Assembly (NCBI GenBank): GCA_043228905.1
Contig: JBHGNT010000006.1
Coordinates: 9,796,001-9,860,000 of the forward strand
Reading direction: 5' to 3'
Source of the DNA: Azolla caroliniana
Taxonomy: Eukaryota > Plantae > Polypodiophyta
Length of the DNA: 64,000 bases
The notes beneath the pieces were generated by a model that was given only the letters and a program-made list of their open reading frames with translations, was not told the origin of the DNA and did no database searches. Position numbers and translations under genes: made by a program. Of the stretch, positions 1 through 64,000 are shown in pieces (positions within the stretch are counted from its first letter, which is position 1; every line of letters begins with the position of its first letter).

Positions 1-305
1 GAAATCCACAACAATAATAGAGTTGGTTAAAGTGCAACTAAAAACATATTTGAGTTTCAAGGCTTCTTTGTACATTGTTAAGGTGGAATTACATCTAGTA
101 ATAACATCAAGGCAAGGTCGTTCTCACTCTCCATGCTCATACATTGGTCTGGAATATTTTCTAAATATAGATAATGAACTTTACTAGAACATATGGATAA
201 CAAAGTATTTCTAAACTTCATAATGTAAGGTGAGATGATCTCTAATGCAAGCTTAATGCCAAATTGAAATACATGAACCATACATCCCAACATATTTGAT
301 GACGG

Positions 306-1131
306 TGTCATGGAGGATTTCAGCCACTAGGAGAAAGGACCGTCGGAAGCGTGTGAACAAGGGTGTGCAAGTATGCACATGAACTCGGTCTTTGTATTAA
401 AATAATGTAATAAAGAGAGTATTAATAAGTACAAGGTAGGAGTATTTAATAAGTACTTCATGATCATGCGAATAGAGGGGAATCATAGTGACTGATGGCA
501 GAAAATCGTGAGGGAATCTCGAACAGAAGCGGTTGTCATTACTACGGATGTAACGACCTCTCCTTGTGCTATAAAAGGAGAGGATTGAAACTGTAAAAGG
601 GATCCAATATTTGGGAGGAGGTAGATGTTTCCGGATTGTGATCTTGAGCACAAAGAGTTTTTGTTCTTCTTTTTTGGATCGGTGGTGTGAGGGCACTACT
701 CTCATAGGAAGCCCCTGTGCTCTCAACCAGAGGCTCACTTGTCTGTGGAGTGTGTGCGTGTACACCGAGCTCGAAGCTCTATTTCCGGCCCAAGGCCATT
801 CTTGTATTCGTTTCTATTATAATCGATTAACTTTGGCATTGTCGTATCCAGGTGCCCTTTCTCTAAGTCGTGTCCTTATTCCTAACTGGTTTGCGGTGCG
901 GGAAGGTATCGTCCTTCCCTTCTCTGTTCTGCGCTTTCTTGCTCGATCATGGTAGGAGTGTCGAATCAGATACAGTTCTCTAAGCCCATGTGGTTAGTAT
1001 CCGACCTTTGGTAACCAGGCCGGACAAGCCATTGCAAGCTTAGTAGTTGCTCATCCTCACCTCCTTGGTCTGAGACCCCTGAGGTCCCGCCCGAGCCGAC
1101 CCGCAAGGCGTGGATATCCGCGGAAATGACA
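306..1131. mobile_element. Solo LTR (Gypsy-type, 826 bp) inserted in the hAT transposase
   Basis: Ends TGTCAT...ATGACA with a TATA-like CTATAAAAGG at ~569. Removing it rejoins the hAT frame (..HANVF|PSSNMLGCMVH..). Flanks ACGG / AAAA do not form a clean TSD. Confidence 0.65.
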
Positions 1132-1614
1132 AAAAACATTTGCATGCATATCATGTATTAATCTACCCAACTCATTTGAGGCCATAATAGCATCACTAGC
1201 ACCATCTGATGTTATGGATAAAATATGCGAAGAAATACTAAAGGATTTCATGCGCATAAAGAAAGCTTGATCACAAAGCTTACCTACACCATCACCGTGA
1301 AATACATGAAAAAAATAAATGAGCAATTGTCTTAGCATATTCTCTACATATCCATTGTAATGTCATTGGACAAAATCCTTTCAAACTACTATTTGACCAC
1401 CCATCAAACATAACTAATTAACAAATGATAACTTAACTTACACTTGCCATATTGATCGTTTTAATGTACAGGTTGACCTAAGCCCATAACCTGGTAAGCC
1501 ATCATGCATGAATTGCTTAAAACCTAAGGACTCAACATGCACATGAGGTAATATTTTTGTGATTATATATTTTGTTATAGAGTTATGAGTTTTCTTCTCC
1601 AATGTACGAAATAT

Positions 1615-2921
1615 TGTGAAATGCACATAAGAGATCAAAACCAACCTACTTAGCTTCTTACGTCTTACTCAATTTGTAGTTGATACAAAGGTGCCCATTT
1701 GGGTTGGGTTAGCTAAAAAGGGTGTGCTAAAAGGGTGGCACAAAGGAACACATGCACACCACATTTCCCCCTTGAGAAAAACAAGAGACTAAGGAGCAGG
1801 AATAGGAGCAGTGGCTTGTCGAAGGAGCAGGTGCATCTGTTGGAGATAGAGCTCCCAAGTGGCATTATCATGGTGGCATGTTTTGAATGGACATCAATGG
1901 ACGATTCTTGTGGGAGGTGAGGATCACGCCCATAAAGTGCTTGAAAAGGGCTAATTCGTGCGGCAACCTCATGCTTGAGGGTCTTGTTGAGGCGTTCGGT
2001 GAGGCCATTGGACACCTAGTTGAGGCGTTCAGTATTAGGATATAAACACCTATTGGACACCTAGTTGAGTTGGAATGACGTTGAGGATATCCCCGTGGAA
2101 CTGGCGACCCTGATCAGATGATAGTTGGACGGGGCTAGTGACGGAAAACAAGCTAGAAATTGGCAGATAAAGATCAATCATTTCAGATATGGACTGAGGG
2201 CCACCTGGACTTGGTTGAGGTGGGGGACATGAGGGCTATAGGAGGATAGAGATCAATCGCTCATGTGGACTAAGGGCCACCTAGACTTGGCTAAGGTGGG
2301 GGATAGGAGGGCTATCGTGTACGAGCTAGCAATTGGCAGATAAAGATCAATCGTTTCTGTGGACTGAGGGCCACCTGGACTTGGTTGAGGTGGGGGACAT
2401 GAGGGCTATCGTGTACGAGCTAGCAATCGGCAGATAAAGATCAATCATTTCTGTGGACTGAGGGCCACCTGGACTTGGCTGAGGTGGGGGACAGGAGGGC
2501 TATAGGCGGATAGAGATCAATCGTTCCTGTGGACTAAGGGCCACCTAGACTTGGCTGAGATGGGGGACAGGAGGGTTATAGGCGGATAGAGATCAATCGC
2601 TCCTGTGGACTGAGGGCCACCTGGACTTGACTAAGGTGGGGGACAGGAGGCCTATCATGTAGGAAGGGGATCGGAGAAACTCGTGGGACAAGAAGTTAGT
2701 GGGCAACCTAAGGTGAGGGGGAAGAGGTGGATACTTGGATGTGGGGTACTGGTGCCGTCATCTCCACCAATATGTGAAATGCATATAAGAGATCAAAACC
2801 AACCTAGTTAGCTTCTTACATCTTACTCAATTTGTAGTTGATACAAAGGTACCCATTTGGGTTGGCTTAGCTAAAAAGGGTGTGCTAAAAGGGTGGCACA
2901 AAGGAACATATGCACACCACA
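1615..2921 (-). mobile_element. Small non-autonomous (TRIM-like) Gypsy-derived LTR element with 149-bp LTRs
   Basis: LTRs 1615-1763 and 2773-2921 (TG...CA) with a 4-bp TSD ATAT. On the minus strand: PBS TGGTGGAGATG (tRNA-Ala-like) and a purine-rich PPT (plus-strand TTTCCCCCT at 1764-1772). Integrase remnant SNGLTERLNKTLK..SPFQALYGRDP at ~1900-2130. Confidence 0.85.
2150..2660. repeat. Tandem array, ~6 units of ~77-94 bp, inside the small LTR element
   Basis: Recurrent GATCAATCG..TGTGGACTGAGGGCCACCTGGACTTGG..GAGGTGGGGGACA core. Confidence 0.85.
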
Positions 2922-4919
2922 ATATTAATAACTTAAAAGTATCTAAAAGATACTCGATCTTTTTTGGAAAAAAAGAAAGGAAGAAAAGATATTGGATCAC
3001 AAACGTTGGATTCATAATATTTGAACCATGTGGTCGAGATACATTAGTAATAAGATGTTTTTCTTATAAATGTTTTGTAGCAGTATCCTTGGATGTATTG
3101 TTGGACCAAGTACTACAACAATGTGAGCATCAACGACTCAACACACCTTCTCTATGATATGCATTGTGTGGTTCGTCCATGAAGTTCATTGTCTCTTTGA
3201 TTTGCCTTTGGATGTGAAAAGAATTTCGTGCAGAAGCTTGAAGACCTAACCGACTTCACCAGATGTTAACAGAAAATATACACATGTTTAATGGAAGCTT
3301 CAAATCACACAAAGAGTAAACGGGAGAGACAGAGAGAGAAGAACAACATAAATTCAATTTCAAAATATCACTTTTTACATACAATGTGCTCAGAGAGCAC
3401 TTTTATACAAGTCCTTAAAAAGATTGATAGAAGTACTGGCATGTACTTCAATGCTCATACGAGCAACTGACACTAACTCCAAGAAATATGCCTACGTACT
3501 AGGCTAGGACCGTATGCCTCTAACAACCCACCAATTACAATTAGATATGGCTCTTGGTTTCGGATATCGATCCGGTTCTCTGTTCTGGACTTCAATTCGG
3601 ATCCGGTTGAGTGTGTCCGCTCAACACTCCCCCTCAAGCTCAACTTGAGGTCAGATCATGGTGTCAGTGTCTACTGGTCCTTTTCTCAAGCTCCTAGCAT
3701 CTTCCCACCTTGCTCCCACTGCTCGAACCGTCCGGCCCCGCTTTCCACGACCCGTCTGATTCCGCGCACCTCGACCTTCTCGGTCGGCTCGTCTTGTCAC
3801 GATACAATGACATAAAATATATAGTTGTTGAGGATTGAACTTAAACCTCACATGAACAATACACCATGCTCAACCATCTTCATATGAGCATTGTATAAGA
3901 TATATTTGATCTACATATCATTGTATAAGATGTACATGATCTAGGTATACTCTCTAGACATCTACAAAGTTCTAGAAAGTTCCAAGGTTCTAGAAGGCTC
4001 TAGAATATTCTTCAAAATATTCTAATGCATGTACTTCAACATAGAGTAAAAATACTTGTAACCTTCTTGGTCCCTTTCAAGGGATTCAACACCAATCACT
4101 GACACATCAATCTAGTATTCTTGTTTAGCCCCATCTTCTCTCCTTGATTTACATCTCTGTCTTTATGCTCTTGTATTGTTCCTAGCATCTTAAGTTCTGC
4201 ATCTTGTCACTCCCAACTTCCCGAGTTTCTAGCCTCATCACATTGAGTTCCACATTCGTAACCTTATCGGTCATAGCCTCATAATTTGTGCTCCATCATA
4301 GTCTAGGGTTGGTGTCTCCGTGACAATTTGAATCCCTTCCAACTAGAATCATCGCCCATCTTCGTCATCGTCCCTATCTTCAACATCAACATCCCTTTGT
4401 TTCCTATCTTCCTCATCATCTCTATCTCCTAGTTCCTTCTCATCGTTGTCTCTGTCTTTTAGTTTCTCCTCGTCATCCTCACTGTTTTTTAGTTTCTTCT
4501 CATCCTTCAATATCTACCTGCGTGTTTCTTATAATCATCATCCCTATCTCTGCATTTTTTGTCATTGTCATCCTTCTCCCTGTGTTTCCTACCAGTTTCA
4601 TCTCTATCGATGTGTTTCTTATCATCATCATCCCTATCTATGTGTTTCTTATTATCTTCGTCCATGTCACTGTGTTTTCTATCATCCTCTATATCTCTGT
4701 CTTTGTGTTTGTTTTTATCCTCAATGTCTCGAACTCTGTGTTTCTTCTCCTCTTCATCTATGTCTCTATTTCCATCATTGCCATAGTCACGGTCATTGCT
4801 TCTAGAGACGCTTCCTCAACATCATTGTCTTCATTGCTTCGTCTTTGACATCATTATCTTCAGCACCTCTTGGTGTCGTCATCAACACTATTTTGCCTAG
4901 CCTTCATCGACATGAAGTG

Positions 4920-6912
4920 TTCGAATTCCCAGTGAGGACCGCACATGGTCGCTCACGCCCATTGGTGTCCCAATTCCCAGTGAGGACCATATTGGGTCGC
5001 TCATGCCCGTTGGTGTTCGTGTCTCTTGTCAGGACCACACATGGTCACTCACATCCATTGGTGTTTGTTTCTTCAATGAGGACCATACAGGGTCGCTCAC
5101 ACCCATTGGTGTTCCAGTTCCCGGTGAGAACTACACATGATCGCTCTCTCCCATTGGTGTTCTAGGTTCCGGCGAGGACCGCACATGGTTGCTCATGCTT
5201 GTTGGTGTTCACGTTGTCATAAAGATTCCGGGCCATAGTGAGAAACCGGGGAATATCAGAGGAATCGGCAAGGTGCACCATGTGCACCCACTCTTGTAAA
5301 CTTGTATAGGGGAATGTGGGGGCGCCTTTATGACGCCGAGCGGCAATAAAGTCGGGACGGAAGATCCCATGTATCACGGGATTTATCCCACATAGCCACA
5401 CGACCCTCACCTTGTTCTATAAAAGGGAGGGTGCGCTTCTTGTACAGGGGTTCCCACCCGTTGGGTCCCAAACTGTTTTGTTCTTCATTGTTCCCCTTTG
5501 TGGGTTCCATTTTTTTTGTTAATAAACTTCTGTGTATAACATCTATTTCTGTCTTCTCTTCATCTTGGTGTGTGTGTTGTCTCTATTTTTCTGTTAGGGT
5601 TTCGGTGCCATCTGTGTGCATGCGTAGGTGGTGTGTTCGGTTGTGGCAGGCGGTGTGCGGGTTGTTTGCGCCTCCCCTGAGCTCCTGTTTGTTGGTTCTC
5701 AACACTCCACGGTCCGGTATGTCAGTGTGTGCGTGGGTGTTGGCTTCTGTCGCTTGTGAAGAGCCCGCGCGCTAGGTGGTTTGTTGGCAGTTTCCCCTTC
5801 TTGGCACGCAAGACCCAACTCAGTTCAGTAAACCCGTGCGCTCCCTGAAGGCGACTTGGCTCAGGAGGCGGTCGTTCTGGAAGAGGCTCAGGAGGGTCCC
5901 ATCACGCGAACGACCCTGAGAGCTCCCCGACCAGCCCTAGGATGCAGGCTCCCTCTTCCTCTCCGTGTGGAACTGGCGTCACAGCGAGCGTCGCGCGCGC
6001 GCGCGCGCGTGTGTGTGTTTCCGGTTAGCGTAGGATACGAGAGAGGGTGCGTGCATGGTCGCCGGTGCAAAGGTGCCGATTGTAACCGGGTGTATATGTG
6101 TGTGTGTGCATGTGCGCGGGCGCAGTTAACCGGGCCGTGTCCCGAGCCTCTTTTGGGCCCCTTGTACATATGGGCGAAAGGGGCGGCAAGGACGAGGGCG
6201 CGTTCTCTCACTTCCTGTGCGGTTACCGGTCGTGTCCGAAGAGTATCTGGGGTCGAACCGGCCGGCAACCCGGCAAGCTTCGGAGGATTCGGGTTCTCGG
6301 GAAGTCCTCCCTTCCTGGTCCATGACTTCGGTGGTCCCACCTGGATCCAACATTACAAGCGCGGATTACCGCAACATCGTCTCCGGTGAGGACCGTACAT
6401 GGTTGCTCATGCCCGTTGGTGTTCCAGTTCCCCGTGAGGACCATACATGATTGCTCACATCCGTTGGTGTTCCAGTTCCTAGTGAGGACCGCACATGGTC
6501 GCTCACGCCTGTTGGTGTTCGCATTCCCGGTGAGTACCGTACATGGTCTCTCATGCTCATTGGTGTTCTAGTGCCTGGTGAGGACCGCACATGGTCACTC
6601 ACGCCCGTTGGTGTCTAGTTCCCAGTGAGGACCGTACATGGTCGGTCACATCCGTTGGTGTTTGTGTCTCCGGTGAGGACCACACATGGTCGCTCACACT
6701 CGTTGGTGTTCTAGTTCCCAGTGAGGACCGTACATGGTCGATCACGTCCATTGGTGTTCCACTTCTCGGTGAGGACATCACATGGTCACTCACATCCATT
6801 GGTGTTCCAGTCTCCTGTGAGAACCACACATGGTCACTCGCGTCCATTGGTGTTCCAGTCTCCGGTGAGAACAACACATGGTGGCTCATGCTGGTTGGTG
6901 TTCCAGTCTCCG
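4920..6912. repeat. 48-bp tandem array (~17 units; 4920-5214 and 6381-6912), split by a solo LTR
   Basis: Unit approx. GTGAGGACCGCACATGGTCGCTCACGCCCGTTGGTGTTCCAGTTCCCG; it gives 16-aa periodic translations (e.g. SDHVRSSPGTRTPM) in the ORF track. Confidence 0.9.
5215..6376. mobile_element. Solo LTR (~1.16 kb, Gypsy-type) inserted in the 48-bp array
   Basis: TGTCATAAAG...GCAACA ends, TATA-like CTATAAAAGG at ~5417, 4-bp flanks ACGT/TCGT. The array unit is restored on removal. Confidence 0.8.
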
Positions 6913-9900
6913 TTCACCCCTACACTACACTTTCGAAAAGGCGGTCGTAAAGGGGAGGATAATGTCACGATACAATGACATGAAATATATGGTTGGTGAG
7001 GATTGAACTTACAACCTCACATGAACAATACATCATGCTCAACCATCTTCATATAAGTATTGTATAAAATACATTTGATCTACATATCATTGTGTAAGAT
7101 GTACATGATCTAGGTATACTCTCTAGACATCTACAAAGTTCTAGAAAGTTCCACAGTTCTAGAAGGTTCTAGAATAGTCTTCAAAATATTCTAATGCATG
7201 TACTTCAACTTAGAGTATAAATACTTGTAACCTTCTTGGTCCCTTTCAAAGGATTCAACACCAGTCACTGCACATCAATCTAGTATTCTTGTTTAGCCCT
7301 ATCTTCTCTCCTTGATTTACATGTATGTCTTTATGCTCTTGTATTGTTCCTAGCGTCTTAAGTTCCTCATCTTGTTGCTCCCAACTTCCCGAGTTTCTAG
7401 CCTCATCACGTTGAGTTCCATGTTTGTAACCTTATCGGTCATAGCCTCATCATTCATGCTCCGTCGTAGTCTAGGGTTGGTGTGTTCGTGACACGTCTGC
7501 TCAAAAGGCCCATCTCAGCTCCTTTGGTGCTTTGACTTTTGTGCTTCTCGACCCATCGGTTCCTCCATGTCGGTGTCAATTTCTACTACCTTCTAGTACG
7601 TTTGGCCCTCTGTTGATCCGACTCCTCCGAATCGGGTGCCTCCGATTCGTTCCAGCTCTTGTTTGAATTGGTTGTCTCCAATTCATCCTCAACCATCTGG
7701 CACTTCACAACATCGGACCACGTCCAAGTTTTGGCCTTCGTCTTTCTGTCAACTTTGTCCTTCTTGACTGTGCTGCCATCGCCGCTTGTTCCAACTTGTT
7801 CGGGTGTGCCGACTTCTTCAGTCGACTCGGCTCCCTTTTTCTTCTTGTCTCCCCTCGTTTCGGTTTCCTTTTCTCCAGCTACTTATCCGGTGTCTTTGCT
7901 AGTTTTCCCGGTTTTCGTTCTGGTTCTCCCCCTCAAGTGCGACATGTCGAGATGATGTTGCCCAAGCATCTCCGAACAATGCTGCAGCTTGTCGGTTCCA
8001 AGTGCCTTGGTGAAGATGTCAGCAACTTGCCAATCCCTCCGAACATACCGAAGTTCGACTTCACCATTGAGGACTTGCTCGCGCACTAAGTGATAGTGCA
8101 CTTCTATGTGCTTTGTCCGAGCATGGAACACAGGATTTTTGGCGAGTTGCATGCTGCTGATGTTGTCGCAGTAGATCGGGATCGGAGTCAGTACTTCGAT
8201 CCAGAGGTCTTGCAGCAACCGCTGAAGGCAAATGGCTTCACAAGTGGCAATGGTAGCACCCCGATACTCAGCCTAAGTGCTTGATAGGGCCATTGTTGGT
8301 TGTTTCTTGCTGCTCCACACAACAACCATTCTACCAAGAGAGAACAAAAAACCGGATGTTGAGAGACAATCGGACACATCACCGGCCCAGTCGACAATTG
8401 TATATCCGACTAGCTTTTCGGTTATACCGCGTCGGTATAACAATCCCCGATCCTTAGTGCTGCTAACATACCTAAATATTTAGTGTGCGCACTAAAGGTG
8501 CTCCACGGTCGGCTTCTGCATAAACTGACTGATCACCCTAACCGGATAGCTGATGTCGGGTCGGCTGATAACTAGATAGATTTGGCTTCCAACAATTTGT
8601 CGAAACCGTTTCTCATTGCAGGCCGGACCGGAATCAGGACGAAGCTTCAGGTTCCGGTCTTGGCGTGTGGACACTGGTCGGCAGTCGGTCATGCCGAACA
8701 TGTACAACATATTCAACACATATTGTCGTTGTGAGAGAAATATGTCGTCGGGGGTGTGGATCACTTCGATCCCGAGGAAATAATGAAGGTCCCCCAGGTC
8801 CTTCATTTAAAATGCATCCAACAATTGGGACTTCACTCGACCAAATTCAGGGAGTTTGGGTCCGGTGATGACTAGATCATCCACATATAGCAGGATACAT
8901 ATCAGACCTTCCGGACCTTTCCGGATGAACAACGACAAGTCAGACTTGAAGGCCACAAACCCCGTCTGACACAAGGGTGCGTGATCTTCGAATTCCAAGC
9001 TCGGGGGGCTTGCTTCAAGACATAAAGTGACTTCTTGAGTCGCACACTACCGACTTGTTCATCTCCGACTGAAAACCGAGGGATGGATCATGTAGACCCG
9101 TTCTTCAAGGTCACCTTGAAGAAACGCATTCTTCACGTCCATTTGTTGAAGATGCCACCTCCTTGTTGCAGCAACCGCTAGTACCACAGGAACCGTTGTC
9201 ATCTACTGGAGGGAAGGTCTCGTCGTAGTCGATTCCACGGGTCTGCACATATCCTTTGGCCACTAATTGGGCCTTGTACCAATTGACCGAACCGTCGGCA
9301 TTATACTTCACCTTGTATACCCACTTACAACCGATCGGTGTCGGGGAGGGTCAACAAGATCCCATGTGTTGTTGGCATCGAGTAACCGCATTTCTTCTTC
9401 CATTGCAACATGCTAGTTTGCGTCCTTCGTCGCTTCTACGTAGCTCTCCCGCTCACGCACTTCCGCCACTTTTGTCATGTACGCATAGTGATGCGCCATG
9501 TACTCATTATACCCATACCATTTCGGGCGGGTCGATTGGCATAATTTCTCATTAGCCAATTTCAAGGCCCTCTTGGTCGACTCGGACTCTGTCTCCGAAG
9601 GTCCATCTTCACTCTTTCAAGAGTCGAATTCGCTTTGATCTGTCTCTTCCCTGTTGATGTCATATATTGACATCTTCTTCTTCCCCCTCTCTTTGCGCGT
9701 GAACCATCTCCTCGATTCCTTGTGCAAGGAGAGCATGGTCGAGTCTCTACTACTCACCGGCTCATCGTCTAACCGGTCGTTCTGACTCAATCACCATACG
9801 ACCCGCTCACCCGGAATGAGATCTGACTCTCTTCCAGAGTACCGAAATCTTCTTCTTCTTCTGCCCCGGATCGATTCGGGCTCACTGGCCTCATATTCCG

Positions 9901-10792
9901 GATGGGTCGGAGTTGGGGCTCGGAGTCGGTAACCAATACCATGATGTCGACTCGTCAAATTCAAGATCTTGGCTCACTCGAACTTGTTTTATTCGGGGGT
10001 TATAGCACTTATAACCCTTTTGCTCATGTGAGTAGACGACAAGGATACACTTCTCTGACTTCGGGTCCAACTTTCTCCGTCTCTCATCCAGCACATACAC
10101 ATAGGGAATGCTAAAGAATACCCTAAGGTGTCGTAAATTCAGCTTACACCCAAAATATAGCTTGTGTGCTAACACTTTATCCCCGATCTGGTTTTGGATA
10201 TAGACGGTCGTCCAGGCCGCCTCGATCTAGTAGAACTTGGGCATGCTCTTCTCTTCCATCATCGCCTGTGCCGCCTCCATAATTGATTGTTTCTTCCTCT
10301 CGGCAACGCCGTTGTCATGAAGATTCGTCACTACGCGCGGATTGTGAGGCAGAACCGTCGGGGTTCTAGACCGGAAGGATTCGACGTTTGCACAAGCTTT
10401 AGCGAGAAAGTATTTAAGAGAGATTGAAAGAGAGAGATTGAGATTAAGATTCCAATTTTAAAACAGATTCAGAACGATTGAAATTGAAAGAGAGATTAAG
10501 ATTGAACTCTTGACTTTAGATTTAAAGAACAAGATTAATACATCAATTGGATAACGAATTTTCTTCTTCTTAAATTCTTGAATACTACATAGCCCTCTTG
10601 ATCTTTTTCATCCATCCTTTTAGAGATGCTCCCATGCATATGATGCATGTGAGGGTACAAGACATGCATACAATGCATGGAATGCATGTGATGCATGTTT
10701 GCCATTTGGCGCTCATGCATCACATGTCACTCAATCAAGCTCTAATATGAGAATTTACATGAAAAGTATAATGATAGGAAAAACATTTCTAA

Positions 10793-10872
10793 GGAAATAA
10801 CATAGCCTAGTGGTAAGTCTATTGCCTCCTATCTTGGAGGTGCAAGGTTCAAGTCTTGCTTACATCCTTTTT
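10793..10872 (+). promoter_or_regulatory. tRNA-like RNA polymerase III cassette (A box, B box, oligo-T) within the left Gypsy LTR
   Basis: A box TAGCCTAGTGG (10803-10813), hairpin CCTCC-TATCTT-GGAGG, B box GGTTCAAGTC (10846-10855) flanked by GCAAG/CTTGC, then TTTTT. Absent from the sister LTR (~17520). Confidence 0.5.
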
Positions 10873-13800
10873 ATAACACAAAATACTATTACGCTTTTGG
10901 ACCAAATATCTTTAAAACACCATGCACCGCGATCAACCGACCCAACCGATTTGCATTCGTTCGGTTTGGCCCGATTCGGTCTGCATCCCGAGGTTACCGG
11001 ATGTCGGATGCCAGGTCACCGGTTCCATCGCCGGATGTCGTCACCGTCCATTACCAGATCCGTTGTCGAATGCCGGTCACCGGTTGCTGCCGGTTTTGGT
11101 TGGCCAAAACCTCGCCGAATGCCGGGTCATCGGACACCGGTTGCCGGATCTATCCGGCCGCCGGTCGCCGGCTCCGTCCAGTCACCAATTGTCAGCTCCA
11201 TCCAGTTTCCAATTCTGTCGACAGCCGGTTTGAATTTCTTCATTGGCCGGTTCAAGCACTTAGCCACGTCCGGCGACTTAGCCACATATGTCCATCTAGA
11301 CAAAAGTGGCTCAAGTCCAACTATTTCTTATGTGCTCTTAAGACATAGATAAAATATGATGGATCTCAATCTGCTTATATAGCTGGAGCCTAAACTTTTT
11401 CTATCTATGTGGGATATTTCACAGTTTTCTTTTTTTCTTTTTTTTCTTTTGCAAAACATTATACCCACATAACTTGACACTTAGATGTTTGTTTCTTATG
11501 TAGTAAAAAGCATTTGAAAGCTCTTGAAGACATCCATCTTCCCGTATCAAGATATTAAGCTAATCTAAAATAGTATCTTCCCTATTATTGTTTCATGTCT
11601 CGTGTGAAGAACCACGCTTAATTTTGTACGTTCCACACAATTTTCACACCGTTGCCAAAAATCTTCACGACATCCAGCCCCTCCAAACCGCACATCCTTC
11701 GGTATGTGCCAAGAAGAGAGAGTGTGAGATTTCGGCAACGGTGATCAATCAGATTCCTCCACGTGTTCATTCACATTCGCCCTATTATCTTCATCGTCGA
11801 GGTGATCGAGGTCAAGATCCTCGTCTTGTCTTTTCTTGAAAATCTTTACTCTTTTCCTCGCAATGGATACGGCCAACTTTGATCCGTCTAGCTCCGCAAG
11901 GTGGTATGTGGCATTATCGTTGGCACTTGTCACCACATACGGTCTAAACCATCTTCTTGCGAACTTTCTTGTTGTACTGTGTTGATTGTCAAGGTTGTTG
12001 TCGTAGACAAATACCCAATCTCCTTCTTCGATCTTCTTGGGACGCAATCAATGCATCTTGTCGAACCAAATTTTGTTCTTCACTCAGGTTGCCTCCATCA
12101 TCTTTCGCGCTTTTTCTAGATCTTCAGGTTTTCTTTCAAGTTGCCTTATCCGTGCCACTAATAACTCTTCTCGGTTCATCTCGTTCTCCCATGGTTTCGC
12201 TACCCATGAGGCGATCGTCCTTTCGATGGGAATTACCGGCTTTTGTCCATACATAACCTCCGTTGGCATATACCCTGTCACCGAGCTGTGTGTCGTTCTG
12301 TCAGCCCACAAGGCATAGGGCAATAGTCGTGGCCAATTCCCGACTCGACCGTTGCATGCTCGTATGATGGCTTTGACGAGAGGTCCATGCCCTCGCTCGA
12401 TCTTCCCATTCGCTTCTGGATTGTAGGCAGTCGTGAGGGAGAGCTTCATGCCTAGTCGTTCGAAAAGCTCCATTGCTTCGTGTGCATCCAACTCCCCTCC
12501 ATCGGCAACTATCTTTCCCACGCATCCGTATTGGTAGACAACCTCTTCGAGTAGAAATTTGCAAACAGCTGATGTTGTCTTATTTGTCAAGGCCCGTCCT
12601 TCCACTTGATTTGTCAAGTCTTCTCTTGCCAGAGCTAAGTACTTCATTTGTCCCACTCCCATTGGCATTGAGACCAGATCCACCATCCATTTGAAGTATA
12701 TGATGAGCGGGTATGTCGGTCGTAGCTCAACACGATGACGTATATTCGAATATACTTGGCATGTTTCGCATGTGGACACAAAATGGAGTACATCTTTGTA
12801 CATGCTTGGCCACCAATACTTCTCCTTCAACTTCTCGAACGTCACCCATGTTCCTCTATGACCTGTCTAGGCACTCTCGTGGAATTCGGTCGTTAACATC
12901 ACTTGCTCTTCTTTCTTCACCACCACTCAACGTGATATTCTTGTCCTTCTTTTTGGGTATCGCCAAAGGAAGCCTCCCTTCAAGAAGAATTGATAAGCTT
13001 TCTTCCGGATTCGTAGGGCCTCCTCCTTCGTCAACGAAGTATCCGCCGTCATTGTTTTTAGGAATCGGCCGATCAATAACCACTCTCCTTCGTACTCGAC
13101 CTCGTTGAAGGCGTGGAGGGTTAGCGTGTCCTTGTCTTCCGCCTATAGTCGAGCCATCTTGAAGAAGTCGAGGGTGACGTCTTCATCTTCCAAAACCATG
13201 TCACTTTCATTCTCAATTCTTGCCCTCGACAGCATGTCAGCCATGGCATTCTTCTTCCCTACAATATGGCGGATCTCTGGGTTTAAAGATTTGATATAAG
13301 TGATCCACCTTAGCATAACTAGATCTGGTGTCACACATCCTGAGATCATCCCGAGGATTGGGAGACAATCTGTCTCAATTATTACTTCCGATCCGATCAG
13401 GTAGTCTTTGTCTGTCTTCACTGCCGACACAATACCCCAAAGTTCCCGCTTGAATTGGGCATATCTTTGTTGTCGTTTGCTGAGAACCTTTGCTCCAAAC
13501 CGGATGGCATACCACGCATTATCTTCTCCTTCTTGGTTGATGACCCACCCAATTCCAGTTGGGCTCGTATCTATACCTACATAAATCGGCCTCCCTTTGG
13601 TATAGTCGGCCTTTCTTAGTGCTGGAGCTTCAAGAAGTAGTTTCTTCAATCTTCGCATCGCGTTTGTGTGCTCGTCTCACCATTCGAACTTCATTCATTG
13701 CTTTAGCAACCCATATAAAGGCTTGGCGACATGGGCGTAGTGCGGAATCCAGACATGATAAAACGCGCATGCTCCAAGGAACCTTTGAACCTCCGTTTGG

Positions 13801-16800
13801 TTTACTCATTCTTCTTTCATATCTTGGATCGCGTTCACCTTGGATGGCAAAGGCTTCCGGCCGTATGCTTGGGTTTTCCACGTAAAACATCTTGTGTACT
13901 CTTCTCTCCTTTGTGTTGTGCATTCATTCCCGTTTTCTGTTTATGATTCTAAGCTCGGTTGTGGTCGAGCATTGCGCATAGGGAGCATGTAGTTCCCATC
14001 ATAAGGAGCATTCAACGGTTCCAGAATTCCCATATTCACCTTCTCCTTTAAGAGCTCGATCAGCTTTGGTAGGTGTGTTCTCGAAACCAGTATCGGTTTC
14101 AAATTCCAAGGTACGTGCGGTACCGTGAAGATCACCATCGGCTCTATCGTCCTTGGATCAGCACATCTGATTTCTTGTGGGAAAAATGCGAAAACTTTCC
14201 CATGTCTCTCAAGCATGTCGCGAAACATTCGCTCTTATTCAAGGAGGAGGAAATCCTCCTTTCCAACTCGTAGCTTTCCCTTCGTCTCTTCGGTGAAGAC
14301 ATGACCTATTGCCTTCAAATCCCTTAAAGCTTGGATCATTCGCGACTTCCTTCATCTTTTGCTAGCTATCTTCCGGTAGCGGAACCGCAATTGGCTTGAT
14401 CTTCTTATCCACCGTTTTATATTTTGTGTTAACTTCAACTTCCTCCATCAAGATGCCATGATGGTATTCATCGATGGTAGCGTACATGTTGATGGAGTTA
14501 ACTGAAATCACGTGTTGATCATGAAGATAGCTCAAGTCCACGACTTCCTCGATTTTGTCTATGGTGTCGTTAAATGAGGCTTCTTCCATAATATGAGTCA
14601 CGAACTCTTCTTCTTCTATTATGTTTTCTTCTTTAAGCATCTTCTCAAAGTCTTGTATCCGATGCTTGTCCTTCTTGTCAGGTAGTACTAGTTTACATGC
14701 GCCACTAGGTGTGACACATGTTGCTTCTCCTCGCAATCCATGAGCTCTACTCCTTTGTGGGGACTTTTGATCGCTCGGACTATTTGTGCCCCGTGCTTCA
14801 ATAGTCCGCTCTAAAAATCCGGGGATTCGCCGCCAAGACTATCTCGATTTCTTTCATGATTAGCTCACACCGTTAGGAATTGAACAGATCTTTGATTGTC
14901 AAGACTCTTGATTCGCGCGAAGGCTGCTCCATTATCGAACACCTTGGTCTCCATCCGGGATGATGTGATATATGGTTTTCCTAGGATGACAGGATGCGAC
15001 GTTGATTCTTGCATGAAGAAGTGTTGATCCATCTCCACATCCCCGATCGTGACTTTAACATTGGGACAAGCTCCGTACAAGTCCTCCATAGACTTTGCTG
15101 CCGCTCGAATCTTCCATCCGTGGTTTGTATTGATTGGCCATCTTCCTTTTTTGTAGAACTCGGTTGACATGAGGTTGATCTCCGAGCCATGGTTGATCAA
15201 GGCTACCACGGTCTCTTTCTTCTCCTCGATCTTCACCAGCGTCTTCATTGTCACTCGTGCCCAATGAGGTCGAGTATAGTGGTTGTCCACCATATCTTCA
15301 TCGACTTCGTCTCTTGCCATCGTTATGGCATTTGTTTTTGCTCTTTGTGGCTTCTCTTCTTCCTCGTCTGATTGTTGCCTCTTTCTTTTTACAAGGTCCA
15401 CGATCGTGTCATGGAACTCCTTCATAATGCTGAGTAGTTCCCTCAAGGACAAAGTCACATGGCTATCAAGAATGCGTTCCTCGAGAATCTTCTTCAAGTC
15501 TGTCGTCTGCTCTATGTCCCACCTTAGCTTATAGGTAGGCATAGTCCTTGTCTTTCGAGTGGGGTCTTCGACACCAATTTTCACAGGCCGAATCGTTTCT
15601 TCGACTCGTTTGACCGACTCCGCTTTTCGACTAGCATCTCCTTCCTCCATTTGTAAAGATCGACTTGTTTCTGCATCTTCTTTCTTTTTCACGTTCCTTG
15701 TTCCATGTCTTTTTTATGGGCCTTGCTCTTCTATTATTTTTCTCTTTTATTCGACGCACACCTCGTGGTTGTCGCACATCACTTCCGCGAGTATGGTGTT
15801 GTCATCCACCCAGTTATGCTTTGCATGCTTCAATTCGCAAGCTCTACCTCATTCGATGTGACCTTCCCCATCTTCTCATACTCGAGAACAGGAGACCAAA
15901 ACTTTGCTCCCACTTTCGCAGCTTCATTTTTGTCTTTCCCGGCTCTTATTCTGGCCGTTGCAGCATAGTGCATCGCATCCACATGAGTTGCCTCAACATC
16001 TTCCATAGATTTCTTCATTCCCCCTCTTCCGAAATTCACCCGCAAGGGTCTTCGAGTTTCAGTCGAGCAGATCATGTTGTCATCTATGTATACGATATTT
16101 TGTCGAATCGCCTCTCGAAGGCTCGCGCAATCCCTTCTCATGTGGTCCATGTTATCGCACCACACGCATCTAAAGGGTTCTTTTCCTTTGGGGCCCCGAC
16201 GATTCATGTTGGCTAGCGTGACCATCTCGAACTTCTTCGCTAGCTCTTCGATGATGTCGTCATCAATTTTATTTTCTTCTGGGCTTCTTCGTTTGGGCGG
16301 CTCAGCTACTTTCGGTTGTCTTGTTTTCTCCGCGACAGTCAATCCCGCCAAGTCGGTGTCATCAACCAACTGACGACGCGTGTCGAGCCTATTGCATGCC
16401 ACAAGCTCATTCGCTTGGGTATCATCTTCGAGGAGAGTACCCGGTTCTCGTCTATCCTTTATATCCACAGCCTTTAGGAAGTACAAAGTTTTGTACTCCT
16501 CAAGTAGCACTTGGTCTGTGGTGGGGAGACGACGAAACATTTGGTCGAATTCGTTGTACACCCTCGAGGCGCTCATCTTCTTATTCTTCTTTTCTATCCA
16601 CTTCATCAAGACATGTTGAGTCATCCTCGACCATTCTTCCGTCGCGAACTCCGCTAATATCGCTTTCTCGAACTCCGACCACGTTGTCTTCCCTTCTTGA
16701 AGCTCGATGACGCGCCTTTGGATGTTGTTGGCGACCACTCTCTTGAAACTTGTGATTTGACGCGCTTCAAACATGTCCCTTTGATTCATCTCCATTCTAT

Positions 16801-17563
16801 ATGCGTCAAGGAACTTCGTAATGTTCCTTCCGTCAAATTAACCCTCGAGCTCAATGACACGGTCGACAGCCTTCTCCGCGCTCGCATCGTTGTCTCGAGA
16901 TCTCATCATTTGTTCGACAATCAGCATCATCCTTTCGAACTTTCCCTCTTGGTTGCTTGAGGATTCCATCTCCAAGTATCGGTTTATCCTCGATTTGATC
17001 CTTCATGTCGCCTCTTTCACATCGGGTTCACCACTTAATTATGTCATGAAGATCCGTCACTACGCGCGGATCGTGAGGCGGAACCGCCGGGGTTCTGGAC
17101 CAGAAGGATTCGACGTTTGCACAAGCTTTAGCGAGAAAGTATTTAAGATAGATTGAAAGAGAAAAATTGAGATTAAGATTCCAATTTTAAAACAGATTCA
17201 GAACGATTGAAATAGAACGAGAGATTAAGATTGAACTCTTGACTTTAGATTTGAAGAACAAGATTAATACATCAATTGGATAACGAATTTTCTTCTTCTT
17301 AAATTCTTGAATACTACATAGCCCCCTTGATCTTTTTCATCCATCCTTTTATAGATGCTCCCATGCATATGATGCATGTGAAGGTACAAGACATGCATAC
17401 AATGCATGGAATGCATGTGATGCATGTTTGCCATTTGGCGCTCATGCATCACATGTCACTCAATCAAGCTCTAATATGAGAATTTACATGAAAAGTATAA
17501 TGATAGGAAAAACATTTCTACGGATCCTTTTTAAAGCACAAAATACTATTAGGCTTTTGGACC

Positions 17564-18018
17564 TGTTAAGAATTAGGTAAGTAATTAAGCAGGGATTAAT
17601 TAGTACCTAATTATATAATTAGTTGATAAGCGAAAGATTATGTGATATGTGTGTGTATGTGTGTGAGAGGAAGAGAGAGAGAGAGAGAGAGAGAGAGATA
17701 CACTTATGAACAACACAAGATGGGGGATGAGTAACTATATTAAATTAGCTTTATCATCATCAAATACAAAAATACCCACAATTAGGTATATATACATCTC
17801 ATGTGCAAAGGTGCACATGTGTGAATAGAATATATGTACTAATGTGTAAGTCCTATATTAAATGTACTTAGGAGTGGAGGATTTACAATATCCCACTTAA
17901 GTACAAGGTCCTATTTAAGGTGTTATAGTCAACACTTCTAACTAGATTCTATCTAGGTAACTACGAAGTTACATGGATGACTAACTAACTAAACTAAGTT
18001 GAGCTTGATCTCTCAACA
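17564..18018. mobile_element. Solo LTR (455 bp) inserted in the Gypsy 5' LTR
   Basis: TGTTAAGA...TCTCAACA ends and a perfect 5-bp TSD GGACC. The sister LTR shows the empty site (TTTTGGACCAAATATC). Confidence 0.92.
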
Positions 18019-20055
18019 GGACCAAATATCTTTAAAACACCATGCATCGTGATCAACCGACCCGACCGATTTGCATTCGTTCAGTTTGGCCCGGTATGGT
18101 CCACATCCCGAGCCGGTTTGGTCCACATCCCAAGGTCGCCGGATGCCGGATGCCGGGTCACCGGTTCCGTCGTCGAATGTCGTCATCGTCCGTTACCGGA
18201 TCCGTCGCCGGATGCCGGTCACCGGTTGCCACCAGTTTTGGTTGGCTAAAACCTCGCCAAATGTCGGGTCACCGGCTCCGTCATCGGTTGCCGCCAGGTC
18301 ACCGGCTCTGTCGCCGGTTGCCATTCATCGGTCGCCAGTTGCCGGATGCATCCGATTTCCGGTTCTATCGTCAGCCAGTTTGAGTTTCTTCACCGGCCGG
18401 TTCGGGCACTTAGCCACATCCAGCGACTTAGCCACATATGTCCATCTAGACAAAAGTGGCTCAAGTCCAACTATTTCTTATGTGCTCTTAAGACATAGAT
18501 AAAATATGATGGATCTCAATCTGCTTATATAGCTGGAGCCTAAACTTTTCTTATCTATGTGGGATATTTCACAGTTTTCTTTTTCTCTTTTTTTTCTTTT
18601 GCAAAACTTTATACCCACATAACTTGACACTTAGATGTCTGTTTCTTATGTAGTAGAAAGCATTCGAAAGCTCTTGAAGACCTCCATCTTCCCGTACCAA
18701 GATATTAAGCTAATCTAAAATAGTATCATCCCTATTATTGTTTCATGTCTCGTGTAAAGAACCACGCTTGATTTTGTACGTTCCATGCAATTTTCACACC
18801 GTTGCCGAAAATCTTCACGACACCATTTTGCTCCGGCGTATATCGGTAGTTGAATTCCCTCCTAATTTCTTTGTGTTGCAGATATCTATTGAATTGGCTG
18901 GAAGAATACTCTTTTCCGCCATCCGATTGTAGGCACTTGATCTTCCTTTCCGTTTCCCGTTCAGCTAACCTCTACAAGATTCGAAAACAATCAAAAACTT
19001 CGCTTTTCCTTTCGATCAGGTAGATCCATGTGTGTTGACTATAGTTGTCGACAAAGGAGATGAATTATCGACTCCAGCCAAGACTAACGTTTTGTGTCAT
19101 CCCCATACATCCGAATGTATCAAGTCAAGCTTGTTACGATGCCAGTTTCTTTCATTGGGGAATGGAAGCCGATGTTGCTTCCCAAGCTAGTGGGCTTCAT
19201 AAATTTGGGCCTTAAGGCCACTAAATTTTGGCAATCTGAAAAAAACATGTTTCAATTGCAGGTCTTGAAGCCTTTGATAATTGATGTGGCCAAGCCGGTT
19301 ATGCCACAGGTCGATATCCAACTCAACCTTCTGTCCTTTTGCGAATAAACTGGTGCCTCCATTATTGCGTGCCGACCCACCTCGTCCTCCACGCCCACGG
19401 GGCCGATCCACCTCCGTGTACAACATCTGGTTGTCCGGTTGAGTGGTCCTTGACCCACTCGTGTGGTTTTCTTCAACCATCAGCATCGATTGCAGGTCAA
19501 AGAAGGACAGTGGTTTCTCCTTGGTGCAAATCGTCATCTAGATTGGCCAGTATTATTGTGTTAGACCACCGAGGCAGATCTGGACCATCTCGTCTTCGTC
19601 TATTGTCGTGTTGATGGAACCCAATGCGTGCAGATCTCCTTGATCTTGGTGATGTAGTTGGTAACTGACATGTCCCTTTGCCGGATGTTGTTGAGTTCTT
19701 GTCGAAACTGCAACTTCTGGGCCGTTGTGCTTAACGAGAAATTTTCTTCAGATCATCCCAAGCTTTGTTCGCCGTTTTTGCATCCTTGATGTAGTCGAGC
19801 ATCTGGTCGTGCACACAAGACACGATGCACTTAAACACTTTGCTCACTCCTTGCTCCCAAACCGGGAAGTCCTTGTGTGCCGGCTCCGATGCCACTTCAT
19901 TCGCTCCCTCGACATAGCTCCAATAACCATGTCCGAGCAGGTAATGGTGCATCTTCTAAGACCAAGATGCATAATGGCTTCTATCGAGCTTCTCTGTCGG
20001 AAGCGAGCTTGCCATCCCTTTGTCCATTCTTTCTTCGGTTCGTTCTCTTTTCTGG

Positions 20056-21874
20056 TGTTGCGAAGTTTCGCGCACGTGTGTTACTTGGGCGGGACCACGA
20101 GGGTCTTGGACTAGGGAGTACTCAAGGGATAGAGAAAACTCGAGGTTTGCTTTACGACAATACTACTTCCCGACCCCTTCCCGAGCAAGGTCTCGTTGCC
20201 CTTTGTTTTGTGAGGCCGATAGCTCTCGTTGATCACGACTCGTCGACCTTTCGAGATCACCGCACGAGCCAAGTGACCAAAAGGGTACAAGCAAGATGAG
20301 CACGCAACATGAACGCACAAGGAGACGATAACACAAACACGAAGGTCCGTACGTCTATATGGGGAGGAGAGGTGCATGGGCACGCCCGAACGCTCCCTCG
20401 TCACAAGACGTCGAACGTACGAGGAAGACACAAAACACATGCACAAATGCTCGTACGCCTTTATGGGGAGGAGAGGTGCATGGGCACGCTCGAAACGCCC
20501 CCTCATCACAAGACGGCCGAACGTACAAGGAAGATACGAACACACACACAAAATGCTCGTACGTCTTTATGAGGAGGAGAGGTACATGGGCAAGCCCGAA
20601 CACTCCCTCGTCACGAGACGACCGAACGTACAAGGAAGACACAAACACATGCACAAAATGCTCGTACGCCTTTATGAGGAGGTGAGGTGCATGGGCAAGC
20701 CTGAAACGGTCCCTCGTCACAAGACGGTCAAACGTACAAGGAAGACACAAACACACACACAAATGCTCGTACGTCTTTATGAGGAGGAGAGGTGCATGGG
20801 CACGCTCGAAACGGTCCCTCGTCACAAGACGGCCGAACGTACAAGGAAGACACAAACACACGCACAAATGCTCGTACGCCTTTATGAGGAGGAGAGGTGC
20901 ATGGGCAAGCCTAAACGGTCCCCTCACCACAAGATGGCCGAACGTACAAGAAACACACAAACACAAGCACAAATGCTCGTACGCCTTTATGAGGAGGAGA
21001 GGTGCATGGGCAAGCCCAAACGGTCCCCTCGTCACAAGACGGTCGAACGTACAAGAAAGACACAAACACACGCACAAAATGCTCGTACGCCTTTATGAGG
21101 AGGAGAGGTGCATGGGCGAGCCTGAAACGGTCCCTCGTCACAAGACGGTCGAACGTACACGGAAGACACAAACACACACACAAATGCTCGTACGTCTTTA
21201 TAAGGAGGAGAGGTTCATGGGCACGCCCGAAACACTCCCTCATCACAAGACGGCCAAATGTACAAGGAAGACACGAATAAAGAAAGAAGGAGAGAAAGAA
21301 ACACGAATGATATCGACCAAAGAGATAAATACGTGTTCGATTCCAACGCAAGAGGGCCCTTTATAAAATAGGGTTTTGTTTACAATGGCAACTTATAGTT
21401 AACCATAAGCTCAATCAAAACATAAATATTAAATGCCCTTAGAGACAAAAGCAAATCTGATGACGACGAAGATGAACACATGAGCACCACCAAAATGCCA
21501 ATCCCAACAAACCTCAACCTTCCGAATGACGAACACACGGGCTCGCAACGATGAATGGGGCGGAGCAACGTCGAACCAACGAAGCTTGGGCTCATGAGCA
21601 CTTCGAGTGCCGACGCAAAGAAGACGAGCACGTGGCAATGGGGGGATGAGGGGTATGAGATGAAGAGAAGTGGTGAATAAGAAGATGAAGAGCTTCGAAG
21701 GAAAATTGGCGATAGTCTCTTCCTCCCAAAACGTCCTCCCGAATGAGCCCCCCTCGACCTCCTTTTATAGGAAAAAAGAAAGGGGGGTCGCCAATTTTGT
21801 CTTCAATGAAAAAGGAATAAAATTCCTTAAATCACACTACATTGTCTCCCCTCTACCTATTTTTTGGGTCTATT
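20056..21874 (-). mobile_element. Probable solo LTR (~1.8 kb) related to the tRNA-Trp Gypsy lineage, inserted in the Copia C leader
   Basis: The left end TGTTGCG..GCACGTG..GGCGGGACCACGAGGGTCTTGGAC resembles the reverse complement of the 52298-53013 LTR end. The right end GGGTCTATT is a degenerate GGGTCTACA. Flanks CTGG/TCGG. Confidence 0.6.
20330..21275. repeat. ~105-bp tandem array, ~9 units, inside the solo LTR
   Basis: AAATGCTCGTACG(C/T)CTTTATGAGGAGGAGAGGTGCATGGGCA recurs at ~20446, 20551, 20657, 20761, 20866, 20971, 21077 and 21182. Confidence 0.92.
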
Positions 21875-22559
21875 TCGGCTTTCTGTCGGCAGTAGAGGAT
21901 TCTCAACCCTCGCGCTTTGATACCATGAAAAGAATTACGTGCATAAGCTTGAATCGGATGTTAAAAGAAAATATACACAGGTTTAATGGAAGCTTAAAAT
22001 CACATAGAGAGTACACATGAGAGATAGAGAGAGCAAAACAACATAAACTCAATTTCAAATTATCACTCTGTACAAACAATGTGCTCAAAGAGCACTTTTA
22101 TAGGATGTGTTTCTTGTAGAAGTTGAGGCCATTGAGTTCATGGGCGATAAAGAGTTCAATAAAGGAATGTCCACACTTGACTCCATGTTATACAACGAAT
22201 TAGAAAAATGGATTAAAGAAAATGAAGACAATTATTAGTGGTATATTTGGATGAGATATATAAAATGGAGAGCATATATTACTAACAAAATATTTCAGGT
22301 TTTTGAATATTTACTATTTGAACCCTCACATATACAGACACTCAACAGAACAGAGTAATAGAGTAGAATCTAAATGCATGTACCAATAAAAAGGCTACTG
22401 AAAATAAGTAGTTAAAAGGTTAAGTTTTGCACATTGATCAACATGCAAAAACATATTGACAATTAGCCTTGAGATGCATTCATTTCATCATCAATACAGA
22501 GTATTTTTCAGTTGCTTCCATTATCATATCTTTCTTTGGTATAGTCATATGTGACAAAT

Positions 22560-23075
22560 AATACAAGTGATGAATTATACAAACAATCAAGAGGAAGAAT
22601 ATATGTGCGCACATGAAGGAGAAGACCAAGAGATAGAATTTAGCACATCGTTGAACTATACAAGAAGAGGAGGAGGAGAAAGAACTTAGCACGCTAGTGC
22701 CTACACAAGAAGAAGACAAAGGACTTAACATGTTGTTGCATGGACAAGAAGAAGAAGAAGAAGAAGAGCAACTTTTTTTATGGCGATTACAAAGAAACAC
22801 AAAAAATATAACACATGTATATATAGGTATCGAGAAGGCTATGGATATATAACACAAGTGACGAGGATGTATAACACAAGTGACGAACTATGCAAATCGT
22901 CAAGGGGAAAAAATGTATATACAGTAATGAATCAAAATACTTACCACAGGAAGAAGAAGAAACGGAGATAGAATTTAGCACATTGTTGCCTACACAACAA
23001 GATGAAGAAGAGAAAGAACTTAGCATGTTGGTGCCTGCACAAGAAGGAGAAGAAGAGGAGATACTTTTTTTCCAA
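22560..23075. repeat. Imperfect repeats (GAAGAAGA..AGAACTTAGCACGTTGGTGCCTACACAA) upstream of the hAT ORF, possibly subterminal repeats
   Basis: ~40-bp subunits within a ~340-bp higher-order duplication (22630-22780 vs 22965-23070). Confidence 0.55.
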
Positions 23076-23359
23076 AAGAAGAATAAGCGTTTATGTGTTT
23101 TCCCAAGTTAGTTCAAAAAGTTTCAAATCAAGATTCAATTTTTCCTAAAATGATAGTAACCTTTAAAAAAAGTGGTTCAAGAAAATATTTAAAAAGTGTC
23201 ACCCTAAACCATTTAAACCAGAGTTTCAAATTGTTTTAACTAAAACAATTAAGTTGATAGAAATCCAAAGTTGAATTAAACCTAACTAACTGTTTAAACC
23301 TTTACGCAGTTATGCTATGGTTTCGTGCTTTGGTCCAATTCAAACAAAATTATCGTCGT

Positions 23360-23885
23360 TGTTATTGATGATCTTCCCAATGATATTATCAATGGTCAAG
23401 GCTCATGATTTATCTCTTAATTTTGGAAACATTTGCTTGGCTCCTCTAAAATTCTTGTAAACTCTCTTTAAGCTATGATCTAGATATCGATGGTCAAATT
23501 GAATGTACCAAGTAAACATTGGAACAATATCTTTGTTATTTCATTAACTATCAACATGATGATTGGGGTGACTTCTTGCACTTAATTGAGTTTGCTTACA
23601 ATATTTTGGTTAATTCTTCTATTAGATTTAATCCCTTCTTTGCCACCTAGGGATCTCATCCTTGTTAGACGGTGCTTGAACATCTAAAAATCTTGAATCT
23701 TGTTGTTGACAATTGTCTACTTCAACTCAAAGTAATTCACACTACGCTTTCTCACCAATCAAACGATGCTTAAGACACACATCAAAATTTGTATATTGTC
23801 ATTATCTCAAATTTCAATTCATCAATAGAAAAACCTCAAGTTTGCAACATTTTACATCAAAGACTTGATCCATATGTTATTGGTT
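23360..23885 (+). pseudogene. Highly degenerate Gypsy integrase fragment
   Basis: Broken translations LPNDIINGQGS*FIS*FWKHL, DGQIECT..TLEQYLCYFINYQHDDWGDFLHLIEFAYN, typical of a chromovirus/Tf2-type integrase core. Confidence 0.65.
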
Positions 23886-24240
23886 AAGGGCATTGACTAT
23901 TAAAATAAACGGGTTTGTGCTTAATGCCATTAACTATGAAAATAAATATAAGATATAGTGCAATTAACTATGTATAAAGGGGTATTGTGTTTAAATCTCT
24001 ATAGTGCATATAAAGGAATTATTACTTTTTCATTTTCGATGTAAGAGGGGTAGGTATGCATTAAATGCAAAATGAAGTGCCAGTGAGTCCATCATTTTTG
24101 TATTTTGGGAGCTCTACCTTAGGAGTTTGAGGGGTTAAGGTATACTTTTGTTATTGTTTTCACTTCTTCTTCTCTACCTCCTCTTCTACTTCTACTTCGA
24201 GGGTTTTCCAATCTTCATCACCATCGAGCTCACCACATGT

Positions 24241-24654
24241 TGACGACTTCGAGGAAGGTTCCAACTAGCTCACACATAAGTCATTCTTGTGTGTGAGTTA
24301 GTCAAGCGCATTAGTGCTAATCTTGTATGATTGATGTTAATTATATGTTAACTACCTTGAGAGAGTGTGTGAGTGAGGAGGGTTAAAAGATTGTCAATTG
24401 ACGAGCCTTCGCCTCCTTCCTTCATTCACCTCTTTCTTCATTGGCCTCCTTCATTCGTTCTCCTCCTTCCTTCATTTGCCTTCATTCGTTCACCTCCTTC
24501 CTTGTTCACCTCTTTCTTCATTCGCCTCCTTCATTCTCCTTCATTTCTCCTCCTTCCTTCATTTGTTTCCAACGTTCACCTCCTTTGTTCGTCTCGTTAG
24601 ACTAGTTGCCACATAACCTTTGTTTGAAATACGATTCACGATGCCCTTTTGACA
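24241..24654. mobile_element. Possible old solo LTR with pyrimidine-rich internal repeats
   Basis: TG...GACA with flanks CATGT/CATCT (1 mismatch); CCTCCTTCCTTCATTC repeats at 24405-24590. Confidence 0.3.
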
Positions 24655-25649
24655 CATCTTCATGTGCTCACTAGTTCAAGACCCCACAGCTCCCATTCGA
24701 GTAGCACATGCATGTGTGTTTACGTGACACCATGTTTCATGTGTCACCTTTGGACCTTATGTTCAAGCTCTATTCCAAGTTATGATGTTCCTCTTTGCTC
24801 ATTGATGGTGCATAATACAAGGTGAAATTCATTTTGAACTCTAATATTATACTCAATATATGATATTACTTGGTTAATTGGTTAAGTTATGCACCTTATG
24901 ATTGAACTTGGGAGCCTATGGAAAACCTCATCAACGCCACAAAGGTTGTTACCGTTGAATTTCATCATTGGTATCTTAATAAGACAAGTTCTAGTTTATG
25001 CATTGGGACTCATAGAACTCATTGTCATATGAAGGAGGTAGTGTCATTAACATAGATACATAATACCATAGTCCTCATGTGATCACAAAAAAGTCATGAA
25101 AATACTTGAACTTACAATCTCCATTATATACATCTAACCAATAGACTATTAATTTACATACAATATTAAATTTTATACATACTCTTGGTTATAGATGTCG
25201 CCACCTCATGCAAGCTAATGCATGATCGCCCATGCTTGCCTGAATGGCAAGTGATGATGAAGCATAAATGCAAGATGGCAACCATGCATGTTCCCAATGA
25301 TGCTATATAAGTAAATGCATTAGTTATTGTTGAACCATTATGGGTCAACGTTTAGCACGATTATGCTTTCAAATATCGTCTCATGGAATGCACTAAAAAG
25401 AGGTTATAGAGACTATGGATATGCCGAGGAGGGGTTGTATTAGTTTTCAATAGATGCGACACAATATATGTATATAGTTTCCTTAATACCAATGGAGGAT
25501 ATGTTTTATGAAAAAAAAACCATTATGGTTCAATGTTAGTCTTGGGCACATTATAATCTTATATCTTTGTTTTTTCCTTATTCTTTTCTTTCATTCTATC
25601 TTGTTCTCCGCTACGTCCCTAATACTGATTTACCTAGATTTCCCCCTTT

Positions 25650-26482
25650 GGACACATTTGTAACCTTATTTTTCCATGTTTCTTCATATGCTTTATGACA
25701 AGCATTTTGTTGCAAAATAATACACTCACAAAGCATTGCGTACCTTTGAGATACACCAACCTATTTTTTGAGTATGATCATCCTCTTTGTGTCTCAAGCA
25801 TTGTGCAAGGAATAAACCTTTCTCCTAAATGAACAACACCTTGTTTTCCAACTTAGCGTGTCTTATTCATGCTCATATTTAACATGTCACAATGGATATT
25901 AAAGAATTCTTTGATGAGGGATGTGGATGTTTCTATACTCTTCCCTTCAATCCCACAAATGACAATGTTCTTTGATTGTTGTTCAATTCTTGGACACCCA
26001 TATTTTCTACATTATTTTCTCGATTCATCACATGCATTAAACGAGAGTTAGAGTTCACATTCGTTCAATTCTTGGACACCCATATTTTCTACATTATTTT
26101 CTCGATTCATCACATGCATTAAACGAGTGTTAGAGTCACTGTCACTACCACATCCATCAACCTATGACTTTGTTGCGCATACTTCATCAATGCTTCCTTT
26201 AGTTCAAAACCTGTTGAAACACTCATTTGTTTCTAAACAAGCTATTGTACACTCTAACTTCATCATTGAATTTAGCAACTATTTACTTAAGGCTCTCATT
26301 CACAACAACGATAATTCGTGCCCTAAAATCTTCACCTTTCCTTGTTTATCGCTGATTGTATTGAAACTAAATGACGCATAAACACGATCTCCGTCCTGAC
26401 AGAATTTGTTGAAACGAGATCAAGAACTGTTTGGTGTTTTCGATCTGCATACTTTCGGACTCCGTGTGCGAGTATTTGCCAT
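25650..26482 (-). pseudogene. Possible degenerate LINE ORF1 remnant, divergent from the TOR1-like gene
   Basis: Broken minus-strand frame from MANTRTRS, through a coiled-coil-like part, to EQQSKNIVICGIEGKSIETSTSLIKEFF, resembling the RRM start of LINE ORF1 proteins. Contains an 81-bp-period local duplication (25981-26127). Confidence 0.3.
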
Positions 26483-26654
26483 TGTATCAGGCAGACCATA
26501 CAAGGACAATTTTGAGATTTGTACAAGTTTAGTTGGTTGGTCGCAAAATGTATATTGCGTGCGAGAGATCATATCGTGGGCCTTGTAGTGGGCTTTCAGA
26601 GTCAAGCCATAGCTGAGTGTCTTATATGGATGGGGTCATGGCTAAATTAGTAAT

Positions 26655-26749
26655 GAGAGAGAGAGAGAGAGAGAGCAGAACAGAAGAAAAGAGTTGGAAG
26701 GAAGGAGACAAGTGGGCGTTGGCTTTTGATTTTTGACCTCTACAAAATT

Positions 26750-26793
<44 letters not shown>
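26655..26793. repeat. (GA)n and (CT)n microsatellites in the promoter/5' UTR region of the TOR1-like gene
   Basis: (GA)~10 at 26655-26675 and (CT)~19 at 26755-26794, just upstream of ATG 26879. Confidence 0.85.
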
Positions 26794-26797
<4 letters not shown>

Positions 26798-26878
26798 CTT
26801 TCTTCGTTCTTCTTCTTCATCCTCTCGCTTGTTGTTTTTCAAACTTCTCCTTTCTCCTTCTGTCCCTCTGGTCTGGCT

Positions 26879-29800
26879 ATGGCGTTCCCTCATCAGAAGC
26901 TCTCACCATCTCCATCTCCATCTCTCCTAAAACCCCTCATCTCCCCATCGGATCCTTCTCCCCCTGTCCCTGCTCCATCTCGCCCCCTCAAGCTCCCTCG
27001 CCCTAACCCTAATTCTCAACACTCCCTGATACAACTCAAGCAGAGGATCCTCACAGCTATGGCCAAGCTTGAAGACAGAGATACACACCAGATCGCATCA
27101 GAAGAGCTCGAGAAGATAGTAGAGACCATCCCTCCTTCTTCTGACTGTGTTTCTGTCTGTCTTTCTTGCTTCTACGACTCAGACATTCATCAGAAAAGTG
27201 TGGTGAAGAAGGAATGCGTGAAGCTTTTTGCTTCTCTAGCATCGTTACATTCGGACTTGGTTACTCCTCATGTGGGCAAAATCATAGCTAGTATCATGAG
27301 GAGGCTCAGAGATCCAGATAGCAGTGTGAGAGATGCTTGCGTTGAGACCATGTCTACGCTGTCTTCACATCTTCTCCCTTCTTCTTCCTCTTCTTCTTTA
27401 CAAGAGAAAGAAAATGGCTCAGAAAATGGGTCACATTTGGTCCATAAGGATAATGGATCATCAAATCTGATTAAAAAAGACAATGTCTCAAACGGGTCAT
27501 CAAAATTGGTTAAAAAAGAAAATAGTTCAAATGGGTCATCCCAATTGACTCAGAAGGAAAATGGCTCATCACATTTGGTTCCTATAATAACTATATCTAC
27601 GTTCTCCAAACCTCTTTTTGATGCATTAAGTGAGCAGAATAAAGGTGTTCAAACAGGTGCTGCAATGTGTCTCGCTGGTGTTATCGAGAGTGCAAAAAAC
27701 CCACCTTTCTCTGCCATGGCTCGGCTCTGTCCTCGTGTAGGGAAGCTTCTAAGTAACCCTAATTTCTTGGCTAGACCAGCTATTCTTGGTGTAATTGGAA
27801 GCTTATCTCAGGTAATTGTCAATTGTCAATCCTCAGTCATCAATTGTCAATCATCAATCCTGAATCTTTGTATCCTCAATACTCAATTCTCAATGATCAA
27901 TAATTGATGATCAATGATCAATGGTCAATCATCATGGAGAGCGAGACAAGATATGTACAACCCCACATAGGTGATAGTTATTGCATGAAAGAAATTCAAT
28001 GGCATGGGTGAGATACATACAGTTCTATGTGGAACACATATTTGCCAATTATTGCATAAAAACAATTCTAAGGAATTTAGAATTTTGGATACATGCATAC
28101 ACATGTGTATAGAATTCTCTATATGTAGTCCACCTCATTATAAAACATGATGCATCAAGGACCTATGTTTTTGATATGCATGTTTCCGTTACCACCACAT
28201 TATTTGTTGTGCTGCCCAATTGTATCTGTGATTTGTCACTCAAATTTGCTTCTGTCTTTTGCTTAGAAGAGAGAGCATAATCATTGTTAATGGTAAAATT
28301 ACTTTTGTGGTCTTTTATCTATGGGATTGTACCTGTTTCGAAATTATAAATGTAGATGTATATATGTAGTGTACATGTTCTTGCACATAAATTTTAAGGC
28401 TAATTTGAAGAGCATATTGCTATTCATAGCTTAAGGATGACATGAAGAAAGGTGTAACTATTTTTTCTGCATTATCTTTGTCAATTTTTAGGTTGGAGCT
28501 CTTGGACAACAACAATTAGCCATCTTGATGCCCTGTCTTTATGAGGCCTTGGAAAACAGTGATTGGGCAACGCGGAAAGCTTCAGCGGAAACTCTTAGCC
28601 GTATCGGCTCCAACCTTGGATCCGCATTAGCATTTTACAAATCAAAAACTCTTTCTGCATTGGAATCATGTCGGTTTGATAAGGTCAGCTAGTTACTGCT
28701 GAAATGCCTTGAACTCTTTGCAAAATCTTTCTATTAAGACAATGATGTTCAATTACCTTTGTTACCAAAATGATGAAATTTAGGGTTTTTGGTCTTACAA
28801 CAAGAAAAATATCATATACTTGAAAGACAAAAAAATTCAACAGATTGCTAGAATTCTTCTTCAGCTTGGGCCGTGATTGTTTTCTAATGCTTTGCAGGTC
28901 AAGCCAGTAAGGGATAGTGTGCATGATGCCATTCAATTGTGGAAGACTTTGCCTGGGAGTGGGCCAGATTCCCCTCATTCAGCAGATAATTCTGGTACTA
29001 CTTTGGACTTGCAGTAAATAGGGAATAGCCATCTTTGGAAAAAATTACCAAAACTACTCTGAACTTTTGGTATATGCAATAATGATACCCCTTGGTTTTG
29101 AAATTTTAGTAGGCTATCTCTCTGTAGTACAATGTATTCTGTTAAATTTCTTTAACTGGAGTTGTATTCTGATAGATATTCCAAATACTTGGGATTGTTT
29201 TTAAGTGATAATGGGAATGTATACTCTTGTTACAGATGGTCCTGAATTGGCTCTTGCAATGCAAAAACTTGAGTTGCATACTCCAGTTTCCAGAGGAGGG
29301 ATGAACAAGAATGAAGAACAAGTCTCATCTCTCGACAAACCCTTAGAAGCTGTGAAGAAAAGAGCACCTTCTCTTATTGACAAAAAGTTGAATCCAGAAT
29401 TCTTCCAGAAGCTTGCCACAGAGATTGAAGTTGCAGTGCCGCATAATTCTCCACCATCAATATCACAAGAATCAGAAAACAATCCATTTGAGCAAGGCAA
29501 AGAGATTAAAAGTGGTGGACAGAATGGTGAAAACCTGAATAATGACTCTTGTTCAATATTATCCATGAGTGAGAAAGCAAATGAAGAATCAAATTGGCAA
29601 TTCATCCACAATAGGCTTGTCCAAATAGAGCAACAACAATCAACTCTCATGCAAATGATTCAGGTATTTGAACAATGATGAATTATGTGTAGAATGAATG
29701 CTCTTGGCCACGTTTGGATGTTTTAACATTACAGTATATTGTATTTTTATGGAATTTTGTTTTATTTGTTCAGTCTTCTGGATCTTCTTGTTGATAACTT

Positions 29801-31169
29801 TGTACTTGCAAGTAGGAGCTGATATGTGACATTGCCTATATATATATATCCTTCAATATGTTGTCAAAACACTTTTAATGTTTCCTCTTTGCAGCATATC
29901 ATGGTGAGTTCGGAGCAAAATAACCTCGTGCTTCAGGAGAGGATTCGTGAATTGGAGAATGAGTTAGGAGTTTCTTCTGGCAATAAATTTAATATTGGTG
30001 TCAAAGAACATTATGGTAACAATGATGGTGTTAGATCTACCAAGAACTCCGATAGCGGTCGCCTCTTTTCGGACAGAATCTCCACACCTCAGGTTGTGAA
30101 GAAAGCTTACATGCACTTCGAAGATTCAATACATGAGGATGTAGATGAGACGATGCATTGGGGTCCCCTAGGAAAGATAGGGGGAGCTTATATGTTGAAT
30201 GGCTATGCCACATCTACTAGCCATCTGTCAAATATTGATATGGAAGGTAGTGGAAATGAACATATCGGGAAAAGACGAGTTTGGGATCGAATTCCTAGAC
30301 CCGTTAAGCTCGGAGAGGGTCCTTCTGCAAGAAGTGTATGGAAAGCATCGAAAGATGAAACTACACTGGCCGCAATACGAGGGATCAGGGACAATGTTGA
30401 GCTCTCAAATTTAGATGATGTTGCAGCCTCCTCGAGGATGGGGTCAGGCATTGAAGGGAAAGTATACAGGAATACTACGATGAGTATGAACGGGCAAAGG
30501 AAGGGCCAATATAGTAACATGGAGAGTTCTGTTATGGATCTTGTTCATGTAGGAGACATGGAAGGTGCTTATAGGCAAGTGCTCAGTACCGAAGATGAGT
30601 TCGCACTCGTACGGCTCATGTCACGGACAGGTCCGGTTCTGGATAAGTTTACATATGTGACTGCGGCACACGTGTTGAGTGTGGCTGGACAGTTCTTGCA
30701 GCAGCATAGCTATGGCGAAGTTTGCCTCTCTTGGATTCAGCAGGTCACCATTTCTCATCCTTTGCTAATTACGAGCAGCAATGAATTTAAAAAAGAAAAG
30801 AAAAGAATATATTTCAGACTAAAGGATAACTAGCATGAATATGTTAGTTTTTGCTTATAAGCATTTATGGCTAATGTTTTGATTAATTTGTAATAGGCTT
30901 TAACAAATTTGTAATCATGAATGCTACTAATAAGTGTAGGTAGTTTGTAATAATGATGTTTATGTTTCTGTTGAATGTCGTGCTGGCAGGTTGCAGACAT
31001 GGTTGCAAACAATGGTGCAGATTGCCTAGGATTATCTTTGGCGACGAAGAGGGGGATTCTTCAAGGGTTACAAGAATCGACATCTATGGATTTGCCGAAG
31101 GGTTGGGGAGGCAACACCCCCAAAGAAATTCTACAAAAGTTGGCTCATGCTTGGTCCATGGATGCATAA
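26879..31169 (+). CDS. TOR1: TORTIFOLIA1/SPIRAL2-family microtubule-associated HEAT-repeat protein, ~892 aa, 6 coding exons
   Basis: Exons 26879-27811, 28492-28683, 28898-28994, 29236-29663, 29895-30743 and 30990-31169, all GT-AG and phase-compatible (2679 nt). Family motifs: LKQRILTAMAKLEDRDTHQIASEELE, RRLRDPDSSVRDAC, EQNKGVQTGAAMCL, SDWATRKASAETL, CRFDK|VKPVRDS, coiled coil LVQIEQQQSTLMQMIQ, GEGPSARSVWKASKDETTLAAIR, LVRLMSRTGPVLD. Confidence 0.9.
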
Positions 31170-31409
31170 TAGTTCCATCTTTCGTTTCACATGCCTGCCT
31201 ACTCCCCCCCTCCCCCTCGAAAATCACCCAAAAAAAGAAAATGTAACTTTTCCTTTGTACTTAGACTCACTCTCATTACCATAGCACATTTTTGGTCCCA
31301 ATTCGTGCATATCCTGCGTGACTAAATGTGTGGGATGCCCTTGTTGATTTGAAAAGACAAGATTTGCATCCTTATCCCATGTAACTCCACCGGTATTTAT
31401 TCATGGTTT

Positions 31410-31805
31410 CAATGAAGTATACCTTTTGGTGATGATGCTTGTATGCAGTGAGACAAAAGTACTCTATATAGATATATACCTTTTGCATCCTGCTTAACAT
31501 TGACTACACGATGTTATCTATAGATCCAGTAAGTAAATTTCAACATGTGTTTTCAGTGTCATCAATAGGTCCCAATGAAGCATACCTTTTGGTGATGATG
31601 TTTGTATGCAGTGAGACAAAAGTACTCTATATAGATATATACCTTTTGCATCCTGCGTAACATTGACTACACAATGTTATCTATAGATCCAGTAAGTAAA
31701 TTTCAACATGTGTTTTTGGTGTCATCTATAGGTCCCATAAGTAAATTGTAAACATGTGTTTTCGGTTTCATCTATAGGTTCAGCAAGTAAATCCAAACAT
31801 GTGCT
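31410..31805. repeat. ~163-bp tandem duplication plus ~40-bp subrepeats downstream of the TOR1-like stop codon
   Basis: CAATGAAG(T/C)ATACCTTTTGGTGATGATG.. at 31410 and 31573; TCTATAG..AGTAAAT..AACATGTG repeated about 4 times. Confidence 0.8.
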
Positions 31806-32649
31806 TCAGCGACCTGAAGGAAAGACAAAATGGTTGTTAGATCAGTTAGTAAGATTGTTCTGGTGAAGACTTAGAACGTCCTTGTGCGTTGAAACCCTAC
31901 ATTCCTCATGATTGTGTCATATGGGATTTGAACCCAAGTGTATGGGTTAGAGTAAAATATGACTTTCTGCTAGGTTGTATATATATAGTTTTGATAGTGG
32001 AAAAGAGAGAATTGAAGTTGTGCTTGGCATTGTCTTAGATATTGGGTGTTGTACAGTAGAGTTGGCTTTATTCATGCTGTTTTACTTTACTTGCAAAATA
32101 CCAGATGGATGTATGCATTCTTGTGGTTCATGATATTGAACTTATTACTTTTTTGGTTTTTGATCATTTTGCCATATATGCTGTAAAACTGTTGTACATA
32201 TAGTAGCTTTGTGATTGCTTTTTTCTTTATGGTATCATCTTGATCAATTAAGTTGGATGGGATCGATTGAAAAGCAAGAAAGAAGCACCATGATCATCAG
32301 CATGATGCTTCGAAGGCCCCATCAACAAACATGTTGCATGATGCATTATTTGTTTAAAAAGTTGGTTGTAAAAGAAAAAACAAGACATTACGTGCACGTT
32401 ACTCTTTGATCACGAACAAACCTCTCTTATTTGGATTAATTATGAATTGATAGGATTACGTAGATTAGATAGTATTGCAATAAACTCTTTGCTTTTTTGA
32501 AGAAAGTAAAGTCAAAACAAGAAAGAAAGCAGAATATAGTTGTAACCAAACCTCTTTTTGGTAAAGGGAAATTACTTCAACAACCCAAAATCTCAGCTAA
32601 AGAAAATTTCTTCACTAGTTTGAAAACTAAAAGTGCAAATTCGATCACT

Positions 32650-33330
32650 CTAGTCATAAAGGTCAATGACAACCTACTCCAACGCTTTAAAAGAATGCTT
32701 CTTTTGCACATGCTTCCAATTCAATGGAAACCTTAGGCATATTAATTTGAAGCACTCACACTTGCAGGGCACATGGGTCTTAGGAGTTAATTTCTTCAAA
32801 CCTTTGGGATGTATCCTAGGCCCTTGTTACATTATATAAAAGGTGAGGAAAGAGCCAAGGGGACAATGATTTCCATTGATGGATGCACAACAACAAATTG
32901 TTGTATGCATAGTGTGCACACGCCATATGCTTGAACTTTTACGTCATAAAACACAGAAACATTCTCTCATAATTCTCTTACACCCCCCAAAAACAATCCA
33001 ATCTATATGGCCATTAACACTGTCATTATAGATTATTTTACATTCCTGAAAACTCTCTTTGTTTGATAACCATATCCAACCTTTAATATAAATTCTTCTT
33101 TTATGTACCATAACAATAAGTCTTCAAGATTGCATGACCCCGTTCAACAAACTATCAACTTTTCCTAGAATCCTTTTAAACAACATTGTGTCTTGTTATG
33201 AAATTTTGTACATTTTAACGCAATGCACAAATCCGGAGGCAACATGCAAAAAAGAGTTTATATTGAGTTAGATCACAATCTTCTAATACACTATCACCCC
33301 TTCTCTAGGGCTAAAATAAAATTAGGTACG
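32650..33330 (-). pseudogene. Very degenerate Gypsy integrase remnant
   Basis: Weak minus-strand matches to the ..AYN.. and KKL.P..GP-type integrase C-terminal motifs; many stops. Confidence 0.3.
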
Positions 33331-36234
33331 TTAATTATATTAGGTACGCCCATAGAGACTACACGCACAACTATCTTCACACCAACTACCATACATTAAT
33401 GAAGCTAGATTCCTTAGAAGATTGGTTCCCAATGATCAACCTCTACTAGACAACGTCTTAGGGCCAACCAAAAGTTGATCTTTTAACTCTCTCATTAATG
33501 ATGATACACAAGCAAGACTAAAGTACAACCATGAGAATTTCATAATACATCATGACCCTCAATTGATGACCACAATGGATTGCTCTTTCGACAATGGGAA
33601 AACAAAGTCACTGAATCTTGTTCTAAGTTAGAAACTCCACCTCCAACACTCCCAACCAAAGCTGTACACACTCCTCCATGCAACGTGCTCGAACTCATAC
33701 CCTAACTAGCTCTCAAAACTTGCTAATAACTAGAGATTTTGAAGATGTAATCACAACTATAGAAAAGGGCTTTAGTGACACAAAAGTCGTGTCACTATGG
33801 ACATCACTAATTATGTCTCTTATGTACTGTTGTTGTGTGATGCCTGTTGAGAATCGAACTCAACTTCCCATAGAGATAGTGTTCACACTAGCCAATGGAC
33901 ATCTTACTAGGCTAGTTTTGTAATTAGTACAAAGGGCACTTGCCCTAGACTAGTTGGTATTTAAACCAACTCATTGTAACTTAGTCAATGTTGGATGTTA
34001 TCATATTTTCTGTTAATACAACTTCTTGTTCTAATCTCTCTCTCTCTTTGCTTTGTAGACTTCAAGAAAGCTTTTGATATGGTACCTCGTGAGCATCTTT
34101 GGAGGCGGATGGCAATTCCCCGAATTTATGAGAAGGTTATATGTTGTGTGCGCATGAGAGATAAACTTTCATATTTTTTCAAAAGCACTATTGGTGTTAA
34201 GCAAGGATGCCCACTCTCACCAACACTATTTGTTCTATGCATTGATGAATTGGAAGAAATGGTTACCAAGTTTGCAAAGGAAGAATGTGTTGAAGAAGTT
34301 GACATTGGGAAAGTTGTGATTATGCTTTTGCTATATGCAGATGATGTAGTACTTTTTGCAAATACTTTAGGAGATGCACAAAAGCTTATGAAGGCATTGG
34401 AAATTTTTTGCATGCATACTAAATTAAGTGTCAATAGTTGTAAAACAAAGATTATGCTTGTGACGAGCCAAAAAAGAGATAAACCATGCATTATGTACAA
34501 CAATGAGCCACTTGAATGTGTGGAAAGCTTCAATATCTTGGCCTTGAAGTTCCTTCAAATCATAGATGGAATGAATGTGCTGCACGCCGCTTAGAGGCTG
34601 GTAAGCGAGCATACTAAGCATTTGAGAACACATACAATCTTGGAGATATTAAGTGTTGGGTCCTCAAGAAATATCTTTTCGACACTTTGTTGACACCGGT
34701 TCTTCTCTATGGGGCAGTAGCATCCCTAAATCTATGTGGAAAGAGTTTGAAAATGTCCAAAAACATTTTCTTACAAAGTTTCTACAAGTTAAGAAACAAA
34801 TGCCCTACACCCTCCTCCTTGAGACGGGATCGCTTCCCATTGAGATCATGTCCATGGAAAGGGTTGTTGAATACATGCTTAAGGTTCAAAAAAGTCCCTC
34901 ATATCGACTTCCTAGAATTGCATGGGAAGCAACCAAAAAGATCCAAAAGACGCATAAAAGCTAAATTTTGTGTTCCGGTTGGATGCAAGATATAGAAAAA
35001 TGGTTTGGTAGATGGGATGCGAGACACTTCCTTCATGATGCATCATTAGATTCCTCTGTAAATGAGGCCTTTTTGCAATGCCAATGTATCATGACATGGG
35101 ACAAATGTGGAGGCTCACGCTTCACACATTATACTACACATGTTGCACCTAACTACACAACTGTAAAAAGAAATGTGCGGAAGCAAGTATGAAGACCGAA
35201 CAGAAGAGAGGAAACTCAGGTTTAATGGAGAGCTTGAGCTTACATGGTATACACAGGAGAGACAGAGAGAGAAACACAAAAAACTATATTCAACAATAAT
35301 ACTCAGTCTGTACATAAGACGTGCTCAGTGAGCGCTTTTATACAAGTCTTGGAAGGACTGACCGAAGTACTGACAATACTTCAATGCTCATTACGAGCTC
35401 CTACACTAACTCCCAAATATATATTCCTCACGGAATATCTTTTATAACGACCTCCCGGTCTACGCACTCGGCCTAATCGATCGGTCCCACCCGATCCGGT
35501 CCTCGACTTCTTCAGCCGATCCGGCCGATGTTGAGCTTGTCTCTCAACACTCCCCCTCAAGCTCAACTTGAGGCTCTTCGGTGTTAACTCTTCGGGCCGG
35601 ACAATGGCCTAACACAGGGTGTCTACGGGAGACACTTCACCAAAGGGTGTTACGGCAACCGGATTAGACTTCAACGCTTAATCCTACTTGGTTAAGTTAC
35701 TTATTATGATCGTCTTTCATAACACACGCGTAAGATATAACAATTAAGACAGAACGACAATTAACACAAAGAGATAACAACGCTTAAGCTTTCATTAATT
35801 AACCACTAACTATTACATTGTATCCGGGCCTTTAAATAGGTTTCCGGTCTGTATTACAAAACGGTGCCATCCGCACCTGTTCGGGATCGGTCCGGATCCG
35901 GAACGGCATACCGTTTCCGGTCCGTCCGTCCACACTCATAGCTTAATTACAACCACATTCCTATTACTTAATTAACTCTCCGTTTCCCACTCTGGACTCC
36001 TTTGTCGACTGGTAACACATGGCACGCTCGTGGGACAATACCTTGTACGTCGAATCCACAACCGACCCTTGCTATTCTTCGTCCAAAATGTCCAGAATGC
36101 TTTGTTCGAGAGGCTCCAATGGTTCATCTGGAAGTGGTTGTTGTTGTTGTTGTTGCTCTGTTGATGGCTGCTGCGGCGGGTCCGTTGGTGGTTGCTGCGG
36201 CTGCTCCTCCGTTTGTGGCTCTGACACCGGCGTC

Positions 36235-37165
36235 TCCGTCGTTGCTCCAATTCTAAATGTAGGATGCTGGCCAGTCGATGTTCCTCGAGCTCACACAACG
36301 CTGTCAACCTTATTGCCTCCGACTCCTTCTCGTTCAGCCGTTCCCGTAGCTGGATCCGTAAGTTAGGTACTTGGAATTCTACCGGCATGACCGCCTCTAG
36401 TCCGAACGCTAACCGGAACGGTGTTGTTCGGATGCTCGTTTTGTATGCCATCCGGTATGCCCAAAGCGCGCTATGTAGCTTTGTGTCCCAATCCGTCCGG
36501 TTTTCGTTGACGATCTTCCGGAGGATATTCTGGAGCGTCTTGTTTGTTGATTCCGCTAAACCGTTCGCCTGTGGATAGTAAGGTGTGCTCCGTTTGTGGA
36601 CAATGGCATAGAATGTGGTCAGGCTTTCCACTACTTGGCCGAGAAAGTGCCCCCCTTGGTCACTTATTAATTCAATTGGGCATCCGTAACGGCACCAGAT
36701 GTACTCATATAGAAACTTCGCCGTTGACGCAACGATGTTATCCCGTAAAGCTTTGGCCTCCACCCATTTCGTGCAGTAATCCGTAGCAACGATAACGTAC
36801 CGATTACCCGTTCTCATTGCCGGTGGCTTGAACGGTCCTACAAAGTCCAGCCCCCACATTTGGAATGGCTCGAATGGTAGTACCGGCTGGTGTGGCATAC
36901 GAGCCCGCTCCGTTGGCTGGCCCATTCTCTGGCATAGGTCACATTCTTTTGCGTATCGTACCGCATCTCTTAATGTCGTTGGCCACCATAGGCCACTTTG
37001 CCATATTTTTCTGGCCGTCGCATCTCCGGCATAGTGACCGCCGGCAACTCCGCAGTGGGCTTCCCTCAGTATCAGTTCCTTTTCATCGCTGCACACCACC
37101 CGTCTCCATATGCCGTCCGCGCCCTTGTGGTACAGTGTGTCTTGTAGTAACAGAAATGTCGGCTT
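36235..37165 (-). pseudogene. Gypsy integrase (C-terminally truncated)
   Basis: HHCC (AHCGVAGGH..CDLCQ), WGLDFVGP, ISDQGGHF, YYPQANGLAESTNK. Homology stops at LELEQRRR. Confidence 0.88.
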
Positions 37166-40100
37166 TGCACCACCAGGCGTTTCCGTTCGTCCCGGTTCAT
37201 CTCTTCCGGAGGCAGTCCTGTGCTCAGAAACTGGTGCATATTTGTCAGCCATTTGTCTTCCTGTGCCACCGTCTCATCTGCTGCTGTCTCCGTAGTGACT
37301 CGAAACAGCTCCGCATCCGGAAACTCATCCGCAACTCCGTCACCCGTCTCTCCGGACTCTAATCGGCTTAAGTAATCCGCCACGACATGCTGTATACCGG
37401 GTCGGTGAAATATTTCAAACTCGAACTCCTGTAACAGTAAGGTCCACCAGGCCAATTTGCCGGTGAGTGACGCTTTGGACACCAGGTAAAGGAGTGCCGA
37501 ATGATCTACATGGAAGGAAAACTTCCTTCCCAACAAGTAATGCTGAAACTTTGTCACACTGTAGATCATCCCTAGAGCTTCCCGTTCCGTAGTAGAGTAG
37601 TTCCGTTCTGCTTGGGATAGCTTCCGGCTGGCATAGTACACTGGCCGGTACCACTTTGGTTCCGTAAGCTGCATCAGTACGCTTCCGATTGCGATGTCGG
37701 AGGCGTCCGCGAACACGTGAAATTCTTTATTCCAATCCGGAGGTTGTACTACCGGTGCCTGCGACAATAGTACCTTGAGGGCCCTATACGCTCTATCCTC
37801 GGTGTCGGTCCACTGGAATGGTGTCCGATGTACGGCGGCATGCAACGGTGTAGCCAGGTCGGCCAAGTATCGGAGCATCCGGCTGTGCCACCGGATCTGG
37901 CCTAAGAACCAACTTAATGCCTTTGCCGTTACCGGCGCCGGTGCTTCTAATATGGCTTTCACTTTGTCCGGGTCGACTGCGATACCTTCCTGGCTCACAA
38001 TATGTCCTAATAGAGTTCCACTGGACACGCCAAATACACACTTTGCCGGATTCAAGCTTAGCCGGTACGCTCTACACTTTTCTAGACAAAGACGGAGGTG
38101 CTGAAAATGGTCCTCCTCCTGGCTATAGACGGCGAAATCGTCAAGGAAAACCTGCATAAAAGCCGGTATATATTCACCAAAGATTTCCATGATGATTCGT
38201 TGAAATGTTGCCGGTGCCGTTTTGAGTCCGAACATCATCACCACGGCCACAAACACCCCCCATTCGGTGATGAATGCCGTTTTCTCTTGGTCGTCGGGGT
38301 GCATCCGGATCTGATTATACCCGCTGAATCCGTCTAGGAAGCTATAGACCTCATGGCCGGCAACGACATCCAACACTCCATATGTGAAAGGAAGTGGAAA
38401 CGCATCCGTTACCGTAGCCGCATTGAGTTTCCGGTAGTCCACGCAAACTCGAATTTTTCCGTTCTTCTTCGGTACGACTACGATCGGGCTCAGCCATGTC
38501 GCTTTCTTTACCGGACGGATAAAGCCAACTCTTAGTAGTTTGTCGATTTCCTCCTTTACTATGGCGGCATAATTGGGATTCATCCGGTACCATCTTTGTG
38601 CCACTGGTTTTGCATCCTTGCTCAAGTGCACCTGATGCTGGTATAACTGAGGGTCGAGACCTCGCATGTCTTCATATGACCAGGAGAATACATTGCGAAA
38701 TTCCGTGAGAAGTGTGATCATCGCCGTTTTGTCTCCGGACTTCATCTCCTTGGCGATGTGCACCGGTTTTGCTTCGTCCCTGGTCCCTAAATTCACCTCT
38801 TCTAGTTGCGATGCTTTTACGCGCTGTGAAACGGCCATTTCCCGTTCCAACGCTTCCGGCACTTGCCGTAACTCCTGGATTGCGTCTTTATCCGGTTCTG
38901 CTTCAGCCTCTTCCGGTTGCGGTAAGTATGGTGCTACTGCTTCGGCAATGTCAATTTCGAAGAGGGGTATGATCTTCGGGTTATCCTGCAGGTATTGAGC
39001 TTCTTCTTCGTCCGCTAACCCTTCTAGCATGTTGACGCATTCCGCATACAACGGTGTACATTCCTTGCCAGTGCTCGTCCTTGGCTGTGTTGGTACCCGT
39101 ACCTTGGCTTTTCCTCGCCGGAAGGTAATTATATTTTTTCGCCAATTCTGTTTGATATGTGCCGTTTTCAACCATGGCCGCCCCAGCAATAGCGGGTATG
39201 CGCCTTGTGCCTGTAATTGTAGCACTACGGCCGAGATGTGAAATGTATGACCGCCGACGGTGACTTCTAATTTCCGTATTAATCCTGTCGGTCGCACTGA
39301 GCTTGTATTGGCCATCCGCAACCAGAACGGACACGGCTCCCACTCGTGGATTCCTAGGTCATCACACGTCCGGAGGCTTATTACATTTACCCCAGAGCCT
39401 CCGTCTATAACTGTGCCGGGGAGTTCTTTCCCTTTTACAATGGCAGTGATTACCGGACTGCTGGTGTCTACCACAGTTGGTCCCTCCTCCGGATTCGAGA
39501 AGAGTACCGGTGCCGGTGATGGTTCTCCTACCGTCATGGCCGTCTTCAGTCCTTCCGTGAATCTTGGCACGAGTTGTAGGAGTCTTCCTAGTGGTAACGT
39601 AATCTGGCATTCTTGCCATGTCTCGTTCTCGGAGTGACTACCGCCGGCAAGCCCTGCGGTGTTCTCCTTTTGCCGCTGTAAGTCTGTGACATTCTGCTCG
39701 TTTGCTTTCTTTACCCATTCCGTTTCTTGTTTCCGGATGGTCTCCTGTGTCTCCCATTCTTTGGCCATGCCCTTTGACCTTGTGGTCACCTGCTGCAGAT
39801 CTGCCACCTCAGGGACTACCATATTTACCGCCGGTCGTTTTTCATAGCTCTTCACCGGGCATTGGTTACTATAATGGCCTTCTTGTCGGCAGTAGTAGCA
39901 GTAGGCCTTCCGGGTATTGCTAGATTCGGCATTGTCTGTTGTACGAGCGGGGTTTTGTACCGGTTGGCTGCTTGGAGCTCCTTGTTCCGGATCCCGGGGG
40001 TGGCCGCCTTTTTTAAAATGCCGTTTTTTGTTATAGCTCTTCTTATTACGGTACTCTTGACGGGGTTGCCCGTTATATCTGCCGTATTCCTTCCGTTGCT

Positions 40101-41388
40101 GACGATACCCGGGGGAGTGCTCCCGGTCGTAATGTTCATATCGTCTATTGTAATCTTGGTACCGATCATGCCGGTCATAGTTATCCCGCCGATCACCGTA
40201 CCGGACTTCATTTTCCCGTCGATCGCCATACCGGACATCCTGTGCCGGTCGGTCACGGTCCATTCGCCGCCAGCGTTCGTCTTCATCATCCCGGCTGCTG
40301 CGTGGCTCAATTTGTCGGACGTGCGGTGCTTGCCGATTCAACAGATTATACTCGCACCTATCCGTCGTATGGCTCTTGGATTGACAGATTACACATTGCG
40401 TCCTCATAGTGCATTCTAGAGCCGAGTGTCCGGAATTCAAGCAGGTTGTGCACTGTATTGCTTGCCGAAACCGGAGGTCTTCATCGGACGGTAACGCCCG
40501 TTGAAGTGCTCCCAGTGTGAGCCAGGAGCTTGTCTTTTCCATCTCTCTCACCCGGTCAATGACCTGGTCGATGGTACTCGTGCGGAAGTCGATTACCGTG
40601 CAAACCGTGCGTAGGGGTTCCCGGAGCGCGTTTAGGAATATAGTCCGTAATTCCTCCTTCGGGGGTGCGCGGGCAAGCTGACTATGCATCCGTTGAAACC
40701 GGATGACAAATTGGGGAATGCTCTCCCCTGCCTCTTGCCGGATGGTATAAAATAAGCCTACCATTACGGTCTGGTCCACCTCCTTTTGAAAAAAATGCAA
40801 GAATTTAGCTTTTAAATCTGCAAAGGTGTTGATGGTAGACGGGTCCTGCGTCCGGCGCCATCTTGCTGCCGGTCCCTCCAATGTGACGCCAAATTCCGCT
40901 ATCTTAGAGCGTTCTTCTTCCTCCGGGGTCAATCGCTGGGACACATGGTTGGCTTCCCATGTCTGTTCAAAGGCGTGCACATGAGCTTCCGCGTCCGGAT
41001 CATCTCTATACTTGGAGTACTGGAACAACATGTCGTCGTTCGGTATCGGTGCGCGGGCTGGTAGTGTTGGTGCTCGTTCCAGAATTTTTTTCGGCGTTGG
41101 TGGTCTTTCCTGATTTGTTTCCGGCGTCGGTTGTATTTCCTCTTCCTTTGGTGACGGAGGCCTCTCCTCTTCGACTTCCGGTGTCGGAGGTCGCTCTTCC
41201 TCTGCTGGTTCCGGGGGTTCCAGCGTTAGCACTTCCGGTTCCGGTGTCGGTAAGGTATCCGATCCTTCGTCCTCCGGTCCGTCCGGGGTTTCGTTGCTGC
41301 TACGGTAGTTCGTGTGCACGCTGTATTCCCCTTCGGAGTCTGATTCATATGCTGAAAAGGCTTCTGCTTCACCTTCTCCGTTTGCCAA
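37072..41388 (-). CDS. Gypsy Gag-Pol (Gag, zinc knuckles, protease, RT, RNase H), 1438 aa; frameshifts into the integrase ORF near 37150
   Basis: CYYCRQEGHYSNQC, VIDGGSGVNVI, RVCVDYRKLN, LDGFSGYNQI, VFLDDF, FADASDIAIG, NYSTTEREAL. Confidence 0.9.
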   Translation of the reverse strand: MANGEGEAEAFSAYESDSEGEYSVHTNYRSSNETPDGPEDEGSDTLPTPEPEVLTLEPPEPAEEERPPTPEVEEERPPSPKEEEIQPTPETNQERPPTPKKILERAPTLPARAPIPNDDMLFQYSKYRDDPDAEAHVHAFEQTWEANHVSQRLTPEEEERSKIAEFGVTLEGPAARWRRTQDPSTINTFADLKAKFLHFFQKEVDQTVMVGLFYTIRQEAGESIPQFVIRFQRMHSQLARAPPKEELRTIFLNALREPLRTVCTVIDFRTSTIDQVIDRVREMEKTSSWLTLGALQRALPSDEDLRFRQAIQCTTCLNSGHSALECTMRTQCVICQSKSHTTDRCEYNLLNRQAPHVRQIEPRSSRDDEDERWRRMDRDRPAQDVRYGDRRENEVRYGDRRDNYDRHDRYQDYNRRYEHYDREHSPGYRQQRKEYGRYNGQPRQEYRNKKSYNKKRHFKKGGHPRDPEQGAPSSQPVQNPARTTDNAESSNTRKAYCYYCRQEGHYSNQCPVKSYEKRPAVNMVVPEVADLQQVTTRSKGMAKEWETQETIRKQETEWVKKANEQNVTDLQRQKENTAGLAGGSHSENETWQECQITLPLGRLLQLVPRFTEGLKTAMTVGEPSPAPVLFSNPEEGPTVVDTSSPVITAIVKGKELPGTVIDGGSGVNVISLRTCDDLGIHEWEPCPFWLRMANTSSVRPTGLIRKLEVTVGGHTFHISAVVLQLQAQGAYPLLLGRPWLKTAHIKQNWRKNIITFRRGKAKVRVPTQPRTSTGKECTPLYAECVNMLEGLADEEEAQYLQDNPKIIPLFEIDIAEAVAPYLPQPEEAEAEPDKDAIQELRQVPEALEREMAVSQRVKASQLEEVNLGTRDEAKPVHIAKEMKSGDKTAMITLLTEFRNVFSWSYEDMRGLDPQLYQHQVHLSKDAKPVAQRWYRMNPNYAAIVKEEIDKLLRVGFIRPVKKATWLSPIVVVPKKNGKIRVCVDYRKLNAATVTDAFPLPFTYGVLDVVAGHEVYSFLDGFSGYNQIRMHPDDQEKTAFITEWGVFVAVVMMFGLKTAPATFQRIIMEIFGEYIPAFMQVFLDDFAVYSQEEDHFQHLRLCLEKCRAYRLSLNPAKCVFGVSSGTLLGHIVSQEGIAVDPDKVKAILEAPAPVTAKALSWFLGQIRWHSRMLRYLADLATPLHAAVHRTPFQWTDTEDRAYRALKVLLSQAPVVQPPDWNKEFHVFADASDIAIGSVLMQLTEPKWYRPVYYASRKLSQAERNYSTTEREALGMIYSVTKFQHYLLGRKFSFHVDHSALLYLVSKASLTGKLAWWTLLLQEFEFEIFHRPGIQHVVADYLSRLESGETGDGVADEFPDAELFRVTTETAADETVAQEDKWLTNMHQFLSTGLPPEEMNRDERKRLVVQSRHFCYYKTHCTTRARTAYGDGWCAAMKRN

Positions 41389-42107
41389 CGCATGGAGAAG
41401 GGATTCGGTTTCCCGGAGGCTTATAGGCTGCTGCCGTCGTCCGGGTGCGATGTTTGCTGTAACCAGAGGGAGTCCTCCGCTACTCTCCGGATTACGTTGG
41501 AAAACGAGCGATCCGCTCTAATTTCCTGCGCCGCTTGCTGGAAAGCCTCGCGTCTCCTTTGCCTTTCGGCAAGGCGTCGAGTTCGATCTGTAACCAGGTC
41601 GTGCGTTGATCTAGACATCCATCTGTGCCGTTGTTCGCTGCAAAAATAGGAATCGTGGTCGCCAAAAACTGTGTTAACTCTTCGGGCCGGACAATGGCCT
41701 AACACAGGGTGTCTACGGGAGACACTTCACCAAAGGGTGTTACGGCAACCGGATTAGACTTCAACGCTTAATCCTACTTGGTTAAGTTACTTATTATGAT
41801 CGTCTTTCATAACACACGCGTAAGATATAACAATTAAGACAGAACGACAATTAACACATAGAGATAACAATGCTTAAGCTTTCATTAATTAACCGCTAAC
41901 TATTACATTGTATCCGGGCCTTTAAATAGGTTTCCGGTCTGTATTACAAAATGATGCCATCCGCACCTGTTCGGGATCGGTCCGGATCCGGAACGGCATA
42001 CCGTTTCCGGTCCGTCCGTCCACACTCATAGCTTAATTACAACCACATTCCTATTACTTAATTAACTCTTCGTTTCCCACTCTGGACTCCTTTGCTGGCT
42101 GGTAACA

Positions 42108-45100
42108 TTCGGGATCCTCGGGCTCACAGCTCCGGTTCCTCCTGGCTTCACGCCTCGCTCGTGCTCCTCGACCTGTTCGACTCCGCGCGCTTCGACCCTT
42201 CCTGTCGGCTTGTCTGCTCATGCGGCCCTTATCAACTCTTCTTCTGTTGCGGTGTTGACGCTTCTCCTGCTGCCTTTTCTTCCGCTTGGGCCTCGGTTGA
42301 TTTAGCGTGTCTGAATCAAACATCCGAACCGACTTGGCTACCTCCGATCGGTTTTCGCTCTCGTCCGAGTTGGCTGTCTCCAACTCGTCTTCGGTCTTCT
42401 CGCCTTCGATGGCGTCATCTTCCCCATGCGTGGTTGGCTTCGGCTCTCTCCTTCGGTTGCTCCCCTTCTGTCTGCTTCCGAACTTTTCCGCGGGTCCGCC
42501 AACGGCTTCTTCAGCCGATCCGATGTCGAACTTGTCAACCGACTTGGTGTCGCGGTCTCCGCTCCTTTCCTGTTGCCTTGCTTGGTCGTTCAGGACTGTT
42601 CTCCCCCTCAAGTTCGGCACGTTGAGGTGACGCAACCCGAGCGCACCTGAGAATTGCCGCACCTTGTCCAGACCAAGTGGCTTGGTGAAGATGTCAGCAG
42701 TCTACCGATCCACGGAACGTACTGAAGTTCGACTTCACCGGAAAGGACACGCTCACGGACGAAATGATAGTGCACCTCAATGTGCTTGGTCCGTGCGTGG
42801 AAGACGGGGTTCTTCACGAGCTGGATGCTGTTGAGGTTGTCGCAGTAGATCGTCGTCGGATTTGACACCTCCTCTTGCAGGTCCTTAAGTAGCCGCTTCA
42901 ACCATATGGCTTCGCATGTCGCGATAGCCGCTCCTCGGTACTCCGCTTCGGTGCTCGATAGTGCAACTGTCGGCTGCTTCTTACTGCTCCACGCGATCGC
43001 GGCACTCCCGAGGGAGAACGCGTATCTAGACGTGGATCGGCGATCAGCGGCGTTGCCAGCCCAATCAACATCGGTGTAGCCGACTAACTGCACGGCTGCA
43101 CCGGTCTGATATAGCAGTCCTCGGTCCTTAGTGCCACTTACGTACCGCAGGACGCGTTGCGCACACTGAAGGTGCTCCTTGGTAGGTCGCGCCATGAACT
43201 GACTGATCACCCTGACCGGATAACTGAGGTCGGGTCAGGTGAAGGTCAAGTATATGAGGCTTCCGACAATTTGTCGAAACCTCGTCAGGTCGCATACCTT
43301 TCCCGTATCGGGACGAAGCTTGACGGTTCTGTCCAGAGGAGTCGAGACGGACTTACAGTCGGTCATCCCGAGTTTGAAGAGCATACTTAGCACGTAATGA
43401 CGTTGGCTGATCAATATGCCTTCGGGGGTACGGATCACTTCGATCCTGAGGAAGTAGTGAAGGTCCCCTAGATCCTTCATGTCGAACGATGCCGCAAGCT
43501 GGAGCTTCACGCGGTCGATTTCACCGAGGTTGGCGCCGGTGATGACCAAGTCATCAACATATAGTAAAATACTAACCGGTCCGAGTCGACCTTTCCGGAT
43601 GAACAGGGAAGAGTCCGATTTTGACGTGGCGAAGCCCATCCGACGCAGTTGTTGCGTGATCTTTGTGTTCCAGGCACGCGGGGCTTTCTTCAGTCTGTAA
43701 AGGGACTTCTTCAGTCGGCATACTGCCGAGGAGTTCGATCCAGAGTGAAATCTGGGGGGCTGTACCATGTACACGTGTTCCTCAGCTACTGCGAGCAAAA
43801 CACGGACGGTCGTCATTTTCGCGACCAACGCAAACGTCTCATCGTAGTCGATGCCGTGTTTTTGCGCGTAGCCCTTTGCCACTAGCTGAGCCTTGTGCCG
43901 GTTGACGGAGCCATCGGTGTTGTACTTGACATTGTACACCCATCTACACCCGATCGGCTTCACACCCTTCCGTGCGTCAACTAGGTCCCAGGTCTCGTTC
44001 TCTGCCAGTGCATGCATCTCTTCCTCCATCGCGGTGCGCCAATTCGCGTCCTTCGCCGCTTCTGCGTAGCTCTTAGGCTCACGCACTTCCGCTACACGGG
44101 TCATGTACGCATAATGATGCGCCATGTACTCGTTATATCCGAACCGCACAACGGGGTTCTTTTGGCGGGTAGATCGGCGTAATCTCACATCAGCCGATGT
44201 CGAGGCCTTCTCGGTCGATGCGGTCTTCATCTTTAAAGACCTGTCACCGGTTTCCTCGGAGTCGGAATCGCGTTGTTCTGACTTGTTCCTTTCCATGCCG
44301 GAATCCGACGCCTTCTTCTTCCCTTTCTCTTTGCGCGTAAGCCGTCTCCTCGCTTCCTGCACGGGGAATGCACGGCCGAGTCTCCACTACTCGCCGGCTC
44401 TTCATCGGACTGGTCGTACCGACTCAGTCGTCCAATCGGTCCACTTAACCGTAGTGAAATCGGACTGTCTTCGCGGGTCTCGATTTCGGGCTCATCCGGA
44501 GGCATCTCGGCCTCACTGACCTCATCGTCAGAGCTCGGATTGGAGTCGAGGTTCGTAGTCGGGGGTAGGTACCAGGACGCGGACTCGTCAAACACAACGT
44601 CGCGGCTGACACGCGCTTGTTTGGTGCGAGGGTTATAGCACTTATAACCCTTCTGCTCGTCTGAGTAACCGACCAAGATGCACTTCTCGGCCTTTGCGTC
44701 CAGCTTCCTTCTTTTCTCCTTCGGTACATGCACATACGCAATGCTGCCGAACACCCTCAAGTGTCGCAAGTTCGGCTTCGTTCCGAAATATAGCTCGTGC
44801 GCCGACACTTTGTCTCCGATCCGGTTCTGGATGTATACCGTGGTCCTTACCGCCTCGGCCCAGTAGAACTTGGGCAAGCTCTTCTCCTCCAGCATTGCCC
44901 GTGCTGCTTCCACAACTGACCAATTCTTCCTCTCGGCCACGCCGTTCTGCTCTGGCGTGTATCTACAATTGAATTCGCGGCGAATTCCCATTTGTTGTAG
45001 ATAACCGTTGAATTGACTGGAAAAGTACTCTTTTCCGCCATCCGACCGCAGGCACTTGATCTTTCGTCCCGTTTCGGCTTCCACGAACCCTTTGAGGTCC

Positions 45101-46824
45101 CGGAAACAGTCGAAGACTTCGCTCTTCCTCTCAATGAGGTAGATCCATGTGTGCCGCGTGTGGTCGTCGATGAAGGAGACGAAATATCGGCTCCCGCCAA
45201 GACTAACGTTTTGTGCCGGCCCCCATACATCGGAGTGTATAAGGTCGAGCTTGTTCCGGCTCCGGTTTTGCTCGTTGGGGAAAGGAAGTTGGTGTTGCTT
45301 CCCGAGCTGGCAGGCTTCACAAATTTGTGCCTTTCGGCCACTAAATTTGGGCAATCCGAATACTACCTGTTTCGATTGCAAATCTTGAAGCCGCTGGTAG
45401 TTGACGTGGCCTATCCGCTTGTGCCACAAGTCGATGTCCGACTCGGTCTTTTGTCCCTTCGCGAACATTGCGGTGCCGTTGTCAGTGGAGTCGAGGACGA
45501 ACATCCTCCCATCTCTGCGCCCTTGCGCAATCACACGGCCTTCTTCCTCAATGAAGCACCTGAGGTGTGTAAACCGAACCTCCATACCTTGGTTGACGAT
45601 CTGTCCGACCGAGACCAAGTTCTTCGTGATTGTCGGAACGTGCAACACGTTCATGAGTTTCCCTTTCTGCCCGACATGGCTAAGGGGAACTTCTCCGACA
45701 TTCGCAATCGGATGCGGAGTGTCGTCTCCAGTTGCGACTACTCCAGGTTGTATCGGTTTTTCAAGGTATGAGAACCACTCCTTATGGCTCGTCATGTGGT
45801 TTGACGCGCTGGAGTCTACGTACCACACCTCGTCCGATCTCGGGGTGCTCTGTTTCATTGAGTTTGCTTCGTGTCTCGTCACGAAGATAGACCCTTCTCC
45901 GGCTCTCCCCGAGTCTTCGGCGTAGTGCGATTGGTGCCGATTTCCCTTGTCGGTATTTCTGGAGCCATTTCTCTCTGAATCGGCGCGCTTCTTCCAGCAC
46001 TCACTTTCCTTGTGGCCTTTCTTGCCACAGTACCAGCACTCCGCGATGGCCTTCCCTTGCCGGTTCTCATCGCTTCGACTCCCCCTGTTTCCGGAGGGTC
46101 CGGAGTTGCTGTCGGCATCACTTCGGTGCCATGTTCCTTGATCTCGTCGGCCGCTTCCATTGCGTACCGACTCGCCTCGTCCGCCACGATCACGGGGCCT
46201 TTCTCCCTCCGTGTACAACATCTTGTTGTCGGTGTGCGTGCTTGTCGACGCACCTGCGTGGTTCTCCTCTACCAGGAGCATCGACTGTAAGTCGAAAAAG
46301 GACGTCGTATTCTCTCGGGTACACACAGCCGTTCGGAACGCTCCGAACTTCGACACCAAATCTCCGAGACAGATCTGGACCATCTCGCTCTCCTCGATGT
46401 TCACCTCTATGGAGGCGAGGTAGTCGCAGATATCCTTGATCTTCGAGGTATAGTCCGCCACCGACAAGTCGCGTTGTCGTAGGTTGCTCAACTCCGATCG
46501 GAGCTGAAGCTTCCTGGCTGTGGTGCTCGCGGCGAAAATCTTCTTCAGATTTTCCCACGCACCCTTCGGCGTCTTTGCATCCCGAACATAGCTGAATAGC
46601 TGTTCGCCCACACACGATGCGAAGCAGTATAGTACCCTGCTCGCCGATTGCTCCCACGACGGGAAGTCTCTGTGTGTCGATTCGGGTGCCGCATCATTAG
46701 CTCCTTCGACATAAGTCCAGTAGCCGTGCCCAAGCAGGTACTGGTGCATCTTGTAGGACCAAGACGTGTAGTTGGTTCTATCGAGCTTCTCTGTTGGAAG
46801 TGAGCTCGCCATGCCTCTATCCAT
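42108..46824 (-). pseudogene. Copia B gag-pol polyprotein (frameshifted; ORFs 44233-46824, 43235-44362, 42608-43210 plus C-terminal extension)
   Basis: Gag, zinc knuckle CWYCGKKGHKESEC, protease WYVDSSASNH, integrase HSDVWGP/RSDGGKE/EQNGVAERKN, RT LLYVDD, RNase H YTDVDWAG..YCDN..HARTKHIEVHYH. The [10 protein letters not shown] motif is deleted in frame at ~43785. Confidence 0.9.
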
Positions 46825-47705
46825 CGTTCTTCTCTTTCTTCTTCGTCAAGCTGTGTCGGCTGCAGAGAGGTTCTCAACCCTTGCGCTCTGATACCATGTA
46901 AAAAGAAACGTGCGGAAGCAAGTATGAAGACCGAACAGAAGAGAGGAAACTCAGGTTTAATGGAGAGCTTGAGCTTACACGGTATACACAGGAGAGACAG
47001 AGAGAGAAACACAAAAAACTATATTCAACAATAATACTCAGTCTGTACATAAGACGTGCTCAGTGAGCGCTTTTATACAAGTCCTGGAAGGACTGACCGA
47101 AGTACTGACAGTACTTCAATGCTCATTAAGAGCTCCTACACTAACTCCCAAATATATATTCCTCACGGAATATCTTTCTTAACGACCTCCCGGTTTACGC
47201 ACTCGGCCTAACCGATCGGTCCCACCCGATCCGGTCCTCGGCTTCTTCAGCCGATCCGGCCGATGTTGAGCTTGTCTCTCAACAACAACCATATTCTTTG
47301 TGGAACGGGGAAATCGTGCACATCGATACATGTTATCTGCCATTCGAACCATTGCTTCCATGAGACTTAGCTTACATGCATTGCGATGTAAGTCAGGGCG
47401 TTGGGGCACAAGTGATGAGAGTGGTTGGCTATGCACACTTTACCCTAAACAAGTTCGTAAGTTTGAGTATCACACTTTGATACAATGCTCTGCCTTTGAT
47501 CATATTCGACCATGCTTTCCACATCTCTTCGACCGAGCCCAATCCTTGCATGAATTCCTCTCACAACCACAATGTGCACTCTCAATTGCAACATTCATTG
47601 GTAAAGTTCTTGAACATCGAGAGTCACTACTCACTTTCACACGTATCATGTGAAATGTAATATTTTTGGTCTCATAGGTCATATTTGACCTCCGAAGATG
47701 ATAAT

Positions 47706-47758
<53 letters not shown>

Positions 47759-47775
47759 GCCTTACATGCACGCGT

Positions 47776-47809
<34 letters not shown>

Positions 47810-50800
47810 CTCGTTTTCGTTGCATAGCACCACTTACGTCTCTCTTTCTTTACATGGTATCAGAGTGTGTGGGTTTTTGATCAAGCTTAATCGATTGTAT
47901 TGTGCTAAACACCGACAATAAACAGAACCGATTCAACAACAAAGAAGACATTAGGGCGTGTGGTTTTTTGATCAAGCTTAATCGACTGTGTTGTGCTACA
48001 CACCGACAATAAACAAAACCTGTTCAACAACGGAGATGGAAACGCTCTTCCTACGGAGAAGCTTGACATGAAAAATTTTGTATCTTGGGAATACAAGATG
48101 CATTAATACCTTTTCGAACAAGGTTATTGGAGCTATATCGAAGGAGCTCACGAAACGCAAGCCAACCCAACACATGCCGACTACCCAGCATGGGAGCAGG
48201 CCGCAAGCCGTGTGTTGTATTGCCTTGCATCATGTGTCCATGATCCCATGCTTGGCTATATTCGAGAGACAAAAATGCCGAAAGAATCTTGGGGAAATCT
48301 CAAGAAGATTTTTGCGGCCAATACGGATGCATGCAAGGTTCAACTATGATAGGAGTTGAATAACATGCAACAGAGGGATATGTCAATCACCAGCTAGACC
48401 TTGAAGATCAAGGAGCTATCAGACACCCTTAGATCTATCAATGTCATCACCGATGATGAAGAAATGCTGCAAATATGCCTCGGAGGCTTGGCACCTCGAT
48501 TCAGCATGATCAGATCGGCCATTCTCATAAGGGAATACCCTATGAACCCTCCTTTTTCGACCTTCAATCTATGTTACTGGTGGAAGAAAATCATGCCGAA
48601 CAAAGGAGCAATGCACCAGATGGTCAGATGCTCTACTCCCAGTCGGACGATAGAAGAGGATTCGGCCGAGGCCGACAAGGTCAACCGACTCGAGAACATG
48701 ACACCCACTATTGGCAAGTCGATAGAAGCAATTCTAGGGAGTTCCGTAGAAGGGGCAGCCATCCTGCCGGATCAAGCCATCACAACAACCCGATCGAATG
48801 CGAGTATTGTGGAAAACTCGGCCACTATGAAGAGGAGTTTCGAAAGAATAAATGAGACTCAGCTTCGACCAACCGACAACTCACTAACTATGCTTCAAAT
48901 TCCGACTACGACGATCATGACAGAATGTTCATGATGAGGTACAAAACACATTCAATGTCGACAGAATGTGAGACAAGCACCTCTCCTTCAGATAATGTAT
49001 GGTTTTTTAATTCAGGAGCATCCAATCATATGACATCTCAGGAAGATTGGTTGCGAGAATTACAAAAGCTTGATTGACCTGGCTATGTCGAAACGGGGGA
49101 CGACAGGACTCACCCCATTCGGCATGTCGGAAATTTCCCATTTGGGAACGATGGAAAACAAACCTAACTCAAAGACGTCTTGCATGTCCCAACCATCACG
49201 AAAAATCTGGTCTCGGTTGGCCAGATAGTAGAACAAGGCATGCAAGTGCAGTTCAACAAGGAAGGGCACTTCATTGAAAACGATGACCAAATCATAGCAC
49301 ACGGTCATCGAGAAGGCTGGATGTTCATCCTCGAGTTGAACAAAGTGAAGTAGGCAATGTTTGCAAAAGGCCTCAAAGTCGAAACCGACTTAAATTTCTA
49401 GCACAAGAGAATCGGCCACATCAACCTCTAGAAGCTCTAGAACATGCAATCAAAAGGAATCGTCATCGACCTCCTGAATTTTTCAGAAAGAGAGAACACT
49501 AGCATAAGTGAGGCATAAAAATTCGAAAAACAATGCCAACATCCATTCCCAAAAGAGAGGAATGTGAGTAAAGGAATCTTGGACGTAGTCCACTCTGACA
49601 TATAGGGTCTAGCTCAAACAACCACTTTTGGCCGATGTCGATATTACGTGACGTTTATCAACGACTTCTTCAAGCACACCTACATCTATCCCATGCGGCA
49701 TAAGAGTGAAGTGTTCGGAAACTTCCAAACATTTAAGAACGAAGTTGAAAAAGCCACATGTCAACATGTTCGATGTCTTCGGTCGGATGGAGGCAAGGAG
49801 TATTCCTCGGACGACTTTACAACATATCTTCAAAAGGAAGGAATTCGATGAGAATTCTCATGTCGACATAGACCTCAGTAGAACGGAGTTGCCGAACAGA
49901 AGAATTGCATATAATAGAGGTGGCAAGGGCCATGATGAACGAGAAAAACCTGCCAAAATCGTACTGGGCAGAAGCAGATAACACAACCGTCTACCTCAGG
50001 AATAGGTGTACAATCTCTAGGGTACACGATGCAACCCCTCATGAGAATTGTTTTGGAAAGAAGCCAGATTTATCCCATGTCCAGATATTCGGCTCAATCG
50101 CCTATGTACATATTCCCAACGAGAAGCGACAAAAGTTTGATCCGAAGTCGGAGAAATGTATCCTCGTAGGATACTCACTCGAACAAAAGGGGTACAAATG
50201 TTACAATCCTTCCACCCAAAAAGTTCGAGTAAGTCGGGATGTCATTTTCGATGAGTCGACATCCTGGTACGAACCAGAGATGACATCGATTCTGACCCCA
50301 CTCGACCCGGAATAGGCCGAAAGAGAGATAGAAAATGAAGGTTGACTCCGGCACATGTTCGAAGAAAGCCATATTAGTACAAGGCTGAGTGGACCACAAG
50401 AACTCCTGAGTGATCACAACACATCTCGGCCGAGTCCGAAGCTAGACAAAGGGAAGACCAAAATGCCGGAATATGAAGATCTAATTGACAATGAGTCGAC
50501 CCACTCTCTTGATAGTGAGTTCGAAGGCCTTAATCTCCCAATCATCCGGACGAATGGAGCAAAGACAACCTTAGTCTCTGCAAACGAGAAGCTCAGTCAC
50601 TCCACCCGAGAGGAAAACCCGGTCAACCGATTTGACTACGATGAATATATGGCATATCACTATGCCTTTGTGTATGCCTTTATGATGAAGGTGGCAACCG
50701 TTCGAGAACTGGAAACCTTTTTTGAGGCAGCCAAGGATCCACCATGGATCAAAGCCATGAACGAAGAAATGCAGGTCCTATGCAAAAACGAGACATGGGA

Positions 50801-52297
50801 TCTCGTTCCCCATTCTCCACACAAGAAACCAATCGGATGTAGATGGATCTATATGGTAAAATATAATGCTGAAGGCTCGGTAAATCGCTATAAGGCACGA
50901 CTTGTAGCTAAGGGATAATCTCAAACACATTCAGTCGATTACGAGGAGAACTTTGCCCCCGTGGAAAATATGATGACTGTTCGGACAATTATAGCTCTCA
51001 CAACTGCAAAGGGGTGACACCTCCACCAAATGGATGTAAAGAATGCCTTCCTACAAGGAGAGTTAGAGGAAGAAGTCTTCATGATTCAACCACCTAGTTT
51101 CGAATCGAGAAAACACCTGATAACAGTCTGTCGACTCAAGAAGCCACTATATGAACTCACGCAAGCACCACGTGCTTGGCATTCAAAGATGACACAGATC
51201 TTCACCAAATAGGCTTCCGAATGTCGAAATCGGACAACTCCCTATACTACATCAAAACTGAGTCGAACAACCTGATTGTCATCAACTTGTACGTGGATGA
51301 TCTATTCATCGGAGGAAAGAATCTAGCCAATGTTAATAAGGTTAAATCGCTCCCATTCGGCAGATTTGAAATGAAAGATATGCACGAGCTCCATTACTTC
51401 CTCAGTATCGAAGTAATTTGGACACCAGTCAGGATAACGATCTCTCAACGACACTACATTCTCAACTTACTCTACAAGTTCAGAATGACCGAGTGCAAAG
51501 CTGCGTCTACCTGCTCAATCAAAATCTCAAACTCGATGCCGATTAGAGGATAGAAAATTGCGATCTGACTCAGTACCGTCAACTGATTGACAACTTAATC
51601 TATCTAACCATCACACAATCCGACCTCAGCTATTCGGTCGGTCTACTTAGCCAATTCATGTAGAACCCTTGAAATATTCATCTCGATTGCGCTAAGAGAG
51701 TATTTAGGTACGTCCGTGGGACAATGGATTTTAGCATCCTCTATAAGTTCGACACAATCACTTGGCTCGAAGGATACACAAACGCGGATTGGGCCTGCTA
51801 TAAGGTCGATAGACGATCGACTTCCGGATTCGTCTTCTTGCTTGGAAGTGGAGAAATATCCTAGAGCAGTAAGAAGCAACTGACAATCGCATTGTAGAGC
51901 ACAGAGGCTGAATACAGGGGCGCGGCAGTTGCCACATGCGAAGTTGTCTGGCTCAAGCGCATATTGAAGGATTTGGGCGTTCCCATCAAGGATCTGATTT
52001 GCCTATACTGCGACAACATGAGCAATATCTACATGGCTCGGAACCCGGTGTTCCACGCGTGGACTAAGCATATCGAAGTGCACTATCACTTCATCCGAGA
52101 GCGTGTTTAGGCTGGAGATGTTGACTTACAACACATCTGCATGAATCTTCAGGTTGCTAACATCTTTACTAAGGCCTTAGGAGTCGACAAGCTCGGGCAA
52201 TTTACATCGGATCTTGGTCTCATGATATCTGCATTGTCGAGCTTGAGGGGGAGTACCGGAAAATAGCAGTAATTGCCGATGGTATCGCCAATGCCAT

Positions 52298-52774
52298 TGT
52301 CGTGAAGAAAATCGTCCCTAGGCGGAAACCGAGTTTAGCGTGTGTAAACCGGCCCTTACACGCGAGCACACTTTTCGTTGTATAGTAAGTAGGTAGGTAC
52401 AAGTCGGCTGAGAGGAAATCCTAGGTAGCATGCATTCAATAGGGAGCGAATCGAGGTGTATCTCTGTCCGAAAGGACAGAGAATTAATATGATGTAACGG
52501 ATGATAACGGCCTCCCTCCTTGGGCTATAAAAGAGAGGGAGAGGAATGGGGAAAAGGGGGACGCGCGTTAGAGAGGAAGAAGTGCTGTCGGACTGGGACC
52601 GAGCCCTTCTCCTCTGCCACTCTCCATAGCCATTTTTGCGCAGGGTTTTCGGGAGGCTGACTCTGCTCCGTGGGAAGCCCATGTGCTTCCGGTAGAGTCT
52701 CCATCTCGCTCTTCTATGTGTGTGAGTGAACAGGCGTCGGCGTTCGCCTTGCCGGCCTATTAGTTGTAACCATC

Positions 52775-52812
<38 letters not shown>

Positions 52813-55180
52813 TATACATACGTGTTCATATACTCGGACTTCTAGTCGTCTCGTGTTGCTGTGTCGTTGGACTGTGATTCCTGTGTGCTCCCGTGTCTGT
52901 GCGTGTGCAAGTGCGTCTGTGGCCTTTCCGCTCTCCTCCTTCTCAGTTATTTCTCGGTCCAAGACCCTGGTGGTCCCGCCTCGTTCCCCACGCACGTGCG
53001 TAACAACGCGACACATTTGGTGAACCCGACGTGAAACGAGCGGCAGAGGAATAGAAAGATGAGGGGGTAGGATCTCGCGGAAGCCATGGCTTCGGCTGTG
53101 GATCGGATAGTGAGTGCGCGCGAAGGCGCAGGCGCCCTCAATAGGGCTATTGAAGCGGTCGTCGGCACGATAGGCCGGTTCGGTCGGAAGGAAGCCACGA
53201 GCTATTTGGAGGCCTACCGGGCCGAGATGGTAATGAGAGACATTCCGGAAGAAAGGAGACTGATCGGATTCCCTCCGGTGGCGATGCCGGGCATCCATGC
53301 GGAGGTGCTCGAGGTACGAGCTGAGAGCCGGACCTGGGAAGAGTTTGAAGGTCGGCTCCTCGAGAAATACGGGCTTGATGACGCGCTTCGGCTCTCAAAA
53401 AGGAACTTCATGGAATGGGTAGAGACCCCCGAAAAGGGGAGAAACGCGTCGGTGCTCCTTCGGGAGTTTGAAGAACGCCTCACGTGTCTTTCGGCACTCG
53501 ACTAGACCGTACTAGACACAAGTTGCGTCCTGCTGTTCGTTAAGTCAGTGGATGCGAGGGACCGGGAGCAAGTGGGTCTCCTATTGGAGACTGATGATGG
53601 ACTGACGGTCGACTGGGCCATGGTGAAGAGAGGTTGTGGCCGTTTCGACAAATGGCAAGAGTGGGTTGATAAAGGATCAACAGGGGCGGGCTCTGTAGCG
53701 GCAAGGAAACTCGAGCCAACCCCGCCAGCGCAAAGGGAAGAGACCCGAGACTGGCTCGAGACCGGATCGACTTTGACCGGCATGGTCAAAGGTTCGTCCG
53801 GAGGAGCAGCTCTAGAGGAGTTGACTAGGATGGTAAAAGACCTCCAGATTGCACAGGCACAGAGGGATGGTGGCAAAAGGCCCGTGACCAAAAGCCTCTG
53901 GCTGGAAACCGGTGTTTGTGGTGCGACGCGGTCGGCCACGTCCGGAGGGACTGCGGGGACTTTGCCGAGGCAATGAGAGCCAACGTGGTGTACCTGTGGA
54001 ATGGTCGGGTGCACGCTAGCGAGACCCGAAGGGCCCTGGACCTGAATGTCGGACGAGGGGGTATGAAACGGCTGATGGAAGAAGCGGCGGCTCGCCACGC
54101 GGAGACTGTCCACTACTCAGCGTCGGCTGGGATCCGGGTCAGAGGTGGTGAGGCTCGACAACCAGCACAGGGCAACGCGGAAGTTTGCAAGGAGGTGGTT
54201 CGGGCCTTACGTAGTGACAGGCGGCAACGACAACGGGACCTACCATCTTGCAAAGCTCGACGGTACGAGGATGGCAATACTGGTAGTGGGGAAGAGGGTC
54301 AAAGAGTTTAAGAAATGACATGAGTGCGTGCTGGACCTGGGAAGCGTGGATGGCGACGACGGGCAGTCCGAGGCGGATGAAGAACCGGAAGGCGAAGAGT
54401 AAAGCATGGACTGGTTTTCTCCAGCAAGAGCCGATTTTGGCGCATACTGGAGGATGCGCGGTTAGGTGGGGGTGGATGTCGTGAAGAAAATTGTCCCTAG
54501 GCGGAAACCGAGTTTAGCGTGTGTAAACCGGCCCTTACATGTGAGCACACTTTTCGTTGTATAGTAAGTAGGTAGGTACAAGTCGGCTGAGAGGAAATCC
54601 TAAGTAGCATGCATTCAATAGGGAGCGAATCGAGGTGTATCTCTGTCCGAAAGGACAGAGAATTAATATGATGTAACGGATGATAACGGCCTCCCTCCTT
54701 GGGCTATAAAAGAGAGGGAGAGGAATGGGGAAAAGGGGGACGCGCGTTAGAGAGGAAGAAGTGCTGCCGGACTGGGACCGAGCCCTTCTCCTCTGCCACT
54801 CTCCATAGCCATTTTTGCGCAGGGTTTTCGGGAGGCTGACTCTGCTCCGTGGGAAGCCCATGTGCTTCCGGTAGAGTCTCCATCTCGCTCTTCTATGTGT
54901 GTGAGTGAACAGGCGTGCGTCGGCGTTCGCCTTGCCGGCCTATTAGTTGTAACCATCTCGATATATATATATATATTAATATACATACGTGTTCATATAC
55001 TCGGACTTCTAGTCGTCTCGTGTTGCTATGTCGTTGAACTGTGATTCCTGTGTGCTCCCGTGACTGTGCGTGTGCAAGTGCGTCCGTGGCCTTTCTGCTC
55101 TCCTCTTTCTAAGTTATTTCTCGGTCCAAGACCCCGGTGGTCCCGCCTCGTTCCCCACGCACGCGGGTAACAACGCGACA
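52298..55180 (+). mobile_element. Internally deleted tRNA-Trp-primed Gypsy element nested in Copia A
   Basis: LTRs 52298-53013 and 54477-55180, 4-bp TSD CCAT/CCGT. PBS TGGTGAACCCGACGTGA at 53018, PPT AGGTGGGGGTGGA. Gag 53086-54150 (WCDAVGHVRRDC) is fused to the integrase C-terminus (RKFARRWFGPYVV). Confidence 0.93.
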
Positions 55181-55308
55181 CCGTACTGAAGCCGATCAGT
55201 TGATCGAAGCCAGCCAAAGGAGTCGAAGTATGATGATAATAGAGCTGAACAAGGAGAACGAAGCAATCGAACAATCGAAATCGTAAGCCGTGTTGACTAA
55301 CTTTCTGA

Positions 55309-55630
55309 GAACATGTTCAGGCTGGAGATGTTGACTTACAACACATCCACATGAATCTTCAGGTTCCTAACATCGTTAGTAAGGCCTTAGGAGTCGACAA
55401 GCTCAGGCAATTTACATCGGATCTTGATCTCATGATATCTGCATTGTCGAGCTTGAGAGGGAGTACCGGAAAATAACAGTAATTGCCAATAGTATCGTCA
55501 ATGCCGAACTGAAGCCGATCAGTCAATCGAAACCGGTCAGAGGGGTCGAAGTATGATGATAATTGAGCCGAACAAGGAGCATGAAGTAATTGAACAATCG
55601 AAATCGTAAGCCGTGTCGACTAACCTTCTG
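55309..55630 (+). repeat. Tandem duplication of the Copia A RNase H end/3' region (copy of ~52100-52297 plus 55185-55308)
   Basis: GGCTGGAGATGTTGACTTACAACACATC..GAGCTTGAG(G/A)GGGAGTACCGGA..ACTGAAGCCGATCAG occurs twice. Confidence 0.85.
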
Positions 55631-55892
55631 AAAGCTTATTCAATTTTCGAGGATCAAACCAAACCAACTTTTCGACATCCGGAAGTTGTGTTCGAAGGGG
55701 CGTGTTGCGAATCGAACTCAACTTCCATAGAGATAGTGTTCACACTAGCCAATGGACATCTTACCAGGCGAGTTTTGTAATTAGTAGAAAGGGCACTTGC
55801 CCTAGACTAGTTGGTATTTAAACCAACTCCAAGTGTAACTTAGTCATTGTTGGATGTTATCATATTTTTTGTTAACACAACTTCTTGTTCTA

Positions 55893-55943
<51 letters not shown>

Positions 55944-56229
55944 ATGTGCACTCACACACACATAAAGCTCGCTTTCGTTGCATAGCACCACTTACGTCTC
56001 TCTTTCTTTACAATGCCATTATCGATATAATTAGTGATGCAATAGAACACGGTTCTTTGTGTCTCGAAACTTCACGCAACAAAATTTAAATTTAACTCTA
56101 ATTTATTATTATTATTTGAAACTTTTAAATTGTAATTTATCTTTTATTTGTATTGATATCTCTGTTTGGTGGGTTGCAATTGAACCTTTAAAATTGTAAT
56201 TGATCTTTTATGAATGTCTTTTATCTACA

Positions 56230-58025
56230 TGTTTGTTTGGTGAAAAGGTGGATATGGTGTGACAACCCTCACCACCAAAGAAGGGAATGCAAGGAGTTCC
56301 AAGAGTTCCTGTTAAGAAACACGGTTTATTTTGTAGGCAACACGGTCCACTCATCAGAAACAAGGCGCCCCTTGGAATTGAACTTTGGTTAAGGAGAATG
56401 AAGAGACTCATGGAAGAAGCCAAGCCACAAAATGTTGAGGCCATCCACTCCTCTACATCAGTAGGGGTTTAAGTGGGGAAAGAAGCACAAAACCAAGAGG
56501 GGTGAGAGGCTAAATTTTGGCCATCAATCATTGGGAGTCTAATGAAGAGGAAGAATGTAAATCGCAAAGGTGAGGCAGTTCTTGGGTGCCTATGCATTCT
56601 ACCACATTTGGATCCCCCATTTGCTCATAGAGTTGAGCCCTTATATGGGCTATTTAAGAAGAGACAAAAAGATGAGTGGGAAGTTGAGCACATAGAGCCA
56701 ATAGAGAGATTGAAGGAAAAGCTAGTAATGATGTTAGCTTTGTGAAAAATTGTGTACAAAGTGGGGATGCCCATTGACATGACTATAGGTAGGAGTTCAA
56801 CTAGGATTGGATGGGCCACCAATGACCAACATGCCATAAGATTTGGGGCAAAGGTGTTTAGTGAGCAACAAAAGGAATATGCCAAAGTAAAGAGAGAACT
56901 ACGGGGTATAGTGACTATGATGAAGGTAGATCAGGGTTACCTAATCGACATAGAGGTAGTGATTGAAACAAATTTTCTTCAAATCCTAGGCTCAAGGTGT
57001 GCACCATGAGACTTGGCCATGCTAAGGTGGATCGTGAACATAAAGTCGATGAATCTATAGGTCCATCATATCTCAAGCAAGAATAATGTCATGGTAGACA
57101 TATTCCAAAAGAGAAAGCAAATTTAAAGCAACATGATGTTGGAAGATGAATATGTCTCTCTTGATATCTTTAAGATGATCCAAGCATCTATTGTAGAAGA
57201 AAATGTGAAAGTGTGCAATGCCTTCAATGAACATGAATATGAAGGGGAGTGGTTGCATATAGGTAGATTACTAAGCTCAATGGAGGCGAACACTTCATGG
57301 TCCAAGGAGTACACACGAATTTTTTTAAAGAAAGTGTACAAATACTTCCTACAAGGAGGGTATCTCTAGCACCCAAAAATAGGATGGTGACACTAACAAG
57401 GGTGGTTTGCAAAGAGGAACAAACAACCTAGGTGTTTGAGTTCCATGAATGTCCTTGGGCAGTCCACAAGGACATTCATGGACAATGCCTTCAATGAACA
57501 TGAATATGAAGGGGAGTGGTAGCATATAGGTAGATTACTAAGCTCAATGGAGGCGAACACTTCATGGTCCAAGGAGTACACACGAATTTTTTTAAAGAAA
57601 GTGTACAAATACTTCCTACAAGGAGGGTATCTCTAGCACCCAAAAATAGGATGGTGACACTAACAAGGGTGGTTTGCAAAGAGGAACAAACAACCTAGGT
57701 GTTTGAGTTCCATGAATGTCCTTGGGCAGTCCACAAGGGTGTGTGGGAAACTTTTGCGAAGTTGAAGGAAAGTATTATTGACCCATGATGTATAAGGATG
57801 TTGCCCATTTCATGGGGACATGTGAAAGTTGCCAAATGCACTTGAATGTATGGCATAAAGATGAGTTACACCCAACCTTCTAGCTCTACATACACTTTAA
57901 ATGAATGGTGAACCTAGTTTCCATGTCACTGGGGGTACGCTAAATGAAGTGCCTAGTGCTCATGGGATAGGATCTTACATATAAGGTAGAAGGAAGGTCC
58001 CTAAGGAACAAAACCATGGCGATAG
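56230..58025 (+). mobile_element. Heavily degenerate, deleted internal region of the tRNA-Trp Gypsy lineage
   Basis: WCDNPHHQRREC, ETRRPLELNFG, AIRFGAKVFSEQQKEYAKVKRELRG and integrase remnants. 267-bp-period tandem duplication at 57215-57740. Confidence 0.8.
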
Positions 58026-58445
58026 TGTCGCATAAATGCATGTGTGTATGCTACTTGAGCAAGACCATGTGGGTCTTGGACTAGGGAGAATGCAAAGATT
58101 AGATGGGCACAATGTAAGGGACTCGAAGACTCAGAGGAGTCAAAAGCTCCCACGAGTCCGAACATCGGGGGGAGTTGAAGGATCCCATGAGTCAAAGGGT
58201 CACACAATTCGAACACTCTTGACAAGTTGAAGGGTGCGACGTGTTCCTCTCCTTTCCCCTCTCACTCTCACATAGTAGAACGATGATTAACGTACAAGGA
58301 TAGGCTCAAAACATGAGACTAACATAATGAACACGAGATTATGAAAGTTTTACACAAATTTATGACAAAAAAACCTCTTATTAGGCCAAAGCTACATTGA
58401 GAAAGTACCATTTATAAAATAGGGTATATAAATGTTGGTGGTAAC
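58026..58445 (-). mobile_element. Partial LTR related to the 20056 and 52298 LTRs, inserted in the degenerate Gypsy integrase
   Basis: Starts TGTCGC..TACTTGAGCAAGACCATGTGGGTCTTGGACTAGGGAG, matching 20056-20118. Left flank ATAG; cut by the next element. Confidence 0.6.
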
Positions 58446-59993
58446 TGTTGGCCAGAGTATGGTCCGGAGGACAAATGTGGAAAGGGACGAGTCATGGTCG
58501 AATATTATAGAGAAATAATTAGTTAGAAATATTATAGGAACAGGTGGGTCTGCAATAGTTGTAGCGATCCGGATACGAACCGATTCCTAGACAATAATTG
58601 TTTTGTATTCTCAACCAGAGGCCTATAAAAGGATCCGGGAATCAATGTTATAGGGAGGGGAAGTAATACAAGTTGGAGTTTTAATTTAAGATTACGGTGT
58701 CCCTTGTCTACTGTCGTAATGTCTTTCCATTCTATATCTTATGCATGTCCTAATTAACCGGTTGTGCATTACCCCAATCCGGAACGTACCCGGAATTAGT
58801 CGGATTACATCATTTCCTTAACCACCCCTTTGGTGAAGTGTTCCAGAAGGACACCCTGTGTTGTGGCTAGTCCAACCCAAGATAAACATAGTTTTGGTGA
58901 CCACGATTTCTACAAAAGTGAAGTGAACGGGGAATGGATGACTAGACCAACAAACGACCTAGTTGCTAAACGAGCGAGAAGACTAGCCGAAAGACTGTAG
59001 AGGCGGGAGGCCTACCAACAGGCGGCGGAGGAGATCTGACAGGACCGGTCTTTTCCCAGAGAGATTCGGGGGGTTGCGGAGGAATCACTCCAATTACAAA
59101 ATCACCGGCATCCAGACGAAGGCTGTAGCTTGAGCAGTCTGCGCGACGCAAAATCAATACTCCAAACACTCACCACAGGTGCCAGAGAATTCGAAGCATT
59201 TTCACCGATCGAGTAGGAGTTGGACAACGAACACAACGTACAATCCAACTACCGTTCGAATCACGATACTCCGAACGAACCCGAGGAAGACGGAATTGAG
59301 CACATACCGACACAGAAGTCCAAAACGACGATACCAACACGACCGGCACAAAAGGAGAAACTGGATCAACAGTTAGAGAAGACAGAAGATCACATTCCGA
59401 CACCACCGCCGGACCAACAATTGGAGGAGAAGGACGATCGCGTACCGACGCCACCACTGGAACGGCCAACTGATGACAACAACATGGCGTACATGTACTC
59501 CAAATATGGAGATGACCTAGATGCAGAAGCGCATGTGTACACCTTCTTGCAAACATGGGAAGCCAACCATGTCTCGCAATGATTGTCGGAAGCAATAGTA
59601 AAGCGATCAAAGATTGCTGAATTCGCAATGACCCTGGAGGGACCAGCGGTGAGATGACACAAAAAGCATCTTCCGGGTAGCTTCGCCACCTTTGAAGCTC
59701 TAAAGGACAAAATTTTAAGACTGTTTCACTAATAGATGGAACAGAGGGAGCTCATCAGCCAAATTTATACAGTATGTCAAGAACCCAACAAGACAGTCCC
59801 ATAATTCATCATCCGATTTCAGACGCTACATAGTGAGCTTACAAGGGCAGCTTCGGAGGATGAGGCAAAAGCTGTCTTCCTGGCCGCTCTTCGGGAGCCG
59901 CTCCAGACAATGACAATGCTTTCCGCTTTCCGTGTTGGACTTCCCGACCAACACCATTGATCAAGTTATCGACCGGGTGTTGGAGATGGATAG
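58446..59993 (+). mobile_element. 5' part of a Gypsy related to the 35582-42107 element (LTR, PBS, degenerate gag)
   Basis: LTR ~58446-58888, PBS GTTTTGGTGACCACG. Gag motifs YSKYGDDLDAEAHVYTFLQTWEANHVSQ and TIDQVIDRVLEM match the 41388 Gag. Confidence 0.85.
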
Positions 59994-60302
59994 TGTTGGG
60001 AAATCGGTCCCTCTGGATGAGATCCGGTTATGGATGAAGTGGACCCAGTGAGAACCGGAAGAGATCCGAAAACCGGATCGGATGGACCCGGTGAAAATCA
60101 GAAAAGATCCGGAAACCGGATTGGATGGACCCGGTGAGAACCGGAAGACAGGACATATTTGTAAATATGTTTTGAGTAAGCCTATTGAGGCTATATTTGT
60201 AAATAGCCCTAAGTTCATATAAGTATAAATATAACTTAGGACAATCACTTTGTAAGGTTGTTGTCATATTGTTGTATGTGCATAACTATTGTATAGAGAG
60301 TG

Positions 60303-60348
<46 letters not shown>

Positions 60349-62380
60349 TATAGAGCGATACTCTATTGTAACCGCCGCTTGGCGAAGAAACAGAGCTCGA
60401 GGTGGTTGCCTCCGAGTCTCTGATTGTACCCTTCTCATATAATGATAGTTTGGAGTCTGTGGGCTCTTGTGGTTTTTCCCTATTTGGATTTTCACGTAAA
60501 CATCCTATGTATCCTCTATTATTCTTTGTGTGCGTACATGCGTTCACTCCCCAATTCCCATTTCTGTGTTTGATTTTCATCAAAGTGATTCAAGACTCGG
60601 TTGTGGCCGAGCAATATTCCACGTTATTCTCTTCAAACTGGTATCAGAGCGAACAACACAGGAAATGGAAGAATCGTTCGGCGGCATGTTCAAGCTCACC
60701 GACTCCAACTACTTAGTGTGGAAGTTGAAGATGAGGGATATGCTAGTGGTTAAAGATCTTTGGTTGCCGGTTCAGTTCGGGGACAAGAGACTGGATAAGA
60801 TCGACGTCATAGTGTGGGAGGTGATGCACATGAAGACGACGACATACATCCGGTGCTTCATTGACATGAGCATGTACAACAACTTCAATGAAGAAAGTAA
60901 GGCTCATGAACTGTAGGAGAAGATCAACATCATGTTCCAGAATAAGAATGCCGTTAATCGGGTTTCGGTATTCCAGAAGCTAGTGAGGCTTCGGTACCAG
61001 GACGACTCCAGTATGGCGGAGCACATGAATTCCTTCCAGGGGTTAATATACCAAGCTACCTCGTTGGAAGTACCTCTCGTGGATGAGGTACTCGCACAGC
61101 TCTTGCTTGGTTCCCTCCCGAATAGTTGGGAGACGCTAGTTGTCACGTTGGGCAATGCCGGGCCGGAAGGAAACTAGTTGTCCCTAGCAAGAGTCAAGTC
61201 AAGCTTGCTAGATGAAGAAGCTCGCCGGAAGGACCAGGAGTCCGGAACCGATCCGAAGGCCTTGATCACGGAAGATGGCCAAAACCGGGGAAGAGGCCGG
61301 TATCGGAGTCTCCAAAATCGGGACAAATTGGGGACGAGGTCGAAGTCAAGGGGGATGCCTACTTGCTTCTACTGTGGGAAGCTGGGGTACTTCCAGAAGA
61401 TTTGTCGGCATTTCTGGAAAGAGAAAGAAACCTGCATTACCGATTCGAAGAAGGGTTCAGACCAGAGAGACCGGGCTCGGAAAGGAACGTCGGCAATCGC
61501 GACAAGTGAAGAAAAACTGATGCTCATTACTGAGGAGAATGAGTTAAACCTTGTTGGCGACGAGACAATGTGGGTTGTCGATTCCGGAACGTCGATCCAC
61601 CTGACACCGGATCAGAGATGCTTCTCATCCTACACAACCGGAGATCATGGTTGTGTCAGGATGGGGAATCAAGGGACCTGCCGAATCATCGGCATAGGAG
61701 ATGTGTTGTTGACAATATCAACCGGATGCAAGTTTCTGCTGAAGGATGTCTGACATGTTCTGGAGGTTCGGCTAAACTTGATATCCGCCAGTTGGCTAGA
61801 TGATGAACGCTACACGGGTAGCATCCGGAATGGAGTTATGAAGTTCAGCAAAGGAAGCCTGATTGTGGTTTGAGCCCGGAAGACCAACACTCTATATCTT
61901 ATGCATGCTCGGATATGCCGGGAAGAAGTGAACGTAGCATCTGACATTGCCGGTGAGCTGTGGTACAAAAGACTATGTCACATGAGTGAGAAGGGGATGA
62001 GAAGACTTGCCGAAGACAACCTCATTCCGAATGTGAAAGACGTGCACCTTGAGAAGTGCACCGATTGCTTGGCCGGCAAGAAAAACCGAACCTCCTTCTG
62101 GTCAAGACCACTGATGAGACAGAATGCACCACTGGAGCTGGTGCATACCGATATGTTTCAAGTCGACACGAAGTCACATGCCGGATCGCAGTACTTCGTG
62201 ACATTCATAGATGACCACAACCGGAGGCTGTGGGTCTTACCGTTGAAGACAAAGGATCAGGTGCTATCCGTCTTCAAGGAACTCCACGCGAGAATGGAAA
62301 GAGAAACCGACCGGAAGTTGAAGGCGGTTCGAGCGGACAACAGAGAAGATTACCGAGGGTAGTTCGAGGAGTATTGCCGG
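59994..62380 (+). mobile_element. 5' part of a Ty1/Copia element of a different family (LTR, PBS, gag-PR-partial INT)
   Basis: LTR ~59994-60635 with ~42-bp CCGG-rich repeats and (GA)n; PBS TGGTATCAGAGC at 60639. NYLVWKLKM, LLLGSLPNSW, CFYCGKLGYFQKIC, WVVDSGTSIH, ELVHTD, RADNREDY. Confidence 0.88.
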
Positions 62381-64000
62381 TCATAATCGAACCTTCGAAC
62401 ATGTGTTCAAACCGATCTTCATCTTGTACCTCTTGTTCGGCAGATTCCGGGTCAAGTGGAGTCAGAGTCGAAGTTGTCTTTGGTGCATACCAAGATGCGA
62501 ACTCGTCGAAGACTACATCTCGACTTACCCGAACCACTCGGGTAGAAGGGTTGTAGCGCTTGTATGCCTTCTTCTCGGACGAGTATCCTATGAGGACACA
62601 TTCCTCCGACTTGGCATTGGGCTTCTGTCGTTGTTCATTCGGGATGCGTACATTCGCAATCCTTCCGAACACCTTGAGGTGCGATAGGATCGGCTTCCTT
62701 CCGACAAGGAGCTCGTATGGAGTTAGCTCATGCACTGCATTAGTGGTGCATTGATTCATGAGATAGATGGCCATTAGCAATGGGCACGGTTTGGCTCAAA
62801 CCAAACCGAACCGTTAAGCCATGGTTTAACGGTTTATTGGTTCCAAAAAAATGTAATGGTTTTGTTTGGTTTGGATTCTCGATAAACGGTTCGGTTTCGG
62901 TGCGGTTCGGTTTTAAAACTCGGGTTTATAGGTTTATAGGTTTGGTTTACAGGTTTAAAGGTTTTTGGTTAACCTTTTTTTTTTACCTTAATAGTTGATT
63001 GATGTAATGGTTTAATTAATGGTTTTTTATTGATTTAATTAATTTAATTTAAATGTTTATTTAATTTAATGGTTCAATTAAAGTTTCTTTTATTGATTTA
63101 ATAAATTTAACTTAGATGTTTATTTAATTTAATGTATTTTTGTTTCTTTAGATGTTTAACTAGTTTGACTTAAGTGGTTAGGTTTAAATTTTTTATTAAA
63201 TGGTAGGCATTGAATGTGCCGACCGGTTTCTTTTTTGACTTGGCCCTTGAGTTTTTGGAAGTGGGAGAGCACTTCACTCTTCTTCTTCATCGGGAAGATC
63301 CACGCATAGCGCGAGTAGTCGTCAATGAAGGTGACGTAGAATCAGCATCCGCTGATCGTCGGCGTTTGAGTCGGTCCGCATACATCCGAGTGTATGATGT
63401 CGAGGAGGCCTTTGCTCCTGGAGCTCTCCTTCGGGACTGGGAGTCGATGTTGATTGCCGAGTTGGCATGCTTCGCATACTCGGTTGACTCATTTCGACTC
63501 GAATGCCGGAAGTCCGATGACGACTCCCTTCAATTGCATTGCTTGATGCCATTGGAGGTTTATGTGGCCGATTCTTTTGTGCCATAACTCAATGCTTGTC
63601 TTGGTTTTGAGACCTTTGGCATACATGGCCGCTTTCACCTCGTTCGAATAAAGGATGAACATTCGATTGTCTCTCCGTCCCTTGGCTATGAGTCGGCCAT
63701 CTTTCTCGATGAAACAACCCTCGTTGTTGAAGCGGACTTGCATGCCTTGATCCACGATTCTTCATTATTGTGGGCACGTGCAAGATATTCTCGATGCAAG
63801 TTTGCTTGCCTTCTTTCCCGAATGGGACATTGCCGATGTGCCAAATGGGATGTGTGGTGTCGTCTCCCGTCTCTATGAAGCCGGTCGATCCGGTGTACAC
63901 AAGTCATTGAACCACTCTTTTGGAGATGTCATGTGATGTGAGGCGCCGGAATCAACAAACCACATGTCTTCCGAATTGGAGGTTCTTGTGGAGTCATCAT
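62381..64000 (-). mobile_element. Copia (A/B/C-related) protease-integrase fragment, continuing beyond the window
   Basis: WFVDSGASHHMTS, ELWHKRIGHIN, IHSDVCGP, HLKVFGRIANVRIP, RVSRDVVFDE. Confidence 0.85.
62774..63203. mobile_element. AT-rich non-autonomous DNA-transposon-like fragment (hAT/MITE-type end with GGTTCGGTT/AACCGAACC repeats)
   Basis: Starts TAGCAATGGGCACGGTTTGG..AAACCAAACCGAACCG, with many GGTTT/CGGTT motifs followed by an AT-rich tract. It replaces part of the Copia integrase. No second terminus or TSD seen. Confidence 0.55.

What the first reader, a model, noticed from the sequence alone, without database searches (positions are those of the whole stretch)
302..58030. LTR insertions with 4-bp target duplications centred on CpG: possible CpG-directed integration
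Seen in sequence: five insertions have 4-bp flanking duplications: 1615-2921 ATAT/ATAT, 5215-6376 ACGT/TCGT, 10313-18822 CCGT/CCAT, 20056-21874 CTGG/TCGG (right end uncertain) and 52298-55180 CCAT/CCGT. Two more show only one informative flank (306: ACGG; 58026: ATAG). In all seven the central dinucleotide is CG or a methyl-C deamination product of it (TG, CA, TA). The other complete LTR elements here have ordinary 5-bp TSDs (GGATG, CGTCT, GGACC, ATGCC, ACAAC, TTCGG). Established: plant LTR elements mostly make 5-bp TSDs; 4-bp sequence-biased sites are known from some insect gypsy-group elements. Inference: the integrase cuts symmetrically around a CpG (N-CG-N), possibly favouring methylated TE DNA. 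All seven sites lie inside other transposons.
Basis: partly seen in the sequence, partly recalled or inferred. Interest (0 to 1): 0.78.

Follow-up and report, generated by a model that had tools for sequence, protein, structure and literature searches.

The report
Fern retrotransposons insert at CG sites
In what is likely a fern, one group of jumping genes inserts at four-base sites centred on CG, a habit already published for the similar Phygy elements of a moss, so this is mostly known; one of the seven sites belongs to a separate small element that likely prefers ATAT.

Summary
The flanks are quoted correctly, but the seven sites are two different things. Six LTRs (306, 5215, 10313, 20056, 52298, 58026) are one kin of Phygy-like Ty3/gypsy elements in a fern-like host: 8.5 kb, no chromodomain, no extra RNase H. 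Three have paired 4-bp duplications with CG in at least one copy. For two of these, empty-site paralogs confirm the 4-bp length and the central CG. Contigs running past one LTR end give a majority flank starting ACGT (55 contigs; 35 in a second run of the same sample). So the CG preference is real. It is also published: Phygy has 100% 4-bp NCGN duplications (Neumann 2019). The ATAT site (1615) is an unrelated non-coding element whose family flanks start ATATG in three samples, so it is not deaminated CpG. The right flank at 20056 is not at an LTR end, and the right flank at 306 (AAAA) was left out. Nothing here shows a preference for methylated DNA: 91% of the available CpGs already lie in transposon-rich DNA. 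My look-ups found no earlier scan note on this feature. New: the fern host, ACGT as the commonest site, and the ATAT family.

The parts
10313..18822 (-). Phygy-like Ty3/gypsy element, 8510 bp; 5' LTR 17042-18822, 3' LTR 10313-11672; gag (DUF4100)-protease-RT-RNase H-integrase, no chromodomain; broken by stops, and the RT core is missing; 4-bp duplication CCGT/CCAT; inside a copia element
52298..55180 (+). Internally deleted element of the same kin, 2883 bp; LTRs 52298-53013 and 54477-55180; same primer site; gag remnant plus integrase tail; duplication CCAT/CCGT
5215..6376 (+). Solo LTR of the same kin inside a 48-bp tandem array; duplication ACGT/TCGT
306..1131 (+). Solo LTR of the same kin; left flank ACGG, right flank AAAA (right copy likely lost by a small deletion; a paralog contig joins the two flanks)
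20056..21874 (-). LTR of the same kin with a 105-bp tandem array; only the end at 20056 is intact (flank CTGG); the end near 21874 is not a terminus
58026..58440 (-). End of an LTR of the same kin (flank ATAG), inserted in the integrase of a decayed relative; right limit approximate, other end not found
56240..58025 (+). Decayed remnant of another Phygy-like element (gag, RNase H and integrase pieces), the host of the 58026 insertion
1615..2921 (-). Unrelated non-coding TRIM-like element, 1307 bp; 149-bp LTRs 96% identical; tRNA-Ala-like primer site, purine tract, internal 94/76-bp repeats; duplication ATAT/ATAT
44906..44985 (.). Empty-site paralog (second copia copy) of the 10313 target; reads CCGT at the site
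55466..55545 (.). Empty-site paralog (local duplication) of the 52298 target; reads CCGA at the site
26879..30833 (+). Host TORTIFOLIA1/SPIRAL2-like gene pieces, used only to place the host near ferns

Best explanation
Six of the seven sites are insertions of one kin of Phygy-like Ty3/gypsy retrotransposons, whose integrase leaves a 4-base duplication and likely selects a central CG by reading the DNA sequence itself, as published for Phygy elements of the moss Physcomitrium. Shown: the kinship, the 4-bp length, the CG at paired and empty sites, and ACGT as majority flank of one family. Inferred: a 4-bp stagger needs a sharp kink at the central step, which favours pyrimidine-purine steps, and integrase base contacts would narrow this to CG. 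After insertion the two copies decay by methyl-C deamination to CA or TG. Because CpG is 3 to 4 times denser in transposon DNA than near the gene, a pure sequence preference would steer insertions into older transposons with no chromodomain or methyl reader. The seventh site (1615) is a separate non-coding element, mobilised in trans by an unknown partner, that likely prefers ATAT.
For: Six LTR ends share a U5 motif (pairwise z 1.5-13.0, 28 of 30 values at 3 or above or within 0.1 of it; TRIM vs the six, -1.8 to 0.3) and the two with internal sequence share one primer site. Empty-site paralogs read CCGT and CCGA. Contigs running past the LTR end at 11672 have a majority flank starting ACGT and AT-rich after that: 55 contigs in X1, 35 in X4. 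Five host junctions in 4 of 16 metagenome loci of relatives read ACGT, ACGG, CCGC, CCAT, ATGT: 3 of 5 CG, 2 of 5 one deamination away. CpG decay between LTR copies is 30 of 78 (10313) and 7 of 51 (52298), enough to explain one-sided CA. Published Phygy row: 186 elements, 4 bp 100% (NCGN), 7656-9968 bp, tRNA-Trp 81%, no extra domain; this element is 8510 bp, coding spans about 5243 of 5369 internal bases, no chromodomain or second RNase H. 4-bp retroviruses favour central YR steps. CG frequency 0.049-0.056 in transposon blocks vs 0.015 in the gene-side block.
Against: No reference Phygy sequence could be read, so clade membership is not shown by phylogeny; named relatives were Riccia and Adiantum, none Physcomitrium. 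The flank majority gives no per-position frequencies, X1 and X4 are one sample, and rows for X2 and X3 at that place were not among the 24 of 1644 shown. It covers one family only; no row appeared at the 306 or 1131 ends. Two of six window sites show no CG (CTGG, ATAG), and intact relatives at the 58026 position are mixed (GCGG, TCGG, GCCG, TCAG, GCTG). One contig leaves the LTR with a flank that matches only the last two bases GT (table 8). The tRNA-Trp identity of the primer site is recalled; a search to confirm it found nothing.
Confidence: 0.8

Rival explanations
1. Methyl-CpG-directed integration: the integrase or a host partner prefers methylated CG, which steers the element into silenced transposon DNA.
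For: All six sites are in repeated DNA. CpG decay shows that these regions were methylated at some time. CG and CHG methylation cover repeats in the fern Ceratopteris. Phygy often sits inside Tcn1 in Physcomitrium and is enriched at predicted liverwort centromeres.
Against: 91% of CpGs outside the six inserts lie outside the gene-side block, so 6 of 6 has P = 0.58 without any methyl preference (the block is a rough stand-in for non-transposon DNA). No chromodomain or other reader domain was found after the integrase core, only a weak SH3-like match. Decay after insertion says nothing about the state of the target at insertion.
Confidence: 0.12
2. Generic YR bias: the integrase only needs a flexible pyrimidine-purine step, and the CG excess is small-sample luck in CG-rich transposon DNA.
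For: Retroviruses with 4-bp duplications favour central YR generally. Window sites include TG and TA; metagenome sites include CA and TG.
Against: CG is only 19% of YR steps here, yet it is seen at 4 of 6 window sites (P = 0.015 given YR) and 3 of 5 metagenome junctions, and it is the majority over 55 contigs whose further flank is AT-rich. Retroviral YR enrichment is only about 63% above a 22% background. Phygy is published as NCGN.
Confidence: 0.06
3. All seven sites, the ATAT one included, come from one CpG-cutting integrase, and ATAT is deaminated ACGT.
For: ATAT is formally two deaminations away from ACGT, and the duplication is also 4 bp. A non-coding element must borrow an integrase.
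Against: The LTRs are unrelated to the six and the primer site differs. With LTRs 96% identical, four independent changes giving the same ATAT on both sides are unlikely. Family flanks beyond 1763 start ATATG in X1 (40 contigs), X2 (48) and X3 (77), and 33, 33 and 53 contigs stay aligned through the ATAT at 1611-1614.
Confidence: 0.04

Closest known systems
Phygy clade, non-chromovirus Ty3/gypsy of Physcomitrium patens (REXdb; Neumann et al. 2019, PMC6317226; passages, section 9 and supplement MOESM5 read)
   Same: 4-bp NCGN duplication, size within 7656-9968 bp, no extra domain, coding region fills the internal part, primer site recalled as tRNA-Trp.
   Different: Host here is fern-like, whereas Phygy was defined as specific to the moss (later reported in a liverwort, PMC12885004). 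Phylogenetic placement against reference Phygy was not possible. The paper gives the motif in one sentence and one table cell, with no mechanism; here the commonest site of one family is ACGT.
TatI (REXdb)
   Same: 4-bp duplication (100%), tRNA-Trp primer (75%), about 9.1 kb.
   Different: TatI carries an archaeal-type second RNase H in 100% of elements; none here.
Selgy clade (Selaginella), for the 1615 element
   Same: 4-bp duplication (96%) and tRNA-Ala primer (90%); the primer site matches a printed tRNA-Ala 3' complement at 14 of 15 bases (compared by eye, human tRNA).
   Different: The element here is non-coding, so no lineage test is possible. Neumann et al. report no sequence preference for any lineage except Phygy.
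Drosophila Idefix clade (297, Quasimodo, Transpac; PMC3276498, passages) and ant PbTRIM (PMC3532108, passages), for the 1615 element
   Same: 4-bp ATAT duplication; the Idefix-clade motif is ATAT flanked by C and G, like the ATATG flank seen here.
   Different: Insect elements with other primers; no sequence relationship was tested. Plant TRIMs are described with 5-bp unpatterned duplications and a Met primer.
Retroviral intasomes with a 4-bp stagger (PFV, MoMLV, PERV, XMRV; PMC4422553, abstract and section 6)
   Same: 4-bp stagger with a flexible central YR step; base contacts by single integrase residues shape the preference.
   Different: Their bias is weak and spread over YR steps; here it is concentrated on CG.

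Membership tests
Phygy | RT/RH/INT phylogeny inside the Phygy clade of REXdb | not testable with these tools
   REXdb fasta and per-element table too large to read; no Physcomitrium-named relative.
Phygy | Ty3/gypsy order gag-PROT-RT-RH-INT with no chromodomain and no aRH | tested here: met
   RNase H runs straight into the H2C2 finger; only a weak SH3-like match follows the core. The RVT_3 hit on relative P0026 (E 0.047) overlaps the ordinary RNase H.
Phygy | 4-bp duplication, NCGN | tested here: met
   3 of 3 paired sites have CG in at least one copy; family majority ACGT.
Phygy | Size 7656-9968 bp, coding region spans nearly all the internal part | tested here: met
   8510 bp; about 5243 of 5369 internal bases (gag start placed by eye).
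Phygy | Primer site complementary to tRNA-Trp | tested here: inconclusive
   One conserved site in 2 window elements and 4 of 16 loci. The match to plant tRNA-Trp is recalled; two searches gave no confirmation.
Phygy | Host Physcomitrium patens (clade described as species-specific) | tested here: not met
   Best named hit of the host gene is Ceratopteris, 58%. Phygy has since been reported in a liverwort. I therefore write 'Phygy-like'.
TatI | Archaeal RNase H domain | tested here: not met
Chromoviruses (Galadriel, Tcn1) | C-terminal chromodomain | tested here: not met
   none in the last 100 integrase residues or in three full-length relatives.
Selgy (1615 element) | 4-bp duplication and tRNA-Ala primer | tested here: met
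   the tRNA comparison uses a human sequence printed in a preprint.
Selgy (1615 element) | Polyprotein phylogeny | not testable with these tools
   No ORF of 150 aa or more in the element.
Plant TRIM (1615 element) | Under 1 kb, 5-bp unpatterned duplication, tRNA-Met primer | tested here: not met
   1307 bp, 4-bp ATAT, Ala-like primer.

The most novel reading that the evidence does not exclude
A chromodomain-free plant integrase reads methylated CG directly at the centre of its 4-bp target and so homes into silenced transposon DNA. This would be a methyl-DNA targeting route conserved across moss, liverwort and fern lineages, with a second, ATAT-specific integrase active in the same genome.
Probability: 0.12. 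Interest if true: 0.75.

Novelty: new member of a known kind. Interest (0 to 1): 0.27.

Why it matters
The CG-centred target is already on record for moss Phygy elements, but in my searches only as a remark without mechanism. This window extends the habit to a fern-like host, with relatives in Riccia and Adiantum, and suggests a simple reason why such elements nest in other transposons: CpG is several times denser there. It makes one open question testable: whether the integrase reads CG or methyl-CG. The ATAT-preferring non-coding family is a small side result, because Phygy was reported as the only plant lineage with a target preference.

Tried and rejected
No whole genome is held for this window, so no direct genome-wide table could be made. 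The viral collection held no relative, no LTR-end match and no tRNA match. The 30 prokaryotic matches to the LTR-end pattern show no further likeness to the element and are chance. Cluster look-ups for 10 relatives gave no organism names. The metagenome loci are mostly collapsed assemblies: 12 of 16 gave no host junction, and the two flanks of L005 do not match each other (CCGC, ACGT), likely a chimeric contig, so they are counted as two junctions and not as a duplication. The 306 family could not be tested: no loose-end row at its ends among the 18 of 739 rows shown. A pooled count of 7 of 10 CG (P = 6.6e-4 given YR) was made before the fifth junction (ATGT) was found; it is now 7 of 11 and was not recomputed. 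Passages on Ylt1 and on Physcomitrium RLG2/RLG3 gave no target motif. A 5-bp reading of ATAT (AATAT with one base lost) was considered and dropped, since the family flanks start ATAT. A caveat on the ATAT result: LTR variants that continue ACATG past 1763 exist (table 5c) and may inflate positions 1 and 3-5 of the majority, one contig shows a TATG flank, and runs of one species share the same insertions. Look-ups of earlier scan notes by words and by sequence found nothing on this feature. I ran no fold or complex prediction because neither could decide target specificity.
Full report
Setting. The window is a nest of copia and gypsy elements around a TORTIFOLIA1-like gene. The best named relative of that gene is from Ceratopteris richardii at 58%, so the host is likely a fern; an earlier scan note on this genome also said fern. 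No whole genome is held.

Check of the observation. All quoted flanks are present. Four of the five claimed pairs sit at real TG...CA ends. For two of them the window itself holds an empty copy of the target. The modelled empty site at 10313 aligns best to a second copia copy with 4 bases removed (93.5 vs 89.5 for 5 and 86.0 for 3), and that copy reads CCGT. The site at 52298 aligns best to a local duplicate with 4 removed (108.5 vs 104.5 and 104.0), which reads CCGA. At 5215 a 4-bp duplication keeps the phase of the 48-bp array. The fifth pair fails: there is no CA at 21874, and 4 and 5 bases score the same. The LTR at 306 ends at 1131 and is followed by AAAA. A paralog contig joins position 299 to 1137 with 14 letters between, so the two flanks belong to one repeat and the right copy was likely lost by a short deletion (inference from one contig). 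CG alone is 4.5%. It is seen at 4 of the 6 related sites, P = 5.7e-5, or 0.015 given a YR step; the sites were chosen post hoc. Four of the six 5-bp controls pair around intact ends, GGATG pairs around one damaged end, and GGACC was not found.

Two kinds of element. The last 70 bases of six LTRs (306, 5215, 10313, 20056, 52298, 58026) share a motif; the weakest pair is 10313 with 58026 (z 1.5-1.7). The 1615 element scores -1.8 to 0.3 against them. The element at 10313-18822 is 8510 bp with gag (DUF4100), protease, RT, RNase H and integrase in gypsy order, no chromodomain and no second RNase H. It is broken by stops and lacks the RT core. The element at 52298-55180 is an internal deletion with the same primer site. 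Named relatives are from Riccia sorocarpa (up to 67% over most of the integrase query) and Adiantum nelumboides (up to 58%); unnamed metagenome relatives reach 91%.

Evidence beyond the window. Laying contigs of four runs on 10200-11800, those that run past the LTR end at 11672 have a majority flank that starts ACGT and is AT-rich after that: 55 contigs in X1 (overall agreement 0.38) and 35 in X4 (0.41). X1 and X4 are one sample, X1 may be the source of the window, no per-position frequencies are given, and X2 and X3 had no row for this place among the 24 of 1644 shown. These contigs still stand for many other insertion sites of the family. Among 16 metagenome loci of relatives, 4 gave five host junctions: ACGT, ACGG, CCGC, CCAT and ATGT. 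Between LTR copies, 30 of 78 CpGs (10313) and 7 of 51 (52298) have decayed to TG/CA, which accounts for CCGT/CCAT pairs. The two single-flank sites without CG (CTGG, ATAG) are neutral to mildly against; intact relatives are mixed at the 58026 position.

The ATAT site. The 1615 element is 1307 bp, non-coding, with 149-bp LTRs that are 96% identical and a primer site matching a printed tRNA-Ala complement at 14 of 15 bases. Contigs running past 1763, where the reference continues into the purine tract and so cannot select for ATAT, start ATATG in X1 (40), X2 (48) and X3 (77). At the other end 33, 33 and 53 contigs stay aligned through ATAT at 1611-1614 (18 of 739 rows shown). LTR variants continuing ACATG may inflate part of this, and one contig shows TATG. 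The simplest reading is a separate family with its own ATAT preference, not deaminated CpG.

What is known. Neumann et al. 2019 (PMC6317226; passages, section 9, supplement MOESM5) write that Phygy elements have an insertion preference for NCGN and are the exception among plant lineages. Their table gives 186 elements, 4 bp in 100% (NCGN), 7656-9968 bp, tRNA-Trp 81%, no extra domain; Selgy has 4 bp in 96% and tRNA-Ala 90%; TatI has 4 bp and tRNA-Trp but always aRH. Additional files 1 and 3 were too large to read and bear on clade membership and on Selgy targets. Jedlicka et al. 2019 (PMC6911290, passages) found 4-bp duplications with GC-rich centres and Phygy often inside Tcn1. Phygy domains are reported enriched at predicted centromeres of a liverwort (PMC12885004, passages). 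In a search for NCGN, only Neumann 2019 held the term among the 10 of 946 papers listed. Searches for Phygy in ferns, for CpG-directed LTR integration and for fern TRIM or Selgy elements listed no paper that describes this in ferns or gives a mechanism; I saw listings only, the library lacks most subscription papers, and passages of PMC13469084 and PMC9477723 had nothing on it. ATAT targets are known for the Drosophila Idefix clade (PMC3276498, passages) and ant PbTRIM (PMC3532108, passages). The tRNA-Trp identity of the primer site is my recall, not confirmed.

Mechanism. Shown: 4-bp stagger and central CG. Inferred by analogy with retroviral intasomes (PMC4422553, abstract and section 6): a 4-bp stagger needs a sharp central bend, which favours YR steps, and single-residue base contacts add specificity. 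Retroviral enrichment is only about 63% over a 22% background, so a CG majority likely needs real base reading. Methylation is not needed to explain the nesting. CG frequency is 0.049-0.056 in the transposon blocks and 0.015 in the gene-side block, and 91% of the remaining CpGs lie outside that block, so 6 of 6 has P = 0.58. Fern repeats are methylated (PMC9477723, passages), so a methyl-CG preference is not excluded, only untested.

Verdict. A real feature, correctly sensed, but mostly a rediscovery of the Phygy NCGN preference in a new host group, with one site wrongly pooled. New member of a known kind; interest 0.27.

Noticed in passing
window 35582-42107 (minus strand), 36018-36040: A young gypsy element (LTRs 97.9% identical, 5-bp TTCGG duplication) has no purine tract before its 3' LTR; an inverted primer-site-like sequence sits there instead. 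This fits earlier scan notes on a PPT-less, possibly dual-tRNA-primed lineage in this genome.
   Followed up: partly
window 1615-2921: High-copy non-coding element with a tRNA-Ala-like primer, 4-bp duplication and a family flank majority ATATG; its autonomous partner is unknown and may be Selgy-like.
   Followed up: partly
window 13870-13990: The RT core of the 10313 element (about 170 residues against P0002) is missing, and a short unrelated stretch sits there, with a weak 28-base likeness to the LTR end at 60586-60613.
   Followed up: partly
window 3795-7493: Non-coding LTR element (531-bp LTRs, 93% identical, 5-bp CGTCT duplication) with 30-bp and 48-bp internal arrays and no obvious primer site after either inner end; its termini resemble those of the 10313 element (z 3.3-4.1).
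   Followed up: no
window 55304-55642: Local duplication of the DNA on both sides of the 52298 insertion, without the insertion; it preserves the empty site.
   Followed up: yes
window 57216-57738: Near-perfect 267-bp tandem duplication (99.6%) inside an otherwise decayed element; recent, or an assembly artefact.
   Followed up: no
window 20311-21274: 105-bp tandem array of about 9 copies inside the 20056 LTR.
   Followed up: no
L010 about 3050-3085: A few TTTAGGG telomere-like repeats join a Phygy-like LTR to a copia sequence.
   Followed up: no
P0002 cluster and loci L001-L016: Unnamed metagenome relatives are much closer to the window's integrase (up to 91%) than any named liverwort or fern protein; their hosts are unknown.
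   Followed up: no
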